Source of the DNA: a virus
Lineage: Duplodnaviria > Caudoviricetes
Reading direction: 5' to 3' (one strand)
Length of the DNA stretch: 64,000 nucleotides
Virus record (IMG/VR): IMGVR_UViG_3300032050_000002
The first letter of the stretch is position 1, and each line of letters begins with the position of its first letter. Both the position numbers and the translations under genes were made by a program. Below the pieces are notes generated by a model. That model saw nothing but the letters and a program-made list of their open reading frames with translations. It was not told the origin of the DNA and did no database searches. Below, piece after piece: positions 1 through 64,000 of the stretch.

Positions 1-1092
1 AAATTAGAAGGTTTTTCATCAATTAGACAAGATGTTACAGAGCTTAAGAAAAAAGAGACGGAAATCCGTAATAGAATGAATGCGATTAATAAATCTAACG
101 CGGTTATTGAGTTTGATTTAGAAGGAAACATTATTTTCGCAAATAATTTATTTATAGAAACTATGGGATATTCTCAACAAGATGAACTATTTGGGAAACA
201 TCACAGAATTTTTATAGATGATGAATATGCAAAAAGTGAAGATTACTCTCTTTTTTGGAAAAAATTAAATGAGGGTATATTGTTTTCTGGAGAAATTGTT
301 AGAATCAAAAAAGACGGGTCTTTGGTACATTTACAAGCCACGTATAACCCTATTATTGGTGTGGATGGTAAAATTTATCGTATTATGAAAATCGCAACTG
401 ATGTAACTAATTCTTATGAACAAAAGAAAGAGATTGAGAAGAAAAACACTTACCTAGAACATGCTGCTAAAATATTGAGACATGATATGCACTCAGGAAT
501 TAATACTTATATGCCAAGAGGACTTAGTTCATTAGAACGTAGATTAAAACCTGAAGATATTGAGTTGTTAAAGATTGAATCACCTCTTAAAATGATTAAA
601 GAAGGTCTTAAACACTCACAAAAAGTTTATAAAGGTGTTTATGAGTTCACCAATCTTGTAAAGAAAGATGTTGTATTAAACAAATCTGAATGTAATGTAA
701 AGAATATCCTTAATGATTATTTATCATCGACCGCCTATATAAGTCAAGTCATATTAGAAGATAATTTACCAACGATTGAAATTAATGAAGCGTTGTTTTG
801 TACTGCGGTTGATAACCTAATAAGAAATGGTTTAAAGTATAATGACTCTGAAACAAAGTTTGTTAAGATATATTATGAAGGAGATTTAATTTTAATACAA
901 GATAATGGTAGAGGAATTACTCAAGAAGATTTTAATTATCTGTCTAAACCGTATACAAGAAAAGAAGGTCAAAAAGAATCAGGAACAGGGTTGGGATTAA
1001 ATATTTGTGTTGCAATTTTAGAAGAACACGGATTTACAATTACGTGCGAGAAAAACGAAATTGGGACTAAAATGAAAATAAAAATAAAATAA
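1..1092 (+). CDS. PAS-domain sensor histidine kinase (5' truncated by window edge)
   Basis: Frame is open from base 1 (KLEGFSSIRQDVTE..., the end of an earlier PAS/PAC). PAS repeat AVIEFDLEGNIIFAN...KIATDVT; H-box LRHDMHSG; HATPase boxes NLIRNGLKY, DNGRGI, GTGLGL. Confidence 0.9.
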   Translation, partial: KLEGFSSIRQDVTELKKKETEIRNRMNAINKSNAVIEFDLEGNIIFANNLFIETMGYSQQDELFGKHHRIFIDDEYAKSEDYSLFWKKLNEGILFSGEIVRIKKDGSLVHLQATYNPIIGVDGKIYRIMKIATDVTNSYEQKKEIEKKNTYLEHAAKILRHDMHSGINTYMPRGLSSLERRLKPEDIELLKIESPLKMIKEGLKHSQKVYKGVYEFTNLVKKDVVLNKSECNVKNILNDYLSSTAYISQVILEDNLPTIEINEALFCTAVDNLIRNGLKYNDSETKFVKIYYEGDLILIQDNGRGITQEDFNYLSKPYTRKEGQKESGTGLGLNICVAILEEHGFTITCEKNEIGTKMKIKIK

Positions 1093-1107
1093 AAAAAAAG
1101 AAAAAAA

Positions 1108-1539
1108 ATGATTGATTCAATTTTATTAGTTGATGACGAGGATTTATTCCATTTGGTTTTTGAGGATAGTTGTTCCTTATTAGACATTACATTGTCATTA
1201 AAAAGTTTAAATAGTTCTGATGAGGCGGCTAGGTTATTCGCCGATTGGCAAAAGAACTCAAGTGGTAGACCCGAATGTGTATTCGTTGACCTTAATATTA
1301 TAGGTTCATCCTTTGATGGTATTGAACTTATTCGTAAGATTAATTTTGAATACGGTAATAACGTAGTTATAGGTATTATATCTTCGAGTAACGAATCGGA
1401 AGAACAGGCAAAGGCTATTCAAGCGGGAGCTCAATTTTGGATAATAAAATCTGATGATATTGAACCTCGTTTAGAAGAGTTTAGAAAAGATTACGAAGGT
1501 TATAAAAATAGAACCTCACCTTTTAAGGTTTATAAATAA
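1108..1539 (+). CDS. Single-domain response regulator (receiver)
   Basis: LLVDDED acidic pocket, VFVDLNI phosphoacceptor Asp, ISSS, IIKS conserved Lys; directly follows the kinase. Confidence 0.9.
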   Translation: MIDSILLVDDEDLFHLVFEDSCSLLDITLSLKSLNSSDEAARLFADWQKNSSGRPECVFVDLNIIGSSFDGIELIRKINFEYGNNVVIGIISSSNESEEQAKAIQAGAQFWIIKSDDIEPRLEEFRKDYEGYKNRTSPFKVYK

Positions 1540-2219
1540 TGATTAAACTTAACAAAGAGACTAAATTACAATTAATAGAGTTATATAATACTAAAAATAT
1601 AACTTTGGAGGGAAATATTGCCAAAGTTATTGATACCGAAAACGATGAAGATTTTAAAAACTATATTGAATACTGTGTTAATAAAGATAGGGAGACTAGA
1701 AAGAGGCGTTTGGATATAACAAAACAGGTTCAATTACAAAACAAAGAATTATCTGACCTTAATTTGGAAAATACAAAAATTATGTCCGAATTACAAGAAA
1801 CTTTAAAAAATGTTGAGACTTCCAAAGAGGAGATTCAAAAACAAAATACTGAACTTGTTGAATGGAAAGAAAAAAATGAAAAAATTAGTTTAGAATTACA
1901 AAGTGAAATGGAAAAATCCGAACAAGCAAGACTTGAAGCGGAAAATGCCAAACAACACGCAATAAATGATTTAGATTTACTTCAGAAAAAAACTCAAACA
2001 GAACTTATCGGTAAAATTGTTAAAGTTGCTTTATGGGTAATCGTATCAGTCGGTATTGTAACAACATTAATGTATATTATCTCAATTTTTGCAAATAAAG
2101 ACACTCAAATGATAGGTTCAACATGGTCAAATATGTTTGGTATATTATTAACCAACGCTTTTAGTATCATAGGAACAATAATGGGTGTTAAATACGCTTC
2201 AGAAAAGAAAGAAGATTAA
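1539..2219 (+). CDS. Coiled-coil protein with two C-terminal transmembrane helices, translationally coupled to the response regulator
   Basis: TAATG overlap with the receiver gene; long E/K/Q heptad region; two hydrophobic segments near the C-terminus. Confidence 0.7.
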   Translation: MIKLNKETKLQLIELYNTKNITLEGNIAKVIDTENDEDFKNYIEYCVNKDRETRKRRLDITKQVQLQNKELSDLNLENTKIMSELQETLKNVETSKEEIQKQNTELVEWKEKNEKISLELQSEMEKSEQARLEAENAKQHAINDLDLLQKKTQTELIGKIVKVALWVIVSVGIVTTLMYIISIFANKDTQMIGSTWSNMFGILLTNAFSIIGTIMGVKYASEKKED

Positions 2220-2410
2220 GTTTTCTTTCTTGTTCTTTTTATTGTAGGTTTTTTATCTTCAGTCGGGTATTCTTTTTTATATTTCATATCAACTTCATAT
2301 GGGTTATTACCGTTTTTTTTAGTATCGTATTTCCAAGTTGATACCGTATATTCATCTTCATACACAACTTCCCATTTACGATGATTTTGTTTTTCAATTT
2401 TTGGTTTCAT
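2216..2410 (-). CDS. Hypothetical protein (probably leaderless early gene)
   Basis: ORF track; minus-strand TACATTTG-TAAA-ATG at 2422-2408. Confidence 0.6.
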   Translation of the reverse strand: MKPKIEKQNHRKWEVVYEDEYTVSTWKYDTKKNGNNPYEVDMKYKKEYPTEDKKPTIKRTRKKT

Positions 2411-2582
2411 TTTACAAATGTAATAATTTTTTTTTATATAAATACAAAAGAATATTTGTCAGGTGTATTTTTAATTTTATGACAAAATGACATAACAAAT
2501 AATTTGGCATAGAATTTAATATCTCGCGAACGGACTTGATTCCATAATAAAAAAATAATATAATTAAAAAAAACAGTAAACT

Positions 2583-4433
2583 ATGGGAAAAATTATAGGT
2601 ATTGACCTAGGAACAACAAATTCATGCGTTGCCGTAATGGAAGGTAACGAACCAGTCGTGATTACGAATAACGAAGGAAAAAGAACAACACCATCTATTG
2701 TTGGTTTTGTTAGTGAGGGTGAAAGAAAAATTGGAGACCCTGCAAAAAGACAATCGGTAACCAATCCGAATAAAACAATTTACTCAATTAAAAGATTTAT
2801 GGGCACTAATTTCACAGAGTCTAAAAGTGAGATAGAAAGAGTCCCTTATAAAGTAGTAAAAGGAGATAATAATACTCCAAGAGTTGAAATTGACGATAGA
2901 AAATATTCTCCACAGGAAATATCAGCAATGATTTTACAGAAAATGAAAAAAACCGCTGAAGATTATCTTGGAACTGAGGTTACTGAGGCGGTTATTACGG
3001 TACCGGCTTACTTTAACGATGCTCAAAGACAGGCAACAAAGGAGGCGGGTGAAATTGCAGGACTAACCGTAAAAAGAATTATCAACGAACCTACCGCAGC
3101 CGCCTTAGCCTACGGATTAGATAAGAAAGGTAAAGACCAAAAAATTGTTGTTTTTGATTGTGGTGGAGGAACTCACGATGTATCCGTATTAGAATTAGGT
3201 GATGGAGTGTTTGAAGTACTATCAACGGATGGAGATACTCATTTAGGCGGAGATGATTTTGACCAAGCGATTATTGATTGGTTAGTATCGGAATTTAAAA
3301 CCGAAAATGGGATTGATTTAACTAAAGATTCTATGGCGTTACAAAGATTGAAAGAATCCGCAGAAAAAGCGAAAGTAGAACTATCCTCAACAAGTTCTAC
3401 CGAGATTAACTTACCTTATATTATGCCGGTTGACGGTATCCCAAAACATTTGGTTAGAACGTTAACAAAATCTAAATTCGAACAATTAGTAGATAAATTA
3501 GTCGAAAGAACTATTGAACCTTGTAAATCGGCATTAAAAAATGCGGGATTAAAAACTGAAGAAATTGATGAAATTATTTTAGTTGGTGGAACAACAAGAA
3601 TTCCCGTAATTCAAGACGCAGTTAAAAAATTCTTCGGTAAAGAACCGTCAAAAGGAGTTAATCCTGATGAAGTAGTTGCGTTAGGAGCCGCTATCCAAGG
3701 TGGGGTTTTAGCTGGTGATGTTAAAGATGTTTTATTATTAGACGTTACCCCACTATCATTAGGTATTGAAACAATGGGTGGAGTTTTTACAAAACTTATA
3801 GAATCCAATACAACGATTCCAACTAAACGTTCGCAAGTATTCTCAACTGCCTCGGATAATCAACCAAGTGTTGAGATTCATGTATTACAGGGCGAAAGAG
3901 CGATGGCGAGAGATAATAAAACTATTGGTAAATTTTTCTTAGACGGAATTCCTCCGGCTATGAGAGGTACACCTCAAATTGAGGTTACATTTGATATTGA
4001 TGCAAATGGTATTATTAATGTATCCGCTTTAGATAAAGCAACTAACAAACAACAATCAATCAGAATTGAATCATCTTCAGGGTTGTCAAAAGAAGAAATT
4101 GAAAGGATGAAGAGGGATGCTGAATTAAATGCCGAAAGTGATAAAAAGGCCAAAGAAGATGTGGAGATTTTAAATATAGCGGATAGTACCGTGTTCAATA
4201 TCAAAAAATCTATGACAGATTTAGGTGAAAAAATAACTGAAGAACAAAAAAGTGAGATTAATTCTATAATTGATAAATTAACAGAGTCAATTTCTAAAAA
4301 AGAAATAGATACCGTAACAACTTTAGTTAATGAATTAAATGAAAAGTTTCATAAGATAAGTGAGGAACTTTATAAAACAGAAGAACCTTCAGATATTAAT
4401 CATAACGATGTAGAATTTGAAGAAGTTAAGTAA
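2583..4433 (+). CDS. dnaK: Chaperone DnaK (Hsp70)
   Basis: [33 protein letters not shown]-like, [18 protein letters not shown]; Bacteroidota-style C-terminal DVEFEEVK. Confidence 0.98.
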
Positions 4434-4437
4434 AATT

Positions 4438-4465
4438 AAAAACCCCTCAGTAGAGGGGTTTTTTG
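4438..4465. terminator. Bidirectional intrinsic terminator
   Basis: AAAACCCCTC-AGTA-GAGGGGTTTT hairpin between convergent genes. Confidence 0.8.
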
Positions 4466-4717
4466 TTAATTAGTGTCCTGTGTATTATCGGTTTTTTTTG
4501 TGGTTTTGTCTAAAAACTTTTCTACCACATTACCACCAATACAAACCAAAACAATAACTTTTACCGCATCAACAAGTTCTTCACTTGGTTTAATAGATTC
4601 GTGTTGATACGAATTTAGTAACATAGTTACTGCAATAAATAAAAATCCTAAGAAAGCTATAACTCTCTTAATTGAAGTGTCTCCACCTCCGAACATTGAT
4701 TTGATGAAATTTTTCAT
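4466..4717 (-). CDS. Small two-TM membrane protein, holin-like
   Basis: Two hydrophobic helices and a charged C-terminal tail. Confidence 0.5.
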   Translation of the reverse strand: MKNFIKSMFGGGDTSIKRVIAFLGFLFIAVTMLLNSYQHESIKPSEELVDAVKVIVLVCIGGNVVEKFLDKTTKKTDNTQDTN

Positions 4718-4768
4718 AATTATTATTTTTTATAATAAATATTTACTTTTCATCAAAAGTCTTTTATA

Positions 4769-4903
4769 TTAACGACCTTGACCTCTGTATGATTTTGGTT
4801 TCTGTTCTTTTGGTCCGTAATGTTTTTTTAATTTACCAACTTTCTTTTTACCGAAAGAAATTTTAGTTGATTTAGTTGTTCCTTTTGACTTAGTTGTTGC
4901 CAT
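4769..4903 (-). CDS. 44-aa highly basic protein ending YRGQGR (missed by ORF track)
   Basis: Manual translation: MATTKSKGTTKSTKISFGKKKVGKLKKHYGPKEQKPKSYRGQGR*; TATTTAT motif upstream on the same strand (4929-4923). Confidence 0.75.
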   Translation of the reverse strand: MATTKSKGTTKSTKISFGKKKVGKLKKHYGPKEQKPKSYRGQGR

Positions 4904-5017
4904 AATTTATATATTTTTTAATATAAATATATTGAAATAAAAAAGGGGATAGTAGCGAACTTCCCCTTTTTCTGTTATCGTAACGATAACGGTCCTAAAA
5001 GTCCTCAGTTAAGAGGA

Positions 5018-5521
5018 TTATTTTTCTTTAATCAACATTAAACATCTCTTTAAATATTCTTTAGCTCTTGGAGTTGGGTCAGAGTGATTCAATACCTTTT
5101 CAATATCTTTGACTAATTCTTCACCATGTTCATTTTCTTTATAAAGTTCTATCACTTTATCCATAGCTCTGTGACAATCATTATTTGTCTCATCAAAATA
5201 ATGTTTATTTCTATAATTTCTTAAATGATTTAACAATTCATAAGATAAGTGTTCACCACCATCAGAAATATTTGGATGTAATCTTAGAGTTCTTAAAATG
5301 TCTAAAGTGTCAATCATTCCTTTTATACCCCCACGTCTTTTTTTAACGTTAGATGTATAATCATTGTAATCGTCAGAAGTTCCAACAATTTCATCCAAAG
5401 GCATTGTGTTGTCAGTTAAACATCTTGGTTTTTTTTCTTCTTTTTCTTCACCCATTTCTTCCAATAGGTGTTTTCTGATTACTTTACGAATATCAGATTC
5501 TTTTATCTTAATTTTTTTCAT
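5018..5521 (-). CDS. Hypothetical protein with IKES/LLEE leader
   Basis: ORF track; N-terminus MKKIKIKESDIRKVIRKHLLEE. Confidence 0.7.
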   Translation of the reverse strand: MKKIKIKESDIRKVIRKHLLEEMGEEKEEKKPRCLTDNTMPLDEIVGTSDDYNDYTSNVKKRRGGIKGMIDTLDILRTLRLHPNISDGGEHLSYELLNHLRNYRNKHYFDETNNDCHRAMDKVIELYKENEHGEELVKDIEKVLNHSDPTPRAKEYLKRCLMLIKEK

Positions 5522-5565
5522 AATTAAATATTATTATACACATATAAATATATCTATAATAAGAA

Positions 5566-5760
5566 TTAATCAAGATTTTTTTCGTTAATCTGAACGGTCT
5601 TTTCGAGCCAAATATCAAATATCATAAAATAAACCCACCAAGTTAGTTTTTGAAACTCAACCCCTGAAGAGTCTTTCCACGACACAAATAATAAGTAAAC
5701 AATATTAATCATAATTGCTAACCTTATTATCACTAATATAAAAATAAAAAAGTTTTTCAT
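5566..5760 (-). CDS. Small membrane protein
   Basis: Two hydrophobic segments; start moved to MKNFFIF. Confidence 0.5.
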   Translation of the reverse strand: MKNFFIFILVIIRLAIMINIVYLLFVSWKDSSGVEFQKLTWWVYFMIFDIWLEKTVQINEKNLD

Positions 5761-5761
5761 T

Positions 5762-6187
5762 TTAATGTAATTTAATTTCAAATCTATCTTTCATCTGTTC
5801 GATTTTATCATCAGGAACTCCGTGAACATTCTCTCCATTATGTCTATTTTCAACAATGATAGTAAACACTTTATAACCATATTTTTTCGACAGTTCAAAA
5901 TAATGTGTCATTTCCCACTCCATAGTAAAAGTGTTAGAAACTACAATCTCACGATACCATTGGTCGTTAACCATACTATCTTTCATATAAGTCTCAACTA
6001 AATCCTGACAATACTTATGAGCATCTTTTATCTTAGACCCATCGAACTTATATTCACCTGTTTCTTTATCAATAAAATATTTGTCCGCCTCACACACCAA
6101 AAAATCTGAATTAACCAATTTTTTAGCGAATGTTGATTTACCACTACCAGGTAATCCACGAACTATGTATAAAACTTTTTCATCCAT
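5762..6187 (-). CDS. P-loop kinase (AAA_33 / polynucleotide-kinase-like)
   Basis: IVRGLPGSGKST Walker A, CEADKYF, VVSNTF, HGVP motifs. Confidence 0.85.
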   Translation of the reverse strand: MDEKVLYIVRGLPGSGKSTFAKKLVNSDFLVCEADKYFIDKETGEYKFDGSKIKDAHKYCQDLVETYMKDSMVNDQWYREIVVSNTFTMEWEMTHYFELSKKYGYKVFTIIVENRHNGENVHGVPDDKIEQMKDRFEIKLH

Positions 6188-6227
6188 AATACAATTATAA
6201 GGATATTTATTTGGAAAGACAAATATT

Positions 6228-6809
6228 ATGGAATCAACACCAATGAAATTAGTTAAAAATACAAAGGTATCTGATGAGTTAATGTATCATATTGTTAATG
6301 AAATACCTTTATCTGAAAATATATTTAGAGTTTACTCCGATAAATTTTTTGACCTTATAAATGAAGTTAGAAACTTATATAATAAAAACTTAATTAGTTT
6401 AGGTGAAGATGATATATGGATAATGGAGTCTGATTTAGGTAAAAAAGTGTTACTTGAAAATGGTGAAGAGGTTTGGCTTGACGCTCCAATGTATGAAGAA
6501 GATTTAGAAGAAGTTTTAAATGAGGCAAAACATAGAGGTAAAAATGTAAAATTAGGTAGTCCATTTAGAACGCCAGGAGGACCTAAAAAGTTTGCCGTAT
6601 ATGTTAAAACACCAAAAGGAACTGTTAAAAAAGTTACATTTGGAGACCCTAATTTAAGAATTAAAAATGCTAGTAAGGGTAGAGCAAAATCATTTAGGGC
6701 AAGACACAAATGCGACCAAAAGAAAGATAGGACTACCGCAGGATATTGGAGTTGTAATGTATCAAGATATCGTAAAAAATTGGGGTTAAAGTCTTCAAGG
6801 AGTTGGTAA
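6228..6809 (+). CDS. Conserved phage protein (DUF6321-like basic C-terminal domain)
   Basis: KKFAVYVK...VTFGDP...RAKSFRARHKC...AGYWSC pattern recalled from large phages. Confidence 0.65.
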   Translation: MESTPMKLVKNTKVSDELMYHIVNEIPLSENIFRVYSDKFFDLINEVRNLYNKNLISLGEDDIWIMESDLGKKVLLENGEEVWLDAPMYEEDLEEVLNEAKHRGKNVKLGSPFRTPGGPKKFAVYVKTPKGTVKKVTFGDPNLRIKNASKGRAKSFRARHKCDQKKDRTTAGYWSCNVSRYRKKLGLKSSRSW

Positions 6810-6810
6810 T

Positions 6811-7392
6811 ATGAAAAAAGAAAAATTAATTAATTTTATTAACTATTATTTTAAAGAATTCGGTAATCAACAAATTATCGATGAATACTCTATTGACCAC
6901 GATATTGATATATATGTTCACGACATTAGAAAAGGTAATGACGGTAAATTTTGGATTTTTATTGATAGTGAACCAATAAGATTAGAACATTCTATTGAAG
7001 ATGATGACGGCGAGACTGTTTCTTTTAGTGATGTTGTTTGGGAAGAGTTAAAAACTTGTTTATCCCATCTTGGACTTGACATTTGGAATTTTAGATATTT
7101 TTTTAATAAGAGAACTCTTATGCCTAATGTACCATTCGACCAAATTAGTATTTCTGAAAATACTAAAGTTAGAGTTTTTAAAGAGTCTGTTGAAAGTGAT
7201 GAATTGAAATGGCATAGAGATAGAGAAAATAGAATAGTTGAGGTAATTGAAAGTAATAATTGGTTCTTACAAATGGATAACGAATTACCAAAAAAATTAC
7301 TTAAAGGTAAAAAATATCACATACCTGAAGGCGTTTTCCACAGAGTAATTAAAGGTAAAGGTGACCTAAAAATAAAAGTCACCCTTAAATAA
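6811..7392 (+). CDS. Hypothetical protein with C-terminal cupin-like region
   Basis: ELKWHRDRENR...QMDNELP...IPEGVFHRVIKG. Confidence 0.55.
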   Translation: MKKEKLINFINYYFKEFGNQQIIDEYSIDHDIDIYVHDIRKGNDGKFWIFIDSEPIRLEHSIEDDDGETVSFSDVVWEELKTCLSHLGLDIWNFRYFFNKRTLMPNVPFDQISISENTKVRVFKESVESDELKWHRDRENRIVEVIESNNWFLQMDNELPKKLLKGKKYHIPEGVFHRVIKGKGDLKIKVTLK

Positions 7393-7396
7393 CCCC

Positions 7397-8428
7397 CTAT
7401 TTATTAAAACGATTAAGAGCGTTTTGAGTAATAAAAACATACTCAGAACCCTTAAATTCTTCAAGTGTATTAGAGTTGGTGTAAGACATCGCCGACCTTA
7501 AATAGTCCTCTAAATTCTCAACCCACCCACTTAAAGTGTATTCCACTTTATTTGTTTTACTTATCCCTTCAGATGTTTTTAGTTCTGTTTTACCCCACTT
7601 ATCTTGAACTTCTTTGGTACTCATACCTCTAAAACCCTTATACAAATATTTCTTTAGTAATGGCATTTCTTCCCAAATTATCTTAGAATATGTTTGATTA
7701 ATTGGTATTAGATTAAATAACATTGTTGTAGAACAAGATTCTAAAGTTTTATTTAATACTCCACCCAACATAACATAATCAGCACCTAAAGCCAATGCTT
7801 TTATAATATCATCATAATTTCTAAAACCACCGTCAGCAATTATTTTTGTTTTATAACCACCATATTCTTTAATTCTGTAACATTCTGAGATTAGAGATGC
7901 CATTGGATAATGAACGCCTGTATTTGCCGAAGTTAAACATCCGCTACCACCACCAATACCGACTCTAACATAATCAACTCCAATTTCGCAAAACTTTTCA
8001 AATGTGTTAGGGTTTGCAATATTACCAACCATTATCTGATGTTTATCAGATTTTCTAATTTTAGTAAATCTCTCGGATAATTCGTGTAATTTTTTCATAT
8101 GACCATTTGCAATATCAACCAAAAATCTTGTTGTCTCAGATTCAATACTACCATCTTCATACCAATTAACAACCTCTTCAAAATCTGATAATGATATTGA
8201 ATTAAATGGTTCACTTCTTTCTGAAAATACGCCTCTCGGTAAACAGACCTCTAATGCTTGGTCTAAAAATAAACTACAATTTTCTTCATCAACAACGGTA
8301 TCCATTGGTGAAACCATAATTGGTAAATTACCATTTTCATTATAAGGATTAATTTCTTTTCTTGAATTAACCGAACTAATTGCTTCAGGAACTAATGTAA
8401 TGTCCTTAAAATCAAACTTTTTATTCAT
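7397..8428 (-). CDS. IMP dehydrogenase / GMP reductase family enzyme (no CBS domains)
   Basis: VDIANGH, VGNIAN, VRVGIGGGSGCLTS catalytic Cys loop, IIADGG, GADYVMLG, FRGMS. Confidence 0.9.
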   Translation of the reverse strand: MNKKFDFKDITLVPEAISSVNSRKEINPYNENGNLPIMVSPMDTVVDEENCSLFLDQALEVCLPRGVFSERSEPFNSISLSDFEEVVNWYEDGSIESETTRFLVDIANGHMKKLHELSERFTKIRKSDKHQIMVGNIANPNTFEKFCEIGVDYVRVGIGGGSGCLTSANTGVHYPMASLISECYRIKEYGGYKTKIIADGGFRNYDDIIKALALGADYVMLGGVLNKTLESCSTTMLFNLIPINQTYSKIIWEEMPLLKKYLYKGFRGMSTKEVQDKWGKTELKTSEGISKTNKVEYTLSGWVENLEDYLRSAMSYTNSNTLEEFKGSEYVFITQNALNRFNK

Positions 8429-8507
8429 AATTAACTAATTGATAATCAATTATAATAAATTTTTTTGTAATAACCAAAATTTAATAAAAAATTCGTATCT
8501 TTGTATT

Positions 8508-9065
8508 ATGAAAAGAGGTAGACTATTAATAAGAACAATAATAAGAGATATTGTTAATATTGTTAAAAATAAAAAAACGGGTTTAATTTATCTACCTGAA
8601 GATAATGATTTTTATTCTGTTGGCAGATTCCCTGTTCAAGTTGGAGTTGAGGTGACGTTAAAACATAACCTAAATTCAGACAATTTTATTGTTAACGCTT
8701 ATTATTCTACCGAAGATGATGTAGTTGAGGTATTAGTTATGTTTAACCCAAATACATTAGAAAAAAATATGTATGACTTAATTGGTGAGTTAAATGAAGT
8801 TGTTACGCACGAATTACAACACTCAATACAAAACTATAACGGTGAATTGGATGATAGAGATAATGAAGATTTACCACCATTGGAATATTATCTTTTACCT
8901 GAAGAACTTGATGCTCAATCAAAAGGTTTTAAAAGATTATCAAAATTAACAAAAACACCTGCCGAGATATTGATTAAAAAATGGTTTGTAAAACATTTAG
9001 ATATACACAATTTAACTGATGAAGAACAGAAAATTGTAACCGATTCTATATTGGAAAATATGTAA
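8508..9065 (+). CDS. Hypothetical protein with HELQH zincin-like motif
   Basis: THELQH plus later EELDA; start reassigned to the ATG after TATCTTTG-TATT. Confidence 0.6.
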   Translation: MKRGRLLIRTIIRDIVNIVKNKKTGLIYLPEDNDFYSVGRFPVQVGVEVTLKHNLNSDNFIVNAYYSTEDDVVEVLVMFNPNTLEKNMYDLIGELNEVVTHELQHSIQNYNGELDDRDNEDLPPLEYYLLPEELDAQSKGFKRLSKLTKTPAEILIKKWFVKHLDIHNLTDEEQKIVTDSILENM

Positions 9066-9698
9066 TTATTTTCCTTTAAATCTTCTAACTACCTTAGTTA
9101 TTAATTCTTTTAATACGATACCTGATACAGTTAATACTCCAAATCCTGTTAATCTTGTTACCAATTCTTTTATATCTTTGGAATCTGCACCAGTTTTTGC
9201 CATATCATATAACATAGGTAGTAATGGTAAAATAAATGTGTAACTTAGAATGTTAGTTACTTTGTGTAATGTAATACCTAAACTACCAATAAACTCGACA
9301 AATACTTTTTTAAGTTCTCTACTTTTTCTTAGATATTTTTTAAAAGACTCAGTTAATCCTTTTTCTTTTATTATTGTGGTAATTTTATTTACCAAAGATT
9401 TGTTATCAATATAATAAGAGGCAATAATCCCTGTTAATATTAAACTAATATCTAAATCTGAAAATTCTGGGTTTTGATTAGCAATAAAGTCATTTAAAGG
9501 ACCTACAAATCCCCCAATACTTGCTCCCCAAGTGAGTAAAAATTCTAAATTTAAACCTATTTGAGATGATGATTTACTTATAATATCTTTAACTAAATCA
9601 TAGTTTCTTTTGATAACCTCAGAGAAATTACCTCCACCACCACCTTCATTTATAAGTCTTCTTTTTTGACTTTCAGTTATAATAATTGTAATTGCCAT
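9066..9698 (-). CDS. Hypothetical membrane-associated protein with ITES/LINE leader
   Basis: Start reassigned to MAITIIITESQKRRLINE; several hydrophobic segments. Confidence 0.6.
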   Translation of the reverse strand: MAITIIITESQKRRLINEGGGGGNFSEVIKRNYDLVKDIISKSSSQIGLNLEFLLTWGASIGGFVGPLNDFIANQNPEFSDLDISLILTGIIASYYIDNKSLVNKITTIIKEKGLTESFKKYLRKSRELKKVFVEFIGSLGITLHKVTNILSYTFILPLLPMLYDMAKTGADSKDIKELVTRLTGFGVLTVSGIVLKELITKVVRRFKGK

Positions 9699-9744
9699 AC
9701 GATATATAAATACTTTGAATATATTTATTATTAAAAATAAATTT

Positions 9745-10044
9745 ATGGAAAGAAATCCGAGTTTAAAAGAAGGAGATAGAGTTGTCCTAATACATATGGA
9801 TGGTGAATCACTACCTCCATTCACAAGAGGAGTTGTTGGAGATAATGGTCAAAGAGTTCAAGGAATTGTACAATATAAAATGGAATGGGAAGATGTTGAA
9901 AGCGGTAGAAACTATTCTTTAATAAGTAATGTGGATAAATGGGTATTAGAATCCGATTTTGAAGAAGACCTTAGAAATAGAAGAAAAAAAAGATTAGGAG
10001 AAACTTCCTATAAACGTAATATTTATAGAAAAACAAAATTATGA
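9745..10044 (+). CDS. Hypothetical protein (SH3-like beta pattern)
   Basis: LKEGDRVVLIHM...TRGVV...YKMEWED; start reassigned after TATTTAT. Confidence 0.5.
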   Translation: MERNPSLKEGDRVVLIHMDGESLPPFTRGVVGDNGQRVQGIVQYKMEWEDVESGRNYSLISNVDKWVLESDFEEDLRNRRKKRLGETSYKRNIYRKTKL

Positions 10045-10511
10045 ACGCATACTTTTTTAAAATGACAAATGAGGAAAGAAAAAACATCCTAGACCAACAT
10101 AAAGACCTTTATGATGGTTATGTAACAAGATATAATCAATCAAATGAACAACCTTTATATGTTCAAGACTTTGCAAATGATAAAGCGGGAATCACCGTTA
10201 ATAATAAAGGTGAGGTTGGTGAATATCGTAATATGAGAATAAATGAAGATGCTCATATTAGTTCCGAATTAACTCCATCTCAAAATATCGAGACTAGTGT
10301 CCCATTAGAAGATGATGAATTCACAGGACTTGACACCATAGGAGACGGCGATTATGATTTAGAACACGGAACATTTGGTCATGAAGACAAATCTACTGAG
10401 TTTGAATTAAAATTAGATGATTTAGAAAATTTAGATGAAGAAGAAATTTCATCTTTAACAGAGAGTGTAAATAAAAGTTTAGATATGTTTAAACGTTTTA
10501 AAAACTATTAA
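10041..10511 (+). CDS. Hypothetical acidic protein
   Basis: ORF track. Confidence 0.65.
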   Translation: MNAYFFKMTNEERKNILDQHKDLYDGYVTRYNQSNEQPLYVQDFANDKAGITVNNKGEVGEYRNMRINEDAHISSELTPSQNIETSVPLEDDEFTGLDTIGDGDYDLEHGTFGHEDKSTEFELKLDDLENLDEEEISSLTESVNKSLDMFKRFKNY

Positions 10512-10547
10512 TTTAGTTTATTAAAAAGTTATTTAATATTTTAAATT

Positions 10548-10856
10548 ATGGAAGTTAAAGAATTAGTATCTTTTTATGTTGATGAAACTTCAAATATATT
10601 GGAGGTAACATTTAGAACAATTGATGATAGTGAAGATGAAATAAGACAAGACACTATTGAAATTGAAAATTTGGAAGAATTTGAAACAGGGTTTTTATTT
10701 GAAAAAGTAAGAATAAATGAAGACCTTGATGATGAATTTGATTACGATATGTATGATGATTTAGATAATGGGATAGGATTTGATGAAGTAATTTCATTTT
10801 TAAATGAGTATTATTTAGTTTATCCTAATAGATTACCAAAACCAGAGTTATTTTAA
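10548..10856 (+). CDS. Hypothetical acidic protein
   Basis: ORF track. Confidence 0.65.
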   Translation: MEVKELVSFYVDETSNILEVTFRTIDDSEDEIRQDTIEIENLEEFETGFLFEKVRINEDLDDEFDYDMYDDLDNGIGFDEVISFLNEYYLVYPNRLPKPELF

Positions 10857-10857
10857 T

Positions 10858-11115
10858 ATGGAAAGTGATATTAACTATTTAATAAATTTAATGAAAAAAT
10901 ATACGACAACCGAAAGTAAAGGTGAGGTTGGTGAACAAGATGCTCCTGCGGGAGGTGGAGGAGCGGCAGCTGGAGGTGGAGGAACTGCAGCAGAATATCC
11001 TACAGTAACAAAATGGGAAAGCGGGGTTACAAGAGGCCCCGCAAATCAAATAGGTTTGACAAAATGGAGAGATACTGTAAAAATAAATCGAGGAAAGGCG
11101 AATACTTTACTATAA
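10858..11115 (+). CDS. Hypothetical protein with Gly/Ala linker
   Basis: ORF track; EVGEQDAPAGGGGAAAGGGG. Confidence 0.65.
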   Translation: MESDINYLINLMKKYTTTESKGEVGEQDAPAGGGGAAAGGGGTAAEYPTVTKWESGVTRGPANQIGLTKWRDTVKINRGKANTLL

Positions 11116-11148
11116 CTAGAATATTTATAAAATAAAAATAAAAATAAA

Positions 11149-12048
11149 ATGGGAAAATATAGTTTAAACGAAGGAAATGATGAGTTAATAAGAAGTATAT
11201 TATTAATGAATTATGATACAAAAAAAACATTATCTGAAAATGAACAGAAATTAAAAAATAAAAAATCAATCAATGAAATTGCACCACTTGTAATTCCGGC
11301 GATAACCATAGCAGCACCTTGGCTTTGGGCAGGTGGAGCGGCAGTAGTTGCTGGTGTTGGTGCTTGGATAAATGGTGTTTGGGGTGGGGGAGACTCATTT
11401 GCAAAAACTAAGTCGTTTTTTGAAGGGTGTAATACTGAAATTTATAAAAATTTAAAACCAACATTAGGTAAACAAGAACATAGAGTAGCGGCAGAACAAA
11501 TTTATAACGCTATTGAAGGTGTTGGTACTGATAGACCATCAATAAAATCTGCATTAGTCGGTATGTCAACAGTTTCTGACTTGTGTGCGATGTATAAGTA
11601 TTACCAACAAACTTTTGGAGATTTATTTGATGATTTAGATTCTGATATAGACGGAGAAGATTTCAAAAAATATGTTTGGACAGGAATTGCTCCCCAAATA
11701 GAAGATGCTAAAGAAGACTTAGAAAAGGCAAAATCTGAAGAAACAAATCCTGAGACTAATACCGCCAAAACCGAAAATAATATTGTTAAAAACAAATGCC
11801 CTATTGGTAATGGAACAAGAAAAGAAGTTATTGATTTCCAAACTTATGTTGTTAATACAATTAAAGATACCACAATCTTAGGAAGATATGGAGCAAATGA
11901 AGACGGAATTGATGGAGTTTGTGGTCCTAACACAAGAAGAGCTTGGGAAAAATATAAATCTGATTATGAAAATAATTCCAAAGCCCCTGCGGCTGACGAA
12001 GATGAAGACTCAATTGTTGATGATAATATGAGTGATATTGACAATTAA
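11149..12048 (+). CDS. Protein with hydrophobic segment, annexin-like repeat and peptidoglycan-binding-like domain
   Basis: AAEQIYNAIEGVGTDRPSIKSAL...YQQTFGDLFDDLDSDIDG resembles the annexin repeat; VIDFQ...DGVCGPNTRRAW resembles PG_binding_1. Confidence 0.6.
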   Translation: MGKYSLNEGNDELIRSILLMNYDTKKTLSENEQKLKNKKSINEIAPLVIPAITIAAPWLWAGGAAVVAGVGAWINGVWGGGDSFAKTKSFFEGCNTEIYKNLKPTLGKQEHRVAAEQIYNAIEGVGTDRPSIKSALVGMSTVSDLCAMYKYYQQTFGDLFDDLDSDIDGEDFKKYVWTGIAPQIEDAKEDLEKAKSEETNPETNTAKTENNIVKNKCPIGNGTRKEVIDFQTYVVNTIKDTTILGRYGANEDGIDGVCGPNTRRAWEKYKSDYENNSKAPAADEDEDSIVDDNMSDIDN

Positions 12049-12067
12049 TTATTAAAAATTAAATAAA

Positions 12068-13627
12068 ATGAAATTAAACGAGCAAGTTTCTACCCAAACA
12101 GATATAGATTTATTAAAACAGGCGGTTAGTAATAAATGTATGCCAACATGGTTAACTGATGGAAAAATTGGTAAAACCAAAAGTGGTAAAACAGTTTGGT
12201 ATGGTAAGAGTAGTAAAGGAAGTACTGTAATATTTTTCCCTCCTAAAGATGGTGTTTTAACTGCCAAAAATTTAAAAACAAAAAAAATATCAACTAAAAA
12301 ATGTGTTTTACCATCAGTAGACTCAACCGCAAATCCGGCGGAAACTCAACAAAAATTAACCGACTATCAACAAAAAAGTTTAGATAATTTAATTAAAAAT
12401 AGTAAAACATCTACAGGAGAACCTTTATATCAAATGGAAAAACCAACATTAGATATAATAAATAATTTTGAAGAGGTTAAAGTTAACACATTACCTGGTT
12501 TTGAAAAGGATAATATTCCTGAGAATATTGTTGTTTGGAAAAGAAAAGATGTTGTTAACGCTCAATCAATAGAGTCTGCGGATACCAATGAAATTATTAG
12601 AAAATTAAATCGTTATGTAAAACAAAAAAATTATAATGATAGAGCTTTTTGTGCTAACTTTATAGGTGATTATAATGAACTAAGAAAATTAAATACTAAA
12701 GTAACTGAAAAGGAACTTTTTAGTTGGAAAGATGGTATTAAAGCTTGTAATAGTAGATTTAAATTTTATTTCACGATGGGAATGACTAAAAATCAGTTAG
12801 AGAAAATTTCTAATGATAAGGGTTCTTTTGGAATACCTGATTTATTAGGTAATAAATCTGACGATGAAAATTCAGACGAAACAAATACTGAAAATTCAAC
12901 AAGAAAAGCAATGACCGAGTCCCAACAATTATTAAAAAATATTGTAAAAGAAAATTTAGAAAAAACCGCTATTAGCAAAAGAAAAAAAATAATTTCAGAA
13001 GAAAAAATTATAAATCAAAGATTTATGGTTATTGCTGAAAACGCTAAATTCAATACTAAAAAACAAAAAGAACAATTTTTCAAAAATTTATTATCAGAAA
13101 TTAATGATTTAAATAATCAAAATTATAGTAAAGAATTAATCAATGAAGGTTTTTGGGATATGTTAAAAAGTATTTTTGGATATGGGGCGGACTCAATTAT
13201 ACCATCATTTAAAGAATTTTTAGTAAAATTAATAGTTAAAAAATTAACCCCTATTGACCCTGATGGATGGTTTGGACAATTTATCAGTACTTCTATTGGT
13301 AATCTTAACATATCAGACATTAGTAAATTAACGGATTGTAAATTTTTGTCTAAGTTTTTAACTAAGAGTGTTGTAGAAACTGTTTTAGCCAAAATGCAAC
13401 CTAAAGTCGAAAACGCTGATGCCATTATTACTATAATTAGAAATGGTGTGATGGACGCTATTGATGATACGCAGTTGGCTCAAAATATTGAGAACGGAAT
13501 TGCTAGTTTTATTTGTCCGTCACTTAAAAACGTTAATACCAAAATGTCAAATTTAGTTGATAAAACAAAAGAAACTTTAATGAGCGGAACACAAAGCGCT
13601 CTACAACCTATCCAATCAAAAACATAA
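12068..13627 (+). CDS. Large hypothetical protein with multiple (I/L)xE sites
   Basis: ORF track; LNEQ, ISEE, LINEG. Confidence 0.7.
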   Translation: MKLNEQVSTQTDIDLLKQAVSNKCMPTWLTDGKIGKTKSGKTVWYGKSSKGSTVIFFPPKDGVLTAKNLKTKKISTKKCVLPSVDSTANPAETQQKLTDYQQKSLDNLIKNSKTSTGEPLYQMEKPTLDIINNFEEVKVNTLPGFEKDNIPENIVVWKRKDVVNAQSIESADTNEIIRKLNRYVKQKNYNDRAFCANFIGDYNELRKLNTKVTEKELFSWKDGIKACNSRFKFYFTMGMTKNQLEKISNDKGSFGIPDLLGNKSDDENSDETNTENSTRKAMTESQQLLKNIVKENLEKTAISKRKKIISEEKIINQRFMVIAENAKFNTKKQKEQFFKNLLSEINDLNNQNYSKELINEGFWDMLKSIFGYGADSIIPSFKEFLVKLIVKKLTPIDPDGWFGQFISTSIGNLNISDISKLTDCKFLSKFLTKSVVETVLAKMQPKVENADAIITIIRNGVMDAIDDTQLAQNIENGIASFICPSLKNVNTKMSNLVDKTKETLMSGTQSALQPIQSKT

Positions 13628-13677
13628 ATATAGATTGGAATAAACCGTTAAAAAGAAAGGGGGGGTTTAAATCTACT

Positions 13678-13704
13678 AAAAGGGTGTCGAGAGACACCTT
13701 TTTG
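13678..13704. terminator. Intrinsic terminator
   Basis: AAAAGGGTGTC-GAGA-GACACCTTTTT. Confidence 0.8.
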
Positions 13705-13727
13705 GTTTTTATAATATATCTATAAAA

Positions 13728-14339
13728 TTATATATTTAAACCCCAAACAGACCTAGTGCCTTTAGTTTTTAACTCAATATAGTCAGTAATTTTAAAATCT
13801 GTCAATTCATTAAGACATTTTTTGTTATAAACGTCTATCATAGATTTAATACATGGTGAACCATGTTTAATAAAAGGATGGAAATCAAGATATCTTTTTT
13901 TGGATATTAACATACAGTAAGGATGTATGTACTCATAAATAAACGAATTTTTATCTCTATCAGGTTTTTGATTAAATTCATGTCCAGTACTATCCATAAT
14001 AATTTTTTTACCCACAGAATACCCCTTAAAAACTTTAAACATTTCGTAAACTAACGGTTTTTTTAAAGTAACATCACTATCAATAATCAATAAATAATTA
14101 AATTGTGATGTTCTAATCCCATAATCCATACCAGGTCCATGATGAATATTATAACCAAATCTTTTTACGTTAAAATTAGTATCACTTTCTTCCAAATCTT
14201 TAAAATAAATTTCCCCATTATCACTACCATCTATAACAGTATATTTTGTATTAGGATAAAATTCTCTAACGGTGGAGTATTGTTTATAAATTAACTCCGG
14301 TGTTTTATAATGAACGGTTAAAATTTCAAAATCTTCCAT
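13728..14339 (-). CDS. Glycosyltransferase family 2-like protein
   Basis: ILTVHYKTP, VIDGSD, HHGPGMD, LIIDSDV (DxD). Confidence 0.75.
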   Translation of the reverse strand: MEDFEILTVHYKTPELIYKQYSTVREFYPNTKYTVIDGSDNGEIYFKDLEESDTNFNVKRFGYNIHHGPGMDYGIRTSQFNYLLIIDSDVTLKKPLVYEMFKVFKGYSVGKKIIMDSTGHEFNQKPDRDKNSFIYEYIHPYCMLISKKRYLDFHPFIKHGSPCIKSMIDVYNKKCLNELTDFKITDYIELKTKGTRSVWGLNI

Positions 14340-14923
14340 TAGTTGTGTACAAATAATACTTTATCAATTTTATAAATTGATGGTCTAGTTTTTAAAATTT
14401 CTTCAAAATAAAACCAATCGGCGGCAAATTCAGTAGAATTAAAACCAATATTTTTTGCAACTTTTGTTTTAATTACCGCAGAACCAATATCAATCCATCC
14501 TCTATTTAGTTTCGCATCTAAAAAACCATAATCCGTTTTATTATTGTTATTGATTGTTTTATGAGAATGTACACAATTAAAATAAATAAAATCTTCATTT
14601 CTTGAAAGAACTTCATTTACCATATTTGGGGTATAATAATTATCCCCATTAGTTATTAAAACATATTCGTTATTTACCAAATTCTCTAATCCCCACCCTC
14701 TTAAAATATGACCATATTTTTGAGTTCTATTAGGGTACTCAATAAAAACAATTTTTTCATCTATTAAATAATTATTTTTAGTTAAATCATTTTTTAGCTT
14801 TTCATTAAGTCCGTCATGTATTATAAAAAGTCTCCATCTATTATCTGTTTGAGATTTAATAGAATTAATGAAACATTTTAAATTTTCATCTTGACCGTAG
14901 GTTACAGTAATAATATCTATCAT
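14339..14923 (-). CDS. Glycosyltransferase family 2
   Basis: IITVTY, IIHDG, YGHILR, ITNGDNYY, IDIGSAV, AADW. Confidence 0.8.
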   Translation of the reverse strand: MIDIITVTYGQDENLKCFINSIKSQTDNRWRLFIIHDGLNEKLKNDLTKNNYLIDEKIVFIEYPNRTQKYGHILRGWGLENLVNNEYVLITNGDNYYTPNMVNEVLSRNEDFIYFNCVHSHKTINNNNKTDYGFLDAKLNRGWIDIGSAVIKTKVAKNIGFNSTEFAADWFYFEEILKTRPSIYKIDKVLFVHN

Positions 14924-14984
14924 TATTTTTTTATTTATTATAACAATAATAACATCTATATTATATATATAAATAAAGTATCTT

Positions 14985-17468
14985 ATGAGTAGTAATAAAA
15001 TTATAAATTCTAAATGTGTTGAATTTGGATATGAATTAATATCAGTATTACCTTATGCTTATAAATTATATAAAGAAGGTAATTTATCAGAAACAATATC
15101 GGGGTTTGACACAAAATGCTTGTATTTTTTTAGTCCAAAGCACACAGAAATAAATGAAAAAAGGAGTTGGGATAATGTTTTAAAATTAAAAAATGAAAAA
15201 TTCCCAAATATTAATATTCATAGAAATGAATTAGATTGGGAATACTTTTCTCCTCCACCGTTAAAAGAATTTTATAAAGATAAAAGTATTAAATTTGAAA
15301 AAGAAACTATTGTTATTTTTAATAGGTATAATAACGAATGGGGAGAAAAACCAATTAATTATTTAGATTTAAATACGTTAGATAAATTATTTTCAATGTT
15401 GAATGAAAATTACCAAATAGTTTATTTAAACTTAAATCACGATAAAAGATATTTTGACCATTTTGAACCTTTAGAATTTAATGACTTTAAAATTATAGAA
15501 AAATACCCTTCAATATTAACTTTTAATAAGTTACAGTCATTATATCCCGACTTAACAATTAACGAAATACAATTAAAAATATTTGCTAATTGCGAAAAAT
15601 ACATCTCATCTAATGGCGGACAATTAATATTGTCGGCATATTTTGGAGGGGAAAATATTATTTTTTCAAAAAAATGTAATGAGTTAAATCCTGAAGTTAA
15701 TTCATTTTTTAAATGGTATCACAAATTTAATGATGGAATATTTCACCATGTTGATAATTATGATAATTTAACTGAATTAGTTAAACAGAAATGGGTGGAT
15801 AAAAAACCATTGATTAATATTTTAGTTAGAACATCTGAAAGACCTTTATTTTTTAAAGATTGTATTAAGTCAATTGAAGGTCAAACTTATAAAAATATTA
15901 ACATAATAGCATCTACAGACACTAAAAATACTAAAGATTATGTATTAAAAGAAAGATGTAGACAAATAGAGTGTGATTATATCAATTTAAAGGAGTATGA
16001 AAAACCAAGCGATATAGGTCAGGATTATGGTGTGTTTTTTAAACCAAATCTTTACATGAATGATTTACAAAACGAAGTAAAAAAAGGATATATTATGTAT
16101 TTGGATGATGACGATGTATTTGAAGATACTAAAAGTCTAATGAACATTGTTAATCAAATAAAAACCGAAAAAGATTTGCTTTTTTGGAAAGTAAAATTTA
16201 ATCATACAGTAATACCTTCAGATAAATTTTTTGGTAAAGAACCTGTATTTAGTCAAGTTGATACTATGGGGTTTATGTTTCCTAATGGTTATAAACAAAA
16301 TTGGGAGCCGTTTACAAATGGGGATTATAGAATTTCAAAAAAATTATATAATACAGTTCCAAATAAAATATATATTAATGAAATATTAACCAAAACTTAT
16401 AGAAACGTTAAAAAAGGAAGAGGTTTACGGGACGATAAGACTTTAAAAAATATATCGATAATAATACCGACTTATAACAACGTAGAATTTTTACCTGATT
16501 GTTTTAATTCAATATTAAAATCTATTAAAGATTTAGATTGTGAAGTATTAATTGGAATTGATTCTTGTAAAAAAACAATGGATTATATTAAAAAAAATAA
16601 ATTTGATAGACGATTTAAATTTTACTTTTTTGAAAAAAACTTAGGGCCTTATGTTATAAAAAACACTTTAGTATCAATCGCGTCATCAAGTAAAATATTA
16701 TTTTTTGATTCGGATGATGTTATGTTAGAACATATGATACCTGAAATTATAGATAGTTTAGATAATTTTAAAATGTATAAACCAATGTATTTTGATTTTA
16801 AAAACGAAAATGAAATCAAAAATATTAATACTAATATTAAGACAAACAAATTAGGTGAAGGTGTTTTTGCAATTAATAAAGAAATTTTTTTAGATTTTAA
16901 TGGTTTTGAAGGGTGGAGATGCGCGGCGGATTCCGATTTTATGGCCAGATTTTACAAAAAAAATATTAAATTTTATGTTGGTAAAACAATTTCTTTCTTG
17001 AGGAGAATTCATCCCAATAGTCTAACAGTCCACCCAGAAACAAACTTATCTTCAAAATTAAGAGCTTATTATTATGGTTTAAGTAAAAAAAACAGAACCA
17101 AACATTCTTGTGATATGTTTATCACATCTCCATATATTGAAACGGATATTAATGAATTAAACAATAAAAATAATGAGTTTGAGGAGTATCGTAATAAATC
17201 CAGAAATTTAGTTAACAACATTGTTGGTAATACCCACACAAGAACGGAGATTAATTATGACAAAATAAATGAAGTAATTTCAAAAAAAGGGGTTTATGAT
17301 GTTAAGTCGTCAATCAAACCTATTAGAGAAAATACTCCTAAAAATAGGAACGAATTAATTGAAAAGAAAAAAGGAATTAATTCTGAATTATTAAAAATAA
17401 TACTACCAGACAAACCTGAAAGAAGAAAAAATTTACCTAATATACAGTCAAATAAAAAAAAATTTTAA
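14985..17468 (+). CDS. Multidomain glycosyltransferase (N-terminal GT-like domain plus two GT2 domains)
   Basis: LINILVRTS...MYLDDDD; ISIIIPTYNN...GPYVIKN...FFDSDD...AADSDF. Confidence 0.8.
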   Translation: MSSNKIINSKCVEFGYELISVLPYAYKLYKEGNLSETISGFDTKCLYFFSPKHTEINEKRSWDNVLKLKNEKFPNINIHRNELDWEYFSPPPLKEFYKDKSIKFEKETIVIFNRYNNEWGEKPINYLDLNTLDKLFSMLNENYQIVYLNLNHDKRYFDHFEPLEFNDFKIIEKYPSILTFNKLQSLYPDLTINEIQLKIFANCEKYISSNGGQLILSAYFGGENIIFSKKCNELNPEVNSFFKWYHKFNDGIFHHVDNYDNLTELVKQKWVDKKPLINILVRTSERPLFFKDCIKSIEGQTYKNINIIASTDTKNTKDYVLKERCRQIECDYINLKEYEKPSDIGQDYGVFFKPNLYMNDLQNEVKKGYIMYLDDDDVFEDTKSLMNIVNQIKTEKDLLFWKVKFNHTVIPSDKFFGKEPVFSQVDTMGFMFPNGYKQNWEPFTNGDYRISKKLYNTVPNKIYINEILTKTYRNVKKGRGLRDDKTLKNISIIIPTYNNVEFLPDCFNSILKSIKDLDCEVLIGIDSCKKTMDYIKKNKFDRRFKFYFFEKNLGPYVIKNTLVSIASSSKILFFDSDDVMLEHMIPEIIDSLDNFKMYKPMYFDFKNENEIKNINTNIKTNKLGEGVFAINKEIFLDFNGFEGWRCAADSDFMARFYKKNIKFYVGKTISFLRRIHPNSLTVHPETNLSSKLRAYYYGLSKKNRTKHSCDMFITSPYIETDINELNNKNNEFEEYRNKSRNLVNNIVGNTHTRTEINYDKINEVISKKGVYDVKSSIKPIRENTPKNRNELIEKKKGINSELLKIILPDKPERRKNLPNIQSNKKKF

Positions 17469-17542
17469 ATAAACAAAAATTTTAACATATTTTTTATATA
17501 TATTTTTTTTGGTTATTATAATTAAATATGTATCTTTGTAGT

Positions 17543-18166
17543 ATGAAAACATTAATCAAAACCGCAATAGTGGCTTCTGTACTACTAACATCTTGCGTAA
17601 ACAAGAATACAGAAAAATCTCAAATTGAACTCGCTAATCAAGAAACAAGTGTTCACGTTTGTAATCATTATGAACACCCTATTAATAATAATGGTCAGAA
17701 ATATTATGACCCAAATAAAACTATCATAATCAGAGGATTAGGTTATGTTAGTCAATCTGACTTAGAATACGCGTCAAAAGTTATAAATGAGTTTTATGGT
17801 TATAAATGTGTTATTTCAGAAAATTTAGAAATATCTAACGAACTATATCTTAATGGTAATCAGTCTGTTATTGAAAGTCATGAGGTTATGGTTAAATATA
17901 ATAACCTTAACACAAGAACTATATTTTTAACCAATAAAAACTTATATCGAGGAACATTAGAACTTAGGGGTTATACAACCACTTACGGTAAGGCGGTTGT
18001 TGTTAAAAGTGATAAATCTTATATGAAAGAGACTTTAATACATGAACTTGGACATACTTTAGGTTTACATCACTGTAATAACTTAACTTGTATCATGGCT
18101 ATTTATAATGACCAATACGATAGTGGTGATTTTTGTAATAAATGTAAAAACTTTTTAAATAAATAA
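17543..18166 (+). CDS. Lipoprotein, archaemetzincin-like Zn metalloprotease
   Basis: Lipobox LLTS/C; HELGHTLGLHHCNNLTCIM...FCNKC. Confidence 0.8.
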   Translation: MKTLIKTAIVASVLLTSCVNKNTEKSQIELANQETSVHVCNHYEHPINNNGQKYYDPNKTIIIRGLGYVSQSDLEYASKVINEFYGYKCVISENLEISNELYLNGNQSVIESHEVMVKYNNLNTRTIFLTNKNLYRGTLELRGYTTTYGKAVVVKSDKSYMKETLIHELGHTLGLHHCNNLTCIMAIYNDQYDSGDFCNKCKNFLNK

Positions 18167-18167
18167 T

Positions 18168-18431
18168 ATGGCATACGTATCAGTTGATGTAGAAGTAGAT
18201 GTTGATGCAGGTGAATACTTATCATCTTGTAGTCCAAAAGAAATAAAACAATTAATTAAGTATCTTAAAGAAGACGGTCATTTAGCAAATATTATAGATA
18301 TTTTTCCTGGTCAACACCTATCTTTCTTTGATGAAGAATGGTTTAAAATGTTGGATAAAATGTCCAAAATCAGACAACAAATGGATTCTACTGATATTCA
18401 GACAATTAAAGATATTTTGAACAAATATTAA
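18168..18431 (+). CDS. Hypothetical protein
   Basis: ORF track. Confidence 0.6.
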   Translation: MAYVSVDVEVDVDAGEYLSSCSPKEIKQLIKYLKEDGHLANIIDIFPGQHLSFFDEEWFKMLDKMSKIRQQMDSTDIQTIKDILNKY

Positions 18432-18473
18432 AATAAATTTGGCGGATTAATAAAAACTTCATACCTTTGTATT

Positions 18474-19091
18474 ATGAAAACAAATAAATATAAAACAGCG
18501 TTACTTACGGGAGCAATGGTATTACTATCTTCTGTTAGTGTTTCAGCAACCCCTGACAATCAACCCGAACCCCCTAAAAAAGGAACAAAATTACAAGCAA
18601 TTGTAATCAATGGAGATACCTTACCTGTGGTTAATTTAAGTATGGTAACTATCCAAACTGATATGGTTTTTGCCACAAGAAGACAAAGAGAACAATGGGA
18701 TGTGGTTAAATTCAATGTAAGAAAAGTGTACCCATACGCAATATTAGCATCGGCAAAACTAAAAGAATATGAGGTTGCGTTAAGTAAAATACAAGACGAA
18801 GATGACCGTGATGACTATATGAAATACGCCGAAGACCAATTACAAAAACAATTCGGAGAAGAATTAAAAAAATTGTCGATGAAACAAGGTAAAATATTAA
18901 TCAAATTGATTGATAGACAGACTGGTAATACGTCTTATGAACTTGTTAAAAAACTTAGAGGTAGATTCTCAGCCTTTATGTGGCAAGGTGTGGCAAGACT
19001 TTTTGGGTCAAACTTAAAATCTGAGTATGATGCGAATGGTGATGATAAATTAATAGAACTTGCCATAAGACAAATCGAATCAGGAAATTAA
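18474..19091 (+). CDS. DUF4294 family protein (Bacteroidota-type, signal peptide)
   Basis: GDTLPVVNL...VRKVYPYA...QGKILIKLIDRQTGNTSYELVKKLRG pattern recalled for DUF4294. Confidence 0.75.
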   Translation: MKTNKYKTALLTGAMVLLSSVSVSATPDNQPEPPKKGTKLQAIVINGDTLPVVNLSMVTIQTDMVFATRRQREQWDVVKFNVRKVYPYAILASAKLKEYEVALSKIQDEDDRDDYMKYAEDQLQKQFGEELKKLSMKQGKILIKLIDRQTGNTSYELVKKLRGRFSAFMWQGVARLFGSNLKSEYDANGDDKLIELAIRQIESGN

Positions 19092-19127
19092 TTTGGTGGA
19101 TTAAAAAACATTTTGTATCTTTGTATT

Positions 19128-19328
19128 ATGAAAATAACATTAAACATACCCGATGGAGTTTTAGATAGACTTAAAGAATTAGGAATTACTGACGAAACTA
19201 CACAAGAAGAAATGGTAATTGATTTTATTAATGACACTTTAGACTCTCATTACTTCAATGGAATATCCGATAAATTTAAAAAATGGACATTAAAAAAGGA
19301 TAATATTGAACATTATTTAGAAAAGTAA
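19128..19328 (+). CDS. Hypothetical early protein
   Basis: Start reassigned to the ATG after the -7 element. Confidence 0.6.
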   Translation: MKITLNIPDGVLDRLKELGITDETTQEEMVIDFINDTLDSHYFNGISDKFKKWTLKKDNIEHYLEK

Positions 19329-19840
19329 AAATAAATTTGGCAGATTAGAAAACAATTAGTATCTTTGTATTATAAATAAAAACAATAACAATAACAATAT
19401 GACCACACTAAATAAAATCACAAGAATTACAGAGTTAAAGAAAGAAATGAAAACCCTTAAAAAGGGACTCAAAGAAGAAATGATTGATTTTGTAATTAAA
19501 AGTTTCAAGAATAAAGGATTTACTGTTGACCCAAGAAAAGGATATGAGGAAAGAAGTTTATATAATCCAACATTAAAAGTTTCTGTTCGGATTGTAGGTC
19601 TTAACGAAGTATCAGTTTCAATTAGTGCTCATTTAATGAAAAATGATGGTATGAATTGGGACGATAGACAAAAAATCCATAGTGAAGTTAATTGGAACTT
19701 TACCAAAAAAACTTTTGATAAGTATTACGATACAACTTTCAAATCAAAAGTTGAGAGAATTAAAGAATTTATCTAAAAATAAATTTGGCAGATTAGAAAA
19801 CAATTAGTATCTTTGTATTATAAATAAAAACAATAACAAT
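19326..19840 (+). repeat. 67-bp identical direct repeat (19326-19392 and 19774-19840) carrying a full promoter and leader
   Basis: TAAAAATAAATTTGGCAGATTAGAAAACAATTAGTATCTTTGTATTATAAATAAAAACAATAACAAT in both places. Confidence 0.9.
19399..19776 (+). CDS. Hypothetical early protein
   Basis: ORF track; preceded by repeated promoter cassette. Confidence 0.65.
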   Translation: MTTLNKITRITELKKEMKTLKKGLKEEMIDFVIKSFKNKGFTVDPRKGYEERSLYNPTLKVSVRIVGLNEVSVSISAHLMKNDGMNWDDRQKIHSEVNWNFTKKTFDKYYDTTFKSKVERIKEFI

Positions 19841-20173
19841 ATGACAAAATTAACACAAGAAATCATCGAAAAAATTGAAGACACGACATTAAGAATCCAA
19901 GCGTCTCATAGAGGTGGTGGAGTTGAGATAAGTTTATCAGAATGGGGTTACCCTGGTGAAAAAATGACCGCCTATCAAAACTATTTAGGTGGAGGAATGT
20001 TAGGTAGAATTGGAAATGATTGTACGATTCGTAATTGGAGTGGTGATGATACATTAGTAGAAATTGCGGATAACTTAGCAAGATACTTCCACAACATTAC
20101 AAATCATGAGGACGATGAGTGGGAAAGTGCAACATTTGAACAGAATCAAAATAGACCAACAAGAGCATATTAA
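19841..20173 (+). CDS. Hypothetical early protein
   Basis: ORF track; preceded by repeated promoter cassette. Confidence 0.65.
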   Translation: MTKLTQEIIEKIEDTTLRIQASHRGGGVEISLSEWGYPGEKMTAYQNYLGGGMLGRIGNDCTIRNWSGDDTLVEIADNLARYFHNITNHEDDEWESATFEQNQNRPTRAY

Positions 20174-20174
20174 T

Positions 20175-20459
20175 ATGAAAAATAAAACATTGACATTCGA
20201 GGATTTAGAGTTTAAATCTCACGGAAATATTGGTGGAGCAACTCACGCAAAAATGATTTTTGAAAATGGTCATAAGATTTCAGTAGTAGGTGGTGGAATG
20301 GGGTTGTACGGTGATGGGGTAAATACTTTTGAAATATGGAGAAGTTGTGACGAAGACATTAAAGGTCATCTAACCAAAGAAGAGGTTACAGAACAAATGA
20401 TTGAGTTACAGGGTTTACTTTCGGGACATAATCATAGTGATTTAGGTTATCAAGGATAA
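20175..20459 (+). CDS. Hypothetical protein
   Basis: Start reassigned to MKNKTLTFEDL just after the upstream stop. Confidence 0.6.
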   Translation: MKNKTLTFEDLEFKSHGNIGGATHAKMIFENGHKISVVGGGMGLYGDGVNTFEIWRSCDEDIKGHLTKEEVTEQMIELQGLLSGHNHSDLGYQG

Positions 20460-20465
20460 TAAAAA

Positions 20466-20570
20466 AGGTTGATTGGGGAAAACTGCTCATGCGGGAGAGG
20501 GGACTGAATGAAGTCAAAGTAATGCCAATCGTAAAAGTAGATGTCCACTCACCCATCTTCTACTTTCCTA
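20466..20570 (+). ncRNA. Unclassified structured RNA candidate immediately upstream of tRNA-Cys
   Basis: GATTGG(20471-76)/CCAATC(20525-30) closing two small hairpins, then AAAGTAG(20534-40)/CTACTTT(20560-66); GC-rich relative to the genome. Confidence 0.55.
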
Positions 20571-20575
20571 ATTTT

Positions 20576-20646
20576 GTTCCGATGTCCGATTGGTTAGGAG
20601 AAGGTCTGCAAAACCTTTTAAGTAAGTTCGATTCTTACTCGGAACT
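20576..20646 (+). tRNA. tRNA-Cys (GCA)
   Basis: GTTCCGA/TCGGAAC acceptor, AAGGT-CTGCAAA-ACCTT anticodon arm, TTCGATT T-loop, U discriminator; no encoded CCA. Confidence 0.92.
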
Positions 20647-20660
20647 CAAAAAATAAAAAC

Positions 20661-21527
20661 ATGTTAAAACTTTTTTTCAATGCAGAAAATAATTTCACTT
20701 TTAATTTTTTTAAAAAAAATGTTGAGCATATAGAGGTGGATATTACTAAATGTGACTATATTATTAATGGAGTTATTCCTACAGGGATGATAGATATTGA
20801 TAGGATAAATAATTTATTAGGATTAAATAATATTGATAATAAAAAATACGTTACATTTTTAATATCGGATTGTGAATCTGAATTAAAACTAAAAAAAAAC
20901 ACGATATTGTTCAGAACATCAACAAATAAAAAAAATAAAAAAAATAATGAATTTGTATTACCTCATATAATTGAAGAAGATTTAAAGTTTAAATTTGAAC
21001 CCCTTTTAAAAGAAAAAAAACCAAATATTGGATTTTGTGGTTATTTTTGCGGTGATTTCACTAAAAGAAAAATTACATGCGAAGAATTTAAAAACTCAGA
21101 TTCAATAAATACTAATTTTATTATTAGAGATAAATTTTGGGGAGGTAAACCCGGTGATAAAACTTTGATTGATGAATTTAAAAAAAATATAAACGATTCT
21201 CATTTTACGATTTGTAATCGAGGGGTTGGAAATTTCTCAATGAGATTTTATGAGGTTTTGTCAATGGGTAGAATTCCGATTTTAATTAACGATAATACGT
21301 GTTTGCCTTTTGAAGACGAAATAAATTGGAATGAATATATTTTTATTGAGGATAATCCAAAAAAATTATTAGATTCGGTTTTAAATTTTTGGGAAAATTC
21401 TTCTCAGGAAGATGTGATTAAACGACAAAAAAAATGCTATGATTTATATTTAAATTATTTTTCATCAAATTCTTACGGAAAAAAAATTAATGAAATTTTA
21501 ATTACTCAAAAAAATTTGGCAGATTAA
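20661..21527 (+). CDS. Exostosin-like (GT47) glycosyltransferase
   Basis: IGFCG, FIIRDKFWG, FTICNRGVGNFSMRFYEVLSMGRIPIL, LPFEDEINW. Confidence 0.8.
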   Translation: MLKLFFNAENNFTFNFFKKNVEHIEVDITKCDYIINGVIPTGMIDIDRINNLLGLNNIDNKKYVTFLISDCESELKLKKNTILFRTSTNKKNKKNNEFVLPHIIEEDLKFKFEPLLKEKKPNIGFCGYFCGDFTKRKITCEEFKNSDSINTNFIIRDKFWGGKPGDKTLIDEFKKNINDSHFTICNRGVGNFSMRFYEVLSMGRIPILINDNTCLPFEDEINWNEYIFIEDNPKKLLDSVLNFWENSSQEDVIKRQKKCYDLYLNYFSSNSYGKKINEILITQKNLAD

Positions 21528-21550
21528 AAAACATTTTGTATCTTTGTATT

Positions 21551-21874
21551 ATGAAAAAAACAACAACAACCAAAAATTCACCTGTTAAGGTGTTACACGA
21601 AACTAAATTAGTAGATAAAGATAGAGCAAGACACACAAGAATATTTGAATTTAATGAAAAGAAATTCAAGTTAATTTATGACCTTAGAAATGGTTTAAGT
21701 GATGTAAGTGTATATGTTATGGATTCAAATGGAGAGTTTAAGTTCGCATTAAACAAGTATGACCTTGGATTTGAATTTGGTTTAAGTTATGTTAGTTACC
21801 CTGCGGATAAAGAAAAGGACATTCTAAAGGCAGTTAAATTAGTTGATGAAGTTGTAATTAAAATTTATAGTTAA
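21551..21874 (+). CDS. Hypothetical early protein
   Basis: Start reassigned to the ATG after the -7 element. Confidence 0.6.
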   Translation: MKKTTTTKNSPVKVLHETKLVDKDRARHTRIFEFNEKKFKLIYDLRNGLSDVSVYVMDSNGEFKFALNKYDLGFEFGLSYVSYPADKEKDILKAVKLVDEVVIKIYS

Positions 21875-21875
21875 A

Positions 21876-22400
21876 ATGAGAAAAGAGTTTAATCAATTGG
21901 TGGAAAAAATGAACCGTTACGACTTATATCAAAAATGTGATGAAGTTGGTATGGCTTTAACAGAATTAGAACAAAAGATTGCAGAAGTTGAAAAGCGTTT
22001 AAAGATTGTTGATAAAACGGCAAGGGAAATTGAGCTTGCAATTAGCAAATATACTGAAAGTGTTGATGGTAACGAGGCATTTAAAATGAGTGTTGATAAC
22101 CACGATGTTATTTTAAGGGGTAGTCACGATATAATGATAGCGACCGATTTGGGAGATGATGAACCAATAAAGAATGATTGGTATGGTATGTTTAATAAAG
22201 AAAAAAAAGAAAAAAGTGATGAAAATTTTATTCCTTTAAAGGATGAGATTGATAGGTATAAGGTGGTTGAAGAAATAATATCTAAACTAAAAATGATTGA
22301 TGTTGATGGTGAAACAATGGAATACATTTTAAATAAGGTGGGGATGAGCGAGCAAATGCACTCCCAATTATCAAAAAAATTCACTTTATATGATATATAA
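21876..22400 (+). CDS. Hypothetical protein
   Basis: ORF track. Confidence 0.6.
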   Translation: MRKEFNQLVEKMNRYDLYQKCDEVGMALTELEQKIAEVEKRLKIVDKTAREIELAISKYTESVDGNEAFKMSVDNHDVILRGSHDIMIATDLGDDEPIKNDWYGMFNKEKKEKSDENFIPLKDEIDRYKVVEEIISKLKMIDVDGETMEYILNKVGMSEQMHSQLSKKFTLYDI

Positions 22401-22439
22401 AAATGTTTGACTAAGTGGTAATTAAAATTTATAATTAAA

Positions 22440-22961
22440 ATGAAAAAAATATTATTAACATTAACGATTATAGGAGCATCAATAGTATTTTTGGTTTATC
22501 CATCAAAAAAATTAAATAAAAAAGAGATGGTCGAACAAATGGATAGTTCAGAAGTAGTAAAATCAAGTGCCGAAATTCAAATGTACTATTTCATTAAAAA
22601 ATATTCAAAAGAATATAATATACCTGAAGAATACGCATTTTCATTAGCTTACCAAGAAACAAGATATAACGGAATTGATGATACCTTATATAGACCAAAT
22701 AGAGTTTCAAGTGCGGGTGCTTTAGGTCCCATGCAAATAATGCCGGCAACTGCAAAATATATTTACGGTAAAAAAATACCTAAAAACGAATTAAAAAATA
22801 ATATCGGTTTAAATGTAGAGATTTCAATGAAATTATTAAGACATTTACATGAAAAATATAACGATTGGGGTTTAGTCTTTGGAGCGTATAATACTGGAAA
22901 ACCTTGTGTTAATAGATACGCTAAAGCAATATTAAAATCTAAAGAAAATAAAGATTGTTGA
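22440..22961 (+). CDS. Lytic transglycosylase (SLT domain) with N-terminal TM/signal anchor
   Basis: LAYQETRY catalytic Glu, SSAGALGPMQIMPATA, AYNTG. Confidence 0.9.
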   Translation: MKKILLTLTIIGASIVFLVYPSKKLNKKEMVEQMDSSEVVKSSAEIQMYYFIKKYSKEYNIPEEYAFSLAYQETRYNGIDDTLYRPNRVSSAGALGPMQIMPATAKYIYGKKIPKNELKNNIGLNVEISMKLLRHLHEKYNDWGLVFGAYNTGKPCVNRYAKAILKSKENKDC

Positions 22962-22966
22962 ATAAC

Positions 22967-23038
22967 GCTCCCATAGTCTATCGGTTAGGACACATCCCTT
23001 TCACGGATGAGAGACGAGTTCGATTCCTAGTGGGACTA
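22967..23038 (+). tRNA. tRNA-Glu (TTC), mispaired acceptor and T stems (chimeric or pseudo-tRNA)
   Basis: CATCC-CTTTCAC-GGATG anticodon arm is perfect; acceptor GCTCCCA/TGGGACT has a C:C mismatch; T stem ACGAG/CCTAG has three non-canonical positions. Confidence 0.7.
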
Positions 23039-23055
23039 CAAAAAAAATATTAAAA

Positions 23056-23190
23056 ATGGAAAACGGAGAATGGAATTCAGATGAATATCAAGGTAGAAGA
23101 AAAGACCAGGTTGAGTATGCAAATAAAATTGGTACAATCTGTGTATTATTATCATTATTAATTATATTATTAATCTTTATATTAAACTAA
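23056..23190 (+). CDS. Small single-TM protein (below ORF-track cutoff)
   Basis: Manual translation MENGEWNSDEYQGRRKDQVEYANKIGTICVLLSLLIIILIFILN*. Confidence 0.45.
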   Translation: MENGEWNSDEYQGRRKDQVEYANKIGTICVLLSLLIILLIFILN

Positions 23191-23195
23191 AAAAC

Positions 23196-23435
23196 ATGAA
23201 CACAAAAACAATTGTATTAAAAGGATTATTTTTCCTACTATCAATTATTGTATTATCCACATTAATTGGTTTATCAACTTACTTTACCGTACCCACAAAA
23301 TACGGATTTGTCGAGTATTTTAAAAACTACTACAAATTCTTTTTTGAATTTTTAGGAATGTTACTATTATTCGGAGGAGTAACATTAGTAACAATGTCAT
23401 TATTAATTAAATTATATAACAAATTATTCAAATGA
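23196..23435 (+). CDS. Small two-TM membrane protein
   Basis: Two long hydrophobic segments. Confidence 0.6.
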   Translation: MNTKTIVLKGLFFLLSIIVLSTLIGLSTYFTVPTKYGFVEYFKNYYKFFFEFLGMLLLFGGVTLVTMSLLIKLYNKLFK

Positions 23436-23839
23436 AAGAGAGAATATACCTTGACGATGTAAGAACTCCAATCGATAAAGATTGGATTATCGCAAGAAAC
23501 TATGACGAATTTGTTCGTATAGTAAAAACATATGGTTTAGAAAATATTAAAACAATTTCATTAGACCACGATTTAGGTGATACCGCAATGAAAGAATGGC
23601 ATAAGAATGTGTATCATAATTATACTTTAAATTATGACAACATTACCGAAAAAACTGGTTATGATTGTGCTAAGTGGTTAGTGGAACAATGGATGAACGG
23701 AGAACCTGTGGTTGACGTTTATACTCACTCAGCAAATGCGATTGGTGCTGCTAACATTATGGGGTACATTAATAACTACAGACATATAAATAAATTACCA
23801 CAAAATTGTGTTAGAGTGAATATTGAACATACCGTTTAA
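23432..23839 (+). CDS. Cyclic-phosphate-processing receiver (cREC)-like domain protein
   Basis: IYLDDVRTP, ISLDHDLG, TGYDCAKWL, HSANAIGA. Confidence 0.7.
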   Translation: MKERIYLDDVRTPIDKDWIIARNYDEFVRIVKTYGLENIKTISLDHDLGDTAMKEWHKNVYHNYTLNYDNITEKTGYDCAKWLVEQWMNGEPVVDVYTHSANAIGAANIMGYINNYRHINKLPQNCVRVNIEHTV

Positions 23840-24217
23840 TTAAAACGGTCTGTCTTGTAAACTATTTGAGTCAACAATTTTAAACTGATATTTATAATCT
23901 AATGTAAATAAAAGATTTATTTCATACATAACCTCAGAGAGACAAATATATTCGTGATAACCTAACATATTCTCCAAAAAATAACGACTTGTGACAACCA
24001 ATCTTTTTGGTGTGTCACAACGTCTTTTATCTCGTAATTTAGAATAATCTATTTTTATTGTTATTTCGTATTCTTCCCACTGTTCATCAGGTTTGGACAT
24101 ACTACCACTACTAGAAAATCTACTAACAGTGCCCGAATGTTCTACATCAACAACTTCTTTTATCCAATCTAATTTGGCTGGTAATAACATTTTTATTATC
24201 TTTGTGGGGTCACTCAT
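23840..24217 (-). CDS. Hypothetical protein
   Basis: ORF track. Confidence 0.5.
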   Translation of the reverse strand: MSDPTKIIKMLLPAKLDWIKEVVDVEHSGTVSRFSSSGSMSKPDEQWEEYEITIKIDYSKLRDKRRCDTPKRLVVTSRYFLENMLGYHEYICLSEVMYEINLLFTLDYKYQFKIVDSNSLQDRPF

Positions 24218-24231
24218 AAAATATAAATACT

Positions 24232-24723
24232 ATGAATATATTCTTTTTAGACATGGATGTTAAAAAATGTGCAGAGTACCATTGTGACAAACACGTTGTT
24301 AAAATGGTACTTGAGACCGCACAACTTCTTTGTTCGGCTCATCATATAACAGACCAAGTAACCGACCAAATACCATATAAGTTGGCTCATAAGAATCATC
24401 CGTGTTCTATATGGGTTAGAGAAAGTTTAACCAATTATCTATACCTTTGTGAGTTAGGTTTGGAGTTATGTAAAGAATATAGTTACAGGTATGAAAAACG
24501 ACACAAATCTCAAGAAGTAATAGAATGGTGTGTAACAAATAAGGTAAAAATTTGTGACAAAGGATTAACAGAGCCACCAAAGGCAATGCCCGATGAATAC
24601 AAAGTTAAAGACGTTGTAGAGTCCTACAGGAACTATTATATGGGGGCAAAAAAATCTTTTGCAACGTGGAAAAAAAGGGACACTCCTATTTGGTATAATT
24701 TTGAAAAAAATTTGGCAGATTAA
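24232..24723 (+). CDS. Pyrimidine-dimer DNA glycosylase family protein
   Basis: MNIFFLD...CDKHVVKMVLETAQLL, YKLAHKNHPCSIW, YRNYY. Confidence 0.8.
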   Translation: MNIFFLDMDVKKCAEYHCDKHVVKMVLETAQLLCSAHHITDQVTDQIPYKLAHKNHPCSIWVRESLTNYLYLCELGLELCKEYSYRYEKRHKSQEVIEWCVTNKVKICDKGLTEPPKAMPDEYKVKDVVESYRNYYMGAKKSFATWKKRDTPIWYNFEKNLAD

Positions 24724-24746
24724 AAAACATTTTGTATCTTTGTATT

Positions 24747-25370
24747 ATGAAAACAATAATAAAAACAATAACAATCGCATCAACTGTTTTGTTATCATCA
24801 ATCAGTTGTAGTTTTAAAACAAAACCAGAATCATTTAAAGATGGTGATATAATATTCCACACATCTAAGTCACAACAAAGTAAAATGTTAAAATCCGCTA
24901 CGGGTTCTAATTTAACTCACGTTGGTGTTATTTTTTATAAAAATGGGTTACCTTATGTAATTGAGGCGGTACAACCTGTTAAAGTTACTAGTTTAAACTC
25001 TTTCATTAACAGAGGTGAAAATGCTAAATACAAAGTAATGAGATATGAAACCGAATTAACTAATGAAGATAAAAATAAAATGATTTCTTGGGGTAAAAAA
25101 CAACTAGGTAAACCGTACGATATTAAATTCCAATGGGGAGATAATACGATGTATTGTTCAGAGTTAGTTTGGAAAATGTATAAAAATGCGGGTATTGAGT
25201 TGTGTGAAACTAAAAAATTTTCGGACTTTAATTTAACTAACGAAAAAGTAAGGCAAGCAATAAAAAGTAGATTTAAAAATAAAAATGAATTTAGTTTAAA
25301 TGAAGTAGTGGTTGCTCCTGTTGATATTTACAATAGTGATAAATTAAATTTAATCTATTCTAATTTTTAA
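24747..25370 (+). CDS. YiiX/YebB-like permuted NlpC/P60 cysteine hydrolase, lipoprotein-like
   Basis: GDIIFHTS, THVGVI, GKPYD, YCSELVWKMY; N-terminal signal with SC. Confidence 0.85.
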   Translation: MKTIIKTITIASTVLLSSISCSFKTKPESFKDGDIIFHTSKSQQSKMLKSATGSNLTHVGVIFYKNGLPYVIEAVQPVKVTSLNSFINRGENAKYKVMRYETELTNEDKNKMISWGKKQLGKPYDIKFQWGDNTMYCSELVWKMYKNAGIELCETKKFSDFNLTNEKVRQAIKSRFKNKNEFSLNEVVVAPVDIYNSDKLNLIYSNF

Positions 25371-26461
25371 ACTGAGCCAGAATCAATACCAAATAACTTC
25401 ATTTCCCTTGTCATCATATTAGGAGTTGGGAAACATTTATCGGGTATATTGACTCCTGAAGCCTTAACAACCTCTAAAGCATATGTGCCGCAATTAGCGG
25501 CATCATTGCTAATACTAAAATCAAGAGCACTATAGTCTTTTTCTTTTACACTTTTCGCGTAACTAATACCTTGTGATATATTAGGAGCAACTGTTAACAC
25601 CCAATCCATAGGTAATCTAGGTCCTTCCCCTTCAGTTCTTGATTTAATAATTTTAACAACGTCCTCAATATTTAAAATATTTTCACCATCTATTTTTGCA
25701 ATTTTACCTAAATTTTTACTGACAACAGTACCAAATCCTTTAGTTTTTACACCAGCGTATCTACCAAATTCAAATATCTCAACATTACCATTTGAATTTA
25801 CCGTGGCAACTCCACCGTGACCTAATTTACCATATGTTTTATCATTTCTAAAAGGATTTTCACCTTTAAATAAATCGGTTACAACATCTTTACCCGAAAG
25901 AGATAAGATTTTAATTGCATATGCGGACATTATATCAAATTTTGAATTACCATCCACTTTTGGTTTATACGTTGGAAATGAAAATGTTATGACAAATCCT
26001 TTATCTGTTTTTATTGTTGGTCTTTCTAAAGTACCTTTGTTTTTAGATTTTAATAAACTATCATCTTTATTAACAACTCCAGAACTTTTTGTAGAACAAC
26101 TTCCTTCTTTTTGATATCTTAATAATGCTTTATTTGTGATATTACCAAATCTACCGTCATCACTACCTTTAGGTAAACAACCTAGTTGTATTAATTTACC
26201 TTGTAATATTTTAACATCATCTCTTGTTGATGGTTTTTTGTTTGTCCCATCCCCAAGTTTTAAATTTTTAGGATTAATATCCTCAATAGGTTTACTAACG
26301 TTAGTATCAACAGGTTTAGTTATTTTATTATCAACGCTTTTAGTGCTTGTTGATGGAAAATAAGGTAATTCCTCATTTAATAAATGTTTACTTATAGCGT
26401 TTTTGTGCATTTCAAGAATCCTACTTTTTTCAGATTCATCAATAAATAATTTGTTTTTCAT
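25367..26461 (-). CDS. Leader + peptidoglycan-binding domain + putative His/Cys (permuted papain-like) hydrolase
   Basis: DVKILQGKLIQLG...DGRFGNITNKALLRYQ (PG_binding_1-like); GHGGVA and NCGTYA. Confidence 0.6.
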   Translation of the reverse strand: MKNKLFIDESEKSRILEMHKNAISKHLLNEELPYFPSTSTKSVDNKITKPVDTNVSKPIEDINPKNLKLGDGTNKKPSTRDDVKILQGKLIQLGCLPKGSDDGRFGNITNKALLRYQKEGSCSTKSSGVVNKDDSLLKSKNKGTLERPTIKTDKGFVITFSFPTYKPKVDGNSKFDIMSAYAIKILSLSGKDVVTDLFKGENPFRNDKTYGKLGHGGVATVNSNGNVEIFEFGRYAGVKTKGFGTVVSKNLGKIAKIDGENILNIEDVVKIIKSRTEGEGPRLPMDWVLTVAPNISQGISYAKSVKEKDYSALDFSISNDAANCGTYALEVVKASGVNIPDKCFPTPNMMTREMKLFGIDSGSV

Positions 26462-27831
26462 ACTAAATAAATATTTGGTAATTTGAGAATATTTTCATAA
26501 ATTTGTATTATGAAAACAATAATAATCATAACATCAATTTTGACTATATACATAATCTCTAATTTTTTTTCATATGAAGAAATTTTTGTGGTTAATAGTA
26601 TTCCTCAAAACAATTTTAAAAATTTTAATTACAAGTCTCAAAATATTGACGAGTTAATTAATGAGTCTTTAGATATTACATTAAATGAGTTGTCTTTTGA
26701 CTTAAAAAGTCAATATAATTCTGATGTTAATAAATTAAACGAAACACATGTCGCCCATTGTATTGGGTATTCTAATTATTTTAATTCTGTTTTACATAAA
26801 TTAGTAGTTAATAATAATTTAAAAAATATTAAAATAACTCACGTTAGGGCTAAAGTTAAATTTTTAGGTGCGAATCTTCATGTTATAAACATGAAAGAAT
26901 TTAAAGACCATGATATTTGTGTAGTATACGACAACAATACGAATAAAAAATATATTATTGACCCAAGTCTTTCTGAAGTTTTTGGTAAAATAATTATTAA
27001 ACAGTAATATTAACCGGAAATCCTTTATATTCACCAGTCTCTCTAAAAGCCACTGTATTTCTAATAACACTATAAAGTGTAGATTTGCCATTCCACCAAC
27101 TACCAACTTGGTCAACAAAACTCTTCATAAGGTCTTCTTTAGTTTTGCCTTCAGTATTAAAATCATATGTATCTAAAACAGTAACTTTTGATTTGTCGGG
27201 AGATACTCTGATATTCGGAGGGTCTATTCGTCCAAGAGTATACATAAATTGACCTGCTAATTCAGGTTTAAGTAAACTTCCTTGACCTCCTTTATCTAAA
27301 AGTTTTTTGTTTTCTTTTTCAGACCCGGCTACAGTCATTGATGTTGGTAAATTACCAGCACCAATCTCTTTCCATAAAGGATAGTTTAATCCTCTTTTGG
27401 CGTTTGCGATTGCAACCTTTTTTAGAAATATTTGTTCATCAGCGGTTAAATCTTTAGCGGTAAATGGCTCCGTTCTTCCGACCAAATAATCCATTAAAGC
27501 TCTTATGTGTAAAGGTAATGAAGATTTTTTTGATTGGGGTATGTTATTAATAAATGTTTTCATTTCTAGATATTTATCAATATTTCCACCATATAAATTT
27601 CTTTCAAATTCACCCCCTCTACCTAAATAATCACTGGATAATGGTTTATTAGTGTAATGTAAATCATTAGTTGTATTATCATTTTGAGTTTTAATTCCTA
27701 CCGATTTACAACTTCCTTCTTTTTGATATCTTAATAATGCTTTATTTGTGATATTACCAAATCTACCGTCATCACTACCTTTAGGTAAACAACCTAGTTG
27801 TATTAATTTACCTTGTAATATTTTAACATCA
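26096..27831. repeat. 124-bp identical repeat (26096-26219 and 27708-27831) encoding the shared PG-binding domain
   Basis: Direct comparison of both copies. Confidence 0.9.
26510..27007 (+). CDS. Hypothetical protein with N-terminal TM and possible transglutaminase-like Cys-His-Asp triad
   Basis: HCIGYS, DHDICV, IIDPS. Confidence 0.45.
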   Translation: MKTIIIITSILTIYIISNFFSYEEIFVVNSIPQNNFKNFNYKSQNIDELINESLDITLNELSFDLKSQYNSDVNKLNETHVAHCIGYSNYFNSVLHKLVVNNNLKNIKITHVRAKVKFLGANLHVINMKEFKDHDICVVYDNNTNKKYIIDPSLSEVFGKIIIKQ

Positions 27832-28016
27832 GCGTTTAATGATGGATTTTTTGAGGTTCCGTCGCCAAGTTTTAATTTTTTGGGGTTTATATTTATATTC
27901 TTGTTATTTGGAACATAAAGTGATTCCTCATTTAATAAATGTTTACTTATAGCGTTTTTGTGCATTTCAAGAATCCTACTTTTTTCAGATTCATCAATAA
28001 ATAATTTGTTTTTCAT
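26997..28016 (-). CDS. Leader + peptidoglycan-binding domain + unrelated C-terminal domain (TLG...DTYDFN)
   Basis: Identical N-terminal 31 aa and PG-binding segment to 25367-26461; different C-terminus. Confidence 0.65.
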   Translation of the reverse strand: MKNKLFIDESEKSRILEMHKNAISKHLLNEESLYVPNNKNININPKKLKLGDGTSKNPSLNADVKILQGKLIQLGCLPKGSDDGRFGNITNKALLRYQKEGSCKSVGIKTQNDNTTNDLHYTNKPLSSDYLGRGGEFERNLYGGNIDKYLEMKTFINNIPQSKKSSLPLHIRALMDYLVGRTEPFTAKDLTADEQIFLKKVAIANAKRGLNYPLWKEIGAGNLPTSMTVAGSEKENKKLLDKGGQGSLLKPELAGQFMYTLGRIDPPNIRVSPDKSKVTVLDTYDFNTEGKTKEDLMKSFVDQVGSWWNGKSTLYSVIRNTVAFRETGEYKGFPVNITV

Positions 28017-28079
28017 ACTAAATAAATATTTGTTTTAATCATAAATATTTACTATCTTTGTAAAATAAATCTAATAAAT

Positions 28080-28418
28080 ATGGCAACAAGAGCGTCAATA
28101 GTAATGAAAGAAGAAGGTAAACCAATGTTAGCGGTTTACAAACATTGGGATGGTTATCCTTCAGGACTTGGTAAAAGTTTGGAAGAAATTGTTATGGGGG
28201 GACAGATAACCAATGGTTTGGGTATTAACTCAGAATTAGGTAAAGTGTTTAACGGAGCGGGTTGTTTATTCGCATCAATAATATCAATTTTGAAAGATAA
28301 ACCTGGTGATGTATATATCACAAGTTTAGATAGTGTAGGTAATTCAGGTGAAGAATATATTTATGAGATTGACGTGAACGGAAAAGACGTTCAATTAACT
28401 CATAAAGAAAACAGATAA
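28080..28418 (+). CDS. Conserved phage hypothetical protein (HWDGYP motif)
   Basis: MATRASI...YKHWDGYPSGLG. Confidence 0.7.
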   Translation: MATRASIVMKEEGKPMLAVYKHWDGYPSGLGKSLEEIVMGGQITNGLGINSELGKVFNGAGCLFASIISILKDKPGDVYITSLDSVGNSGEEYIYEIDVNGKDVQLTHKENR

Positions 28419-28879
28419 TGGATGTAAATAAAGAAATAGAAAGAAAATTCTTACTTAGAAGATTCCCAAAGATTGAAGGTGATTATACACGATACAAGAT
28501 TAAACAGTGGTACACTCCTGACGGATTAAGATATCGATTTCAAGTCGATACAAAAACAAATGATGTATTGATTTATAAGACAAAAAAATCCAACATATCT
28601 AAGGGGGTCTTTCAAGAAGATGAAGAACCTATTTCTTTAAAAGAGTTTTTGGAGATTGATTTATCAAAGGTGAGAATATTAGAAAAAATAAGAACGGTAG
28701 TAAAACATAAAGGGTTTGATTTTGAAATAGACGAATTTAAAGATTATGATTTAATAACATTAGAGGTTGAACTTGATGATATTAATGAGAAAATACCGTT
28801 CCCTGAAAATATTAAAAAAGAAATTGTAAAAGAATTGACCGGATTAAAAGAATTTAGTAATTTTGCATTATCAAAATGA
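28418..28879 (+). CDS. CYTH (triphosphate tunnel metalloenzyme) domain protein
   Basis: EIERKFLL, KIRTVV, FEIDEF, TLEVEL. Confidence 0.85.
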   Translation: MDVNKEIERKFLLRRFPKIEGDYTRYKIKQWYTPDGLRYRFQVDTKTNDVLIYKTKKSNISKGVFQEDEEPISLKEFLEIDLSKVRILEKIRTVVKHKGFDFEIDEFKDYDLITLEVELDDINEKIPFPENIKKEIVKELTGLKEFSNFALSK

Positions 28880-29547
28880 TACGAATAGAGCCAGATAGAA
28901 AAGGTAGATTTCCTGATGTGTGGGTAACATCTGATACTCATTATCATCATAGAAATATCTGTAGGGGAGTTACAGGATGGAGACTACCTGACGGCTCAAT
29001 TCCTATCGACCAAACAAGAGACTTTCCAACTATTGAAAAAATGAATTCTATAATTGTTGACAATATCAATAGTGTTGTAAAACAACAAGATATTCTAATA
29101 CATTTGGGGGATTGGTCTTTTGGAGGTTTTGATAAAGTAAGAGAATTTTATGATAGACTTGTTTGTAAAAACATACATTTGGTTTTAGGAAACCACGATG
29201 AACATATTGAGAATAATAAAGATAGTATTCAGGAGTTATTTCTGACGGTGTCAACTTATCAAACCCTTGTTATCGGAAGCAAGAAGTTTGTTCTAATGCA
29301 CTATCCGATAAGCTCTTGGAACGGGTTGAATAAAGGGGTGATGCACCTTCACGGTCATACTCACTTACCTACCGAAATCCGATTCGGGAAAGGAAGGAGA
29401 ATTGATGTCGGCATTGATGGTCATCCCTCGTTCAGACCTTATCACATCTTAAAAGAAATATTCCCTATGTTAGATAGGAGAGAAATTATGTCAGATATGT
29501 TAAACGACCATCATACAGATGATATTGTAAATAAAGACAATGGATGA
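28876..29547 (+). CDS. Calcineurin-like metallophosphoesterase
   Basis: TSDTHYHH, HLGDW, LGNHD, HLHGHTH, IDVGID. Confidence 0.9.
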   Translation: MIRIEPDRKGRFPDVWVTSDTHYHHRNICRGVTGWRLPDGSIPIDQTRDFPTIEKMNSIIVDNINSVVKQQDILIHLGDWSFGGFDKVREFYDRLVCKNIHLVLGNHDEHIENNKDSIQELFLTVSTYQTLVIGSKKFVLMHYPISSWNGLNKGVMHLHGHTHLPTEIRFGKGRRIDVGIDGHPSFRPYHILKEIFPMLDRREIMSDMLNDHHTDDIVNKDNG

Positions 29548-29776
29548 GATTAGTTTAGAGGTTTATCCTGAGATATGTTGTGATTTGTGTAACGATGTTA
29601 TTCACAACCATATTGATTGTCCGGTATGTAATCAAAAATACGCTCCAACCGAAAGTTATTTTGACTTAACTTATGATGACGAATTAACATGCTCAAATTG
29701 TAAAACAGTTTTTGAGAGAGTATCTGAGAATTGGTATTATGATTGTAAGGTAAAAATAAAATTAACAATTCCTTAA
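29540..29776 (+). CDS. Small Cys-rich Zn-ribbon protein
   Basis: CCDLC, CPVC, CSNC. Confidence 0.65.
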   Translation: MDEISLEVYPEICCDLCNDVIHNHIDCPVCNQKYAPTESYFDLTYDDELTCSNCKTVFERVSENWYYDCKVKIKLTIP

Positions 29777-29974
29777 CATAAATAATTGACATATTGAAAA
29801 ACTCAATTATATTTATGATTGTTGACTTCGTGGGTTTTAAGTGGAAGTCACCCAATAAAAGATAGATACAGAAATGGGACTATCAACAAATTACCCTTTG
29901 ACACCTACCTAAACGGTAGGTTTTTTTATTTAAAAAAATTTGGTAAATTCAAAAAAAGTTCGTATCTTTGTATT

Positions 29975-31039
29975 ATGTTAGAGACTCTAAATAGATACTT
30001 TGAAGACGGACTTCTGTATAAACAGACTCACCCTACTCTTCCTTTAACTATATGGAATTACACCGAGAAAGTTCAATACGAGAACTTATGGGATGAAATA
30101 ACCATACAGACCAGAGGTTTGGTAACTGATGATAAGGGAAATATAGTTGCTAGACCTTTTAAAAAGTTTTTCAATTTAGAGGAAAAAAAACATACCGCAA
30201 CCCCTTACTTTGAAGTTTTCGATAAAATGGATGGTTCATTGGGGATATTGTTTAATTATGAGGGAGAATGGATAATGGCAACCAGAGGTTCATTCACCTC
30301 AGACCAAGCGGTTAAAGGATTTGAGTTACTTCAAAAATACGACTATAAAAGATTGGTTAAAGGTTTTACCTACCTATTTGAGATAATATACCCTGAGAAC
30401 AGAATAGTTGTTAATTATGGTTATGAGGATTTAATATTGTTATCTGTAATAGATAATAAAGATGGTTATGAATTAAAGATATTTGATGATTCTATCCATA
30501 TAGAAGGTATAAGATTAAGAAACCTATATAACAATTTAGGGTTTAAATTGGTTAAAAAATACGATGGTATAAAAGACTATAACACCTTAAAAAATATGGT
30601 TAAAGACAATGAAGAAGGTTTTGTGGTTAGGTTTTCAAATGGGGAAAGGGTCAAAATAAAAGGTGAAGAATATATAAGACTTCACAAAATAATGACCAAT
30701 GTATCAACCACCGGTATATGGGAAATATTAAGTACCGGTGGAAACTTTGAGGAAATACTTAAAGATGTTCCTGATGAGTTCTACAATAAAATAAAGGACT
30801 ACGAAAAAGAGTTGAGGTATCAATACTTTTCAATATCAGAATACTGCGGTAAATTACATGACGGATTTAGATATGGTAAATACGGTGATAAAGAAGAACC
30901 CACCAAAAAGGAATACGCTGAATTTGTTATGAAAAACGTAAAACCCGAATTCAGACCTATAATGTTTTTTATGTGGGATAAAAAGAATTATGACCAGATA
31001 ATATGGAAACTCATAAGACCCGAATTTAAAAAACTATAA
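29975..31039 (+). CDS. T4 Rnl1-like RNA ligase
   Basis: RGLVTD, RPFKKFFN, DKMDGSLG (KxDG), TYLFEII, EEGFVV, VKIK; start reassigned to the ATG after the -7 element. Confidence 0.9.
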   Translation: MLETLNRYFEDGLLYKQTHPTLPLTIWNYTEKVQYENLWDEITIQTRGLVTDDKGNIVARPFKKFFNLEEKKHTATPYFEVFDKMDGSLGILFNYEGEWIMATRGSFTSDQAVKGFELLQKYDYKRLVKGFTYLFEIIYPENRIVVNYGYEDLILLSVIDNKDGYELKIFDDSIHIEGIRLRNLYNNLGFKLVKKYDGIKDYNTLKNMVKDNEEGFVVRFSNGERVKIKGEEYIRLHKIMTNVSTTGIWEILSTGGNFEEILKDVPDEFYNKIKDYEKELRYQYFSISEYCGKLHDGFRYGKYGDKEEPTKKEYAEFVMKNVKPEFRPIMFFMWDKKNYDQIIWKLIRPEFKKL

Positions 31040-32155
31040 TTAAAAGAATGGACAAGCGTCAACTGATGTTGATTTTTTTCTTGGATTTTTTGTTGTTTCT
31101 AAATTAATAAAAATTTTAGGTAATTTAATTTTTAAACCTTTTTTTGCTCTTTTTACAAAATTTATTTTGTATTTTGTTGATTTAATTTCTGTTAACTCAG
31201 GTTGTTCATTAGGGTCAGTTTGTTCTTCTTGTGCCGGAACATTAAATATAACATCTAAATCAACGTCCAATTTTTTGTATTGTTCGTAGTTAGGTCTATC
31301 TTCATTTTTTCCAGTCCATTTAGGTCCTGATGTTCCATTTTTGTTTTCACCTAAAAAATTTGTAGTTACTTTGGTAGTTTGATTAACTAAAACACCTAGT
31401 TTAGTTAATTCACTTATGATATAATCTTTTGCGGTTTTATTTCTTAAACTAGATAATTGTTGAAATGTATATTTTTTACCATCAGGAGAAACCCCATTTG
31501 GTAGTGTAGAACAAGAAGTCTCAACATTTATTGATTGTAAAAATGCCTTTGGTTTACCTTCTTGAGGTTCAGGTATGGATTTCAATTTTTCTTGTATTGG
31601 GTCTAAAATATCGGTTTTAACCGCTTGTATAAATTCGTCAGTTACCTCATAATAATTGTCCTTAAAAAATTTAGTACTTGGACTAAGGTTGGCAGGAAAT
31701 ACAAAAGGAACTACCGGAAATTTTGGAGTAACTGGAATCACCGACTCTTTTGGTTGTACTGTGGTGGATGTTGACATTAATACAGTTACAAGGTCCCATT
31801 TTTTTTCAGGGTAAGTTGCATTAAATTGTTCTAATGCCGCAACAGCGTGTCCTTTTTCATTTGGGTCTGCTTTGAATTTTTCCCAAACTTTTTTTGATTG
31901 GGAGTTCATAAGTCCGACCATTGTTGACTCACTATCTTTTAAATATTTATCCCAATCTTGTTGAGGTGTTAAAATCTTATAGTTAGTATCTTGAGTATCA
32001 AACGACATAGATTGACGTTTTGTTCCGGTATCGATTAACGTTTTTCCTCTTCCTTTTGCAATTCTAACAGTTAATTGTTCGTTAATAGAGTTATTTTTAA
32101 AATTAATAAGTTCTTTAACTCTAATTATTTCATTTAATAATGTCTTATTTTCCAT
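31040..32155 (-). CDS. Protein with LLNE/SINE leader and possible OmpA-like peptidoglycan-binding domain
   Basis: FFKDNYYEV...INVETSCS...QLSSLRNKTAKDYI pattern; weak. Confidence 0.45.
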   Translation of the reverse strand: MENKTLLNEIIRVKELINFKNNSINEQLTVRIAKGRGKTLIDTGTKRQSMSFDTQDTNYKILTPQQDWDKYLKDSESTMVGLMNSQSKKVWEKFKADPNEKGHAVAALEQFNATYPEKKWDLVTVLMSTSTTVQPKESVIPVTPKFPVVPFVFPANLSPSTKFFKDNYYEVTDEFIQAVKTDILDPIQEKLKSIPEPQEGKPKAFLQSINVETSCSTLPNGVSPDGKKYTFQQLSSLRNKTAKDYIISELTKLGVLVNQTTKVTTNFLGENKNGTSGPKWTGKNEDRPNYEQYKKLDVDLDVIFNVPAQEEQTDPNEQPELTEIKSTKYKINFVKRAKKGLKIKLPKIFINLETTKNPRKKSTSVDACPFF

Positions 32156-32249
32156 TTTACTTATTTATTTATAATAAATATTAGTGATTTAATAATAATT
32201 AATATTAATAATATATTTATATTTTAAATAACCCTTAAAGTAATAATAA

Positions 32250-32588
32250 ATGGAACAACAATTTTATACTATATTAATAACATTAATAACGGTATTAAGT
32301 TCTACTGCGGCATGGAAATTCTACGAAAGAAGACTTAGTTTAAAGGCTAAAAAAGACGAGGACAGTACAATGGATGGAAGACTTTTCAGAGATGATTTGA
32401 GAGATAGAGTTGTTAAATTAGAGACTTTACTAACAGAATCTTCAAAAGAAAAAGATAAAATGAGAGAAAATATCGTTTCATTAACATCACAAGTTTCAAG
32501 ACTAGAAGTTGAAGTTGAGTTTCTAAGAAAAGATAATGAATCTTTAAGGTCTGAAAATAATTTATTAAGGGCAACATATAAAATATGA
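32250..32588 (+). CDS. N-terminal TM + coiled-coil protein
   Basis: Hydrophobic N-terminus then heptad repeats. Confidence 0.6.
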   Translation: MEQQFYTILITLITVLSSTAAWKFYERRLSLKAKKDEDSTMDGRLFRDDLRDRVVKLETLLTESSKEKDKMRENIVSLTSQVSRLEVEVEFLRKDNESLRSENNLLRATYKI

Positions 32589-33100
32589 AAAAAATATTAA
32601 TAGAAGAATTAATCAAACCAACATCTACGTCAAATGTTAATGTCGGTAAAATCACTTCAATTGAAAAATCAATATTTGATGACATTGATTCATCAGCGAG
32701 TGCCTCCAAAGTTAAAGTTAATTTATTAGGTTCAACTTTATCAGGAATGAGTGTATCGTTAGGATTTACACCTATATCAAATGATAAAACAGAAATAGGA
32801 GCATTAGTTGATACTTTCGCAAATACAATTTCAAGTAAAGGATATAAAAAAGATAATTTACCAAAAGGATATGTTTGGAAAAAAGGTCAAGACAATAGTG
32901 TAAGTTTTGTGATTTATAATAATACAACTGGAGTGAATATTGACCTTAGTAAGATTACCACAGGAGCGTCATCAGAGTTAAATCCTGATGCGGCGGCGTT
33001 AAAAATTATGACCGCTGCGGCGTCTAAAGCAATGCCGGGGGTGATGTCAGAATCAATTAATTATGAGATAATAAGAATTAAAAATTTAATGAGTTTATGA
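32585..33100 (+). CDS. Hypothetical protein
   Basis: ORF track; ends SESINYEIIRIKNLM. Confidence 0.6.
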   Translation: MKKILIEELIKPTSTSNVNVGKITSIEKSIFDDIDSSASASKVKVNLLGSTLSGMSVSLGFTPISNDKTEIGALVDTFANTISSKGYKKDNLPKGYVWKKGQDNSVSFVIYNNTTGVNIDLSKITTGASSELNPDAAALKIMTAAASKAMPGVMSESINYEIIRIKNLMSL

Positions 33101-33666
33101 AATTTAAACATCCTGTAGATACAATGTCTATTGAAAATTTATTACAAAATAAAATAAAATACAATTCACTAAAAGGGACAAAAGTAGTGATGCCTTATAA
33201 AGGTACAATCAAAGATTTTGATTCTAATACTTGTAACGGAAAATTAGAAATTAAACATAAAATAGACGGAAAAAAATATACTTCTGTTTTGTGTGGAGTT
33301 GAATCTGTATCAAAAAGTAGTTCAGAATTATCTGAGGGTGAAGAAATTGCGGAAATGTCAGGAAACAATCTTATTTGGATGTTAGTTGACCAAGCGGGAG
33401 ATACTCAAAATATTTATGATATTTTTAAAGACAAAGATGATAAAAATAGTGAGGAAAATAAATCAAAGGAAAATAAATCAAAAGAAAACAAATCTGTAAA
33501 ACAATCAAAAGATTATGGTTTTAAAGCCGACCCAATAACAAAAAGATTAATTGATTTAACTACAACACCTTTAAAATTAGTAAATAAATTCTTAGGTGAC
33601 AATAAAAACAAAGATGAAGATAAATTGACTGAAGAAATAAATAGAATTAAACAATTACTAAAATAA
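33097..33666 (+). CDS. Degenerate M23-like (duplicated hybrid motif) protein
   Basis: HPVD...VVMPYKGTI...CNGKLEIKH...YTSVLCGV...EGEEIA fits the fold pattern but lacks the HxxxD/HxH metal ligands. Confidence 0.45.
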   Translation: MKFKHPVDTMSIENLLQNKIKYNSLKGTKVVMPYKGTIKDFDSNTCNGKLEIKHKIDGKKYTSVLCGVESVSKSSSELSEGEEIAEMSGNNLIWMLVDQAGDTQNIYDIFKDKDDKNSEENKSKENKSKENKSVKQSKDYGFKADPITKRLIDLTTTPLKLVNKFLGDNKNKDEDKLTEEINRIKQLLK

Positions 33667-33692
33667 AAAAATCCCCTTTTAGGGGATTTTTT
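33666..33692. terminator. Bidirectional intrinsic terminator
   Basis: AAAAAATCCCC-TTTTA-GGGGATTTTTT. Confidence 0.8.
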
Positions 33693-33716
33693 GTTTCTAA
33701 TAGACACGTTTCTCTA

Positions 33717-33896
33717 TTACTTTACTTCTTTTGTTGAGTCCGCCGCAACAACAGTTGCGGTGTCAACAGGTTTAACTGAATTAGTGTCAACCACAACTAC
33801 CGCAGTTGAATCTGTTTTAGGAGCCTCTGACTCACCACCTCCACAAGAAGTTAACGTTACCGTTAAAATTGCTAATACTAAAATTACTTTTTTCAT
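33717..33896 (-). CDS. 59-aa Bacteroidota-type lipoprotein (real ORF is opposite the + ORF listed in the track)
   Basis: Manual translation MKKVILVLAILTVTLTSCGGGESEAPKTDSTAVVVVDTNSVKPVDTATVVAADSTKEVK*; lipobox LTS/C. Confidence 0.8.
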   Translation of the reverse strand: MKKVILVLAILTVTLTSCGGGESEAPKTDSTAVVVVDTNSVKPVDTATVVAADSTKEVK

Positions 33897-33992
33897 TTTT
33901 TAAATTATTGTTTATTTCGTTTAATAAATAGTTGATTAAACCCGATAAGTCAACAAAATTTAATTTTTATTTTAAAAAATTTTATTTTTTTC

Positions 33993-34387
33993 TTGTTAAT
34001 TAAGATTTTTTTATTACCTTTGTAAAACATTTGAGGAAAGGTTAATATTTATAGTTTCTCGAATGAAAAAAAAAGTTTGAGAAAAATTTGGTAAATTAAA
34101 AAATTCTTCTTATCTTTGTAAAACAAATCGGGAATGTCCGATTAGTTCTTTGAAAAAAAAGTTTTAGAAAAATTTGGTAAATCCAAAAATAATTCTTACC
34201 TTTGTAAAAGAAAATCGGAGTAAAAAACTGATAGATTCTTTGAAAAAGAAGTTTAAGAAAAGTTTGACAGAACAGAAAATTTTTCTTAACTTTGTAAAGA
34301 GTTTGAAAGTGGGAATGAGGTCATAAAGATTCCTTACTTAGTAAGGTTATAAAGGTTCCTCACCACAATCAACTCGGTTCTTTGAAA
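33993..34387 (+). promoter_or_regulatory. Four tandem Bacteroidota sigma-A promoters with three hairpin + boxA-like elements
   Basis: -7 TAnnTTTG at 34015, 34111, 34197, 34287; -33 TTTG at 34087, 34173, 34263 (20-nt spacers); (G/A)TTCTTTGAAA at 34145, 34235, 34377. Confidence 0.85.
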
Positions 34388-34394
34388 TATTGAA

Positions 34395-35247
34395 TTATCC
34401 ATTCAGTCCTCGATTATGAGACCTTCGGGTTGATTATGAGGGGATACTGATAAATGATAATCGGCCGTATATGGTCGTTAAATAAACTACGAAAGTAGGA
34501 TAAAGTGGGGTCACCTGTGTTAGTGATTCTGCGGCTCGGGAAACTGAGCTCGAGTATACAAGTGGGATATCATCCGACCTTTAGTACTGAGGGCAACGCT
34601 TTAGGGAAAGTGGTTTGGTGACCGAGCAATGTGGATTGTTAGGTTGAGTTCGGAAGAACAATAAGAATAACTCATAGGAATCCTGTAAAAGGTGTGGTTA
34701 TCCGACCATATTATTGCGGTTTCCAATTTAAAAGTGGACTTAAAACCGAAAGGTAAGATGGAGAACGAGTGGTGTCGCTACCGTCCTTATTAACGACCCG
34801 CCAAGGTTGTGATATGAAGTAAACTTAAAGAATGGAGATGGGGACATTTCACGGAGTAGTTTGGCATTCAGTTGTTCAAAAGATGACTGAACCTAAGGCA
34901 GACCACTACTTCGATTAATCCACGACACGTACTTAAATAAACTAAAAATTTGTTCAAAGGAAAAGTGTCTGTCAGGTATCGATGAAAGGTGACTACATAG
35001 TAATGAGTCGTTCATTGCACACGAAGACCCCAAGTCTGAATGTAATCTTACCAAAAACCTCTAGTTCCGCAAGAACGAGTTGGGGAGGCATCCTCGAAGA
35101 GAGTTGAGTAATAAGAGAGTAATTGATACCTCAAGGAGTGGTTTACCTAAATAACCGTCACTGAGGAATACTTTCCAAAAAAAAGTGGAAATGTGAGGAA
35201 CTAATAATCTCACTAAAGGTTCTCAAGTAATGGTGTATTCTCAGCCA
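34395..35247 (+). ncRNA. Large (~850 nt) ornate structured RNA, GOLLD-like
   Basis: No credible ORF, raised GC, many UUCG/GNRA-capped hairpins (34421-30, 34487-98, 34514-29, 34745-54), long-range AGTGGT(34768)/ACCACT(34902), size, tRNA adjacency and a 3' end (GTATTCTCAG) resembling my recollection of GOLLD. Boundaries approximate. Confidence 0.7.
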
Positions 35248-35265
35248 TGATTTAACAAAAAATAG

Positions 35266-35340
35266 TGCGGGTCAGAGAAATGGTAACTCGTTAGGCTCAT
35301 AACCTAAAGACGGATGGTTCGATTCCATCACCCGCTACCA
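35266..35340 (+). tRNA. tRNA-Met (CAT), initiator-like, CCA encoded
   Basis: GCGGGT/ACCCGC acceptor with unpaired U1:U72, A11:U24, TTAGG-CTCATAA-CCTAA anticodon arm, GATGG-TTCGATT-CCATC T arm, ACCA end. Confidence 0.92.
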
Positions 35341-35400
35341 AGTGACTCCAATAGAAAGTGTTTGACTTTAACACTAAACGATAATGAGTTTAAACTTTTC

Positions 35401-35740
35401 ATCCAAAAACATAAGTTCGGTTGTTATATTGTGTGTTTTATAGTTTTTGTTGTTCACGATTTCATCCTGTGTAAGGAAAAAATGAATACAAAAAAACTGA
35501 TGTTGAGTCCTAAATACACGACTCACCCGTCTAAAGGAAAAAAACTGTACGAAACCGATTTTTTAGGGTGTGGTAGTTTGTGATAACCACAAGGTCTTCA
35601 GGTGATTCAAGAAAGACCGAAAACACACAAACGTAAATTGGTTTAACCAACGTCACAACTCACGTAAGTAGTTACAATATGGTTCACTCACCATAATAGT
35701 AAGGTTTAAAAGTTATCCTTGTGAAAGAAACTTATGGCTT
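35401..35740 (+). ncRNA. Unclassified ~330-nt multi-stem RNA candidate
   Basis: Long-range stems 35410-17/35729-36 and 35429-39/35620-30, possible pseudoknot 35417-22/35553-58, and at least six local hairpins. Confidence 0.65.
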
Positions 35741-35742
35741 AG

Positions 35743-35787
35743 AAGGGAGATATCGATTTAGCCAACGATGTCTCCCTTTTTTATTTT
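35743..35787 (+). terminator. Intrinsic terminator closing the ncRNA cluster
   Basis: AAGGGAGATATCG...CGATGTCTCCCTT followed by a T-run. Confidence 0.85.
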
Positions 35788-35812
35788 GTACTTTTTCATA
35801 TATTTATTTAAT

Positions 35813-36415
35813 ATGAGAAATTTCTTTTTTTATATTCTTTTTAGTTTATCACTATTAAAATCATTTTCTCAATGTAGCGGTAATTTAACTTTTACTTTAA
35901 CTCCATCCCCACCAGTCGGTGGTTATACTCCAGGAACAACAGTTAATGTCTGTGTTACTTTACAAAGTTTTACTCAAACAGGAAGTAATTGGTTTGAAGG
36001 TTTTGATATTAATTTAGGTTCAGGTTGGACTAATGTTACTCCGGTATCATCACCCGCAAATTGTGGTGGAAATAGTACTGGTGGTCAATGGTTATGGATG
36101 ACATCAGTAACATCAGACGCGACCCCATCAGTTACCGTGGGACCCGGATATTTTTTTGATAGAAATAGTGATGGAAATCCTGGAAATGATTATGGTGATA
36201 GTAATGGTTCAAATTGTACTTGGACTATGTGTTTTAGTGTTAGGGTTTCTCAAAATTGTATTCCTCAAAATTTATTAATAGAAGTGGCTGCGGCTGCTGA
36301 CGGAGTTTGGGGTAGTTACACAAGTACAGCATGTGATAATGTTAATTACGTTAATATATACACAGGAACAAGTAGCGCAACTCCTGTTGTTTTAGGTGCT
36401 ATAAGTCATAATTAA
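35813..36415 (+). CDS. Secreted beta-rich protein, C-terminus LGAISHN
   Basis: Bacteroidota-type signal peptide ending SFSQ/C; paired Cys; start reassigned to MRNFF. Confidence 0.75.
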   Translation: MRNFFFYILFSLSLLKSFSQCSGNLTFTLTPSPPVGGYTPGTTVNVCVTLQSFTQTGSNWFEGFDINLGSGWTNVTPVSSPANCGGNSTGGQWLWMTSVTSDATPSVTVGPGYFFDRNSDGNPGNDYGDSNGSNCTWTMCFSVRVSQNCIPQNLLIEVAAAADGVWGSYTSTACDNVNYVNIYTGTSSATPVVLGAISHN

Positions 36416-36426
36416 AAAATAAAAAA

Positions 36427-36996
36427 ATGAAAAAGTTACTCTTAATTCTATTCACAATGTTAACCACAATATCTTTTGCTCAGTTAACAACTAATAACCC
36501 TGATACAATTTGTCCCAATGCTACGGGCTCAATTTATCAAGTCCCATCGTTAGGTGCTGGGTTTAATTATACTTGGACTGTAGTATCTCCAGGAACAATA
36601 ACCGCAGGTGCTGGAACAAATCAAATTACGGTTAATTGGGGTTCATTACCCGCAGGATTAAATACAAACGCGGTAAGTGTAATTGCGACTAATACTGTTA
36701 CAGGATGTCAAAGTCAACCCGTTAATCTAAATGTGTTTGTATTAACATTAACACCGACAATTACTTCAATAGGACCTTTTTGTCAAGGAGCTCCTTGTGT
36801 TAATTTAGTTGGAACTCCGTCAGGTGGTTTATTTAGTGGAACAGGTGTAGTGAGTAATCAATTCTGTCCTACAACAAGTGGAGTAGGTTCTTTTACTGTT
36901 ACTTACACTGTAACTCAAAATGGTTGTAACTTTAGTACATCAACAACAGTTGTTGTTGGTCAAAACCCTGTATTAGCTCCAATACAACATAATTAA
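36427..36996 (+). CDS. Secreted PKD/Ig-like domain protein, C-terminus LAPIQHN
   Basis: Signal peptide ending SFA/Q; YTWTVVSPGTITAGAGTNQITVNW; GTPSGGLFSGTGV...FCP...VTYT. Confidence 0.8.
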   Translation: MKKLLLILFTMLTTISFAQLTTNNPDTICPNATGSIYQVPSLGAGFNYTWTVVSPGTITAGAGTNQITVNWGSLPAGLNTNAVSVIATNTVTGCQSQPVNLNVFVLTLTPTITSIGPFCQGAPCVNLVGTPSGGLFSGTGVVSNQFCPTTSGVGSFTVTYTVTQNGCNFSTSTTVVVGQNPVLAPIQHN

Positions 36997-36997
36997 A

Positions 36998-37567
36998 ATG
37001 AAAAAATTATTCTATATATTTTGTTTTTTATTTCCTTTGTTTGGTTATACACAACAAGTAGTAGAATTGTGTGATGACGGACAAACAACATTTACTTATA
37101 GTTCCCCCCAAAGATTATCAGGTGTTAATGTTTGGACTTTAAATCCTGGTACAGGTAGTAGTGATGTTTTTGTTAATGAGTTTAGATATACTTGGACTGA
37201 AATAGGCGAATATAAATTAAGATTAATTTTTATAACAAATACTGGATGTTATGATAGTACTTTTTATACAATAAAAGTAATTCCTTGTACTCAAACATTT
37301 ATGTGGTTTCCAAATGCTTTTACCCCTACTGGAGATGTTGAAAATGAAACATGGTCACCCAAAGGAATTAATTATACCGACTTACAATATTCAATTTATA
37401 ATAGATGGGGTGAATTAGTTTTTAATTCTAATTCTGAAGATAAACCTTGGGACGGTACATTAAATAATAAACCTTGTCAAACAGATGTTTATATTTTTGT
37501 TTGTTTTTGGAAGGGGATAGACAAACGTAATTACAAAAAATACGGTCATATTAGTTTAATTAGATAA
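36998..37567 (+). CDS. T9SS type-B sorting (gliding-motility-associated CHU_C) domain protein
   Basis: FPNAFTPTGD..NETW, IYNRWGELVF, WDGT, DVYIF, GHISLIR. Confidence 0.9.
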   Translation: MKKLFYIFCFLFPLFGYTQQVVELCDDGQTTFTYSSPQRLSGVNVWTLNPGTGSSDVFVNEFRYTWTEIGEYKLRLIFITNTGCYDSTFYTIKVIPCTQTFMWFPNAFTPTGDVENETWSPKGINYTDLQYSIYNRWGELVFNSNSEDKPWDGTLNNKPCQTDVYIFVCFWKGIDKRNYKKYGHISLIR

Positions 37568-37637
37568 TCTTTATCTTCCACTTAAAATTACTATTTTTAT
37601 TTTACCCTTGAGGTATAAACAATTTAATCTTTGTAAA

Positions 37638-37928
37638 ATGGGACTTACTTATTTTGCTTTAGGAGCTCTGTCGATTGTGGCCGTGATATTTGTTATGGTT
37701 ATAGTTATCGGTACTAATAAAATTTTTAGATTAGAAAAAAAAGTTGAGGATTTTCAAACTCAATATGGAAATGACTTAGAAAGAAGTTATAGAAATTTGG
37801 ATGAATTTCGTCAAAACATTTATCGTGATATGGACGTTAGAATTGGTGGTCTATATAGAAATATGGATGAACAAATTAAAGAATCTAAAAAGTATACGGA
37901 TAAACGAATAGATAAGAGTTTAAACTAA
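37638..37928 (+). CDS. Single-TM + coiled-coil protein
   Basis: Start reassigned to MGLTYFALG; hydrophobic N-terminus. Confidence 0.6.
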   Translation: MGLTYFALGALSIVAVIFVMVIVIGTNKIFRLEKKVEDFQTQYGNDLERSYRNLDEFRQNIYRDMDVRIGGLYRNMDEQIKESKKYTDKRIDKSLN

Positions 37929-37934
37929 AAAAAT

Positions 37935-37962
37935 AAACCCACCATTTAGGTGGGTTTTTTAT
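37935..37962. terminator. Bidirectional intrinsic terminator (also ends tmRNA)
   Basis: AAACCCACC-ATTTA-GGTGGGTTT. Confidence 0.8.
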
Positions 37963-37963
37963 T

Positions 37964-38350
37964 TGGTGGAGATATTGGGAGTCGAACCCAAGTGCTAAAC
38001 ATCCCAAGTATTAAGGACTACATGCTTAGGATAAAGTTTTCTAACTTTCCAAAAATAGTTAATTCGTTCTTCACCATCGTAAATTAACAACCAATGAATG
38101 ACTCGATTTAGGGTTCAGTCATTTTTCCACCTCTATTTAGACTCCTGTTTCTAGGTTATATGTCCACCGACCCAATTGTGTGACTTAATCTAATTAAGCC
38201 ACAGCTACTTCTTCAGTACGAATTAATCCTACAGAAGTAAGTTTGTTGATTACGTTGCCGTATATCGATTTGAATCAGTTTTAACAAGGTTAACTCAGCC
38301 TTGACATGCCCCGAATAGTTGATTATGCTAGTCGATACCATTTTATCCCC
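37964..38350 (-). ncRNA. ssrA: tmRNA, tag (A)GNVINKLTSVGLIRTEEVAVA*
   Basis: 5' GGGGATAAAATGGTATCGAC; 3' GGGTTCGACTCCC...CTCCACCA tRNA-Ala-like domain; resume codon GGC after ATATAC; tag ORF 38259-38194. Confidence 0.95.
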
Positions 38351-38354
38351 ATAA

Positions 38355-38406
38355 TGTTAAAGAACTTTCTGAATACAAATATACAACAAAAACTTGAAAT
38401 AACAAA
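38355..38406 (-). promoter_or_regulatory. tmRNA promoter (TTTG-N19-TATATTTG) followed by boxA GTTCTTTAACA
   Basis: Minus strand: -33 at 38406-03, -7 at 38383-76, boxA at 38365-55. Confidence 0.8.
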
Positions 38407-38433
38407 TTTTTAAGATATTTATTTCATATAAAT

Positions 38434-39555
38434 ATGTCCAATAGATTGCAAAATAACAAAATAAGACGGATTTTTGAGTCTGACGAGCCTCAAACAACCT
38501 ATCAAAAACTATTAAAAATCGCTCAAAGTACGGAAGACCCTAATATTACCTTTGATGAGGAGATTGTTTTTAATTTTACATACAATCAAAGAACACCTAG
38601 AAAAAGTATGATTACTTTAAACTTTGATACTGATGAAGATTATTTCCAACTATTCTATGAAACTGAAGACAATCCAAAATATATGGAAAGAATTATTAAT
38701 GATAGGAGATATTATGATAGGTTTGAATTTGAATCTTCAGATTATATTTGGGAAGATTGGAAAGAAGGATATATACTTATGGATTTTAATGATGAAAATA
38801 TTTTAAAACTTAAAGATATTTTACTAATGGTAAATCCTGAATTGGCGGATTTTAATCCTAATCTAGATGACAAATCCTCATCAATCGCGAGATTTTTACA
38901 CAACACATTTGAGCGTGAAATTGATTATATTTTAGATGAACGTTGGCAATTAGTTAATGATTGTAAAGTACAATCGGAACAGAACAATATTAAAAAAGAT
39001 ATGTGTGATAGGTTATTTAACTATGGTATTTTTAGTAAGGGGGATTGTTTTGAAACTTACGTAACATCAGTTAATATTTTAATATCTTTATACGAAGAAA
39101 CCAAAAATTTTGACGTAGATTTATATGAAATGTTAAAACAAGTGGCAATTAATACACAAGCCCCTGATTATTACGAATATTATTATGAAACAAGTTGTGA
39201 TAATTGGGAGGAAGTTTCCACGGCATTTAATCAAGAGATTTCAAAAAGACTCGATGAAATTTTGGACAGAATTGAAAATAGTGACGAATTTAATTTTAAT
39301 AGAGATTTATTTAAACTGTATAGTAAAGAAGTTTACAATAACTACCAAATTAATAGATGGTATGAATTACCATATAACAAAGAATATTCATTTCGTTTAG
39401 TGAGAGTTGAACCAGCAAACGATAGAATTGTTTTATTTTTTCAAAAACCTAATAGTCAACAAGAAAAAAGAAGTTATAATTTAGAAGGTTTTATTGACTT
39501 TTTACATAATCCGGAACTTTTTGAAAATAAAATTAGGAAAATAAGAAAAATCTAA
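38434..39555 (+). CDS. Hypothetical acidic protein
   Basis: ORF track. Confidence 0.7.
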   Translation: MSNRLQNNKIRRIFESDEPQTTYQKLLKIAQSTEDPNITFDEEIVFNFTYNQRTPRKSMITLNFDTDEDYFQLFYETEDNPKYMERIINDRRYYDRFEFESSDYIWEDWKEGYILMDFNDENILKLKDILLMVNPELADFNPNLDDKSSSIARFLHNTFEREIDYILDERWQLVNDCKVQSEQNNIKKDMCDRLFNYGIFSKGDCFETYVTSVNILISLYEETKNFDVDLYEMLKQVAINTQAPDYYEYYYETSCDNWEEVSTAFNQEISKRLDEILDRIENSDEFNFNRDLFKLYSKEVYNNYQINRWYELPYNKEYSFRLVRVEPANDRIVLFFQKPNSQQEKRSYNLEGFIDFLHNPELFENKIRKIRKI

Positions 39556-39568
39556 CTATCTTTGTATT

Positions 39569-40390
39569 ATGCAAAGAGATTATAACCTACTTAAAACTGT
39601 ATTATCAGTCCCAACCAAAACTTACCAAGAAGATATGATGGTTGAATTTTTAACCAATTGGTTAAAAGAAAATAATTTTTCATTTACCACCGATAATATG
39701 AAAAATATCTATGTTACAAAACAAACTGACAAAGATATTGAATATTTTCCTTGTGTGGTGTCTCATATTGATACGGTTCATAATATAGAACCAATTAATA
39801 TAAAAGAAGAGACATTAGTAAATGAACAAAGAAATTATAAACTAGCCTTAAAAGCTTATAACGATTTAGGTAAACCAACAGGAATTGGTGGTGATGATAA
39901 ATGCGGTGTCTATGCTTGTCTTGAATTATTAAAAGAATTACCAAACATTAAAGTCGCATTTTTTGTGTCAGAAGAAACGGGATGTCACGGTTCAAGAAAT
40001 TCGGACAAAGAATTTTTTAAAAATGTTGGTTACGCAATTCAGTTTGATGCACCAGGTAATACAATGGTTAGCGAATATTGTATGGGAGTTCAATTATTTG
40101 ATAGAGAATCCGAATTTTTTAGTTCTTGTGATAGGATATTAAATGAAAGTTTTAAAAACGCTCCAAGATATCAATCACATCCTTATACCGATGTTTACGC
40201 CTTAAAATCATTGTTCGATTTTTCTTGTATTAATTTTGCTATTGGATATTACAATTATCATACAAGAAATGAATACGTTGTTGTTGAGGATGTCTATAAT
40301 GGAATTAGTGCCGGTAAAAAGTTAATAGAATCTTTGGGTTATAAAAAATATAAAAAAGTTACCAAAGAAAAATCAGTTTTATTTGGATAA
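39569..40390 (+). CDS. M20/M28 family Zn peptidase
   Basis: SHIDTVH, GGDDKCG, SEETG, QFDAPG, YYNYHT. Confidence 0.85.
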   Translation: MQRDYNLLKTVLSVPTKTYQEDMMVEFLTNWLKENNFSFTTDNMKNIYVTKQTDKDIEYFPCVVSHIDTVHNIEPINIKEETLVNEQRNYKLALKAYNDLGKPTGIGGDDKCGVYACLELLKELPNIKVAFFVSEETGCHGSRNSDKEFFKNVGYAIQFDAPGNTMVSEYCMGVQLFDRESEFFSSCDRILNESFKNAPRYQSHPYTDVYALKSLFDFSCINFAIGYYNYHTRNEYVVVEDVYNGISAGKKLIESLGYKKYKKVTKEKSVLFG

Positions 40391-40402
40391 AAAAAAGGGA
40401 GA

Positions 40403-42439
40403 TTATTCTCCCTTTTTCTTTTTAGTCTTCTTTTGTTTTCTTTCTTTTATCTTAATGTCCTTTTCTTCGACATATAATTCATACTCCACATTATCCTCAA
40501 TGTTTCCCTTTAACACTTCCTCAGAAATGTAATCTTCAATCTTATCTTGGATTGCTCTCTTTAGTGGTCTCGCTCCGTACATCTCATCAAAACCAACCTC
40601 AGAAATTAAATTGATAATTGATGGGTCGTATACAAATTTATATTTTAATGTTTCTAATCTATTAAATAATTTATCCAATTCTATTTTAACAATCTTATCA
40701 ATATCTTCTTTAACTAATTTGTTAAATATGATAATCTCATCAACTCTATTTAAAAACTCAGGAGCGAAAAACTTCTGCAATTCTTTTTTAAGAATATCTC
40801 GTTTGTGTTCTTCTTCAACATAGGTGGATGATTTTGATTTAAATCCAACACCAGAACCAAACTCTTGTAATTTCTTAACACCTAAATTTGATGTCATAAT
40901 GATTACACAATTCTTAAAATTAATTTTTCTACCTAATCCATCAGTAATATGACCATCATCTAAAACTTGTAAAAGGGTTGAGAATATATCTTTGTTTGCT
41001 TTCTCAATTTCATCAAATAAGATAACTGAGTATGGTTTATTTTTAACTTGTTCTGTTAATTGACCGCCTTCATCATAACCAACGTAACCCGGAGGTGCCC
41101 CAATTAATCTTGATATTGTGTGTTTCTCTTGGAACTCAGACATATCAACTCTGATTAAATTATCTTCACTTCCAAATATTTCTTTAGCCAATTGTTTTGC
41201 TAAATATGTTTTACCAACACCTGTCGAACCTAAGAAGATAAATGAACCGATTGGTTTATTTGGGTCTTTAATTCCTAATCTATTTCTTCTAATTGATTTA
41301 ACAATTTTATTTACCGCTTCATTTTGACCAACAACTTTACTATTAATAACTTCAGCAAGATTTGTTAAAGTTTTGGTTTCATCAGAGTTTATTTTAGATA
41401 AAGGTATCTTTGTCATATTAGATACTACTTCATATACTAAATCCTCAGTTACTTCTTTCTTTTTAATTTGTAATTCAGTTTCAAATTTCTTCTTTTCTGA
41501 TTCTAACTTATCAAGAATCTTTCTTTCTTTATCTCTTAGTGATGCCGCCAATTCATAATTTTGTTGTTTAACCACATCAAGTTTTTCTTTCTTAACATCC
41601 AAAGCATCTTGTTTTAGTTTTTCAATAACTTCTGGCATTTTAATCTCAACCTGACTTCTTGCCCCAACCTCATCAATAATATCAAACGCTTTATCAGGAA
41701 ATTCTCTATCCGTAATATATCTTTCCGCCATATCAACACATAATTTTAGAATCTCACTTGAATAGATTACGTTATGATAACTTTCATATTTTTCTTTAGC
41801 ATTTTCTAATATCTGTAACGTCTCTTGTTTTGTCGCCGCGTCAACAATAACTTTTTGGAATCTTCTTTCTAAAGCACCATCTTTTTCAAAGTTTTTACGA
41901 TACTCATCTAAGGTCGTAGCACCAATACATTGTATTTCTCCTCTCGCTAATGCGGGTTTAAATATGTTAGACGCATCAAGAGAACCTGAAGAATTACCCG
42001 CTCCAACGATTGTATGAATTTCATCAATAAAAACAATAATGTTAGGGTTAGATTGAAGTTCTTCAATTATAACTTTCATCCTTTCTTCAAATTGTCCTCG
42101 GTATTTTGTTCCCGCAACAACAGAAGTCATATCAAGTAATACAATCTTTTTATCCATTAAGTTTCTTGGACATTCCCCATTGAATATCTTTATAGCCAAT
42201 CCTTCAACAATTGCGGTTTTACCACAACCAGGTTCACCAATAATAATAGGGTTATTTTTCTTTCTTCTTGAAAGAATTTGAGCAATCCTTGAGATTTCTC
42301 TATCTCTACCGATTACAGGGTCTAACTTACCTTCCTCGGCAAGTTTAATTAAATTTCTACTGAAGTTATCAAGAACCGGAGTATTTGATTGGTCTTCCGA
42401 TTTATTCTTTTTTCCTCCACTGTCTGCTGATTCAATCAT
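40403..42439 (-). CDS. clpC: ClpC-type AAA+ unfoldase lacking the N-terminal repeat domain
   Basis: [17 protein letters not shown]-type middle domain ([12 protein letters not shown]), [15 protein letters not shown], ClpP-docking-like VGF loop. Confidence 0.9.
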
Positions 42440-42608
42440 AGTTAGTTGTTTTTAAAAAATATATGAAATTTATTTTAATATTCAACTATTGATATAATGT
42501 CATAAATAAAAAACAATACTGACAATTTGTCACAAATATTTACAAAGAATATATTTTGGTACATATTTAGATATGGGTGAAAAAAATAAACAAAAAAATA
42601 AAAACAAA

Positions 42609-43058
42609 ATGAAAAATTTTAATTACTTTAAAAATTTTGATGAATTAATGAGAGAACTTTTAAATGAGTCGATTAACTACGAATTCCCTTCTAAGTATTT
42701 TGCGGGTAAAACAAAAACTGAAAAAGGAACTGATGAAAATGGTGAATGGGTACAAACAACTTACGTATCTCCTGACGGAAGTTATTCTTACACTAACTTT
42801 GTTAGAGTTGGTAACTCCACTAAAAAAACAGAATCAAAAACAAATTCTAAAACAACTGAATTACAAAAACAATTAAGTAAAGCTGTAGAGGAACAAAACT
42901 ACGAAGAGGCGGTTAAATTAAGAGATAAAATTAGAAAAATTGAAGGTCATAAAGAAAAAATTGATTCTTTAAGGTCTGAGTTAGATTTAGCGGTTAAAAA
43001 CCAAGATTACGAAAAAGCAATCGAATTAAGAGATGAGATTAAAAAATTAGAAAAATAA
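42609..43058 (+). CDS. Protein with two UVR (UvrB/UvrC) coiled-coil motifs, divergent from clpC
   Basis: LSKAVEEQNYEEAVKLRDKI and LDLAVKNQDYEKAIELRDEI. Confidence 0.85.
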   Translation: MKNFNYFKNFDELMRELLNESINYEFPSKYFAGKTKTEKGTDENGEWVQTTYVSPDGSYSYTNFVRVGNSTKKTESKTNSKTTELQKQLSKAVEEQNYEEAVKLRDKIRKIEGHKEKIDSLRSELDLAVKNQDYEKAIELRDEIKKLEK

Positions 43059-43113
43059 TCAAATAAACCCTCGACAAAAATCGGGGGTTTTTTATTTTTA
43101 ATTAAAAAAAGTT

Positions 43114-43356
43114 ATGGCAATATTAAAAGAAGAAATTAATGGAACAAAAATTATTAATGAAATTCAATCATCTAATATTAGAAAAACCGAATACGATACG
43201 GAAAATAAAACATTATTAGTTGAGTTTAATAATGGTATGAAATACGAGTATCAAGAAGTTCCTCATCAGTTATACACCCAATTCAGAATGTCAGAATCTC
43301 AGGGTAAATTCTTTAGCTCAAAAATTGCAAAAACATTTAAATACAAGAAAATATGA
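43114..43356 (+). CDS. KTSC domain protein
   Basis: SSNIRKTEYD...LLVEFNNG..YEY..VP..LY..F..SESQGKFF. Confidence 0.9.
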   Translation: MAILKEEINGTKIINEIQSSNIRKTEYDTENKTLLVEFNNGMKYEYQEVPHQLYTQFRMSESQGKFFSSKIAKTFKYKKI

Positions 43357-43387
43357 TAAATCCTTATTTAAGAATATTTATTTAATT

Positions 43388-45664
43388 ATGGATAATCTTA
43401 AAAGCATTTTATCAAGTTTTAAATTAAAAAATGAACTAAACTCTAAAGTTTGGGAAAAATCCAAAAAAGAAGGATATACATTAAACCCAAAAGTTAGAAC
43501 TAACCTATTAGAAATATCTTACGATTTTATTGAGTCTTTAAAAGTTGATGTTGTTATCAGTGATATAATAATGACAGGTTCTTTGGCTAATTATAATTGG
43601 TCGAACTATTCAGATATTGATTTACATATTATTGCGGATTTCGGACAATTTTCAAAAAACGTGAGGTCTTTATACGAAGAATTATTTAGACTAAAAAAGA
43701 CGGTTTACGGAGCGAAACACGATATTAAAATATTTGGTTATGACGTTGAATTGTACGTTGAGGACGAATCAATAGCTAGAGATGTTAAAGGAGCGGGAAG
43801 GTATTCAATTTTGCATAATGAATGGACCGTAAAACCACCTAAAGAATCGTTCAAAATAAGAGAAAAAGATATTAAAGAAAAGGCTAAAAAATGGATGAAA
43901 ATAATTGATGGTGTTGAAGAAACTATTCAAGATGAGGATATTGAGTCAGCTAAAAAATTATTAAAAAAATATACTGAAAAAATTAGAAAATATAGAGAAT
44001 GTGGATTAGAAAAAGGTGGGGAATATTCTGATGAAAATTTAGTATTTAAAATTTTAAGAAGAAACGGTTATTTAGACAGGTTAAAAGACATGAAAAATAA
44101 ATTAATAGATAAAAAATTATCTATTAAAGAGTCGATAACTACAATTGGAGACGAATTTAAAGTTGATTTAGAAAACGGTCCCGCTAATCACGGAAAAAGG
44201 GCGTTTGGTAATTGGCAATCAGACAATGCTTGGGATGTTTTTGCTCCCGCCGGCACCGTAGTTAATTCATATACCGATGGAGTGGTATCTAAAGTCTACG
44301 ACAATGGTAAAAGGTCTGGTAAAGTTTTTGGAACTCAGATTAATGTAAAAGGTGAAAATGGATATCCTGATATTTTTTACACACATCTTACTAATGTTAA
44401 ACTATCTTCGGGAGATAAAGTTAATGTCGGGGATTATATTGGTGAAATTATACAATGGTGTGTGGATGAAAATTGTTCTAAAAAAATGGATGGAACTCAT
44501 GTTCATATTGGTTTACCGAGAGGAAATCATTTAAAAGATTTAATCAATGATAAGGTATTTAAAGGTGGTGATGGTAAAAATATGAAATATGAAAAACACG
44601 ATAGTTTTTTATCATCTTTATTTAGTTTATTTGGTCTTAGTGGTAAATCAAAAGATAAGAATTTTGAAAAAATTGTTGATGATGTGGGAGACTCTAAATT
44701 TTTAAAATCTATAATTGATATTATAGATTCTGATAAAATTTTAAAGAATATAAAAACTCCAAAATCAAAAATACCTTATGATAAAGATGTTGAGATTATT
44801 CAAACCGCACTACAATTTTTAGGATTTTCATTACCTAAATGGGGAGTAGACGGTTTATTTGGTCCTGAAACACAAAGAGCGGTAGAATCTTTTGAAGAAA
44901 AAAATTCATTAAAAGTGGATGGAGAATTAAATAGCAATGATTTAAAAGTTTTATTAAGTAATCTATCTGAAAAGGGATTTACTGATGAAAAACTAAGCGG
45001 TATTCAGAGAGATTCTGATTTCGTAGTTAATGGTCAAATCGATTTAAGTAAAGGAAAATTTAATGGAGAACAATTAAAAAATATAAATCTAATTATTAAT
45101 GAGCTTAATAATAAAGGTATTACAAATCCATATACTCAAGCAGGTATTTTATCCGTTATAGGTAAAGAATCTAATTTTAATACATATAAAGAAATTGGGT
45201 ATAGTAATACCTCAAATTCAAGAATACGAAATATTTTTGGTAGAAGAGTGTCTAAATATTCTGATTCTGAATTATCAAGATTAAAACAAAATGATGAAGA
45301 TTTTTTTGATGCGATGTATGGGATGAATTCAGGTATGAAATTAGGTAACACAATGCCTGGTGACGGTTGGAGATATGTTGGTAGGGGTATGAATGGACTT
45401 ACGGGTAGAGCAAATTATAGAAAATATGGTAATATGATAGGAGTTGATTTAGAATCTAACCCCGAAAAAGTAGAAGACCCTGAAATTGCTGCAAAGGTGG
45501 CGGTTGCGTTTTTTACAAAAAATAAACCACCTCAAAGTATTCCTAATTTTGAGAACAAACAAGACGCAGTTAACTACTTTGCGGATATTAATGCCGGGGG
45601 TCGTTCATCATTCTCAAGAGAGGCTGCCGATAAATACTCTACAAGTTTTGATGTTATTGCTTAA
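43388..45664 (+). CDS. Fusion: Pol-beta-like nucleotidyltransferase + M23-like peptidase + PG-binding + GH19-like lysozyme
   Basis: TGSLANYNWSNYSDIDLH and DVELYV; WDVFAPAGTVV..., FYTHL, THVHIG; IIQTALQFLG...DGLFGPETQRAV; GKESNF, GDGWRYVGRGMNGLTGRANY. Confidence 0.85.
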   Translation: MDNLKSILSSFKLKNELNSKVWEKSKKEGYTLNPKVRTNLLEISYDFIESLKVDVVISDIIMTGSLANYNWSNYSDIDLHIIADFGQFSKNVRSLYEELFRLKKTVYGAKHDIKIFGYDVELYVEDESIARDVKGAGRYSILHNEWTVKPPKESFKIREKDIKEKAKKWMKIIDGVEETIQDEDIESAKKLLKKYTEKIRKYRECGLEKGGEYSDENLVFKILRRNGYLDRLKDMKNKLIDKKLSIKESITTIGDEFKVDLENGPANHGKRAFGNWQSDNAWDVFAPAGTVVNSYTDGVVSKVYDNGKRSGKVFGTQINVKGENGYPDIFYTHLTNVKLSSGDKVNVGDYIGEIIQWCVDENCSKKMDGTHVHIGLPRGNHLKDLINDKVFKGGDGKNMKYEKHDSFLSSLFSLFGLSGKSKDKNFEKIVDDVGDSKFLKSIIDIIDSDKILKNIKTPKSKIPYDKDVEIIQTALQFLGFSLPKWGVDGLFGPETQRAVESFEEKNSLKVDGELNSNDLKVLLSNLSEKGFTDEKLSGIQRDSDFVVNGQIDLSKGKFNGEQLKNINLIINELNNKGITNPYTQAGILSVIGKESNFNTYKEIGYSNTSNSRIRNIFGRRVSKYSDSELSRLKQNDEDFFDAMYGMNSGMKLGNTMPGDGWRYVGRGMNGLTGRANYRKYGNMIGVDLESNPEKVEDPEIAAKVAVAFFTKNKPPQSIPNFENKQDAVNYFADINAGGRSSFSREAADKYSTSFDVIA

Positions 45665-45730
45665 CTAATTAAAACATTTTATGTATGTTGTATATTTATA
45701 TAATAAAATAATTTTTTAAAAAAATAAAAA

Positions 45731-46984
45731 ATGGGAAATTTAAAACCAATTGGAAGTGAAAAACTTCAAGGTATGGATAAAATTAATAGAATTCTTGAAA
45801 TTGCAAGATATAAGGAAAATAAACCAAACCCTATTAATGAGGATAAATCTATTGAATATCGTAAAACTTTAAGTGATAATAACAATTATCAAATCGTTAA
45901 AGAAAAAAACGGATACGTTATCACTAAAGCAATTAATGAATCTGAGTTTGAATATATTGAACCTATGAAAAATAGAAAATATTATTCTTCGTATTCACAA
46001 GCAATGAAAAGATTAAATTTAATTGCTAAAGAAGTTAATACTAATGTAGGTTACGATAAAAATGTTTCTCTTTTTTACGAAAGTGATAATAATGAAACAA
46101 AATTTTACTTAAAAGTAAATGCTAATGAGCAAGCACCTCCTGCACCAGCACCTGCACCCGCTCCAGCACCTGCACCCGCTCCTGAACCTATGCCTGAACC
46201 ATCACCTGAAGAAACTCCAACTGATGAATTACCTGAACCTGAAATGGATACAGATACTACTCCTGAAGATGATACAGATAAAGAAGAGGTTGTTACATTT
46301 AAAACAATACAAAAATTAACAGGTAAATTAGCACAAAAAATAAGAACGTTAGCTTCTGATGAAGAAAATCCTATGTCTTCAAAAGACATAAAATATGTTA
46401 TAAATTCAATTTTATCCGCACTTGATTTAAATTCTTTAGAACCTGAAGATAAAGAGCAAATTATGGCAAAATTTGAAGGTGAGGAAGATATGGATAATGT
46501 TGGAGGTGATGAGGAATCATCAGTTCCTGATGAGGAAATGCCGGAACCTGAAGAAGTGTCTGCAGAAGCTCCACCAGCTCCTGAAGGAGAAATGAGTGAA
46601 GAATTTGATGAAGACTATACTATGAGAGGTGCTAGAAAAAGAAGAAAAAAAATTCATCCTGATTTAACTGATGAAGAATCTGATGCTATGTCAGAAATGG
46701 TAGAAAGTTTATTTTCTGAATCAAAAGTTGATAGTATTTTAAAAAGTTATTTCAAATACGATAAAAAAGAAAAAGAAGTTATTAAAGAACAAAAAGAAAA
46801 CAAAAAAGAAATAAAAAATAAAATAAAAACTATTTCTGAAAATGTTGTTCAAGAAGTTGCAACTTTAAAATTTATCGAAAAAAATCCAAAAGCAAAATTA
46901 GTTGGTAAAACTTTAAATAAAACAATAGTATTTGAACAAAATAATAAAAGATATTTAATTACTCCAAAGGGACAAGTTAAGTGA
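45731..46984 (+). CDS. Hypothetical (probable head-associated) protein with Pro/Ala linker
   Basis: ORF track; (PA)n run and acidic linkers; several (I/L)xE sites. Confidence 0.65.
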   Translation: MGNLKPIGSEKLQGMDKINRILEIARYKENKPNPINEDKSIEYRKTLSDNNNYQIVKEKNGYVITKAINESEFEYIEPMKNRKYYSSYSQAMKRLNLIAKEVNTNVGYDKNVSLFYESDNNETKFYLKVNANEQAPPAPAPAPAPAPAPAPEPMPEPSPEETPTDELPEPEMDTDTTPEDDTDKEEVVTFKTIQKLTGKLAQKIRTLASDEENPMSSKDIKYVINSILSALDLNSLEPEDKEQIMAKFEGEEDMDNVGGDEESSVPDEEMPEPEEVSAEAPPAPEGEMSEEFDEDYTMRGARKRRKKIHPDLTDEESDAMSEMVESLFSESKVDSILKSYFKYDKKEKEVIKEQKENKKEIKNKIKTISENVVQEVATLKFIEKNPKAKLVGKTLNKTIVFEQNNKRYLITPKGQVK

Positions 46985-47391
46985 ATTATTTAATTTACAT
47001 AAATGAATTAGGTCCTAACTATAAAGGAGATAATATATATGAATTTATTTTTTCTGATACGTTAGAAAATATTTGGGGAGACTCTTGGGAGTCAAAACCC
47101 GCCAATGATTATCCACAACCGCCTGAATTAAATTTTGTAAAAAAAGTTGGGATATTAAAAAATAATTTAGTATCTTTGTCTGTGATTCAAAAATCGGATT
47201 ACTTCTCAATGATTGACGCTATGGATGACGTAATTGCATTAGGATGGGAAAACGAATCTGATAGTATAAATTTTGACATTGATAAAAGATTAGTTTTTAG
47301 GTTTGGAGAAACAGAAGAAACTGTTAAAAATAAACTATACGAAAGAGATTTAATTCTCGAATTTGAAAAAAACGTTGTATATGAAAACTAA
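46981..47391 (+). CDS. Hypothetical protein
   Basis: ORF track. Confidence 0.65.
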   Translation: MNYLIYINELGPNYKGDNIYEFIFSDTLENIWGDSWESKPANDYPQPPELNFVKKVGILKNNLVSLSVIQKSDYFSMIDAMDDVIALGWENESDSINFDIDKRLVFRFGETEETVKNKLYERDLILEFEKNVVYEN

Positions 47392-48292
47392 ACAAAAAAT
47401 GTTAAAATTAATGGAGTATGGTTTAAAACCAAAAACTTTATCAGATTTGTCAGAGTCTCAAATTAATTCATTATATTTGCGATTAATGGAGACAAAGAAA
47501 GAAAATAAAGAAGAAACAAAAACTGAAGTTACTAATTTAACTTTTGACCCTGGAAACAATGGTGACCAACAAAAATTAGCTCAAAAAGGTATACACGTTG
47601 ACCCCACAACTAAAAAAATTACAATGACAACATCGTCAACAGGTGCAATTACTGAAAAGGAGTTGGATGAGTCCTTTGAATCCAAAAAAAAACAAAAACA
47701 TTTCTACTCAAAATGTGGAGATGGAAAAACAAAAGAACAAAAAAAATGGTGTAAAATGGCAAAAGAATTTTCAGACAAAACAAATTTTAAAAAGTTACCA
47801 GAAAAAAAGAAAGAAACTAAAGAAAGTAGTAACTATCAAAATATTGTAAAAAATACCGCGGCACAACTATATAAAAATAATCTTGGTAAAACACTTTCAC
47901 CTCAATTTGAGAGTAAATTAGAGAAGCAAATAACAAAATTATTGGAGGACAACATGAATCCAAAAATGTCTAAAAGAGATTTTATAAAATTGATTTTTGA
48001 AATGGATTACCCGGGAACTAAAGAAAAAGAACCGGACACAAAACCTGTTACAGAACCAACACCTGATATTGATTATGACCCATTTAATGACCCAGACCCG
48101 GATGCCCCTGAAGCAAGAAGTCCTTTAGAGGCTCCACCAAAACCTGATACAAAACCAAAACCTGTTACAGAACCAACACCTGATATTGATTATGACCCAT
48201 TTAATGACCCAGACCCGGATGCCCCTGAAGCAAGAGGAGGAGGATTTTCAATGTTTATGAAACAAGTAATGAATAAAGGAATGTTAAAATAA
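47381..48292 (+). CDS. Hypothetical protein with duplicated 26-aa Pro/Asp-rich segment
   Basis: KPVTEPTPDIDYDPFNDPDPDAPEAR twice; start reassigned to MKTKQK. Confidence 0.65.
   Translation: MKTKQKMLKLMEYGLKPKTLSDLSESQINSLYLRLMETKKENKEETKTEVTNLTFDPGNNGDQQKLAQKGIHVDPTTKKITMTTSSTGAITEKELDESFESKKKQKHFYSKCGDGKTKEQKKWCKMAKEFSDKTNFKKLPEKKKETKESSNYQNIVKNTAAQLYKNNLGKTLSPQFESKLEKQITKLLEDNMNPKMSKRDFIKLIFEMDYPGTKEKEPDTKPVTEPTPDIDYDPFNDPDPDAPEARSPLEAPPKPDTKPKPVTEPTPDIDYDPFNDPDPDAPEARGGGFSMFMKQVMNKGMLK
48039..48235 (+). repeat. 80-bp identical direct repeat (48039-48118 and 48156-48235)
   Basis: Direct comparison. Confidence 0.9.
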
Positions 48293-48299
48293 TATACAA

Positions 48300-49919
48300 A
48301 TGAGTTTAAATCACAGAATAGAAAAAATATTAAAAGTTAAAAACAATCTTGATAATAAATTAATCAATGAAGGTTTAACAAAAAAAGAAAAAAATCTTTT
48401 AGATAAAATTAATGTTCTTACGGAAGACGCGATGTCATTTGACCCTGAAAGTCTTGGCGGAGCAAGACCAAGTAGAACTTTACAATCAAAAATTGAAAGG
48501 GGTGAATTACCTCTTAGTAAATTTGGTTTAACTCAAGCTCAAGTAGATTTTTTTACTTCTGAAGCATTTAAAGATTCGGTTAATAGATTAGAAGAATTAT
48601 TAGGTAGAAGTTCAGGTGTTAGTCGTAGTTTAACAATCGCGAATAGAAATCTTAAAACTGATGCAAGAACCGCGTTTAGTACTTTTATGGGTGTTGTTGG
48701 TGAGTTAATGGGAGAACTGATGTCTTTACAAATGGCAAACAAAGAAGAACTTGAACAGATTGCAACGGAATCTGTTGAGAAAGCTATGGGTATTGATAGA
48801 GAATTTTTTGATAAAAAATTAAAATTAGACGGTAAATTTACTACAGGTTTTTTATCCAAACTAAAAGGGATGAAAAACAAAATTGAAAAAATATCAGATG
48901 AGGAAATTGCAAATAAATTTGCTGATATTGACGCTGAAAAACAACAAAAAATCGAAGACTTAAAAAGAGATATTGAATCCGCCGGAGTTGAGGTTGATGA
49001 AGAAAAAGTTAAGCAGGCAGTAGAGTCAACATTTCAAATATCACCACAAACATTAGAAAAAGCAAAAAATGAATTTTCTGATGAAGTGTCGAGAAGAATG
49101 ATTATCAATATGTTTAGAAGAGGTATGTCATTGTATTATGCAAACGCGTACGATATTTGTGAAGATAAGATAAGAGAATTACCTGATGGAGATAGAATTA
49201 TAGAACTATCAAATGTTATCCAACCTATAATGTTACATATGTATTGGTTATTTGATGATATTGGAGGTGTCGGAGCAGGTGGAGGTGGTCACATTGGTCA
49301 AATTCAAGTTAAGCCACCACAATCTCAAGGTTCAGAAGAAGGAGGGTCGGATGAGGAAGAAGAGGATGAAGAACCTGAAACCCCTAAAAGACCTGAACCA
49401 CCAAAACAACAATCTAAAAGTCAGTCAGGTCCTTTTATAATTCAAGCAAGAGCGGGAACATTACCTTTACTTGTTCATGAATTAGTTAAAGGTGTTATTA
49501 TGTTCTTTACATCTGCCGGAGGTAAAGGAAGTCCTGAACAAAGACAATTAGCGAAAAAGGCATCTACGTCATTGGAAACCGAGGCTTATGATTTGGTATA
49601 TAGTGAAAAATTTTATATTGAATTTTATAAAATTTACAATAAAGTTGTAACCGATGTTACAGAACAAAGAGAATTGACTCCGTTCTTATTAAAGTTCTTG
49701 TCTGAAGAAAATAAGGATGTTCTTTTTAGACTAACAAAATCATTATTTACTTTAGGGTTAGAAGAACCTGAATTTGCGGAAATGTATATTAAAGGTATTG
49801 TTGAGAAGTCAAGAAAACTTAGAAAGAAGATGGAACAAAATCCTTCTTATGTTAAGAAAAAACAATATGGGTCAAGTGAAGATTCTGATTCAGGTTGGGA
49901 TTTTGATTTAGATATTTAA
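48300..49919 (+). CDS. Hypothetical protein upstream of terminase
   Basis: ORF track. Confidence 0.7.
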   Translation: MSLNHRIEKILKVKNNLDNKLINEGLTKKEKNLLDKINVLTEDAMSFDPESLGGARPSRTLQSKIERGELPLSKFGLTQAQVDFFTSEAFKDSVNRLEELLGRSSGVSRSLTIANRNLKTDARTAFSTFMGVVGELMGELMSLQMANKEELEQIATESVEKAMGIDREFFDKKLKLDGKFTTGFLSKLKGMKNKIEKISDEEIANKFADIDAEKQQKIEDLKRDIESAGVEVDEEKVKQAVESTFQISPQTLEKAKNEFSDEVSRRMIINMFRRGMSLYYANAYDICEDKIRELPDGDRIIELSNVIQPIMLHMYWLFDDIGGVGAGGGGHIGQIQVKPPQSQGSEEGGSDEEEEDEEPETPKRPEPPKQQSKSQSGPFIIQARAGTLPLLVHELVKGVIMFFTSAGGKGSPEQRQLAKKASTSLETEAYDLVYSEKFYIEFYKIYNKVVTDVTEQRELTPFLLKFLSEENKDVLFRLTKSLFTLGLEEPEFAEMYIKGIVEKSRKLRKKMEQNPSYVKKKQYGSSEDSDSGWDFDLDI

Positions 49920-49995
49920 TTAACTATTAATAATTTTATTAACCCTCATTTAAGAAATTAAATGGGGGTTTTTAGTATTTATATAAAAATGATTT

Positions 49996-51759
49996 ATGAG
50001 TTTAAGTAAAGAACAGGTTCTAATGGAATATGTAAAGTGTCATAAGGATACTACATACGCATTAAGAACATATCTACAAACATACGATAATACGGTTTCA
50101 AAATACGTACCGTTAGAATTGTTTCCTGACCAAATTTCATTGTTAGAAGACTATGAGAATTACAATGAAAATATTGCATTGAAATATAGACAAGCTGGTG
50201 TAACAACAGTTACCGCGGCATGGGCGTCCAAAAAATTAGTATTGGCTCAAAAAACAAAACCTGAAAAAATTCTTATTATAGCAAACAAACTCGATACATC
50301 TCAAGAGATGGCTAATAAAATAAGGGCGTTTGTTGCTCAATGGCCTAAATGGACGGGTATTGATTTTGCCCCTGAAAAAAATTCACAAAAACATTATAAA
50401 TTAACAAATGGTTGTGAGGTAAAGGCGGTTGCGACATCAAAGGACGCTTTACGTGGTTTTACACCAACAATTCTTATATTTGATGAGGCGGCGTTTATTG
50501 ACGCGGATAGTGATTTTTGGGCGGCTTGTATGGCGTCACTATCAACAGGTGGTAAGGTTATTGTTATTTCAACTCCTAACGGATTTGACCCAATTTACTA
50601 TGAAATTTATGACCAAGCATTAAGAAATTTAAACGATTTTAAAGTATCTGAAATGTTTTGGTTTAGAGACCCAAGATATACAAAAGATTTATATTTTGTT
50701 AAAACTGACGATATTGTTCATTACCTTTTAAATAAAAACGACCATAAGAATGTGGAGATAATTGATTGGTCGGATAAGTCATTTAACAATAGAAATTTTG
50801 AGGAAGCCAAAAAGATAATGCAAGATGGATTCAAACCTTGTTCAGATTGGTTTGAAAAAATGGTTAAAAAATTAAAGTACGACAAACGAAAAGTATCACA
50901 AGAGTTGGAGTGTAATTTCTTAGGTTCTGGTGATAATGTATTTGATTCTAAACTTTTACAAAAAATACATGAAACTTATGTCAGAGAACCTGAAAATAAA
51001 ATGATGGGTAATTCTTTATGGATATGGAGAGAACCCGTTGTTGGTCACAAATATGTAATGGGGGTTGATGTTAGTAGAGGGGATAGCGAAGATTTTAGTT
51101 CATTTCAAATCATAGATTTTGATACAAGAGAACAAGTCGCAGAATACGTTGGTAAATTACCTCCCGACAATATGGCGGAGGTTTGTTATAAATGGGCAAA
51201 TATGTACAACTGTTTTATTGTTGTCGATATTACAGGAGGTATGGGAGTTTCAACATCAAGAAAACTTCAAGAGATGGGTTATAAAAACCTATATATTGAT
51301 GGTGTGGATATGATGAATAAATGGAAATATGTTGCAAATGCCGCAGATAAAATACCTGGAATAAACTTCAATAATAAAAGAGTTCAAATAATTGCTTCTT
51401 TTGAGGAGGCAATGAGACACGATTTTAAAATATATAGTAGTAGATTGTTTAACGAAATGAATACATTCATTTATGTTAACGGAAGACCAGACCATCAAAA
51501 AGGTCATCATGACGATTTAATTATGTCAATTGCTATGGCAACATATGTTGCGGAATCTTCTTTTAGTAGTTTAACAAAAGTAACAGAACAAACAAAGGCT
51601 ATGTTAAATTCTTGGTCGGTTAGTAATACTGAAAGTGTGTCAAATCAATTATCATTTAACCCTGTAATTCCGGTATATAATGAAAGACAGTCAACATCAA
51701 ATAACAGTTATACAAAAGAAGATTATATGAAATACGGTTGGCTATTTGGTCATCGTTAA
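49996..51759 (+). CDS. Terminase large subunit (T4 gp17-like)
   Basis: KYRQAGVTT Walker A region, LIFDEAAF Walker B, ISTPNG, VSQELECNF, GVDVSRG nuclease Asp, HDDLIMS. Confidence 0.92.
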   Translation: MSLSKEQVLMEYVKCHKDTTYALRTYLQTYDNTVSKYVPLELFPDQISLLEDYENYNENIALKYRQAGVTTVTAAWASKKLVLAQKTKPEKILIIANKLDTSQEMANKIRAFVAQWPKWTGIDFAPEKNSQKHYKLTNGCEVKAVATSKDALRGFTPTILIFDEAAFIDADSDFWAACMASLSTGGKVIVISTPNGFDPIYYEIYDQALRNLNDFKVSEMFWFRDPRYTKDLYFVKTDDIVHYLLNKNDHKNVEIIDWSDKSFNNRNFEEAKKIMQDGFKPCSDWFEKMVKKLKYDKRKVSQELECNFLGSGDNVFDSKLLQKIHETYVREPENKMMGNSLWIWREPVVGHKYVMGVDVSRGDSEDFSSFQIIDFDTREQVAEYVGKLPPDNMAEVCYKWANMYNCFIVVDITGGMGVSTSRKLQEMGYKNLYIDGVDMMNKWKYVANAADKIPGINFNNKRVQIIASFEEAMRHDFKIYSSRLFNEMNTFIYVNGRPDHQKGHHDDLIMSIAMATYVAESSFSSLTKVTEQTKAMLNSWSVSNTESVSNQLSFNPVIPVYNERQSTSNNSYTKEDYMKYGWLFGHR

Positions 51760-51773
51760 TATTTATACAAAAA

Positions 51774-52220
51774 ATGGGTTTAATCAGGAGAAATAAATCA
51801 GGTAGGTTTATTGGTGGAAGTAAATTAAACGTTCCGGGGCAAGGGATATATACTGTTGTTAGACAACCTAACGATAAAGAATCGATTAAGTCGCAGATAG
51901 AAAGAATCCCTAGACCAAGTCAAACTCCAACTCCAACAATAACACCAACAATACCTCCAACTCCAACAATAACACCAACAATACCTCCGACTCCAACACC
52001 AACACCAACTCCGAGTTTTACTCCGACACCAACACCAACACCAATAGAAATTTGTTATCTATCAACAGAATTTTTAGATTCAATAATAACTGAAAATGGT
52101 GATAATTTAATTGTAGATTGTCCCGAACCAACACCAGAAATTATTGACGCATTATTAATTGACGGTGAAACTTATTTATCACCAGGTGAAGACGAATATT
52201 TATTGTTTGTTGACCCATAA
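51774..52220 (+). CDS. Pro/Thr-repeat protein (probable virion appendage)
   Basis: (TPTITPTIPP)n / (PT)n; start reassigned to MGLIRR after TATTTATA. Confidence 0.6.
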   Translation: MGLIRRNKSGRFIGGSKLNVPGQGIYTVVRQPNDKESIKSQIERIPRPSQTPTPTITPTIPPTPTITPTIPPTPTPTPTPSFTPTPTPTPIEICYLSTEFLDSIITENGDNLIVDCPEPTPEIIDALLIDGETYLSPGEDEYLLFVDP

Positions 52221-52243
52221 TATAATATTTATAAAGTAAAAAA

Positions 52244-53596
52244 ATGCCAAATTTAACAGGTAAAACAATAGGACAATTAATAACACTAACGGGTATTACA
52301 ATAGATACACTATTTGCCGTAGAATATAGTGGTATAACATATAATATACCATTCTCAACCATAACTCAAACATTTGAGACTGGTTACCTTCCATTGAGTG
52401 GGGGTACTGTAACAGGGGTAACCGTATTTAATTCTGGGGTAACAATAAATCCAGATTTAGATGTTACAGGAAAAACAAAAACAAATACTTTGCAAGTGAT
52501 GTCTGGGGCCAGTCCAGGATATGTACTAACTTCAGATGGTAATGGAAACGCGACTTGGCAACCCACCGTAACAGGAGGAACCGTATATCAACCAGTGACA
52601 TTTAATAGTGGGGTAACATCAACAGAAGTTATAACACCACAAATTAAGACTGATAATGATATTAAATTTAGTTCCACAGTCCCAAATAAAAGGGCAAAAT
52701 TCTCATCAGACGAAAAAACATTTGTTGATTTAACAAGTGGTGAATGGTCAGTTGGTGTTACCACCCCAACTGCAAAAATGCACATTGCGGGAACAACTAA
52801 CGATTCTTCACAATACGCAGTAAAGGTTGAAGATAGTAGTGGAACGACTAATTTTTCCATTAGAAATGACGGATTAGTTACTATGGCGTTGGCTAAAACC
52901 AGTTTTATCGAATCTAATTCACCATTACTTATTAATAATGGTGACCAAGGTAATGTATATTTTGGTTCATTAAGCGCAATAACTGTGGATGTTGATAACA
53001 TTAGAATAGGTGTTGGAACTTTAACCCCAACTGAATCACTTGACGTTACAGGAAATACCAAAATAGGTGGAACACTTAATATTGGAACTATTGGCGGAGG
53101 AAGTCCAATCATTAATTTAGGTTTAGATAACAGTGGAAATGTCGTTACAGGAACAACAGGTTCAATTACTTATAGTGGTGTAGGATTTTCTTTTAGACAA
53201 CAATTAACAAGTGTAAATCCGTCTCAATTATCGACTTATTATACTACTGTCGTTAGTTCGAGTAGTCTTTTTTCAAGTCCAACATTAAACAAATATAATA
53301 TACCTTTTAACTGTACATTAATTGGTTGTACAATCACAACGTACGCTCTTGGTAGCGGAGGTTCGAATGAACTTTCCACCGTTTATTTTAGAATAAACAA
53401 TAACACAGATGTTTTATTATCAAATAATGTTTCATTTAGTGGAACTGCACCATTAATGCAATCGGTAATAAATTCAAGTCTTTCACAATCATTAAATGTG
53501 AATGACGAAGTTCAGATAAAATGGGAAACCCCTAATTGGATGTCAATACCAACATCTTGTGGAATTTTTGTTGACTTACATTTTATAAAAAATTAA
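52244..53596 (+). CDS. Fibre-like structural protein
   Basis: YLPLSGGTVTG, GYVLTSDGNGNATW, VGVGT.TPT..LDV.G repeats typical of fibre proteins. Confidence 0.7.
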   Translation: MPNLTGKTIGQLITLTGITIDTLFAVEYSGITYNIPFSTITQTFETGYLPLSGGTVTGVTVFNSGVTINPDLDVTGKTKTNTLQVMSGASPGYVLTSDGNGNATWQPTVTGGTVYQPVTFNSGVTSTEVITPQIKTDNDIKFSSTVPNKRAKFSSDEKTFVDLTSGEWSVGVTTPTAKMHIAGTTNDSSQYAVKVEDSSGTTNFSIRNDGLVTMALAKTSFIESNSPLLINNGDQGNVYFGSLSAITVDVDNIRIGVGTLTPTESLDVTGNTKIGGTLNIGTIGGGSPIINLGLDNSGNVVTGTTGSITYSGVGFSFRQQLTSVNPSQLSTYYTTVVSSSSLFSSPTLNKYNIPFNCTLIGCTITTYALGSGGSNELSTVYFRINNNTDVLLSNNVSFSGTAPLMQSVINSSLSQSLNVNDEVQIKWETPNWMSIPTSCGIFVDLHFIKN

Positions 53597-53600
53597 AAAT

Positions 53601-53807
53601 ATGAGAATAGAATACGAATACGGTTTATTAAAACCAGACGGAACACCAAGAGAAGGTTGTAATAAAATTACATACAACGATGAGGGTGAAATGATTATGA
53701 AAGAATATTTACCAGATGGTCCACCAAAAGGATTAGCATTAGACGCAATTTTAAAAGCAACTCCGGAAGAATTAGAAGAGATAAAACGAATTCTTGGTAT
53801 TATATAA
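53601..53807 (+). CDS. Small protein following the fibre gene (possible chaperone)
   Basis: ORF track; position only. Confidence 0.5.
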   Translation: MRIEYEYGLLKPDGTPREGCNKITYNDEGEMIMKEYLPDGPPKGLALDAILKATPEELEEIKRILGII

Positions 53808-53874
53808 TTAAATCAATAATTACTTCAGTTTTTAAACTATTTAATTATAAAGATTTAAAGTTAAAATTATTACT

Positions 53875-55701
53875 ATGGAAAATAATAAGAACGAAAAGAA
53901 TTTAACGGTTTGGCAAAGACTACAAAGGGCTATGGGTCCTAACGCTTTGTTAAATCAGGATTATCCCACATATAAGTTTGATAAGGAACAATTACTTAAA
54001 ACAAACTCCAAACAAGAATACGAGAAAGAAAAATTACAAGCTCAACAAACATTTTACTTAGCAAATCAATGGGCGAAAATTGAAAGTAATCTTTATACTC
54101 AAGCAGTTTATTACGAACCAACAAGATTGGCGTCATTTTACGATTACGAAAGTATGGAGTATACTCCTGAGATTTCAACTGCTTTAGACATATACGCTGA
54201 AGAATCCACAACTGTTAATCAAAATGGTTATATGTTACAAATTTATTCAGAATCAAAACGTATTAAATCAATCTTGGCTGACCTATTCAACAATGTGTTA
54301 GATATCAATATTAATCTACCAATGTGGACAAGAAACGCTTGTAAGTATGGTGATAATTTTGTTTATCTTAAATTAGATTCTGAAAAAGGAATTGTTGGTT
54401 GTATGCAATTACCAAACATAGAAATTGAACGTTTGGAGAGAGGTATGCCAGCGAAAACATCCAGACTTGAAGAACCTGAAGAAAACAAAGGTTTAAGATT
54501 TAAATGGAAAACCAAGGATATGGAATTTAATTCTTGGGAAATTGCTCATTTTAGATTATTAGGTGATGATAGAAAATTACCATACGGAACCTCAATGTTA
54601 GAAAAGGCAAGACGTATTTGGAAACAATTATTATTATCTGAAGACGCGATGTTAATATACAGAACCGCAAGAGCCCCTGAAAGACGTGTATTTAAAGTAT
54701 TTGTAGGTAATATGGATGATAAAGATGTTGAGGCGTATGTACAACGTGTTGCTAACAAATTTAAAAGAGACCAAGTTGTGGATTCAAAGACAGGAAATGT
54801 TGATATGAGATTTAATCAAATGGCGGTTGACCAAGATTATTTTATCCCTGTTAGAGACCCGGCACAAGCATCACCAATTGAAACTTTACCAGGTGGTCAG
54901 AACATGGGAGAAATTGCGGATATTGAATACATCCAAAAGAAATTATTAACGGCTCTCCGAGTTCCAAAAGCTTTCTTAGGTTTTGAAGAACCAGTTGGTG
55001 GCGGAAAAGATTTATCATTATTAGATATTCGTTTTGCAAGAACAATTAATAAGATTCAAAAATCAATGATTGGAGAATTAAATAAGATTGCAATTATTCA
55101 TTTATTTTTATTAGGTTTTGAAGATGAGTTAAATAATTTTACACTAACATTAACAAATCCTTCTTCTCAAGCCGATTTATTAAAAATTGATGTTTGGAAA
55201 GAAAAATTATTAGCTTATAAAGACTCCGTAACCGCAATTGAAGGTATTGCTCCGACATCTGTATCTTGGGCTAAAAAACATATACTTGGATTCTCTGATG
55301 ATGAAATTAAACTTGACTTACAACAACAAAGAATTGAGAAGGCCGTTGGTGCTGAATTAACAGGAACTGCGACAATCATTACTCATACAGGTATATTTGA
55401 TAATGTAGATAAATTATATAAAGTTGTTACAGGTTCAACAGCATCTGCAGCAACTCCACCACCACCTCCTGGCGGAGGAGAACCTGGTGGAATGGGAGGT
55501 GAAGAAATGGGTGGAGGAGCTCCACCACCTCCACCGGCACCTGAAGCGGCGGTAACACCTGAGTCATTTAAAAAAGATAATTTAAATATTCTATTAGAAT
55601 CTGAAGGTCTAATTAATGAAGATTCTTACATAGATTTATCAAAGGCGAGAAATTCATTAGGAGAAATAGAAAAACAATTAAGAAATATTCTAAAAGATTA
55701 A
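53875..55701 (+). CDS. Portal protein (T4 gp20-like)
   Basis: PEISTALDIYAEE, HFRLL, EDAMLIYRTARAPERRVF, DYFIPVR, IETLPGG, IEYIQKKL..ALRVPK. Confidence 0.95.
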   Translation: MENNKNEKNLTVWQRLQRAMGPNALLNQDYPTYKFDKEQLLKTNSKQEYEKEKLQAQQTFYLANQWAKIESNLYTQAVYYEPTRLASFYDYESMEYTPEISTALDIYAEESTTVNQNGYMLQIYSESKRIKSILADLFNNVLDININLPMWTRNACKYGDNFVYLKLDSEKGIVGCMQLPNIEIERLERGMPAKTSRLEEPEENKGLRFKWKTKDMEFNSWEIAHFRLLGDDRKLPYGTSMLEKARRIWKQLLLSEDAMLIYRTARAPERRVFKVFVGNMDDKDVEAYVQRVANKFKRDQVVDSKTGNVDMRFNQMAVDQDYFIPVRDPAQASPIETLPGGQNMGEIADIEYIQKKLLTALRVPKAFLGFEEPVGGGKDLSLLDIRFARTINKIQKSMIGELNKIAIIHLFLLGFEDELNNFTLTLTNPSSQADLLKIDVWKEKLLAYKDSVTAIEGIAPTSVSWAKKHILGFSDDEIKLDLQQQRIEKAVGAELTGTATIITHTGIFDNVDKLYKVVTGSTASAATPPPPPGGGEPGGMGGEEMGGGAPPPPPAPEAAVTPESFKKDNLNILLESEGLINEDSYIDLSKARNSLGEIEKQLRNILKD

Positions 55702-55723
55702 TATTTATATAAAAAATATAAAA

Positions 55724-56440
55724 ATGAAATTTGGTATTATAAAATCAAAAATAGAAAAAGTATTATTAGAATCTTACTCTAATAACACATTTAAAGACGA
55801 AATTAAAAACTTTAATTATTTAGTTTTAGCAAATAAAAATTTAAGTAAACTATATTACTTGTATGATGAATTAAACTCCAACAAAGGATTAAATGAATCT
55901 GTTGCGAAAGACTATATTAACGAGTCAATTAAAATTTACGAAAATACCTTAAATAAAATAACTGAATCAGATTTAAAAAAATTAAATATTTGGTTATCTG
56001 ATGTTAAATGTAACAACATTTATGAACACGTTGATAACGTTTTTAATTTAGATGTGTTAAACATAGAATCAAATATCAAAGCAAAAAAAGTTGTTACTGA
56101 GTCATTAAAAAGAACTCCTATTAAAAAACAAGAACCTGTTAATATTCCTATTAGTGCAATGGTTAAGGTCGCAAACAAAACAATCTCAAACTACGTAGAG
56201 AATTTAAATGAGTCTGAAAAACAAGAATTAACAAGACTTCTTAAAGAAGACGACAAAGATTTAAAGTTAAAATTTCAATTAGTTAAAGAAAGTCTTTTGA
56301 CAAAATTAGAGAATATGAAATCATCTGAATCGGACGTAACAATTCATTCAAGAATAGATGAAACATTAACAAAAGTTTCTTCAGAAAAATACGACAAGTT
56401 AACTTACTTTAAGTTAAAGAATTTAAACGAAAATCTTTAA
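55724..56440 (+). CDS. Hypothetical head-module protein
   Basis: ORF track; follows portal. Confidence 0.65.
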   Translation: MKFGIIKSKIEKVLLESYSNNTFKDEIKNFNYLVLANKNLSKLYYLYDELNSNKGLNESVAKDYINESIKIYENTLNKITESDLKKLNIWLSDVKCNNIYEHVDNVFNLDVLNIESNIKAKKVVTESLKRTPIKKQEPVNIPISAMVKVANKTISNYVENLNESEKQELTRLLKEDDKDLKLKFQLVKESLLTKLENMKSSESDVTIHSRIDETLTKVSSEKYDKLTYFKLKNLNENL

Positions 56441-56625
56441 TTTGATTTAAACTTTTTTTGAACGTAAATTGCCTTCTTTAGAGAGTCCCTGTCCTTTACG
56501 GATTTTTTGGTGTACTCTTTTCTCTCAATCAATTCAGATTGTTGTCTTGTCTTAATAATCTTACTTTTGTAAATCTTCAGAGCTTTTTCAAGCGACATAT
56601 TTTTATCTAATTTTACAATAATCAT
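56437..56625 (-). CDS. rpsU: Phage-encoded ribosomal protein bS21
   Basis: MIIVKLDKNMSLEKALKIYKSKIIKT...LIERKEYTKKSV..R..LKKAIYVQ aligns by eye with Bacteroidota bS21 (IDRALKRYK.K..KT...KPSV..R...KA.Y.Q); location in the head module matches described bS21 phages. Confidence 0.85.
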   Translation of the reverse strand: MIIVKLDKNMSLEKALKIYKSKIIKTRQQSELIERKEYTKKSVKDRDSLKKAIYVQKKFKSN

Positions 56626-56720
56626 ATTATACAAATATCGCCAATATAACAATTTTTTTGACAATGATATCATTTATACTTAATTTTTTTAAAAATAAAC
56701 TTTTAAACAAATGAAAATTA

Positions 56721-57182
56721 ATGAAAAAAGGAAAAACCTGTAAAATTCAGGGATTCAAAAAAATGAAATCGGTATATGGAACTGTAGATTCTGTCGATTT
56801 CAAATCTGTATATTTGAATATACAAACTTGGGTATTACCCATAAAACATTCTCTAAATTGGTCAAGGGTTGTTTTAAATATGAGTAGAGAAATAAAACAT
56901 TTAATATTTGAATTATTAGATAAGGATATGTTAAAAGATAATTTTATAGTTGATTTAGATTTAAGAGCAAGCGGAATTGTCGTATCAAAAAAATCATTTT
57001 TAAATCTTGAGATAAATTTTTACTTAAAAGAAGAAATGAATTTTAAATCTGAGAAATTAAAATCATATATGAAAAAGATTTCAAAAGAAATTTCAACCCA
57101 TATTTTTAACAAAAGTGAATATTTTACATTTAGTTTAAAGAAACAACCAAAAGAAAAAGTTGCACAAACTGATAATCTTTAA
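56721..57182 (+). CDS. Hypothetical protein adjacent to bS21
   Basis: ORF track; YGTVDS..KSVYLNIQTW...FIVDLDLRASG. Confidence 0.7.
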   Translation: MKKGKTCKIQGFKKMKSVYGTVDSVDFKSVYLNIQTWVLPIKHSLNWSRVVLNMSREIKHLIFELLDKDMLKDNFIVDLDLRASGIVVSKKSFLNLEINFYLKEEMNFKSEKLKSYMKKISKEISTHIFNKSEYFTFSLKKQPKEKVAQTDNL

Positions 57183-57203
57183 TATTTATATTAAAAAAAT
57201 ATT

Positions 57204-57926
57204 ATGGAATTAAAGATTTTAAAACCCGGACAATCAGGTAAGGGAATCCTTATCGAAGAAGATGCGGGCTATATTTCCCCAACGGATAGTAGAAATATGG
57301 ACATTATTAAAGAGTCCAAAAATATGTTAGACCACTCAAAACCATTTGAGTTTTATGCCGTATTACAGAAATACAATACACCAAATAGAAACGGTAGAGT
57401 TTACCCTGAAAATATCTTAAAAAGAGAGTCTCAGAATTATAAAAAAATGATTGAGAAGGGAACTTCTCTTTCTGAATTAAATCACCCTGAATCATCTTTA
57501 ATTGATTTGGATAGAGTATCTCACATTATTACAGATATTTGGTGGGACGGACCTATTCTAATGGGTAAACTTAAATTATTAACTTCACCAGGTTTTCATG
57601 AAAGAGGAATTGTATCAACAAAAGGAGATATGGCGGCAAACTATTTAAGACAGGGAGTGACTTTAGGTATATCATCAAGAGGAGTTGGCTCACTTAAAAA
57701 AGTTGGTGAACAAAATGAAGTTCAAGATGATTTTGAATTAATTTGTTTTGACTTAGTGTCTTCTCCATCTACACCTGGTGCGTATCTATTCTTAAATCCT
57801 GACGAAAGAACCAAATTTGAAGAGAACATTGAAGAAGAAAAAAAGATGAGAGATACAAATTCTTTGGGAGTTAACGATAAAAGTATTGACTTAATGAAAA
57901 AATTAAACGATTATTTGGGATATTAA
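57204..57926 (+). CDS. Prohead core protease (T4 gp21-like)
   Basis: NRNGRVYP, SELNHP, GISSRGVGS, FDLVSSPSTPGA. Confidence 0.95.
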   Translation: MELKILKPGQSGKGILIEEDAGYISPTDSRNMDIIKESKNMLDHSKPFEFYAVLQKYNTPNRNGRVYPENILKRESQNYKKMIEKGTSLSELNHPESSLIDLDRVSHIITDIWWDGPILMGKLKLLTSPGFHERGIVSTKGDMAANYLRQGVTLGISSRGVGSLKKVGEQNEVQDDFELICFDLVSSPSTPGAYLFLNPDERTKFEENIEEEKKMRDTNSLGVNDKSIDLMKKLNDYLGY

Positions 57927-57938
57927 TATCAAATAATT

Positions 57939-58157
57939 ATGAGTGAAATGGATGAAAAGTATTTTGTAGCGAAAATAACCATCGATATGGTTGACGCTGA
58001 ATCAGGAAAAGTTAAAAAACAAAAAGAAGAAAAATTGGTTAGAGGGTATTCTCCAACCGATGTTGAGGCGAAAGTAACAAAGATTTTTGAGGCTTATACG
58101 CAAGATTGGAGAATCACAGCAATTGTTGAAAGCAAAATTGATGAAGTGATAGAATAA
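57939..58157 (+). CDS. Hypothetical protein
   Basis: ORF track. Confidence 0.65.
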   Translation: MSEMDEKYFVAKITIDMVDAESGKVKKQKEEKLVRGYSPTDVEAKVTKIFEAYTQDWRITAIVESKIDEVIE

Positions 58158-58230
58158 ATCAAATTTCAATGATTTTAAAAGGAGGGAAATAAAATCCCTC
58201 CTTTTTTGTTTTCAGCATATTTATATTAAT

Positions 58231-64000: not shown

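Follow-up and report, generated by a model that had tools for sequence, protein, structure and literature searches.

The DNA that we analysed is a 64,000-nt stretch of the genome of a caudoviricete, a lake phage of Bacteroidota (hereafter the window; G+C ~30%) in which ten open reading frames begin exactly four nucleotides downstream of a promoter-like box of the form TAnnTTTG. A preliminary description made from the letters had listed these ten sites, all of which we found again at the same coordinates, together with two near matches that proved to be genuine boxes with one mismatch. The sites, each comprising box, spacer and ATG, are as follows.

2408..2422, minus strand: TACATTTG-TAAA-ATG; 64-aa protein (ORF 2216-2410), function not assigned
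8496..8510, plus strand: TATCTTTG-TATT-ATG; 185-aa protein without family (8508-9065); no -33 TTTG at the usual spacing
17531..17545, plus strand: TATCTTTG-TAGT-ATG; 207-aa metallopeptidase with a lipoprotein-type signal peptide; -33 TTTG at 19 nt
18462..18476, plus strand: TACCTTTG-TATT-ATG; 205-aa DUF4294 protein with a signal peptide; -33 TTTGG at 20 nt
19116..19130, plus strand: TATCTTTG-TATT-ATG; 66-aa protein; -33 TTTGG at 20 nt
21539..21553, plus strand: TATCTTTG-TATT-ATG; 107-aa protein
24735..24749, plus strand: TATCTTTG-TATT-ATG; 207-aa C92 (YaeF/YiiX-type) amidase with a lipoprotein-type signal peptide
26498..26512, plus strand: TAAATTTG-TATT-ATG; 165-aa protein with a hydrophobic N-terminus
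29963..29977, plus strand: TATCTTTG-TATT-ATG; 354-aa Rnl1-type RNA ligase
39557..39571, plus strand: TATCTTTG-TATT-ATG; 273-aa M20/M28-type peptidase; TTAG at the -33 position
6185..6199, minus strand: near match TATAATTG-TATT-ATG; 141-aa P-loop kinase (AAA_33)
37626..37640, plus strand: near match AATCTTTG-TAAA-ATG; 96-aa membrane protein

The start codon is ATG at 10/10 sites, the spacer is TATT at eight of them (TAAA at 2410 on the minus strand, TAGT at 17543), and none of the ten frames, which encode 64-354 aa, has another in-frame ATG in the first 13 codons downstream. The ten proteins are not paralogues of one another; a metallopeptidase, a DUF4294 protein, a C92 amidase, an Rnl1-type RNA ligase and an M20/M28 peptidase are accompanied by five proteins without family. 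Many members of the set are accessory genes that vary among relatives. Lipoprotein-type signal peptides begin at the box-linked ATG in three of the ten, and the N-termini of orthologues are conserved from residue 1; together these identify the box-linked ATG as the start codon, just as the P-loop at residues 12-18 fixes that of the kinase at 6187 on the minus strand. The N-terminal extensions of the MYLCIM and MYLCSM kind had been called spurious, and they do result from an upstream TTG or ATG, five codons away, that lies in the box or overlaps its start. Gene callers thus add false N-terminal extensions to genes of this layout, and the 15-nt signature could be used to correct start codons and to locate transcription units in uncultured phages of the Bacteroidota.

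The pattern TANNTTTGNNNNATG has 12 matches in the window against a shuffled expectation of ~1.9 (100 dinucleotide shuffles of the window; mean 1.92, maximum 6, 0/100 with 12 or more). The two matches beyond the ten, at 20324 on the plus strand and 53283 on the minus strand, open merely 4 and 10 codons, in agreement with the ~2 matches expected by chance. When boxes followed within 45 nt by the start of an ORF of at least 50 aa are considered (n = 23), the distance from box to ATG is 4 nt in 10 and every other distance occurs at most once. In a close relative of this phage, G006, we counted 27 matches against 2 for a reversed-pattern control in 107 kb, and 23 of the matches are linked to an ORF. 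The observation of TAnnTTTG-N4-ATG sites in the window is confirmed, and the enrichment of the 4-nt spacing is present in both genomes.

The boxes have the character of promoters for the primary sigma factor of the Bacteroidota. At 10/10 sites the two variable positions of the -7 element TAnnTTTG lack G, and a -33 TTTG lies 19-20 nt from the box at 7/10, with the element displaced to 22 nt upstream of the box at 2410 on the minus strand, and no canonical -33 TTTG at the 8496 site, where it is absent, or the 39557 site, where TTAG takes its place. At the 2410 site there is, in addition, a TATTTAT motif 27 nt upstream of the start codon. A profile of 96 non-redundant sites drawn from the window and its relatives is T-rich from -36 to -34, has G or T at -33 and frequently G at -32, and is A/T-rich from -24 to -17; the lack of G at its two variable box positions reflects the search design, in which the pattern excluded G. 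This profile agrees with the Flavobacterium johnsoniae consensus TAHHTTTG, in which the box letters are T-12, A-11, T-8, T-7, T-6 and G-5, the start lies 4-5 nt later and the -33 element is likewise weak (PMC6847099). We regard it as supported that the box is part of a full Bacteroidota sigma-A promoter.

In F. psychrophilum, too, the box occupies -12 to -5 (PMC9723704), and at a spacing of 4 nt the Flavobacterium numbering therefore places +1 on the A of the ATG. The published table of 5' ends contains direct precedents: when searched for twelve TTTG-N4-ATG strings it gave at least six matches, a sample rather than a census, and among the matches listed 6/6 start on the A of the ATG, including holB and THC0290_0187, for which the table gives a distance of 0 to the start codon and 207 and 139 reads, respectively (PMC9723704 Table S2). 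The earlier premise that the -7 element lies a few nucleotides before +1 is thus borne out by the literature. The rule is that of Flavobacterium species, and the polymerase of this phage's host may choose its starts slightly differently; if initiation were shifted by one base, the AUG would be lost or changed. Conservation of an A at +4, the arrangement of lambda cI, is not seen at these sites, that position being A in 52% and G in 36% of the 96-site set. The spacers in the same set comprise 40 different tetramers, with a pyrimidine at -1 in 78%.

Further evidence that the 4-nt distance matters comes from orthologues. Upstream of M20/M28 peptidase genes the box lies at exactly 4 nt in 47/47 distinct upstream sequences (38 exact and 9 with one mismatch), and upstream of the 64-aa protein it does so in 18/20 (14 exact and 4 with one mismatch). 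Among 13 distinct upstream sequences of Rnl1 orthologues that carry a box, the distance is 4 nt in 10, 5 nt in one and 3 nt in two, and none of these 13 has a box at 15-30 nt. Across these three sets of contexts the spacing is never 0-2 nt and almost never 6-15 nt, and conserved 4-nt spacing was also found for 14 further neighbouring genes. In diverged orthologues the flanks, the variable letters of the box and the letters of the spacer have changed while the distance has been kept, which argues for selection on the spacing rather than recent copying.

The relatives are lake phages with genomes of 270-350 kb. Four of the five complete ones have 10-16 matches, and the relative G004 shows no enrichment (2 matches against 7 for the control). 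No GenBank phage matched the structural region in a megablast search. In Cellulophaga phage phi38:1, taken as a control, six annotated genes have the box 20-31 nt upstream, and distances of 5 nt and 2 nt occur once each; the 4-nt layout is essentially missing there and so is not general to phages of Flavobacteriia. Among 97 sites in a wide selection of IMG/VR contigs sharing this promoter consensus, 12 have the 4-nt spacing and 43 have 20-27 nt. Bacteria of the host phylum rarely have this layout, and it is conserved in hundreds of related phages; our search of the literature found no description of it for phages of the Bacteroidota.

The same type of promoter also occurs in the window with ordinary leaders, at the following places.

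19360..19401, plus strand: leadered sibling; same promoter, with TATT-AT and then A for G; ATG 31 nt past the box, leader ~27 nt
19808-19843: second copy of this sibling; leader ~21 nt
24197..24234, plus strand: leader ~23 nt; gene 24232-24723
28053..28082, plus strand: leader ~15 nt; gene 28080-28418
34015..34294, plus strand: four tandem promoters without an ORF behind them, 5' of a GOLLD RNA (34852-35247) and a tRNA-Met (35266-35340)

The leadered siblings share the promoter and the +1 A with the box-N4-ATG genes, and their leaders of 21-27 nt are of the usual length in Bacteroidota. The preliminary description had called the early genes "systematically leaderless", which fits about two-thirds of the host-type promoters before protein genes in the window but goes too far, since four or five promoters of this type have leaders of 15-27 nt and a further four precede the GOLLD region. 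Its companion statement on A-rich leaders of late genes holds for the most part: the structural genes at 48-64 kb have the TATTTAT motif and A-rich leaders, but in seven genes of the TATTTAT class only 5-7 nt separate motif and ATG. The box-N4-ATG genes lack such a leader: from -20 to -1 the A fraction is 0.28 for these genes and 0.53 for other genes (p = 7e-6), a difference that is partly trivial because the box fills 8 of the 20 positions. Folding energy over the first 40 nt does not differ (-1.6 kcal/mol for the ten genes and -1.75 kcal/mol for the others, p = 0.74) and so speaks neither for nor against leaderless translation.

The explanation that we favour, at a probability of roughly three in four, is that these are host sigma-A promoters fused to the ATG so as to yield leaderless, probably early mRNAs; for the start site it draws on the spacing rule and the Flavobacterium precedent. 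The promoters would be read by the host primary sigma factor (sigma-A, or sigma-ABfr) through a -33 TTTG(G), a gap of ~20 nt and the -7 TAnnTTTG; RNA polymerase would start on the A of the ATG and the transcript would begin with pppAUG, with no 5' leader. Ribosome and initiator tRNA would then bind the 5'-terminal AUG directly, without the A-rich leader used by other phage genes, and promoter plus ATG would make up a minimal self-contained expression head, usable before any ORF. For the box-N4-ATG genes we infer both the leaderless start and the leaderless translation. Judged solely by their host-type promoters, which need no phage factor, the genes would probably be active as soon as infection begins.

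Leadered read-through transcripts may nevertheless coexist with leaderless ones in tandem arrays, since a terminator-like hairpin lies 5' of just one of the ten promoters (29903-29921, with a T tract, directly 5' of the -33 element of the RNA ligase). One may go further and suppose that the promoters are real but that the adjoining genes are read mainly from read-through RNA, each promoter serving the genes downstream and the short spacing being a matter of compaction. The scarcity of hairpins would fit such a scheme, as would the head-to-tail arrays (17543, 18474, 19128, 19399, 19841) and the box-less Rnl1 orthologues, which follow an upstream gene with an A-rich leader. Compaction, however, predicts no single exact distance of the kind kept in the three sets of orthologue contexts; the initiation region on a read-through message would be unusually A-poor, and some of the genes form single-gene units, e.g., 8508-9065, which faces a convergent gene. 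We therefore consider this scheme unlikely.

A module of ~45-68 nt might instead be a recombination or cassette-boundary element, similar to the PeSL cassettes of T4-type phages, that has spread by copying, so that the distance to the ATG would be inherited and not selected. Modules 21505 and 24701, which head the 21539 and 24735 sites, are identical from the -33 element through the ATG, modules 19326 and 19774 share an identical stretch of 68 nt, and module 19082 is close to these two, all of them before unrelated genes. Gene content around the modules also differs from that of G006, and the comparison gave relocated modules and one clean case: the promoter-plus-ORF unit of 8508 (~8460-9064), for whose protein no orthologues were found among the viral contigs searched, is missing at the syntenic site, as expected of a single-gene insertion. 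Since the spacing has been kept in diverged orthologues despite altered flanks, box and spacer letters, and a hairpin partner is absent at 9/10 sites, we hold inheritance by copying to be very improbable as the source of the distance; mobility of the modules is in itself compatible with leaderless promoters. Chance, or the composition of an AT-rich genome, could account for the two matches that are clearly fortuitous and has virtually no likelihood for the remainder, being refuted by the shuffles, the G006 controls and the layout conserved in orthologues, above all the spacing before M20/M28 peptidase genes.

The leaderless-promoter explanation had been coupled in the preliminary description to a translation-level switch between early and late genes, possibly tied to a phage-encoded ribosomal protein and an initiator-like tRNA. 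The protein is the following.

56437..56625, minus strand: phage bS21 (PF01165); likely true start the ATG at 56625 (MIIVKLDK...), not 56673

Its residues 1-57 align without gaps with the ribosomal bS21 of F. johnsoniae, with S42 and Y54 kept; Tyr54 is the Bacteroidota-specific residue that holds the 3' tail of 16S rRNA. The proposed tie to bS21 or the tRNA found no support: bS21 is present in all five complete relatives, yet G004 is not enriched for the layout, so that carriage of bS21 is no guide to it in this small and phylogenetically confounded sample. We think it quite unlikely, though conceivable, that there are two translation classes, leaderless host-type and A-rich-leadered TATTTAT messages, and that phage bS21, made with the virion genes, would shift ribosomes from the first to the second. 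Were it true, this would be the first concrete role in mRNA selection for a phage ribosomal protein. Which mRNAs phage-encoded bS21 selects is an open question in the literature (PMC9976891), and the two putative mRNA classes described here bear on it.

The genes of this phage offer a natural set in which probably leaderless and leadered genes stand behind one type of promoter. Shine-Dalgarno pairing is not used in Bacteroidota, where few messages are leaderless, so that a phage lineage with most of its host-type promoters placed on start codons was unexpected. Among known systems, the Thermus phage phiYS40 is a large phage with one temporal gene class expressed as leaderless mRNA, as we propose for this one; according to a review, its middle and late transcripts are leaderless and a shift in the host towards more IF2 and less IF3 has been proposed (PMC3594737). 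The host phylum of phiYS40, Deinococcus-Thermus, is one in which leaderless mRNA is common (PMC12340547). Unlike that middle and late class of phiYS40, the class concerned here is the one with host-type promoters and is presumed to be early, and no change in initiation factors such as that proposed for phiYS40 is known for the present phage.

The host of lambda relies on Shine-Dalgarno initiation, and the promoter involved is of the sigma-70 type. The lambda cI mRNA from pRM starts at its AUG, and its translation is favoured on ribosomes without uS2 and bS21 (PMC10491246); a link between this preference and a phage-encoded bS21 is conceivable, but in that temperate coliphage only one regulatory gene, cI, is involved, and the present phage would have a whole gene class of this kind. 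With the PeSL cassettes of T4-type phages, which combine a composite promoter and a stem-loop with ordinary leaders (PMC2839356, PMC4122927), our sites have in common near-identical early-promoter modules before unrelated accessory genes in variable regions whose content differs between close relatives. The pairing of early promoter and stem-loop terminator that defines PeSLs was found at only one of the ten sites (the 29903-29921 hairpin); the other nine are without a hairpin, and here the promoter abuts the ATG. In gene order the window resembles the freshwater-lake Bacteroidota phages with bS21, which carry a reverse-strand bS21 among terminase, portal and capsid genes (PMC9723584); promoters, start sites and leaders were not among the subjects of that study (Chen et al. 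2022).

The closest likeness is to the hosts themselves. Leaderless mRNAs of Flavobacterium and Bacteroides, e.g., holB and THC0290_0187, have the same promoter elements and geometry as the phage sites (PMC9723704). They amount to 5.5% of mRNAs in F. psychrophilum (PMC9723704), and leaders shorter than 10 nt to 3.7% of mRNAs in B. thetaiotaomicron, while in F. johnsoniae 13% have leaders of 10 nt or less (PMC6847099). What is a minority arrangement in the hosts is, in this phage, the prevailing one at host-type promoters before protein genes, and it has been conserved gene by gene within the lineage.

The -7 element of the Bacteroidota primary sigma promoter, TAnnTTTG (here the box), is followed by four bases and ATG at 12 places in the 64-kb window, as compared to a mean of 1.9 in dinucleotide shuffles, of which 0/100 reach 12. 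All ten gene starts for which the preliminary description had claimed this box-N4-ATG layout (2410 on the minus strand, 8508, 17543, 18474, 19128, 21551, 24747, 26510, 29975 and 39569) are indeed present, with spacer TATT at eight and TAAA and TAGT at one each, and behind each of the ten ATGs lies an ORF 64-354 codons long. The remaining two matches, which open 4 and 10 codons, are chance background. A second in-frame ATG is absent from the next 13 codons at all ten sites, and the start codon is fixed at the box-N4-ATG ATG by the lipoprotein-type signal peptides that begin there in three of the ten genes. The MYLCIM and MYLCSM extensions in the ORF lists, which had been called spurious, do arise from a TTG or ATG 5 codons upstream, inside or overlapping the box start. 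The two proposed near matches also bore out, each having a one-mismatch box at an unchanged distance to ATG:

6187 (-), one-mismatch box with a P-loop kinase gene behind it
37638 (+), one-mismatch box with a small membrane protein gene behind it

Among window boxes with an ORF within 45 nt, 10 of 23 are 4 nt from it, and about 10-12 of the 15-17 host-type promoters that precede protein genes have the box-N4-ATG form.

The strongest line of evidence is provided by orthologues pulled from IMG/VR by protein rather than by promoter. For the M20/M28 peptidase (39569), 47 distinct upstream sequences were obtained at a protein identity of 67-77%; an exact box stands precisely 4 nt before the ATG in 38 and a one-mismatch box takes its place in the other nine, while the letters of the spacer and of the variable box positions show wide differences. 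The 64-aa protein (2410, minus strand) yielded 20 distinct contexts at 44-60% identity, 14 of them exact at 4 nt and four with one mismatch there, the last two having a box at 23 nt and no box, respectively. For the RNA ligase (29975), a box occurs in 13 of 39 distinct contexts, at 4 nt in ten, 5 nt in one and 3 nt in two, with none of the 13 at the usual 15-30 nt; in the rest of the 39 the box is absent and the gene follows an upstream one whose leader is A-rich. Neighbouring genes at these loci add 14 further distinct cases at 4 nt. A conserved distance amid changing letters is what selection for a transcription start on the AUG would predict.

As judged by sequence, the module is the promoter of the Bacteroidota primary sigma factor, on record for F. 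johnsoniae (PMC6847099), B. fragilis and F. psychrophilum (PMC9723704). TTTG(G) lies 19-20 nt upstream of the box at seven of the ten sites and 22 nt upstream at one. In a profile of 96 non-redundant box-N4-ATG sites pooled from the window and its relatives, positions -36 to -34 are T-rich, -33 is G or T, -32 is often G and -24 to -17 are A/T-rich; a pyrimidine occupies -4 in 96% and -1 in 78%, and 40 different spacer tetramers occur, the absence of G from the two variable box positions being a product of search design, as the collecting pattern excludes it. The invariant box letters of F. johnsoniae are T-12, A-11, T-8, T-7, T-6 and G-5, the start follows the box of its probable promoters after 4 or 5 nt (PMC6847099), and the F. 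psychrophilum box spans -12 to -5 (PMC9723704). By this numbering the N4 spacing places +1 of the ten genes on the A of ATG, and their transcripts should be leaderless.

A precedent was sought by comparing twelve TTTG-N4-ATG strings, a sample and not a census, with the F. psychrophilum table of 5' ends from RNA-seq (Table S2, PMC9723704), which contains at least six such sites; among the matches listed, the A of that ATG is where the 5' end maps in 6/6, with distance 0 from the annotated start codon for holB (207 reads) and THC0290_0187 (139 reads). In a Flavobacterium, then, leaderless RNA does result from this exact geometry. In the window, adenine makes up 28% of the 20 bases before ATG in the ten genes vs about 53% in other genes (p = 7e-6), the lower value being partly trivial in that the box occupies 8 of the 20 positions. 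The higher value is that expected of Bacteroidota-type initiation regions, and read-through RNA would offer no A-rich initiation region at the ten genes. Leadered read-through transcripts may coexist with the predicted leaderless ones, since a terminator-like hairpin lies upstream of only one of the ten promoters.

The same promoter module also serves genes with leaders:

19399 (+), leader of about 27 nt
19841 (+), leader of about 21 nt
24232 (+), leader of about 23 nt
28080 (+), leader of about 15 nt

The boxes at 19360 and 19808 are followed as TATCTTTG-TATT-ATA, as compared to TATCTTTG-TATT-ATG in leaderless genes, so that the same A is available as +1; a start there would make the leader as long as is most usual in the phylum. 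In the paralogous minus-strand genes 25367-26461 and 26997-28016, the 5' portions and the divergent promoter regions are covered by two direct repeats of about 180 nt (26096-26533 and 27708-28088; 84-91% identity). Each goes with a host-type promoter on the plus strand, leaderless at 26498 and with a 15-nt leader at 28053.

The preliminary description had named a lack of genome-wide enrichment of the 4-nt spacing as a refuting result. When counted in relatives, enrichment is seen in a 107-kb fragment (G006, IMGVR_UViG_3300042451_001197), with 27 matches (23 of them ORF-linked) vs 2 for a reversed-pattern control, and in four of five complete genomes of 272-349 kb (14, 16, 12 and 10 matches vs controls of 6, 6, 2 and 7), but not in the fifth, with 2 vs 7. 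ORF-linked distances in one complete relative (G003) have two maxima, at 4-5 nt (16 cases) and at 16-21 nt (21 cases). In a broad sample of IMG/VR contigs that share the promoter consensus, 12 of 97 sites have the 4-nt distance and 43 lie at 20-27 nt, and boxes before annotated genes of Cellulophaga phage phi38:1 are at 20-31 nt in six cases, 5 nt in one and 2 nt in one. These counts together indicate a layout of low frequency in the phylum as a whole and in its phages that has been amplified in this lineage; amplification is greatest in the sub-lineage that includes the window and G006, with the TATCTTTGTATTATG version dominating there.

We infer that the ten genes are early, for which their host-type promoters are the sole basis. 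The A-rich leaders ascribed to late genes are seen in the structural region (48-64 kb), where a TATTTAT motif stands 5-31 nt before starts. Across the window (A)TATTTAT(A) occurs at this distance from the starts of 28 genes, most of the structural ones among them, with mostly A-rich leaders after it, and may be a middle or late promoter specific to the phage. Examples are:

4717, 9698, 24217, 26461, 28016 (all -), motif before gene starts
43388, 49996, 51774, 52244, 55724, 57204, 58231, 59308, motif before gene starts

The gap between motif and ATG is just 5-7 nt in seven of these genes, so some of them might have very short leaders too.

An early/late switch in translation had been tentatively linked to the phage-encoded ribosomal protein bS21 and to an initiator-like tRNA. 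The bS21 ORF (56437-56673, minus strand) probably carries 16 codons too many in its annotation, with its start probably at the ATG at 56625; from there the protein can be aligned, with no gap, to residues 1-57 of the bS21 in the F. johnsoniae ribosome (7JIL) and in a second ribosome entry (9I5V), and it retains S42 and Tyr54, the latter being the residue that touches the 16S 3' tail. This ATG is preceded, at 6 nt, by a box with one mismatch (GATATTTG-TATAAT-ATG). A leaderless mRNA is favoured by E. coli ribosomes without uS2 and bS21 (PMC10491246), but bS21 is present in all five complete relatives, including the one without layout enrichment; the layout offers a testable link to the question of the role of phage bS21. 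The tRNA-Met (CAT; 35266-35340, plus strand) has the unpaired U1-U72 hallmark of an initiator at the top of its acceptor stem and lacks that of three G-C pairs, only two adjoining the anticodon loop, so that "initiator-like" applies to it in part. It directly follows a full-length GOLLD RNA (34852-35247, plus strand; Rfam RF02032, 317.7 bits), and 560-840 nt upstream of the latter are four tandem copies of the host-type promoter module (34015-34294) with no ORF behind them.

Searches of Pfam and PHROGs placed five of the ten proteins and found no family for the other five:

M54/M10-like metallopeptidase
DUF4294 protein
C92 amidase
Rnl1-type RNA ligase, gene start 29975 (+)
M20/M28 peptidase, gene start 39569 (+)

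These five families are unrelated, so the site count is not inflated by paralogy. The ligase (29975-31039, plus strand) and the P-loop kinase (5762-6187, minus strand; AAA_33, the fold of the T4 Pnk kinase domain) both stand behind box-N4-ATG heads and may together form a T4-like pair for RNA repair. The phage also encodes a full-length Hsp70/DnaK (2583-4433, plus strand; 858 bits) and a ClpB-type double AAA+ disaggregase (40403-42439, minus strand).

Despite the unrelated genes behind them, the modules are nearly identical, and synteny of the region with G006 is only patchy. The 8508 unit of promoter, ATG, ORF and stop (about 605 bp, 8460-9064) is a clean single-gene insertion with respect to G006, in which its counterpart is:

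G006 about 19125-19147, syntenic intergenic region without the unit

Leaderless phage messages are known for lambda cI (PMC10491246) and for middle and late genes of phiYS40 (review, PMC3594737), and leaderless host genes of box-N4-ATG geometry are already on record (F. psychrophilum Table S2, PMC9723704). No published description of the layout for Bacteroidota phages was found in the literature, and the words "promoter", "early" and "leaderless" are absent from the paper on bS21 phages (PMC9723584). Although the modules lack the hairpin component of the promoter-stem-loop (PeSL) cassettes of T4-type phages, one of the ten having a terminator-like hairpin upstream, they are like these cassettes in role (PMC2839356, PMC4122927).

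What the first reader, a model, noticed from the sequence alone, without database searches (positions are those of the whole stretch)
33993..35787. A phage stable-RNA operon that mimics a host rRNA operon
Seen: four tandem Bacteroidota promoters about 90 nt apart; three hairpin + TTCTTTGAAA units (hairpins AATCGG/CCGATT at 34126-43 and ATCGG/CTGAT at 34214-32, boxes at 34145, 34235, 34377); then ~850-nt structured RNA, tRNA-Met, ~330-nt structured RNA and a strong terminator. The tmRNA leader independently has GTTCTTTAACA right after its promoter. Known: rRNA operons use tandem promoters and boxB/boxA (consensus TGCTCTTTAACA) to recruit NusB/NusE/NusA/NusG for antitermination and co-transcriptional folding. 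Inference: the phage routes its giant RNAs through the host rRNA transcription and folding machinery, making them at rRNA-like levels. I know no description of this for GOLLD-type loci.
Basis: partly seen in the sequence, partly recalled or inferred. Interest (0 to 1): 0.85.

Follow-up and report, generated by a model that had tools for sequence, protein, structure and literature searches.

The report
rRNA-style boxA leader before phage GOLLD
A lake phage of Bacteroidota puts, in front of its giant GOLLD RNA and its tmRNA, the same tandem promoters and hairpin-plus-GTTCTTTGAAA signal that its hosts place before their ribosomal RNA genes. All 86 related GOLLD loci examined keep this signal, so these RNAs are probably made by the host's rRNA transcription (Nus/antitermination) machinery.

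Summary
Window 33993-35787 holds four tandem Bacteroidota-type promoters. Three of them are followed by a hairpin and (G/A)TTCTTTGAAA. Then come GOLLD (Rfam, 317 bits), tRNA-Met, a transcribed 0.4-kb tail and a terminator. The tmRNA leader carries GTTCTTTAACA.

- **Host match.** I derived the host signal from 102 Bacteroidota 16S leaders. GTTCTTTGA is their commonest 9-mer, and the consensus is AAA-GTTCTTTGAAA-nnTTGnAA. In three complete genomes, 20 of 20 16S genes carry it, and it is at background level elsewhere.
- **Conservation.** All 86 phage GOLLD loci from IMG/VR with enough upstream sequence have the box about 10 nt before GOLLD (45 distinct contexts, 29 with tandem copies). The hairpin shows compensatory changes.
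- **Other RNAs.** All 8 distinct phage tmRNA leaders have the box, and so do several tRNA leaders.
- **Not part of the fold.** GOLLDs in Caulobacter, Vibrio and Mycobacterium phages lack it.
- **Expression.** Lake metatranscriptome contigs cover the leader, GOLLD and the tail, but not the flanking genes.

Nus-factor recruitment, antitermination and "rRNA-like levels" remain inference. Phage use of boxA is known (lambda, T7). This scan noted boxA-led structured-RNA operons in other phages before (e1-443042, e1-1195242). I found no paper linking it to GOLLD.

The parts
33993..34022 (+). Promoter P1: -7 TACCTTTG at 34015-22, with only a weak -33 (TTGT)
   Evidence: sequence
34028..34065 (+). Hairpin after P1, followed by an A run and no box. 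The same box-less first unit is seen in relatives L130, L155 and L195.
   Evidence: RNAfold -10.4 kcal/mol; relatives
34087..34118 (+). Promoter P2: TTTG, 20 nt, TATCTTTG, preceded by an A-rich AAAAAAGTTT stretch as in host rrn promoters
34126..34143 (+). boxB-like hairpin (7 bp)
   Evidence: covariation
34145..34155 (+). boxA-like box 1, GTTCTTTGAAA
34173..34204 (+). Promoter P3: TTTG, 20 nt, TACCTTTG
34214..34232 (+). boxB-like hairpin (5 bp, long loop)
34235..34245 (+). boxA-like box 2, ATTCTTTGAAA (first base A instead of G)
34263..34294 (+). Promoter P4: TTTG, 20 nt, TAACTTTG
34299..34375 (+). Long compound hairpin between P4 and the proximal box
   Evidence: RNAfold; the same class is seen in L175
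34377..34387 (+). Proximal boxA-like box 3, GTTCTTTGAAA, followed by TATTGAA. Homology to related phages begins exactly here.
34395..35247 (+). GOLLD RNA. The 5' domain runs from the TTATCC/GGATAA helix (34395-400 with 34498-503). The 3' domain 34852-35247 is the part matched by Rfam.
   Evidence: RNA contigs
35266..35340 (+). tRNA-Met (CAT)
35341..35744 (+). Transcribed 3' segment of unknown nature. It matches no Rfam family and its folding z-score is -0.21. The core 35529-35673 is conserved in 8 related loci.
35745..35787 (+). Intrinsic terminator: 11-bp stem, 10-nt loop, TTTTTTATTTT. RNA coverage stops here.
   Evidence: sequence
38351..38406 (-). tmRNA promoter (TTTG 38406-03, TATATTTG 38383-76) and leader box GTTCTTTAACA (38365-55), 4 nt before the mature tmRNA (37964-38350)
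   Evidence: 8 of 8 phage tmRNA leaders alike

Best explanation
The leader is a phage copy of the Bacteroidota rRNA-operon control cassette. Shown by sequence comparison: tandem strong host-type promoters, each followed in the transcript by a small hairpin (the boxB position) and by the host's rrn boxA sequence. Inferred: host RNA polymerase starts at P1-P4. When the nascent GUUCUUUGAAA emerges, it is bound by host NusB-S10. Together with NusA, NusG and other factors, this converts the polymerase into an rrn-type antitermination complex. That complex would carry transcription through roughly 1.4 kb of untranslated, highly structured RNA (GOLLD, tRNA-Met and the 3' segment) up to the strong terminator, without Rho-dependent or hairpin-induced stops. 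As proposed for rRNA, it could also hold the 5' end at the exit channel and help co-transcriptional folding. The same box marks the phage's other promoter-driven stable RNAs (tmRNA and some tRNA units), so it acts as a general 'stable RNA' tag in this phage lineage.
For: Host identity.
- GTTCTTTGA is the commonest 9-mer in 102 Bacteroidota 16S leaders (47 exact). The consensus from 91 leaders is AAA-GTTCTTTGAAA-nnTTGnAA.
- In three complete genomes, 20 of 20 16S genes have GTTCTTTGAAR 100-195 nt upstream. The other 43 genome matches compare with 47 for the reversed-pattern control.

Architecture.
- 73 of 102 host leaders have at least 2 TAnnTTTG motifs, and some (L031, L008) repeat promoter-hairpin-GTTCTTnGAAAA units just as the phage does.
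- The phage promoter unit aligns to host rrn units at 86% over 50 nt, 58 bits against a maximum of 37.9 in shuffles.

Conservation.
- 86 of 86 IMG/VR GOLLD loci have the box, in 45 distinct contexts, and 29 have at least 2 boxes.
- 14 of 14 sampled loci are Rfam GOLLD.
- The box is kept in front of three different 5'-domain types.
- Homology between phages begins at the box.

Hairpin. The four core pairs are paired in 23 of 23 distinct leaders, and three of these pairs show double-sided changes. The covariation score is 0.29 against 0.116, with 0 of 500 shuffles reaching it.

Other stable RNAs.
- 8 of 8 distinct phage tmRNA leaders have the box.
- 10 of 51 non-GOLLD boxes lie within 150 nt upstream of a tRNA or tmRNA, where only 1.4% of positions lie.
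- In LR745206 a hairpin and box precede both a tRNA and GOLLD.

Specificity. None of the 16 other promoter patterns in the window has a box.

Expression. An exact metatranscriptome contig spans 34157-34498, which covers P3, P4, two hairpin-box units and the GOLLD 5' end. GOLLD and the tail are covered in 4 runs, and the flanking genes are not.

Precedent. B. subtilis rrn leaders have a small 5' hairpin followed by AUGAUCUUUGAAA, which binds NusB (PMC13753749). boxA is necessary and sufficient to form the rrn complex in E. coli (PMC10250234).

Host factor. Two related megaphages encode no NusB, while the B. thetaiotaomicron control does.
Against: - There is no biochemical or genetic evidence that GTTCTTTGAAA binds NusB-S10 or antiterminates in any Bacteroidota, host or phage. 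The whole mechanism rests on homology to E. coli and B. subtilis.
- One relative (LR756502) has promoters and a hairpin but no box.
- GOLLDs of Caulobacter, Vibrio and Mycobacterium phages show no box within 1.3 kb upstream of the 3' domain.
- Most host Bacteroidota tmRNA genes have no box (7 of 9), so the phage uses it more widely than the host does.
- A 390-nt tmRNA hardly needs protection from Rho.
- A position-weight-matrix scan of the window alone does not separate the boxes from chance hits.
- The related loci are phylogenetically close, so the counts overstate independence.
- Contigs cannot show strand, transcript ends or levels.
Confidence: 0.7

Rival explanations
1. The box, with or without the hairpin, is an RNA processing or stability determinant. 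It would be a cleavage or entry site for a host RNase that trims the leader from GOLLD, tmRNA and tRNA precursors, and would not be a Nus-loading site.
For: The box sits 3-10 nt from the mature 5' end of tmRNA and from the first GOLLD helix. The leader contig has a lower word depth (37.8) than the GOLLD body (about 200) in the same run. Host rrn leaders are also processed near boxA.
Against: The host motif is restricted to rrn leaders and matches the NusB-binding boxA of B. subtilis and E. coli (PMC13753749). Upstream tandem copies lie far from any mature end. RNase P alone can account for tmRNA and tRNA 5' ends. Contig depth is a poor measure of RNA level.
Confidence: 0.12
2. The box is a binding site, on RNA or DNA, for a phage-encoded factor (an N-like antiterminator or a regulator of stable-RNA promoters). 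It would only resemble the host boxA.
For: The phage uses the box on tmRNA and tRNA leaders, where most hosts do not. The hairpin next to the box recalls lambda nut, where N binds boxB.
Against: The box is identical to the host rrn consensus, including the flanking TTGAA. The hairpin loop and stem sequences vary. The box lies 10 to 82 nt from the promoter, and in LR745206 it follows a tRNA, which argues against a promoter-bound DNA site. No candidate factor was identified.
Confidence: 0.08
3. Each hairpin plus T-rich box is a weak intrinsic terminator or attenuator that insulates the tandem promoters from one another.
For: The consensus scan lists 34126-43 plus AGTTCTTTGA as terminator-like.
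Against: The stems are weak (-5 to -8 kcal/mol) and the T tract is interrupted by a conserved C and G. Boxes occur without any hairpin in tmRNA leaders and in L161, L185 and L198. An RNA contig reads through two such units. The same unit precedes host 16S genes.
Confidence: 0.04
4. The box is simply the conserved 5' end of the GOLLD fold.
For: It lies at a fixed position about 10 nt before the first helix in 86 of 86 loci.
Against: It is absent from GOLLDs of four phages of other phyla. It is present before three unrelated 5'-domain types, before tmRNAs and tRNAs, and in tandem copies behind upstream promoters. No pairing partner was found.
Confidence: 0.03

Closest known systems
Bacterial rrn operon leader (tandem promoters P1/P2, then boxB-boxA-boxC, giving the rrn antitermination complex with NusA/B/E/G, SuhB and S4)
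   Same: Tandem promoters, a hairpin followed by boxA in that order just after the promoter, a long untranslated structured product, a co-transcribed tRNA, and a box identical to the host's own rrn box (PMC10250234).
   Different: The product is GOLLD, not rRNA. No boxC or leader-trailer helix was found, and there is no second box in a spacer in this window. The promoter-hairpin-box unit is repeated three times. It is carried by a phage.
B. subtilis rrn leader: small 5' hairpin followed by boxA-like AUGAUCUUUGAAA, which binds NusB (PMC13753749)
   Same: Nearly the same box (UCUUUGAAA core), immediately after a small hairpin at the 5' end of the transcript.
   Different: Different phylum. Binding to NusB was shown there and is not shown here.
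Phage T7 early region (tandem host promoters A1-A3 followed by a boxA antitermination element) and lambda nut sites
   Same: A phage uses strong host-polymerase promoters plus boxA to make host RNA polymerase processive (PMC3709561 for T7; PMC10250234 for lambda).
   Different: Those elements drive early mRNAs, and lambda needs its own N protein with boxB placed after boxA. Here the cargo is stable non-coding RNA, the order is the rrn order, and no phage factor is evident.
boxA outside rrn in bacteria (suhB leader, CRISPR arrays)
   Same: Re-use of the Nus-loading signal on non-ribosomal, poorly translated or untranslated transcripts (PMC12360218, PMC13753749).
   Different: Those are cellular genes of Proteobacteria. 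This case is a phage of Bacteroidota and giant structured RNAs.
GOLLD RNA loci (RF02032; 14-mer nanocage, PMC12286853)
   Same: Full Rfam match, adjacency to tRNA-Met, and phage context.
   Different: The published descriptions I could read do not mention promoters, leaders or antitermination. The box is specific to the Bacteroidota-phage lineage of GOLLD.

Membership tests
rrn-type boxA / Nus-factor antitermination leader | Sequence equals the boxA of the host group's own rrn leaders | tested here: met
   The host consensus AAA-GTTCTTTGAAA-nnTTGnAA comes from 91 of 101 Bacteroidota leaders, and 20 of 20 16S genes in 3 genomes carry the box. The phage box at 34377-87 plus TATTGAA matches it.
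rrn-type boxA / Nus-factor antitermination leader | Lies on the sense strand in the transcribed leader, downstream of the promoter | tested here: met
   The boxes lie 26, 30 and 82 nt after the -7 motifs. An exact RNA contig covers 34157-34498. Strand and start sites were not shown directly.
rrn-type boxA / Nus-factor antitermination leader | Hairpin (boxB position) immediately 5' of boxA | tested here: met
   24 of 31 short leaders have a 5-8 bp hairpin, with compensatory changes. It is not obligatory: it is absent in tmRNA leaders and in 3 GOLLD leaders.
rrn-type boxA / Nus-factor antitermination leader | Conserved in orthologous loci while the flanks diverge | tested here: met
   86 of 86 loci, 45 distinct contexts. 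LR756502 is an exception.
rrn-type boxA / Nus-factor antitermination leader | Bound by NusB-S10 | not testable with these tools
   NusB (PF01029) is present in the B. thetaiotaomicron control and absent from two related megaphages. No binding data exist.
rrn-type boxA / Nus-factor antitermination leader | Confers read-through of Rho-dependent or intrinsic terminators | not testable with these tools
   The only evidence is indirect: RNA contigs reach from the leader to the terminator region in pieces.
rrn-type boxA / Nus-factor antitermination leader | boxC / leader-trailer helix downstream of boxA | tested here: not met
   The duplex energy of 34370-34400 against three trailer regions is no better than shuffles. 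This feature is not required for Nus loading (PMC10250234).
GOLLD RNA (RF02032) | Covariance-model score above Rfam's gathering threshold over the full model | tested here: met
   317.7 bits against a threshold of 150, model positions 1-416.
Bacteroidota housekeeping promoter (-33 TTTG / -7 TAnnTTTG) | Both motifs present with a spacer of about 19-21 nt | tested here: met
   P2, P3, P4 and the tmRNA promoter meet it. P1 has only the -7 motif. Promoter activity was not tested.

The most novel reading that the evidence does not exclude
In this lineage of freshwater Bacteroidota phages, boxA is a phage-wide tag placed behind every dedicated stable-RNA promoter (GOLLD, tmRNA, tRNA units and further unannotated large RNAs). 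Loading of the host rrn antitermination/chaperone complex would then be required for GOLLD to fold and assemble into its 14-mer cage, and not merely for read-through. On this reading, GOLLD biogenesis is mechanistically coupled to the host's ribosome-synthesis machinery and growth-rate control.
Probability: 0.3. Interest if true: 0.8.

Novelty: new member of a known kind. Interest (0 to 1): 0.62.

Why it matters
GOLLD is one of the largest bacterial and phage RNAs, with a solved cage structure but no known function or regulation. A conserved host rrn-type promoter/boxA leader gives the first concrete statement about how it is made. That statement can be tested with standard tools: NusB binding, box mutants, Rho inhibition.

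It also suggests how to express GOLLD correctly in vivo. In addition, it defines the Bacteroidota rrn boxA consensus from data.

Finally, it offers a search signature (TAnnTTTG promoter, optional hairpin, GTTCTTTGA) for finding other phage non-coding RNA operons. One such candidate turned up here, in L142.

Tried and rejected
- **Weight-matrix scan of the window.** The matrix was built from host leaders. Single-site scores overlap those of shuffled sequence in this AT-rich DNA, so I relied on position and conservation instead.
- **Leader-trailer pairing.** I found none.
- **NusB gene in related megaphages.** None was found. The window itself could not be searched this way.
- **The window's whole genome.** It is not held.
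- **GOLLD in phages of other phyla.** No box lies within 1.3 kb upstream of the 3' domain. The true operon starts were not mapped, so a distal box cannot be excluded.
- **ROOL.** Some rows of the published alignment start with CUUUGA-type sequence. The one genomic ROOL I could fetch (L. salivarius pMP118) has no box. This was left as a lead.
- **Host tmRNA leaders.** Most Bacteroidota-type ones have no leader at all. The 'phylum' sample was taxonomically mixed.
- **Folding of the 3' segment.** There is no signal. Its 89-aa ORF has no Pfam match.
- **Literature.** No paper in the library holds both GOLLD and boxA in the relevant sense. Weinberg 2009 and Savalia 2010 were not available.
Full report
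**Anatomy.** The window comes from an uncultivated freshwater phage: no cellular genome is held for it, and its relatives are IMG/VR viral contigs and two 0.63-Mb megaphages. Rfam finds GOLLD at 34852-35247 (317.7 bits), tRNA-Met at 35266-35340, and a tmRNA at 37964-38350 on the minus strand.

Upstream of GOLLD lie four Bacteroidota-type -7 motifs (TAnnTTTG) at 34015, 34111, 34197 and 34287. The last three each have TTTG exactly 20 nt upstream. They sit in a 90-nt tandem repeat.
- P2 is followed by a 7-bp hairpin (34126-43) and GTTCTTTGAAA (34145-55).
- P3 is followed by a hairpin (34214-32) and ATTCTTTGAAA (34235-45).
- P4 is followed by a long compound hairpin (34299-375) and GTTCTTTGAAA (34377-87).
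- P1 has a hairpin but no box.

The first GOLLD helix (TTATCC at 34395-400, pairing with GGATAA at 34498-503) starts 7 nt after the last box. Behind the tRNA come about 400 nt and a strong terminator (35745-87). The tmRNA has its own promoter (TTTG 38406-03, TATATTTG 38383-76), followed 10 nt later by GTTCTTTAACA (38365-55) and, 4 nt after that, by the mature 5' end.

**Chance.** With one mismatch allowed, the 10-mer is not over-represented in the window (25 found, 31.5 expected). The signal therefore lies in where the copies sit. Three of the four exact copies are in this 243-nt leader. Of 20 complete promoter patterns on both strands, only P2, P3, P4 and the tmRNA promoter have a box in the next 110 nt. 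Two of the three GOLLD boxes are repeat copies and are not independent.

**Does it match the host signal?** I fetched 120 Bacteroidota 16S 5' ends with flanks, which gave 102 leaders of at least 300 nt.
- GTTCTTTGA is their most frequent 9-mer (47 leaders), ahead of the promoter words, and it lies mostly 100-150 nt before the 16S gene.
- An iterated matrix places a box in 91 of 101 leaders, with consensus AAA-GTTCTTTGAAA-nnTTGnAA. Flavobacteriaceae use GTTCATTGAAAATATTGAAATTGACAGCG.
- The phage's proximal box with its flank (GTTCTTTGAAATATTGAA) closely matches several host leaders (L009, L047, L079, L105: GTTCTTTGAAAATATTGAA).
- In three complete genomes, all 20 16S genes carry GTTCTTTGAAR 100-195 nt upstream on the same strand. 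The other 43 matches compare with 47 for the reversed-pattern control. In hosts the motif is therefore essentially an rrn-leader signal.
- Host leaders also share the architecture. 73 of 102 have two or more -7 motifs, and some (L031, L008) repeat a unit of promoter, hairpin and GTTCTTnGAAAA two or three times before the final GTTCTTTGAAG.
- The phage promoter unit (A-rich AAAAAAGTTT stretch, AAATTTGG, A-rich spacer, -7) aligns to such units at 86% over 50 nt, 58 bits against at most 37.9 in 30 shuffles.

**Is it conserved?** Two pattern scans of IMG/VR returned 100 loci. Three of them were chance pattern matches, not GOLLD (which scanned L252 and L144; L263 was excluded because its flank is nearly identical to that of L252).
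- Of the rest, all 86 with at least 900 nt upstream have G[CT]TCTTT[AGT]A at the 5' edge of GOLLD. These fall into 45 distinct sequence contexts, and 29 loci have two to four boxes behind tandem promoters.
- Fourteen loci sampled across leader types are all Rfam GOLLD at 310-335 bits.
- The typical leader reads: -33 motif, TAACTTTG, taaaac, a 5-8 bp hairpin, 2-4 nt, GTTCTTTGAAA, about 8 nt, then GOLLD.
- Stem sequences differ (ATCGG/CCGAT, TCAGG/CCTGA, TTCGG/CCGAA, CTTGG/CCAAG, ATCAG/CTGAT). In 23 distinct leaders the four core pairs are always paired, and three of them change on both sides. The covariation score is 0.29 against 0.116 in shuffles (0 of 500), and it collapses when the partner is slid.
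- A few leaders have no hairpin, so the box is the constant part.
- Megaphage LR745206 has hairpin-plus-box both after a promoter in front of a tRNA and directly in front of GOLLD. LR756502 has the promoter and hairpin but no box.

**Is the box part of GOLLD?** Several results argue that it is not.
- It precedes three unrelated 5'-domain types.
- It is repeated behind upstream promoters.
- It is absent within 1.3 kb upstream of the 3' domain in Caulobacter phage phiCbK, Vibrio phages VspSw_1 and PG07, and Mycobacterium phage PegLeg. The coordinates for these came from the alignment in PMC12286853.
- It occurs before other stable RNAs of the same phages. All eight distinct phage tmRNA leaders have a promoter, 10-18 nt, GTTC[TA]TT[GA]Ann, 3-5 nt, then GGGG.
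- 10 of 51 boxes outside GOLLD leaders lie within 150 nt upstream of a tRNA or tmRNA, a zone that holds 1.4% of positions.
- BLAST homology between this phage and its nearest relatives starts exactly at 34377.

By contrast, most Bacteroidota-type host tmRNA genes start 5-15 nt after the -7 motif and have no box.

**Expression.** Twenty public runs hold the stretch, six of them freshwater metatranscriptomes. In four of those, exact contigs cover GOLLD 34482-35107 (word depth about 90-280) and the 3' segment 35359-35762 (about 80-225). In one run a contig covers 34157-34498, that is P3, P4, two hairpin-box units and the GOLLD 5' end (depth 38). Nothing lies on 33861-34034 or 35775-36200.

This shows that the unit is present as RNA well above its neighbours. 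It also shows that transcripts from upstream promoters read through downstream units, and that coverage stops at the terminator. Contigs cannot give strand, ends or levels, so 'rRNA-like levels' and a single precursor remain unshown.

**Mechanism.** What is shown is a sequence and architecture match to host rrn leaders, conservation, and transcription. What is inferred from established knowledge is the following chain.
- boxA RNA is bound by NusB-S10 and is necessary and sufficient to assemble the rrn antitermination complex in E. coli. That complex resists Rho and hairpin-dependent termination and is thought to chaperone folding (PMC10250234, PMC12360218).
- A hairpin followed by AUGAUCUUUGAAA in B. 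subtilis rrn leaders binds NusB (PMC13753749).
- By analogy, the phage loads the host Nus complex on its untranslated RNA operons.
- Two related megaphages encode no NusB, which fits reliance on the host protein.

**Rivals.** A processing or stability signal, a site for a phage factor, weak terminators, and a part of the GOLLD fold are weighed in the rival list. None explains the identity to the host rrn box together with the distribution seen.

**Known or new.** Phage use of boxA is established for lambda nut sites and for T7, where tandem host promoters are followed by a boxA element (PMC3709561). boxA is also known outside rrn (the suhB leader and CRISPR arrays). Earlier agents of this scan described boxA-led structured-RNA operons in other phages (e1-443042, e1-1195242). 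No paper in the searchable library links boxA to GOLLD, and the cryo-EM paper does not discuss promoters or leaders. I therefore class this as a new member of a known kind: the rrn-type leader applied to GOLLD, tmRNA and tRNA units of Bacteroidota phages.

**Limits.**
- The host of this phage is not identified beyond promoter type.
- The related loci are evolutionarily close, so 86 of 86 is fewer independent events than it sounds.
- The Bacteroidota boxA itself has not been tested biochemically, as far as I could find.

Noticed in passing
L142:8151-9400 (- strand); homologues in L140:5315-6830, L165, L248, L258, L262, L192: A promoter (TTTG / TATCTTTG) plus GTTCTTTGATA leads into about 1.2 kb with no ORF over 70 aa and no Rfam match. 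GC is 0.42 against 0.36 for the locus. The stretch is conserved at 77-91% in other GOLLD phages. In L140 the same sequence follows a tRNA without its own promoter or box. It is a candidate further large phage RNA.
   Followed up: partly
window 35341-35744: The segment between tRNA-Met and the terminator is present in lake RNA libraries at depths comparable to GOLLD, and its core (35529-35673) is conserved in 8 related loci. However, it folds no better than shuffles (z = -0.21), matches no Rfam family, and its 89-aa ORF has no Pfam hit. In L155, L168 and L175 the homologous segment begins with GTTCTTTAATG.
   Followed up: partly
L222, L226, L246, L224, L232, L228, L234 (bacterial tmRNA loci): In several non-Bacteroidota-looking genomes of the sample, GTTCTTTGAT or a near variant directly abuts the mature tmRNA 5' end (GGGG). 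A boxA-like word in ssrA leaders may therefore be wider than phages.
   Followed up: no
Supplementary ROOL alignment of PMC12286853; L268 (L. salivarius pMP118): A subset of ROOL rows begin with UCUUUGAAAA, UUCUUUGACAA, CUUUGAGAAA, AUUGAAAAUU or AACUUUAAAC. This looks as if a boxA-like word sits at the 5' edge of some ROOL RNAs. The L. salivarius ROOL has none.
   Followed up: partly
L264 (Caulobacter phage phiCbK), about 600 nt upstream of the GOLLD 3' domain: GOLLD here appears to have its own Caulobacter-type promoter (TTGACG, 15 nt, GCTAGAAC) followed by a short hairpin, with no boxA-like word.
   Followed up: no
L140:3348-3409: A freshwater-1 RNA (RF02979, 87.7 bits) lies inside the tRNA array of a GOLLD phage.
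   Followed up: no
L031, L039, L019, L066, L068: MAGs labelled Eubacteriales, Clostridia, Metamycoplasmataceae, Microcoleus and Saccharibacteria matched the search pattern, a 16S 5'-end sequence chosen as typical of Bacteroidota. L031 also shows Bacteroidota-type promoters. These are likely binning contaminants.
   Followed up: no
window 38594 (- strand): A further GTTCTTTGATT lies about 230 nt upstream of the tmRNA promoter, antisense to ORF 38434-39555. It is probably a chance match.
   Followed up: no

What the first reader, a model, noticed from the sequence alone, without database searches (positions are those of the whole stretch)
34395..35247. GOLLD-like giant RNA in a Bacteroidota jumbo phage
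Seen: ~850 nt of non-coding, hairpin-dense sequence next to a tRNA. Known: GOLLD RNAs are ~800-nt phage-associated, tRNA-adjacent RNAs of unknown function, reported to form large oligomeric assemblies. Inference: this is a member or sister family; its co-occurrence with bS21, tmRNA and initiator-like tRNA points to a role around translation.
Basis: partly seen in the sequence, partly recalled or inferred. Interest (0 to 1): 0.6.

Follow-up and report, generated by a model that had tools for sequence, protein, structure and literature searches.

The report
GOLLD cage RNA in lake phage
This 850-base gene-free stretch is a full-length copy of GOLLD, a known giant phage RNA that assembles into hollow cages, found here in a large freshwater phage of Bacteroidota; the identification is solid, but it is an ordinary member of a known family whose function is still unknown.

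Summary
Window 34852-35247(+) matches the whole Rfam GOLLD model (RF02032) at 317.7 bits against a cut-off of 150, E 4e-90. That model covers only the conserved 3' half. The 5' half (34457-34851) is homologous to the cap domain of GOLLD env-38, the RNA whose 14-mer cage was solved by cryo-EM. Across 12 relatives it folds into 20 helices with strong covariation: 95% of cells paired against about 40% in slid controls.

Three or four tandem Bacteroidota-type promoters precede the gene. An initiator-like tRNA-Met lies 18 nt downstream, followed by a further non-coding stretch and a strong terminator.

The surrounding genome is a T4-like jumbo phage with Bacteroidota host signatures.

This is a member of the family, not a sister family. 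The "role around translation" remains inference. The scan has noted GOLLD many times on other DNA.

What this locus adds is a complete genomic and operon context for an env-38-type GOLLD. Interest is modest.

The parts
33971..34303 (+). Array of four ~90-nt direct repeats. Each carries a Bacteroidota-type promoter (TTTG-N20-TAnnTTTG); copies 2-4 match exactly, at 34087-34118, 34173-34204 and 34263-34294, and copy 1 is degenerate.
   Evidence: Repeat family D1. Motif hits and enrichment of 23 against 5.9 expected in the window. The -7 element TAnnTTTGTAAAR lies once or twice upstream of GOLLD in 16 of 18 related loci.
34304..34394 (+). Leader between the last promoter and the structured RNA. 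It ends in the motif GTTCTTTGAAA, which also closes each repeat unit.
   Evidence: Sequence. The same promoter, leader hairpin and GTTCTTTGAAAA arrangement occurs in L008, L010 and L018.
34395..34461 (+). 5' hairpin of the GOLLD transcript. Its outer stem is conserved and its loop holds an inserted hairpin found only here and in L009. It may be P1 of the published numbering; this was not verified.
   Evidence: Folds of the window and of L008. Alignment A2.
34457..34851 (+). GOLLD 5' domain, the 'cap' domain of the env-38 cage. It contains the GAAA loop at 34491-34494, GAGGGCAAC at 34589-34597, the GGAA loop at 34652-34655, the AUCC loop at 34700-34703, the L11a-like GAAA at 34748-34751 and the GGGA loop at 34841-34844.
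   Evidence: 75-77% identity to 13 IMG/VR loci and 64-65% to two huge phages. 71% identity to the first 150 nt of env-38. Covariation.
34852..35247 (+). GOLLD conserved 3' domain, which is the whole Rfam RF02032 model. It includes the CAAAAG loop at 34877-34882, the L21a loop CCGCAAG at 35067-35073, the L21b loop AGGCA at 35086-35090 and the A-rich loop at 35177-35184.
   Evidence: 317.7 bits, E 3.9e-90, model 1-416.
34911..34965 (+). Short A/U-rich variable linker (J13/15). It contains no embedded tRNA.
   Evidence: Gapped, low-conservation stretch of the Rfam alignment and of A2. ARAGORN finds no tRNA there.
34974..34983 (+). 5' strand of the conserved 10-bp pseudoknot.
   Evidence: Rfam structure line; all ten pairs form with 35122-35131. 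Compensatory changes in A2 columns 783-792 / 932-941.
35122..35131 (+). 3' strand of the pseudoknot.
35266..35340 (+). tRNA-Met (CAT) with a U1.U72 mismatch, A11:U24 and an encoded CCA. It is initiator-like and sits 18 nt after GOLLD.
   Evidence: ARAGORN and Rfam. Alignment with the GOLLD-linked tRNA-Met genes of L004 and L001.
35341..35740 (+). Non-coding trailing stretch in the same promoter-to-terminator unit. It is the subject of another finding of this scan.
   Evidence: No real ORF. Conserved in L004 (62% over 383 nt, tRNA included) and L003 (66% over 123 nt). Note e1-5339396.
35741..35786 (+). Intrinsic terminator: a 15-bp stem followed by a U-run.
   Evidence: dG -21.3 kcal/mol, z -5.56, 0 of 200 shuffles as stable.

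Best explanation
This is a genuine, full-length GOLLD RNA gene with the env-38-type architecture, carried by a T4-like jumbo phage of freshwater Bacteroidota. Shown: it is a member of the family. Both domains are conserved and covary. All the helices that distinguish the 14-mer-forming env-38 from the 12-mer-forming streptococcal GOLLD (P11a-c, P21a and P21b) have counterparts here. Most sequence motifs that form inter-subunit bridges in the cryo-EM structure are kept. Inferred: host sigma-A RNA polymerase transcribes it from three or four tandem promoters as one precursor, GOLLD, tRNA-Met and a trailing RNA, ending at the terminator at 35741-35786. RNase P cleavage at the tRNA's 5' end frees the GOLLD 3' end. 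The ~790-850-nt RNA then self-assembles without protein into a D7 14-mer hollow cage, like env-38. The biological role is not known for any GOLLD. My best guess (about 30%) is that during infection the cage holds or scaffolds a translation-related cargo, such as tRNA, the co-transcribed RNA or a ribosomal particle.
For: Rfam RF02032 full-length hit at 317.7 bits against a cut-off of 150; nothing else in the region. The 5' half has 20 helices, is 95.3% paired, and has 46 compensatory pairs against 11-18 in slid controls. It is 71% identical to the env-38 cap domain. Bridge motifs listed in Suppl. Table 2 of PMC12286853 have local counterparts: B1 GAAA, B2 GAGGG..AAC, B3 GGAA, B6 CAAAAG, B8 CCGCAAG, B9 GC-containing loop, and B10 A-rich loop. 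L001 and L002 carry GUCGAAAC at L21a, the GC-to-CG palindrome switch the paper reports (paper text). Tandem promoters. Terminator. tRNA-Met lies directly 3' of GOLLD in the window, L004, L006 and L009, and 5' of it in L001 and env-38. Phage genes: terminase, portal, major head protein. Relatives are 195-229-kb contigs judged 65-76% complete.
Against: There are no expression data for this locus. The B4 kissing loop can form only 3 Watson-Crick pairs here (GGA/UCC), against 5 in env-38, so the cage stoichiometry could differ. The bridge residues were mapped by local motif context only, because the PDF-derived env-38 text has lost a few letters and its numbering drifts by 1-4 nt. The single-sequence MFE z-score is only -1.63. 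Nothing here bears directly on the function.
Confidence: 0.9

Rival explanations
1. GOLLD here serves mainly as a covalently linked carrier or 'storage' scaffold for the adjacent initiator-like tRNA-Met. It would control when that tRNA is processed and released, rather than acting as a free cage.
For: tRNA-Met abuts GOLLD (10-18 nt away) in the window, L004, L006 and L009, and lies just upstream in L001 and env-38. The literature proposes 'inhibited storage' for tRNAs embedded in the GOLLD linker (PMC12990946).
Against: Seven of the twelve closest relatives have no tRNA next to GOLLD. Here the tRNA is outside the GOLLD fold, not in the inward-facing linker. A normal 5' leader of 18 nt should be accessible to RNase P.
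Confidence: 0.15
2. The cage acts as a decoy or sponge against a host factor, for example a nuclease or a defence sensor that recognises structured or phage RNA, and has nothing to do with translation.
For: Very strong expression signals, namely tandem host-type promoters. GOLLD is confined to phages and prophages, and its expression is reported to rise during lysis (PMC12286853).
Against: No defence or anti-defence genes were identified next to it. The recurrent neighbours are tRNA, tmRNA and an RNA ligase.
Confidence: 0.1
3. It is a sister family or another class of large RNA (group I/II intron, rRNA fragment, ROOL) that only resembles GOLLD.
For: None found.
Against: The score is twice the GOLLD gathering threshold over the whole model. 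No other Rfam family reaches E = 5 in 33600-36000. The 5' half is homologous to env-38.
Confidence: 0.01
4. It is a decaying, non-functional GOLLD relic.
For: No expression data.
Against: Nearly all model pairs are intact and the 10-bp pseudoknot is perfect. Compensatory substitutions occur across relatives. The promoters and terminator are intact.
Confidence: 0.02

Closest known systems
GOLLD env-38 (marine metagenome; cryo-EM 14-mer nanocage, PDB 9MEE; Kretsch et al., Nature 2025, PMC12286853)
   Same: Same two-domain architecture. The 5' cap domain is recognisably homologous (71% over the first 150 nt). Counterparts of P11a-c, L11a GAAA, L21a and L21b are present. The A-minor and GNRA bridge loops are kept. 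tRNA-Met is adjacent.
   Different: About 790 nt from the equivalent start, against 833 nt. The linker is shorter. There is an extra 5' hairpin (34395-34461). The B4 kissing loop is reduced to 3 bp. tRNA-Met lies downstream rather than upstream. This copy has a complete genome and operon context (promoters, terminator, host phylum); for env-38 I saw only the short source-scaffold coordinates (1239-410) and an upstream tRNA-Met.
Streptococcus agalactiae GOLLD (12-mer; PDB 9L0R; reviewed in PMC12990946)
   Same: Same family and the same conserved 3' domain.
   Different: The streptococcal RNA lacks P9, P11a-c and P21b and forms a dodecamer. The window RNA has these elements, so a 14-mer is the better prediction (inference).
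Mycobacterial and mycobacteriophage GOLLD inside tRNA arrays (Morgado 2020; PMC6582537)
   Same: Phage-derived and embedded among tRNA genes.
   Different: Those carry a tRNA or pseudo-tRNA inside the J13/15 linker. Here the linker is 55 nt and has none, and the tRNA lies outside the fold.
ROOL RNA (octameric cage; phages and prophages near tRNA islands)
   Same: A large ornate phage RNA that forms an RNA-only cage next to tRNAs.
   Different: Unrelated sequence and secondary structure. No ROOL hit in the region even at E = 5.

Membership tests
GOLLD RNA (Rfam RF02032) | Covariance-model match above the curated gathering score over the whole model | tested here: met
   317.7 bits against 150, model 1-416/416, E 3.9e-90.
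GOLLD RNA (Rfam RF02032) | Conserved 3'-domain helices, including the long-range pseudoknot | tested here: met
   All 10 pseudoknot pairs form (34974-34983 with 35122-35131). There are few non-canonical pairs in the alignment and compensatory changes in relatives.
GOLLD RNA (Rfam RF02032) | An additional ~400-nt ornate 5' domain, giving a total length of about 800 nt | tested here: met
   34457-34851 has 20 helices supported by covariation and is homologous to the env-38 5' domain. Total length is 791-853 nt.
GOLLD RNA (Rfam RF02032) | Located in a phage or prophage, close to tRNA genes | tested here: met
   Terminase, portal and major head protein are in the window. tRNA-Met is 18 nt downstream.
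GOLLD RNA, env-38 subtype | Presence of P11a-c and both L21a and L21b hairpins (elements absent from the 12-mer streptococcal form) | tested here: met
   Helices 16-19, with the GAAA loop at 34748-34751. Both L21 hairpins are aligned. The criterion comes from PMC12990946.
GOLLD RNA, env-38 subtype | Conservation of the inter-subunit bridge motifs B1-B10 | tested here: inconclusive
   Seven motifs (B1, B2, B3, B6, B8, B9, B10) were found by local context. B4 is weakened to 3 bp. B5 and B7 were not mapped reliably, because the env-38 text is lossy.
GOLLD RNA | Protein-free homo-oligomeric cage formation | not testable with these tools
   Requires in-vitro transcription plus mass photometry or cryo-EM.
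GOLLD RNA | Expression that rises during lytic growth | not testable with these tools
   No transcript data are available. Only promoters and a terminator were found.

The most novel reading that the evidence does not exclude
The conserved unit of tandem strong promoters, GOLLD, initiator-like tRNA-Met and trailing structured RNA, with a convergent phage tmRNA 0.6-3.2 kb away in six loci, may be a functional module. In it the GOLLD cage would physically engage the co-transcribed RNAs or the initiator tRNA to redirect host translation initiation during infection by jumbo phages of Bacteroidota.
Probability: 0.12. Interest if true: 0.7.

Novelty: new member of a known kind. Interest (0 to 1): 0.3.

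Why it matters
GOLLD is one of the largest bacterial or phage non-coding RNAs. Since 2025 it has been known to build RNA-only cages larger than a ribosome, yet no function is known.

For the cryo-EM model RNA env-38, the paper text and sequence table I read gave only coordinates on a short metagenomic scaffold and an upstream tRNA-Met. This locus places a close architectural twin in a complete setting:
- a defined host phylum;
- host-type tandem promoters and a terminator;
- fixed neighbours (initiator-like tRNA-Met and a trailing RNA);
- a phage that also encodes tmRNA, bS21 and an Rnl1-type RNA ligase.

That makes it a useful annotated example and narrows the functional hypotheses. It does not change what is known about the family.

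Tried and rejected
1. Single-sequence folding energy: z = -1.63, not informative on its own.
2. An E-value-threshold Rfam scan of 33600-36000 for introns, rRNA or ROOL found nothing credible.
3. Searching the window's own genome is not possible, because none is held.
4. A DNA search of GenBank phages found the RNA only in two unannotated huge phages, LR745206 and LR756502.
5. The cultured or named relatives by portal similarity lack GOLLD: Flavobacterium phage immuto, Microcystis phage Mel-JY01 and huge phage LR756508. No tractable cultured host-phage pair was found this way.
6. My regex hunt for bS21 failed. The gene was found only after a lead from another note and was then confirmed with Pfam.
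7. RNAalifold proposed a long-range helix between the 5'-domain AAGUG (A2 columns 225-229) and the 3'-domain CACU (columns 968-972). I set it aside: its columns barely vary, I saw no matching complementary segment in the env-38 text, and the two domains fold separately in the cryo-EM structure.
8. Exact residue-by-residue mapping of the cryo-EM bridges was abandoned, because the PDF-derived env-38 sequence has lost letters.
9. The consensus sigma-70 promoter scan is uninformative here (9 found against 7.9 expected). The Bacteroidota motif is the relevant one.

Full report
**Observation**

The stretch 33903-35768 has no ORF above 53 aa except one that overlaps the tRNA. G+C climbs from 0.19-0.33 in the flanks to 0.40-0.44 across 34350-35250. 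ARAGORN and Rfam place a tRNA-Met(CAT) at 35266-35340. The minimum-free-energy fold of 34395-35247 is only 1.6 sd better than shuffles, so hairpin density alone would not have been convincing.

**Identity**

A gathering-threshold scan of the whole window against Rfam 15 gives one hit to GOLLD (RF02032) at 34852-35247(+). It scores 317.7 bits against a cut-off of 150, with E 3.9e-90 and model positions 1-416 of 416. The 10-bp pseudoknot is intact (34974-34983 with 35122-35131). A permissive scan of 33600-36000 shows no other credible family: no intron, no rRNA, no ROOL.

**The 5' half**

The Rfam model covers only the conserved 3' domain, so the 5' half needed separate evidence.
- blastn finds both halves (34443-35245) at 75-77% identity in 13 IMG/VR loci. 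These were fetched with a 30-base motif (26 specified bases) from the 3' domain.
- Both halves also match at 64-65% in two unannotated huge phages, LR745206 (635 kb) and LR756502 (642 kb).
- Homology stops sharply at 35245 in all but one locus.
- On a 12-sequence alignment (A2), RNAalifold predicts 195 pairs, 83 of them with compensatory changes.
- For the 5' domain alone I counted 104 pairs in 20 helices. 95.3% of cells pair, against 37-42% when partners are slid. 46 pairs have double changes, against 11-18. The covariation score is 0.361, against at most 0.108. No shuffle out of 500 reached the observed values.

**Relation to the solved structure**

The sequence of GOLLD env-38, the cryo-EM construct, is printed in Supplementary Table 4 of Kretsch et al. 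2025 (PMC12286853). Its first 150 nt align to window 34457-34606 at 71% identity, with the same GAAA, GAGGG..AAC and stem pattern. By eye the similarity continues through the whole 5' domain. The window RNA is therefore of the env-38 type.

A 2026 review (PMC12990946) states that env-38 forms a 14-mer whereas the streptococcal GOLLD forms a 12-mer, and that the latter lacks P9, P11a-c and P21b. The window has counterparts of P11a (GAAA loop at 34748-34751), P11b and P11c (helices 16-19), and both L21 hairpins.

Using the bridge list in Supplementary Table 2, I located by local context the following motifs:
- the B1 GAAA loop (34491-34494);
- the B2 GAGGGCAAC motif (34589-34597);
- the B3 GGAA loop (34652-34655);
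- the B6 CAAAAG loop (34877-34882);
- the B8 self-complementary GC in CCGCAAG (35069-35070);
- the B9 GC in AGGCA (35088-35089);
- the B10 A-rich loop (35177-35184).

L001 and L002 have GUCGAAAC at L21a. This is the GC-to-CG palindrome switch the paper uses as evidence for an intermolecular kissing loop.

The B4 kissing loop can make only three pairs here (GGGA at 34841-34844 with AUCC at 34700-34703), against five in env-38. B5 and B7 could not be mapped, because the PDF-derived text has lost letters. Cage formation is therefore a well-founded inference, not a result.

**Ends and expression signals**

In the window and in L009 its loop carries an inserted hairpin.

Upstream lie four direct repeats of about 90 nt (33971-34303). 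Copies 2-4 contain exact Bacteroidota promoter motifs of the form TTTG-N20-TAnnTTTG. That motif occurs 23 times in the window against 5.9 expected, mostly in front of genes and in front of the tmRNA. The -7 element followed by TAAAA lies once or twice upstream of GOLLD in 16 of 18 related loci. L008, L010 and L018 share the promoter, leader hairpin and GTTCTTTGAAAA arrangement. Tandem strong promoters feeding GOLLD are thus a clade feature, and this phage has the largest array seen.

No terminator separates GOLLD from the tRNA. The unit ends at a 15-bp hairpin plus U-run at 35741-35786 (dG -21.3, z -5.6). I infer a single precursor and release of the GOLLD 3' end by RNase P cleavage of the tRNA leader. 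This rests on the established general activity of RNase P and was not tested.

**Neighbours**

tRNA-Met follows GOLLD by 10-18 nt in the window, L004, L006 and L009. It precedes GOLLD in L001 and, according to the paper, in env-38. The tRNAs of the window, L004 and L001 share a U1.U72 mismatch and A11:U24. Both are features of bacterial initiator tRNAs, by textbook knowledge. They have two rather than three G:C pairs at the bottom of the anticodon stem.

A tmRNA lies convergently 0.6-3.2 kb downstream in the window, L003, L004, L005, L006 and L009. The 400 nt between the tRNA and the terminator are conserved in L004 and L003. They are the subject of another report of this scan (e1-5339396), which I only partly re-tested.

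**Genome**

The window encodes a large terminase, a T4 gp20-type portal, a major head protein, an endolysin and a ClpC/ClpB-type ATPase. It also encodes an Rnl1-type RNA ligase, a PKD protein and a protein with the Bacteroidota-specific T9SS C-terminal domain, and bS21 at 56437-56625(-).

The portal's best named relatives are Microcystis phage Mel-JY01 (41%) and Flavobacterium immuto phages (38%); neither carries GOLLD. GOLLD-bearing relatives are 195- and 229-kb contigs judged 65-76% complete. Notes on the same genome lie 78.7 kb before and 75.3 kb beyond this window, so the genome exceeds 200 kb. 'Bacteroidota jumbo phage' is supported.

**Known or new**

GOLLD was described in 2009. It is curated in Rfam, is known from many phages and from Flavobacteriia-labelled contigs, is known to sit near tRNAs, and is known to form cages. 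The scan itself has met GOLLD often.

This is a new, unannotated member with a complete context, not a new kind. I found no paper that mentions the GOLLD-tmRNA linkage or the promoter arrays (searched three terms only). These are modest additions.

**Verdict**

The mechanism is cage assembly by homology, and the biological role is unresolved.

Noticed in passing
window 33971-34303: Four tandem ~90-nt repeats, each a host-type (Bacteroidota) promoter plus a short leader, all reading into GOLLD. Relatives have one or two copies. The layout resembles the multi-promoter arrangement of rRNA operons.
   Followed up: partly
window 35341-35740: About 400 nt of non-coding sequence between tRNA-Met and the terminator, in the same transcription unit as GOLLD. 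It is conserved at sequence level in L004 (62% over 383 nt including the tRNA) and L003 (66% over 123 nt), but not detectably by blastn in the other relatives.
   Followed up: partly
window 37964-38350(-); L003, L004, L005, L006, L009: A phage tmRNA lies convergently 0.6-3.2 kb downstream of GOLLD in six loci. The window copy has its own TTTG-N19-TAnnTTTG promoter at 38376-38406(-).
   Followed up: partly
window 35266-35340; L004 5483-5555(-); L001 2821-2894: The GOLLD-linked tRNA-Met genes share a U1.U72 mismatch and A11:U24 (initiator hallmarks) but only two G:C pairs at positions 30-31/39-40. The window copy encodes its CCA.
   Followed up: partly
window 29819-31039(+): T4 Rnl1-type RNA ligase (PF09511, 62.9 bits) 3.4 kb upstream of GOLLD. 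This enzyme family repairs cleaved tRNA anticodon loops in T4.
   Followed up: no
window 36427-37567(+): Two adjacent 189-aa phage proteins, one with a PKD-like domain and one with a CHU_C type IX secretion sorting domain. The latter is a Bacteroidota-specific export signal and is unexpected in a phage gene.
   Followed up: no
window 56437-56625(-): 62-aa ribosomal protein bS21 (PF01165, 29.5 bits against a cut-off of 27), antisense to the head-gene block.
   Followed up: partly
window 4769-4906(-): 45-aa very basic ORF (33% Lys+Arg) with no Pfam match. It lies next to the small RNA that another note reports at 4938-5017.
   Followed up: no
L002 3830-3903; L001 2394-2481: tRNA-shaped genes next to GOLLD in the two huge phages, for which ARAGORN reports abnormal two-base 'anticodons'. 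They are possibly non-decoding tRNA look-alikes of the kind other notes of this scan describe beside GOLLD.
   Followed up: no
window 33666-33692: Perfect 12-bp palindromic hairpin flanked by A- and T-runs (a bidirectional terminator). It ends the upstream gene block just before the GOLLD promoter array, and similar sequence recurs downstream of GOLLD in L013, L014 and L016.
   Followed up: no

What the first reader, a model, noticed from the sequence alone, without database searches (positions are those of the whole stretch)
35401..35740. Unclassified ~330-nt multi-domain RNA between tRNA-Met and the terminator
Seen: closing stem CATAAGTT(35410-17)/AACTTATG(35729-36); perfect 11-bp TTGTGTGTTTT(35429-39)/AAAACACACAA(35620-30) enclosing a domain of hairpins (TTCAT/ATGAA, TGAGTC/GACTCA 35504-25, CACCC/GGGTG, GTGGT/ACCAC, GGTCTT/AAGACC); a second domain of four short hairpins (35638-50, 35657-73, 35678-95, 35701-20); and a potential pseudoknot TCGGTT(35417-22)/AACCGA(35553-58). 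It does not match RNase P, 6S, SRP, tmRNA or ribozyme cores that I can recall. Inference: a new large ncRNA class co-transcribed with, and perhaps partnering, the GOLLD-like RNA.
Basis: partly seen in the sequence, partly recalled or inferred. Interest (0 to 1): 0.8.

Follow-up and report, generated by a model that had tools for sequence, protein, structure and literature searches.

The report
Conserved structured RNA trailing phage GOLLD
The stretch after tRNA-Met is a real, conserved, pseudoknotted non-coding RNA of about 440 bases, in no RNA database, that in freshwater phages always sits directly behind the giant cage-forming GOLLD RNA and so gives a new handle on GOLLD's unknown function.

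Summary
The comparative evidence is what makes the case.

The region 35340-35782 belongs to a family of 42 distinct sequences in 11 clusters that are 48-60% identical to each other. All come from freshwater viral and metagenome contigs.

Every member lies directly 3' of a same-strand GOLLD RNA. Usually tRNA-Met lies between them. In five sequences the element is fused to GOLLD by only 8-23 nt.

Rfam has no match, there is no conserved ORF, and the downstream gene varies. Twenty freshwater RNA-seq runs from 13 studies hold the element.

It is most likely a stable RNA module co-transcribed with GOLLD and released by tRNA processing. A working partnership with GOLLD is inferred, not shown: no covarying pairing between the two was found, and the module has been gained, lost and shuffled relative to the GOLLD core.

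The parts
34000..34300 (+). Context: four tandem Bacteroidota-type promoters (TTTG-N19-TAnnTTTG; -7 boxes near 34014, 34111, 34196, 34287).
   Evidence: Read directly from the sequence. Also noted by other first readers. Promoter function not tested.
34300..35247 (+). Context: complete GOLLD RNA (variable 5' domain, then the Rfam-modelled part at 34852-35247).
   Evidence: Rfam RF02032, 317.7 bits, E 4e-90, model positions 1-416.
35266..35340 (+). tRNA-Met (CAT) between GOLLD and the element; probable processing punctuation.
   Evidence: ARAGORN and Rfam tRNA 55.8 bits. A tRNA-Met sits in the same place in 34 of 41 relatives.
35341..35349 (+). Invariant 5' motif AGUGACUCC. It follows the tRNA 3' end or, in fused variants, the GOLLD 3' end.
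   Evidence: Invariant columns in A1. In L157 it follows GOLLD after a 14-nt spacer read off the sequence; the profile-hit gap is 8 nt.
35357..35375 (+). Hairpin h1 (AGUGUU/AACACU).
   Evidence: Same-sequence versus swapped-arm test, p 0.006.
35384..35395 (+). Conserved single-stranded block AUGAGUUUAAAC. GAGU could pair with ACUC of the 5' motif; both never vary, so this is untestable.
   Evidence: Invariant columns A45, G47-T50, A53-A55 in A1.
35461..35486 (+). Hairpin I2 (UCCU/AGGA core, extended by UUCAU/AUGAA in the window).
   Evidence: Arm test p 0.008. Also recovered by the unbiased window scan, z 5.5.
35504..35525 (+). Hairpin I3 (UGAGUC/GACUCA). The GUC/GAC core is conserved and the flanking pair varies (A-U, G-C, U-A).
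   Evidence: Arm test p 0.055, plus inspection of cluster representatives.
35551..35556 (+). Pseudoknot strand GAAACC, 5' of hairpin D. It pairs with the loop of hairpin E.
   Evidence: Covarying duplexes in 9 of 11 clusters, p 0.0015. Scan hit 214 x 259-262, z 4.3.
35569..35591 (+). Hairpin D (UGUGG/CCACA) with conserved loop ..U.UNAUAA. This is the most conserved block.
   Evidence: 100% paired, mostly invariant.
35593..35618 (+). Hairpin E (GGUCUU/AAGACC). Loop bases 35601-35608 (GGUGAUUC) are the second pseudoknot strand.
   Evidence: All 8 modelled pairs change on both sides in A4. Arm test p 0.0002. Pseudoknot.
35620..35634 (+). Conserved A-rich joining strand ending in invariant CGU (AAAACACACAAACGU).
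   Evidence: Invariant or near-invariant columns. The long-range pairing is not significant (p 0.085 and 0.21).
35638..35650 (+). Hairpin e0 (UUGGU/ACCAA); variable in sequence and length.
   Evidence: Arm test p 0.001.
35657..35673 (+). Hairpin F (AACU/AGUU) with conserved loop NACGNNANN.
   Evidence: 4 of 4 pairs change on both sides, 91% paired. p 0.007.
35679..35694 (+). Hairpin G (AUGGU/ACCAU) with conserved loop UCAC(U/A). The loop could pair with GUGA of the 5' motif; both never vary.
   Evidence: 9 of 9 pairs change on both sides. p 0.0002. RNAalifold paired GUGA with UCAC.
35701..35720 (+). Hairpin H (AAGG/CCUU).
   Evidence: p 0.0002. 4 of 5 pairs change on both sides.
35736..35739 (+). 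Tail GGCU, which can pair with AGCC (35760-35763) in the terminator loop. Only the clusters that carry this tail have it.
   Evidence: p 0.015, and one compensated change GGCUA/UAGCC to GGUUA/UAACC in L015 and L239.
35745..35782 (+). Intrinsic terminator: 11-bp stem GGGAGAUAUCG/CGAUGUCUCCC, 10-nt loop, U6.
   Evidence: Sequence. Duplex -22.6 kcal/mol, covariation p 0.0002. A hairpin followed by a U-run closes all 22 full-length representatives aligned.

Best explanation
Window 35340-35782 encodes a conserved non-coding RNA of about 440 nt. It has at least nine hairpins and at least one pseudoknot, and it is the 3' module of a phage 'stable-RNA operon'.

Shown:
- It belongs to a family found only in freshwater phage and metagenome contigs.
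- Every relative with upstream sequence has a same-strand GOLLD RNA directly 5' of it.
- Many helices covary, and it is not protein-coding.
- It ends in its own intrinsic terminator.
- Near-identical sequence is present in many freshwater metatranscriptomes.

Inferred:
- Transcription starts at the four tandem Bacteroidota-type promoters upstream of GOLLD, runs through GOLLD, tRNA-Met and the element, and stops at 35777-82. In GOLLD loci without the element, a U-run follows GOLLD directly.
- RNase P and the tRNA 3'-end enzymes cut out tRNA-Met. This releases GOLLD and a separate element RNA that begins at AGUGACUCC.
- In phages without the tRNA, the element stays attached to GOLLD as a 3' domain.

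Most likely role, with low confidence: an optional accessory RNA that acts together with the GOLLD nanocage, as a docked or tethered partner, cargo or assembly modulator. Contact would be through its invariant unpaired motifs, not through covarying helices.

Sub-claim probabilities: structured ncRNA family linked to GOLLD about 0.9; co-transcription and tRNA-mediated release about 0.7; functional partnership with GOLLD about 0.35.
For: Family and linkage:
- nhmmer and pattern scans give 82 loci and 42 distinct sequences.
- All 41 relatives have GOLLD immediately upstream on the same strand. This includes loci fetched with an element-only pattern.
- Five sequences are fused to GOLLD with 8-23 nt gaps.
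- Distant members L010 and L045 have the same layout.

Structure:
- Plain MAFFT alignment A3: 75.7% of cells paired against 67.0 +/- 0.9 in shuffles; covariation score 0.293 against 0.163; 0 of 500 shuffles reach it; slid partners give 38-47%.
- Model-aligned A4: 81% paired, 26 of 31 pairs with changes on both sides.
- Alignment-light arm-swap tests support h1, I2, E, e0, F, G, H and the terminator.
- The E-loop pseudoknot has at least six different complementary sequence versions.
- An unbiased window scan recovers the same helices.

Strand: G-U 69 against A-C 34 cells, the U-tract, and the same orientation as GOLLD and the tRNA.

Not coding: 6-19 stops per + strand reading frame, and no positionally conserved ORF on either strand.

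Not in Rfam.

Expression: 20 RNA-seq runs from 13 studies hold 56-88% of the element's words. Some of these runs are only 11-50 Mb.

GOLLD loci without the element mostly have a U-run directly after GOLLD.
Against: - The window's own sequence does not fold better than shuffles.
- RNAalifold recovers only hairpin D (plus short invariant pairs) on A1 and A4. The helices were therefore defined by me from per-sequence folds and then tested.
RNA runs can contain DNA.
- No covarying pairing between the element and the GOLLD 3' domain: best z 4.3 in 20,300 window pairs, against 6.4 for true helices inside the element.
- The GOLLD core tree needs at least 5 gains or losses of the element. L068 lacks it although its core is sister to L223, and the core and element of L239 come from different clusters.
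- In the L012 lineage a homing-endonuclease gene separates GOLLD from the element.
The last three points show the module is dispensable and exchangeable. That weakens the idea of a tight physical partnership.
Confidence: 0.6

Rival explanations
1. It is an independent stable non-coding RNA that merely shares the strongly expressed GOLLD/tRNA operon, much as phage tRNA clusters carry unrelated small stable RNAs. On this view it has its own function, unrelated to GOLLD.
For: - No covarying inter-RNA pairing.
- The module is gained, lost and shuffled relative to the GOLLD core.
- It is separated from GOLLD by a homing-endonuclease gene in the L012 lineage.
- The tRNA between them would cut the two RNAs apart.
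Against: - It was never found without GOLLD directly upstream (41 of 41), even when the search pattern used the element alone.
- Five sequences are fused to GOLLD by 8-23 nt.
- No copy was found in 185,579 species genomes with that pattern.
Confidence: 0.3
2. It is a cis-regulatory leader (an attenuator or riboswitch-like element) that controls the secreted-protein genes starting near 35815.
For: It lies upstream of same-strand genes and ends in a terminator, with a possible alternative pairing between the tail and the terminator loop.
Against: - The first downstream gene belongs to at least six different families among relatives. In L260, from the window's own cluster, it is a different family from the window's first downstream gene. 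In L010 the next feature is a tmRNA on the opposite strand.
- The terminator is strong and conserved, and no conserved anti-terminator was found.
- The conserved 5' boundary is the tRNA or GOLLD end, not a promoter.
Confidence: 0.05
3. It is not a functional RNA: a decayed tRNA array, a spacer, or a small protein-coding gene.
For: The single-sequence fold is not significant. The composition is AT-rich, which readily gives chance stems.
Against: - 53 invariant columns across sequences that are otherwise 48-60% identical.
- Compensated changes in many helices.
- No tRNA-like hit.
- No conserved ORF.
- Present in many RNA-seq runs.
Confidence: 0.03

Closest known systems
GOLLD RNA (Rfam RF02032; helices P1-P27; forms 10- to 14-mer RNA-only nanocages)
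   Same: Large, ornate, pseudoknotted RNA of phages, next to tRNA genes, function unknown. The element is physically linked to GOLLD in every case, and in some phages the two are one continuous RNA. The literature describes GOLLD as often lying near tRNAs.
   Different: The Rfam GOLLD match ends at 35247 and the element has no similarity to it. The literature read here describes GOLLD as P1-P27, with a conserved 3' domain (P14-P27); none of it mentions a conserved RNA beyond that. About half of the distinct GOLLD loci fetched lack the element.
ROOL RNA (RF03087) and other large phage or prophage RNAs found beside tRNA islands
   Same: Same genomic habit (phage, near tRNAs), similar size class, many conserved loops, unknown function.
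   Different: No Rfam match to ROOL or any other family even at E up to 10. Whether the element multimerises is unknown.
Small stable RNAs of the phage T4 tRNA cluster (species 1 and 2, rnaC/rnaD). From my own knowledge, not tested here.
   Same: Stable non-coding RNAs co-transcribed with phage tRNAs and released by the tRNA-processing enzymes, with function still unknown. This is the closest analogy for how the element would be matured.
   Different: The T4 RNAs are much smaller (about 120-140 nt), are unrelated in sequence, and are not linked to GOLLD.

Membership tests
GOLLD (RF02032) | Scores above the Rfam gathering threshold against the GOLLD covariance model. | tested here: not met
   The GOLLD hit covers 34852-35247 only. 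Nothing in 35341-35790 matches, even at E up to 10. The neighbouring RNA is GOLLD; the element is not.
Any Rfam 15 family (ROOL, RNase P, 6S, SRP, tmRNA, ribozymes, riboswitches) | A covariance-model match at or near the gathering score. | tested here: not met
   Only chance-level hits in the region (SNORD33 at 18.5 bits, Yfr11 at 18.4 bits, both far below gathering).
tRNA or tRNA-like element | A cloverleaf detected by ARAGORN or Rfam RF00005. | tested here: not met
   The only tRNA is 35266-35340. None is found inside 35341-35782.
Intrinsic (Rho-independent) terminator | A GC-rich hairpin followed directly by a U-tract on the transcribed strand. | tested here: met
   11-bp stem at 35745-55 / 35766-76 followed by U6. 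The stem covaries (p 0.0002).
Cis-regulatory leader or riboswitch | Consistent association with one downstream gene family. | tested here: not met
   The first downstream gene falls into at least six families, and in L010 a tmRNA on the opposite strand comes next.
GOLLD-linked 3' element (the family defined here) | Invariant blocks AGUGACUCC, GAGUNUAAA, UGUGG..UNAUAACCAC, CGU and the UCAC loop, in this order. | tested here: met
   Invariant columns in A1. nhmmer scores 100-380 bits. Model R1 scores the window at 105.9 bits, E 2e-20.
GOLLD-linked 3' element (the family defined here) | Lies directly 3' of a same-strand GOLLD RNA, with or without tRNA-Met between. | tested here: met
   The window, and 41 of 41 relatives.
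Homo-oligomeric RNA nanocage formers (GOLLD and ROOL type) | Self-assembly into closed multimers. | not testable with these tools
   Needs cryo-EM, mass photometry or native gels.

The most novel reading that the evidence does not exclude
The element is a dedicated second subunit of the GOLLD assembly. It would dock on or inside the GOLLD nanocage, tethered in the fused variants and acting in trans after tRNA excision elsewhere. That would make it the first natural RNA cage built from two RNAs, or an RNA cage with its own RNA cargo. Its invariant loops would then mark the contact or active sites that explain what GOLLD is for.
Probability: 0.2. Interest if true: 0.9.

Novelty: new variant of a known kind. 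Interest (0 to 1): 0.66.

Why it matters
GOLLD has been known since 2009 and its cage structure was solved in 2024-25, yet its function is still unknown.

This element is a conserved, abundant, structured RNA that never occurs apart from GOLLD in the data searched here, and that some phages fuse to it. That makes it a concrete, testable lead:
- Co-fold or co-assemble the two RNAs.
- Compare the natural fused, tRNA-separated and element-less variants.
- Mutate the invariant loops.

It also adds an RNA family that is absent from Rfam. It extends the picture of phage 'stable-RNA operons' (tandem promoters, large RNA, tRNA as a cutting site, second large RNA, terminator) in phages of freshwater Bacteroidota.

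Tried and rejected
- RNAalifold on the MAFFT alignment A1 and the model alignment A4 gave almost nothing beyond hairpin D. Stems sit in shifted registers and the structure-aware MAFFT modes are not installed. I therefore tested helices with the count of structure pairs and with an arm-swap permutation test.
- A loose hairpin-D pattern in viral contigs returned mostly unrelated loci. An exact 21-mer from the window found nothing.
- The genome-contig scan with the family pattern gave 7 hits, all false: no model R1 match in any of the seven, and no GOLLD in the three scanned against Rfam. 12 of the 49 metagenome pattern hits were also not members.
- GenBank phages: only the GOLLD part matches two huge-phage records (LR745206, LR756502), and their downstream regions lack the element.
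- Pairing of AGUGACUCC with GGGGUCAC in the GOLLD 5' domain: that motif is present in only one sub-clade, so I dropped it.
- A systematic scan for covarying pairing between the element and the GOLLD 3' domain found nothing above the multiple-testing level.
- Hairpin I1 (GUG..CAC): plausible by eye but p 0.8.
There is therefore no read-level evidence.
- Weinberg 2009 and Morgado 2020 could not be opened.
- Earlier scan notes: sequence look-ups with the window element and two relatives found nothing from other genomes.

Full report
**Layout.** The + strand carries, in order:
- four tandem Bacteroidota-type promoters (TTTG-N19-TAnnTTTG, about 34000-34300, read);
- a complete GOLLD RNA (Rfam RF02032 at 34852-35247, 317.7 bits, preceded by about 500 nt of its variable 5' domain);
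- tRNA-Met(CAT) at 35266-35340;
- the flagged region;
- an 11-bp hairpin plus U6 at 35745-35782.

No whole genome is held for the window. Neighbouring genes include a T4 Rnl1-type RNA ligase, a protein with a CHU_C type IX secretion sorting domain, a tmRNA and a ClpB/ClpC-like ATPase. This fits a large phage of a Bacteroidota host.

**Observation.** The single sequence is not significantly structured, however: the + strand MFE is -73.7 kcal/mol with z -1.36, and the reverse strand scores better, z -2.64. Rfam has no match in the region at the gathering threshold or at E up to 10.

**Relatives.** A GOLLD-core pattern fetched 83 viral loci. nhmmer with the window's 35341-35800 found full-length relatives, 64-67% identical by blastn, directly downstream of GOLLD in 13 of them. 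A profile found more.

A pattern made only from the element's invariant blocks then found 42 viral and 49 metagenome stretches. In all there are 82 loci and 42 distinct sequences. The 38 full-length ones fall into 11 clusters at 70% identity, which are 48-60% identical to one another. Fifty-three columns are invariant in the 22-sequence alignment A1, among them AGTGACTC, GAGT, GTGG, ATAACCAC, CGT, CG and CAC.

The same pattern in 185,579 species genomes gave only false hits.

**Linkage to GOLLD.** In all 41 distinct relatives, a same-strand GOLLD lies immediately upstream.
- In 34, tRNA-Met(CAT) lies between, with 71-86 nt from the end of GOLLD to the element.
- In L157, L207, L202, L128 and L267 there is no tRNA and the gap is 8-23 nt. 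There the element is a direct 3' extension of GOLLD (one search shows the L157 junction).
- L053 has an 83-nt gap with no tRNA called.
- In L012, a GIY-YIG/NUMOD3 homing-endonuclease gene has been inserted between GOLLD and a 5'-truncated tRNA.

L010 and L045 are distant members with the same order: GOLLD, tRNA-Met, element-like RNA, and in L010 a tmRNA on the opposite strand.

Forty-five other distinct GOLLD loci lack the element. Most of these have a U-run straight after GOLLD's last hairpin, and a few have only tRNA-Met plus a terminator.

**Structure, 3' half (35558-35727).** I defined hairpins D, E, F, G and H from per-sequence folds and wrote them onto the plain MAFFT alignment A3 of 33 sequences.
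- 75.7% of cells pair, against 67.0 +/- 0.9 in shuffles.
- 118 cells change on both sides, against 60.5.
- The covariation score is 0.293 against 0.163.
- No shuffle out of 500 reaches any of these values.
- With partners slid by 1-3 columns, pairing falls to 38-47%.

A covariance model built from A3 (R1) realigned 39 distinct sequences. This gave 81% paired, 26 of 31 pairs with changes on both sides, and a covariation score of 0.342 against 0.141. G-U cells outnumber A-C cells 69 to 34, which favours the + strand.

**Structure, alignment-light test.** For 11 cluster representatives I compared the duplex energy of each 5' arm with its own 3' arm against arms taken from other clusters. Results:

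| Helix | p |
|---|---|
| h1 | 0.006 |
| I2 | 0.008 |
| E | 0.0002 |
| e0 | 0.001 |
| F | 0.007 |
| G | 0.0002 |
| H | 0.0002 |
| Terminator | 0.0002 |
| Tail / terminator-loop pairing | 0.015 |
| I3 | 0.055 |
| TTCAT/ATGAA | 0.33 |
| CACCC/GGGTG | 0.18 |

An unbiased scan of all window pairs inside the element recovered the terminator, G, I2, E and H as its top hits (z 4.5-6.4). It also pointed to a new contact.

**New pseudoknot.** The 5' part of the E loop pairs with the strand just 5' of hairpin D. The complementary sequences differ between clusters:
- AGUCUU/AAGACU
- AGGUC/GACCU
- AGGUGU/ACACCU (becoming G-U in L239)
- AACGUAUU/GAUACGUU
- AAGGU/ACCUU
- CUACU/AGUAG
- GGUGUU/AACACC

The permutation p is 0.0015. 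In the window it is weak: GGU-GA-UUC at 35601-08 with GAAACC at 35551-56.

**Not coding, not a leader.** Each + strand reading frame has 6-19 stops, and the longest open frames on either strand differ in strand and position between relatives. The first downstream gene belongs to at least six families, and it differs even within the window's own cluster.

**Expression.** Twenty RNA-seq runs from 13 freshwater or lake studies hold 56-88% of the element's sampled 31-mers. Some of these runs total only 11-50 Mb. Six RNA runs also hold 44-66% of the whole stretch from GOLLD to the element. This argues for an abundant RNA.

**Relation to GOLLD.** A scan for covarying complementarity between the element and the GOLLD 3' domain gave a best z of 4.3 among 20,300 window pairs. 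That is the level expected by chance, and true helices inside the element score 6.4.

On a maximum-likelihood tree of 75 GOLLD cores, element-bearing cores are clustered (8 changes against 25 in shuffles). Well-supported branches still force at least 5 gains or losses. L068, which lacks the element, is sister to L223, which has it. L239 combines a core from one cluster with an element from another.

The module is therefore strictly GOLLD-associated but also optional and exchangeable. Any contact with GOLLD would have to run through invariant motifs, which covariation cannot test.

**Literature.** The papers I could read describe GOLLD as P1-P27 with a conserved 3' domain, often near tRNA islands, sometimes with a tRNA in its linker, and with no known function. 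None mentions a conserved RNA downstream of it. Weinberg 2009 itself could not be opened.

**Verdict.** This is a real, conserved, structured non-coding RNA family that is absent from Rfam and forms the 3' module of GOLLD loci in a subset of freshwater phages.

Noticed in passing
L012:1488-2058 (also in L038, L049, L052, L129, L229, L253): A 178-aa GIY-YIG (SegE-like) plus NUMOD3 homing-endonuclease gene is inserted between GOLLD and the element. It overlaps a 5'-truncated tRNA-Met (Rfam tRNA 27.9 bits).
   Followed up: partly
window 34000-34300: Four tandem Bacteroidota-type promoters (TTTG-N19-TAnnTTTG) about 90 nt apart, each followed by a repeated unit, drive the operon of GOLLD, tRNA and the element. 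This resembles an rRNA-operon leader.
   Followed up: no
window 37964-38350 (-) and L010:2479-2849 (-): A phage tmRNA lies shortly downstream on the opposite strand, both in the window and in the distant family member L010. This synteny of stable-RNA genes is conserved.
   Followed up: no
window 29819-31039 (+): A T4 Rnl1-type RNA ligase (PF09511, E 5e-17) lies 3 kb upstream of the GOLLD operon. It is possibly tRNA-repair related.
   Followed up: no
L068 and L006 (region downstream of GOLLD): GOLLD, then tRNA-Met, then a terminator, with no element. The L068 GOLLD core is sister to that of the element-bearing L223, so this looks like a clean deletion or insertion of the module.
   Followed up: partly
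L239 compared with L015 and L248: The GOLLD core of L239 groups with the L248/L265 cluster, while its element groups with L015. GOLLD and the element appear to recombine as separate modules.
   Followed up: partly
window 35815-37567 and relatives (family f0): A variable number (0-3) of paralogous secreted proteins of about 190 aa follows the element in different phages. One has a PKD-like domain and one a CHU_C type IX secretion domain.
   Followed up: no
window 35266-35272 / 35330-35336: The tRNA-Met has a U1-U72 mismatch at the top of the acceptor stem and an encoded CCA. Whether it is an initiator, an elongator or a tRNA-Ile2 was not resolved.
   Followed up: no

What the first reader, a model, noticed from the sequence alone, without database searches (positions are those of the whole stretch)
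35813..37567. Phage-encoded T9SS type-B cargo cluster with a shared C-terminal LxxIxHN motif
Seen: three consecutive Sec-signal proteins; the first two end VLGAISHN and VLAPIQHN; the third carries a canonical type-B C-terminal domain. Known: type-B domains route proteins such as SprB through the Bacteroidota type IX secretion system with a PorP/SprF-like partner, and gliding/T9SS surface components are phage receptors in Flavobacterium. Inference: a split adhesin-like assembly in which the IxHN tails act as a new sorting or strand-donation signal so that the first two piggyback on the third, letting the phage remodel the host surface or jam T9SS to block competitors. The TATTTAT motif upstream suggests late expression.
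Basis: partly seen in the sequence, partly recalled or inferred. Interest (0 to 1): 0.7.

Follow-up and report, generated by a model that had tools for sequence, protein, structure and literature searches.

The report
Phage split adhesin with plug-in tails
Giant lake phages carry a three-gene copy of a bacterial surface adhesin cut into pieces; each piece ends in a short peptide that looks like the missing first strand of the next piece, so only the last one needs a type IX secretion tag, an assembly principle I found in no paper on this secretion system.

Summary
Observation confirmed. A large T4-like phage, probably of Bacteroidota, encodes three exported beta-sandwich proteins. P1 and P2 end in IxHN; P3 has a type-B T9SS domain above cut-off. 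The tail is kept in 119/120 P1 and 81/81 full-length P2 homologues and on at least seven other first-slot proteins; the cassette occurs in at least 170 viral stretches and in Chitinophagaceae genomes. The tail is best read as a donor strand, not a sorting tag. The first PKD domains of P2 and P3 lack strand A, the tail matches strand A of intact repeats in register, and a natural 732-aa fusion aligns with P2+P3 without a gap at the junction. In a linked model, tail plus next domain superimpose on one whole PKD domain. Likely architecture: exchangeable tip, self-complementary P2 (spacer or repeating shaft), and T9SS anchor using a host shuttle (no PorP/SprF in four large phage records). TATTTAT is a real, positioned motif shared with structural genes. 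Binding, export, polymerisation and purpose are unshown; 'jamming' has no evidence. The scan noted this system before in bacteria and in a marine phage; I found no paper.

The parts
35801..35807 (+). TATTTAT motif 5 nt before the P1 start; candidate phage late promoter
   Evidence: Before the first gene in 37/53 loci, mostly 4-7 nt from ATG; also before structural genes; exclusive of host-type TAnnTTTG genes
35813..36415 (+). P1, exchangeable tip: signal peptide, Cys-rich beta-sandwich of no known family (model resembles Gram-positive pilin CnaA-type and YcnI domains), donor tail
   Evidence: No family hit; 255 homologues; VIA Z 8.4-8.9, rmsd 3.1-4.0, 117-132 aligned on a relative's model; replaced by at least 7 other cargo types in other loci
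36383..36412 (+). P1 tail PVVLGAISHN, putative donor strand A for P2
   Evidence: 119/120 homologues end HN; best strand-A window in P1
36427..36996 (+). P2, conserved middle subunit: signal peptide, PKD_6 domain lacking strand A (about 36481-36744), intact second Ig domain, donor tail
   Evidence: PF19408; AF2 pLDDT 95; Thr/Asn at the positions where intact repeats have Ile 92% and Gly 97%
36967..36993 (+). P2 tail PVLAPIQHN, putative donor strand A for P3 (and possibly for another P2)
   Evidence: 81/81 full-length homologues end IxH[ND]; gap-free junction with a fused homologue; model range 365-469 matches one whole PKD domain
36998..37567 (+). P3, anchor: signal peptide, PKD-like acceptor domain (about 37052-37288), type-B T9SS C-terminal domain (37307-37564)
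   Evidence: TIGR04131 55.3 bits, PF13585 55.7 bits; N-domain homologous to P2's first domain, hhalign 97.4% with signal peptides included (also seen with mature rows)

Best explanation
The three genes encode one T9SS type-B surface adhesin in three separately exported pieces that click together by donor-strand complementation. Shown from sequence: each piece has a signal-like start; P2 and P3 begin with a PKD domain missing strand A; P1 and P2 end in a peptide that matches strand A; P3 has the only secretion domain. Inferred: after Sec export and disulfide formation in the periplasm, the P1 tail completes P2's first domain and the P2 tail completes P3's first domain; P3's CTD engages a host orphan-type PorP/SprF shuttle, and the chain is carried out (or assembles outside) and held on the surface, tip outward. 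Because P2 has an acceptor at one end and a donor at the other, it may repeat to form a fibre (about 0.4) or act as a single spacer. The first gene is a swappable tip. The phage probably took the module from its host group and expresses it late, giving the infected cell a new adhesive surface; what the tip binds is unknown.
For: Intact PKD_6 repeats (186 from 17 giant proteins) read P..IxG-xxVC with Ile 92% and Gly 97%; P2's first domain has Thr 73/76 and Asn 72/76 there. A matrix built only from intact repeats picks the tail, in register, as the best window in 60/118 P1 and 57/79 P2 proteins (mean 5.6 and 6.9 bits; shuffled -3.8). Natural fusions: a 732-aa protein of the 634-kb phage LR745206.1 aligns with mature P2+P3 at 36% with no gap at the junction; P0384 has PVISPITYN running straight into DTIC; the Atlas holds viral 347-aa and 670-aa fused clusters; L010 fuses a P1 domain to repeats and a CTD; L006 fuses a P2-type first domain to a CTD beside a tail-bearing gene. 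In an AF2 model of a relative's three in-frame genes read through their stops, both tails gain strand bridges absent from the P2 monomer, and tail plus next domain align as one whole PKD (range 365-469, Z 10.2, rmsd 2.1, 82 aligned; range 169-288, Z 8.5, rmsd 2.2, 83 aligned). Linkage: of 59 distinct P2 genes, 57 have a tail gene directly upstream and 55 a CTD gene directly downstream. Unrelated cargo share the tail. The same cassette occurs in bacteria. Codon bias and start context rank P2 above P3 (51/53 loci). Orphan type-B cargo share a host shuttle in F. johnsoniae (PMC12618676).
Against: No experiment. The linked model is of a relative, covalently joined through signal peptides, has no control and pTM 0.52, so proximity was imposed. 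The near-invariant His-Asn is not part of ordinary strand A (Gly-Pro), so the tail may do more than fill a groove. No PorP/SprF in four large phage records although the search rang in a bacterial control. Mature P3 is 171 aa, at the short end of the 150-235 aa that type-B signals need. P1 tails usually have Gly at -6 and P2 tails Ser/Thr, which could enforce a fixed 1:1:1 order. The loci are related, so the counts are not independent.
Confidence: 0.7

Rival explanations
1. The IxHN tail is a stand-alone sorting or modification signal read by a host or phage protein; the three proteins travel separately.
For: The terminal His-Asn is near-invariant on unrelated cargo and differs from the Gly-Pro of intact repeats.
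Against: Each tail gene is followed by a gene whose first domain lacks exactly that strand; fusions are collinear across the junction; bacterial relatives use other endings with the same layout, such as SAITRQ, SPVLLRR and PAIYHR; no dedicated receptor gene is linked in the ORF lists.
Confidence: 0.12
2. The pieces do assemble, but the product serves the virion: they fold in the periplasm, are freed at lysis and decorate particles, like Ig-type capsid or tail proteins.
For: The first gene shares the TATTTAT motif with structural genes; Ig/PKD folds occur on virions (Hoc and other phage chains among fold matches).
Against: P3 keeps a full, above-cut-off T9SS domain with conserved motifs; the cassette sits at unrelated positions, usually away from structural genes; the same layout is chromosomal in bacteria.
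Confidence: 0.1
3. The main purpose is competition: P3, with or without its load, occupies host PorP/SprF shuttles or masks T9SS-dependent receptors and blocks other phages; the tips are secondary.
For: T9SS and gliding mutations give phage resistance in Flavobacterium, and SprB/RemA are thought to be receptors (PMC9804748). Two 630-640 kb phages carry 3-4 type-B CTD genes each, two in open frames of only about 120 aa, and no shuttle of their own.
Against: Jamming needs only a CTD; it does not explain a conserved P2 or at least eight swappable tip types. Late expression would be poorly timed for exclusion (inference). This reading is compatible with donor-strand assembly and concerns purpose only.
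Confidence: 0.15
4. The tails are leftovers of gene fission with no function.
For: Fused forms exist and the tail lies where the next repeat would begin.
Against: Each piece has its own signal-like start; His and Asn are kept across synonymous codons and are absent from fused junctions; order is kept in 55-57 of 59 loci.
Confidence: 0.03

Closest known systems
T9SS type-B CTD adhesins and their PorP/SprF shuttles (F. johnsoniae SprB/SprF; orphan cargo using Fjoh_1677; P. gingivalis PG1035/PorP; PMC12618676, PMC9143113)
   Same: Signal peptide, Ig/PKD stalk, TIGR04131 domain at the C-terminus; P3 is an orphan like three F. johnsoniae substrates.
   Different: Known cargo are single chains with their own CTD. 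Here two of three pieces have none and carry a donor-like tail; the genes are on a phage.
Phage-encoded T9SS cargo of Cryophage (Bellas et al. 2020, PMC7468147)
   Same: A phage encodes T9SS-tagged proteins whose cargo part varies between relatives and that presumably use the host machine.
   Different: Cryophage cargo are single enzymes with type-A CTDs; this is type B, adhesin-like and split in three.
Donor-strand fimbriae: chaperone-usher pili and Bacteroidia type V pili (own knowledge)
   Same: Incomplete Ig-like subunits completed by a neighbour's strand; tip, shaft and anchor genes in one operon; type V pili also donate a C-terminal strand.
   Different: Subunits are PKD domains lacking strand A, not strand G; no chaperone, usher or lipoprotein precursor is seen; the anchor is a T9SS CTD.
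Grappling-hook protein GhpA of Aureispira (PDB 9FLP, 9FLS)
   Same: Among the closest solved structures to P2 (TM 0.58-0.61; VIA Z 7.3, rmsd 3.6, 146 aligned): tandem Ig repeats of a Bacteroidota surface appendage.
   Different: GhpA is one giant chain; Z near 7 shows a common arrangement only, not kinship or function.

Membership tests
T9SS type-B cargo (P3) | C-terminal TIGR04131/PF13585 domain above cut-off | tested here: met
   55.3 vs 35 bits; 55.7 vs 27 bits
T9SS type-B cargo (P3) | N-terminal Sec signal peptide | tested here: inconclusive
   Basic start, hydrophobic core and an invariant Gln at the mature start; no predictor was available
T9SS type-B cargo (P3) | PorP/SprF shuttle gene linked (usual, not required) | tested here: not met
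   None beside the cassette; none in four records of 281-642 kb while a bacterial control gave 23 hits. The window's own genome was not held; orphans are known
T9SS type-B cargo (P3) | T9SS-dependent export and surface retention in the host | not testable with these tools
   Needs expression in a T9SS host; host inferred as Bacteroidota from TAnnTTTG motifs and capsid relatives
T9SS cargo (P1, P2) | Own type-A or type-B CTD | tested here: not met
   No CTD family hit
PKD_6 (PF19408) repeat proteins (P2 first domain) | Family match | tested here: met
   43.8 vs 25 bits, profile positions 9-76 of 82
PKD_6 (PF19408) repeat proteins (P2 first domain) | Own strand A (IxG before xxVC) | tested here: not met
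   Thr/Asn instead of Ile/Gly; no such strand in the monomer model
Type V pili | Lipoprotein precursors (Cys at +1) and pilin fold | tested here: not met
   Mature chains start with Gln; PKD/Ig folds
Type V pili | C-terminal strand donated to the next subunit | tested here: inconclusive
   Supported by sequence register, fusions and a linked model; not shown physically
Chaperone-usher pili | N-terminal extension replacing strand G | tested here: not met
   The donor is C-terminal and matches strand A
Chaperone-usher pili | Linked chaperone and usher genes | tested here: inconclusive
   No conserved fourth gene in ORF lists; families not scanned genome-wide
Polymeric fimbria (any) | Middle subunit repeats to form a filament | not testable with these tools
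   Indirect only: donor and acceptor on one protein; P2-like tails precede P2-type acceptors in L048, L064 and L006; codon bias P2 > P3

The most novel reading that the evidence does not exclude
An undescribed class of fimbria: a T9SS-anchored fibre built by C-terminal donor-strand complementation of PKD domains, with P2 as the repeating shaft and swappable tips, native to Bacteroidota and adopted by many freshwater jumbo phages, which would make infected cells grow a phage-specified adhesive filament from only 1.75 kb of DNA.
Probability: 0.3. Interest if true: 0.88.

Novelty: new variant of a known kind. Interest (0 to 1): 0.68.

Why it matters
T9SS export is thought to need a CTD on each substrate. 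If the tails work as inferred, CTD-less proteins ride on, or dock onto, a tagged anchor; this would add a hidden set of 'hypothetical' surface proteins to the Bacteroidota secretome and give a 10-residue plug for surface display. The phage version is the smallest form found (three proteins of 170-180 residues), so it is the easiest to test. It also suggests that abundant lake phages re-dress their hosts' surfaces with exchangeable adhesins, extending the single Cryophage report to a widespread module.

Tried and rejected
No whole genome is held for the window. A DNA-pattern scan for the tail in 401 Bacteroidota genomes hit 40 genomes, with many hits for the reversed control pattern and nearly all matches out of frame, so it gives no prevalence. 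The profile search of representatives returned only giant repeat proteins, none ending in the tail; they served as the intact-repeat reference. The first PorP/SprF search had no ringing control and was repeated with one. A weak PorP-like score for window 28876-29547 was dismissed: the protein has no signal peptide and reads like a metallophosphoesterase. P1 has no sequence match in PDB, and Atlas family hits were below 0.9. A first read-through alignment put P3 N-domains onto P2 and was rebuilt. A DNA-repeat origin of the tails was rejected because codons vary. Paper searches for donor-strand or CTD-less T9SS assembly, PKD strand complementation and phage type-B cargo found no description; subscription journals are not covered.

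Full report
Setting. The window is part of a large T4-like phage: portal at 53875, prohead protease at 57204 and gp23 capsid at 61909. The closest capsid proteins include uncultured huge phages and Flavobacterium 'immuto' phages at 41-44%. Twelve genes have a TAnnTTTG element before the start, the -7 box of Bacteroidota housekeeping promoters (own knowledge), so the host is probably Bacteroidota. The cassette lies between GOLLD RNA/tRNA-Met and a tmRNA. No whole genome was held.

Observation. The three ORFs and both tails are as described. P3 carries a type-B CTD above both curated cut-offs, P2 a PKD_6 domain, and P1 nothing known. The tail is kept in 119/120 P1 and 81/81 full-length P2 homologues, with Ile(-4), His(-2) and Asn/Asp(-1) near-invariant. 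Codons vary, so selection is on the peptide. In the fetched loci the ending is confined to first- and second-slot proteins, 98/101 with a signal-like start.

Distribution. At least 170 stretches of IMG/VR encode a P2 relative. Of 59 distinct P2 genes, 57 have a tail gene directly upstream and 55 a CTD gene directly downstream. The first slot is exchangeable: besides the P1 type there are ALK/LTK glycine-rich, SprB-repeat, PKD and several unnamed proteins of 262-490 aa, all ending in the tail. The layout is also chromosomal: a Chitinophaga MAG has a 2104-aa and a 450-aa protein ending in IxHN before a 359-aa CTD protein, as do other Chitinophagaceae and metagenome contigs. Other Bacteroidota show the same layout with different endings, one with an adjacent PorP/SprF-like gene (L096, L131). 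The phage module is therefore a compact form of a bacterial system; I did not build a tree, so the direction of transfer is inferred.

What the tail is. Intact PKD_6 repeats from giant adhesins read P..IxG-xxVC, with Ile in 92% and Gly in 97% of 186 repeats. P2's first domain starts only ten residues before that Cys and has Thr and Asn at those positions; its monomer model shows the short first strand in domain 2 but not in domain 1, and an unpaired tail. P3's first domain is homologous and starts even later. A matrix made only from intact repeats finds the tail, in register, as the best window in 60/118 P1 and 57/79 P2 proteins. Natural fusions give the same answer: mature P2 joined to mature P3 aligns with a 732-aa protein of LR745206.1 with no gap at the junction, P0384 runs PVISPITYN into DTIC, and the Atlas has viral fused clusters. 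His-Asn is specific to the split state. Finally, locus L073 has all three genes in frame; read through its stops and folded, both tails gain strand bridges, and tail plus following domain align as one complete PKD domain (Z 10.2, rmsd 2.1, 82 aligned; Z 8.5, rmsd 2.2, 83 aligned). This model imposes proximity and has no control, so it shows fit, not binding.

The tip. In that model the P1 domain resembles Gram-positive pilin/adhesin and YcnI beta-sandwiches (Z 8.4-8.9, rmsd 3-4). This is a common fold and gives no ligand.

Export and timing. No PorP/SprF was found in four phage records of 281-642 kb, while a bacterial control rang; those records hold 1-4 type-B genes each. Orphan type-B cargo share one host shuttle in F. 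johnsoniae (PMC12618676), and type-B proteins stay on the surface bound to PorP-like barrels with the CTD intact (PMC9143113), so use of a host shuttle is plausible but inferred. TATTTAT sits 4-7 nt before the first ATG in 32/53 loci and before many structural genes, never with the host-type box, which fits a late promoter.

Spacer or shaft. P2 has both acceptor and donor, L006 suggests that a tip can pair with an anchor without P2, P2-like tails precede P2-type acceptors in some loci, and codon bias ranks P2 above P3 in 51/53 and above P1 in 38/53 loci. These favour repetition. A Gly/Ser difference at -6 between P1 and P2 tails, single-copy fusions and a bias well below the capsid gene's argue for caution. 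I put polymerisation near 0.4.

Comparison and verdict. P3 is an orphan type-B T9SS cargo by sequence. The assembly works like donor-strand pili but fails membership of chaperone-usher and type V pili. Phage-encoded T9SS cargo was reported once, as type-A enzymes (PMC7468147). I found no paper on CTD-less pieces docking onto a T9SS anchor. Earlier notes of this scan describe the same system in bacteria and a marine phage; I read them after stating my own reading and did not check their loci. New variant of a known kind; interest 0.68; function on the infected cell unknown.

Noticed in passing
   Followed up: partly
window 34852-35247 (+), 35266-35340 (+), 37964-38350 (-): GOLLD RNA (317.7 bits), tRNA-Met and a tmRNA flank the cassette; 34380-34850 is probably the 5' half of the full GOLLD.
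   Followed up: no
LR745206.1 and LR756502.1 (L200-L206): Two 630-640 kb phages carry 4 and 3 type-B CTD genes, two of them in open frames of only about 120 aa (L206 reads as signal peptide plus CTD alone), and no PorP/SprF. Such bare-CTD genes are better candidates for shuttle decoys than this cassette.
   Followed up: partly
L009:9232-12354, L010:1489-3540, L193:3423-8435: Full-length single-chain type-B adhesins (683-1670 aa; GEVED, SprB, PKD domains) on phage contigs, one of them 1.5 kb from a split cassette.
   Followed up: partly
L001:4393-5448, L047, L071, L085: First-slot tips with an ALK/LTK glycine-rich domain (PF12810, 37 bits) in phage cassettes.
   Followed up: no
window, upstream of ORFs: Two mutually exclusive upstream motifs split the genes: TAnnTTTG (12 genes) and TATTTAT (20 genes, many structural); TATTTAT(A) is the reverse complement of the T4 late promoter (own knowledge).
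   Followed up: partly
window 33717-33896 (-): 59-aa lipoprotein-like ORF (signal ending LTSC, low-complexity body) next to the RNA island.
   Followed up: no
window 25367-28016 (-): Two adjacent paralogues with the same N-terminus; the first has PG_binding_1 and TseH-like domains.
   Followed up: no
L096, L131, L217: Bacterial cassettes with the same layout but other tail endings (SAITRQ, SPVLLRR, PAIYHR), so searches for HN alone will undercount the system.
   Followed up: partly
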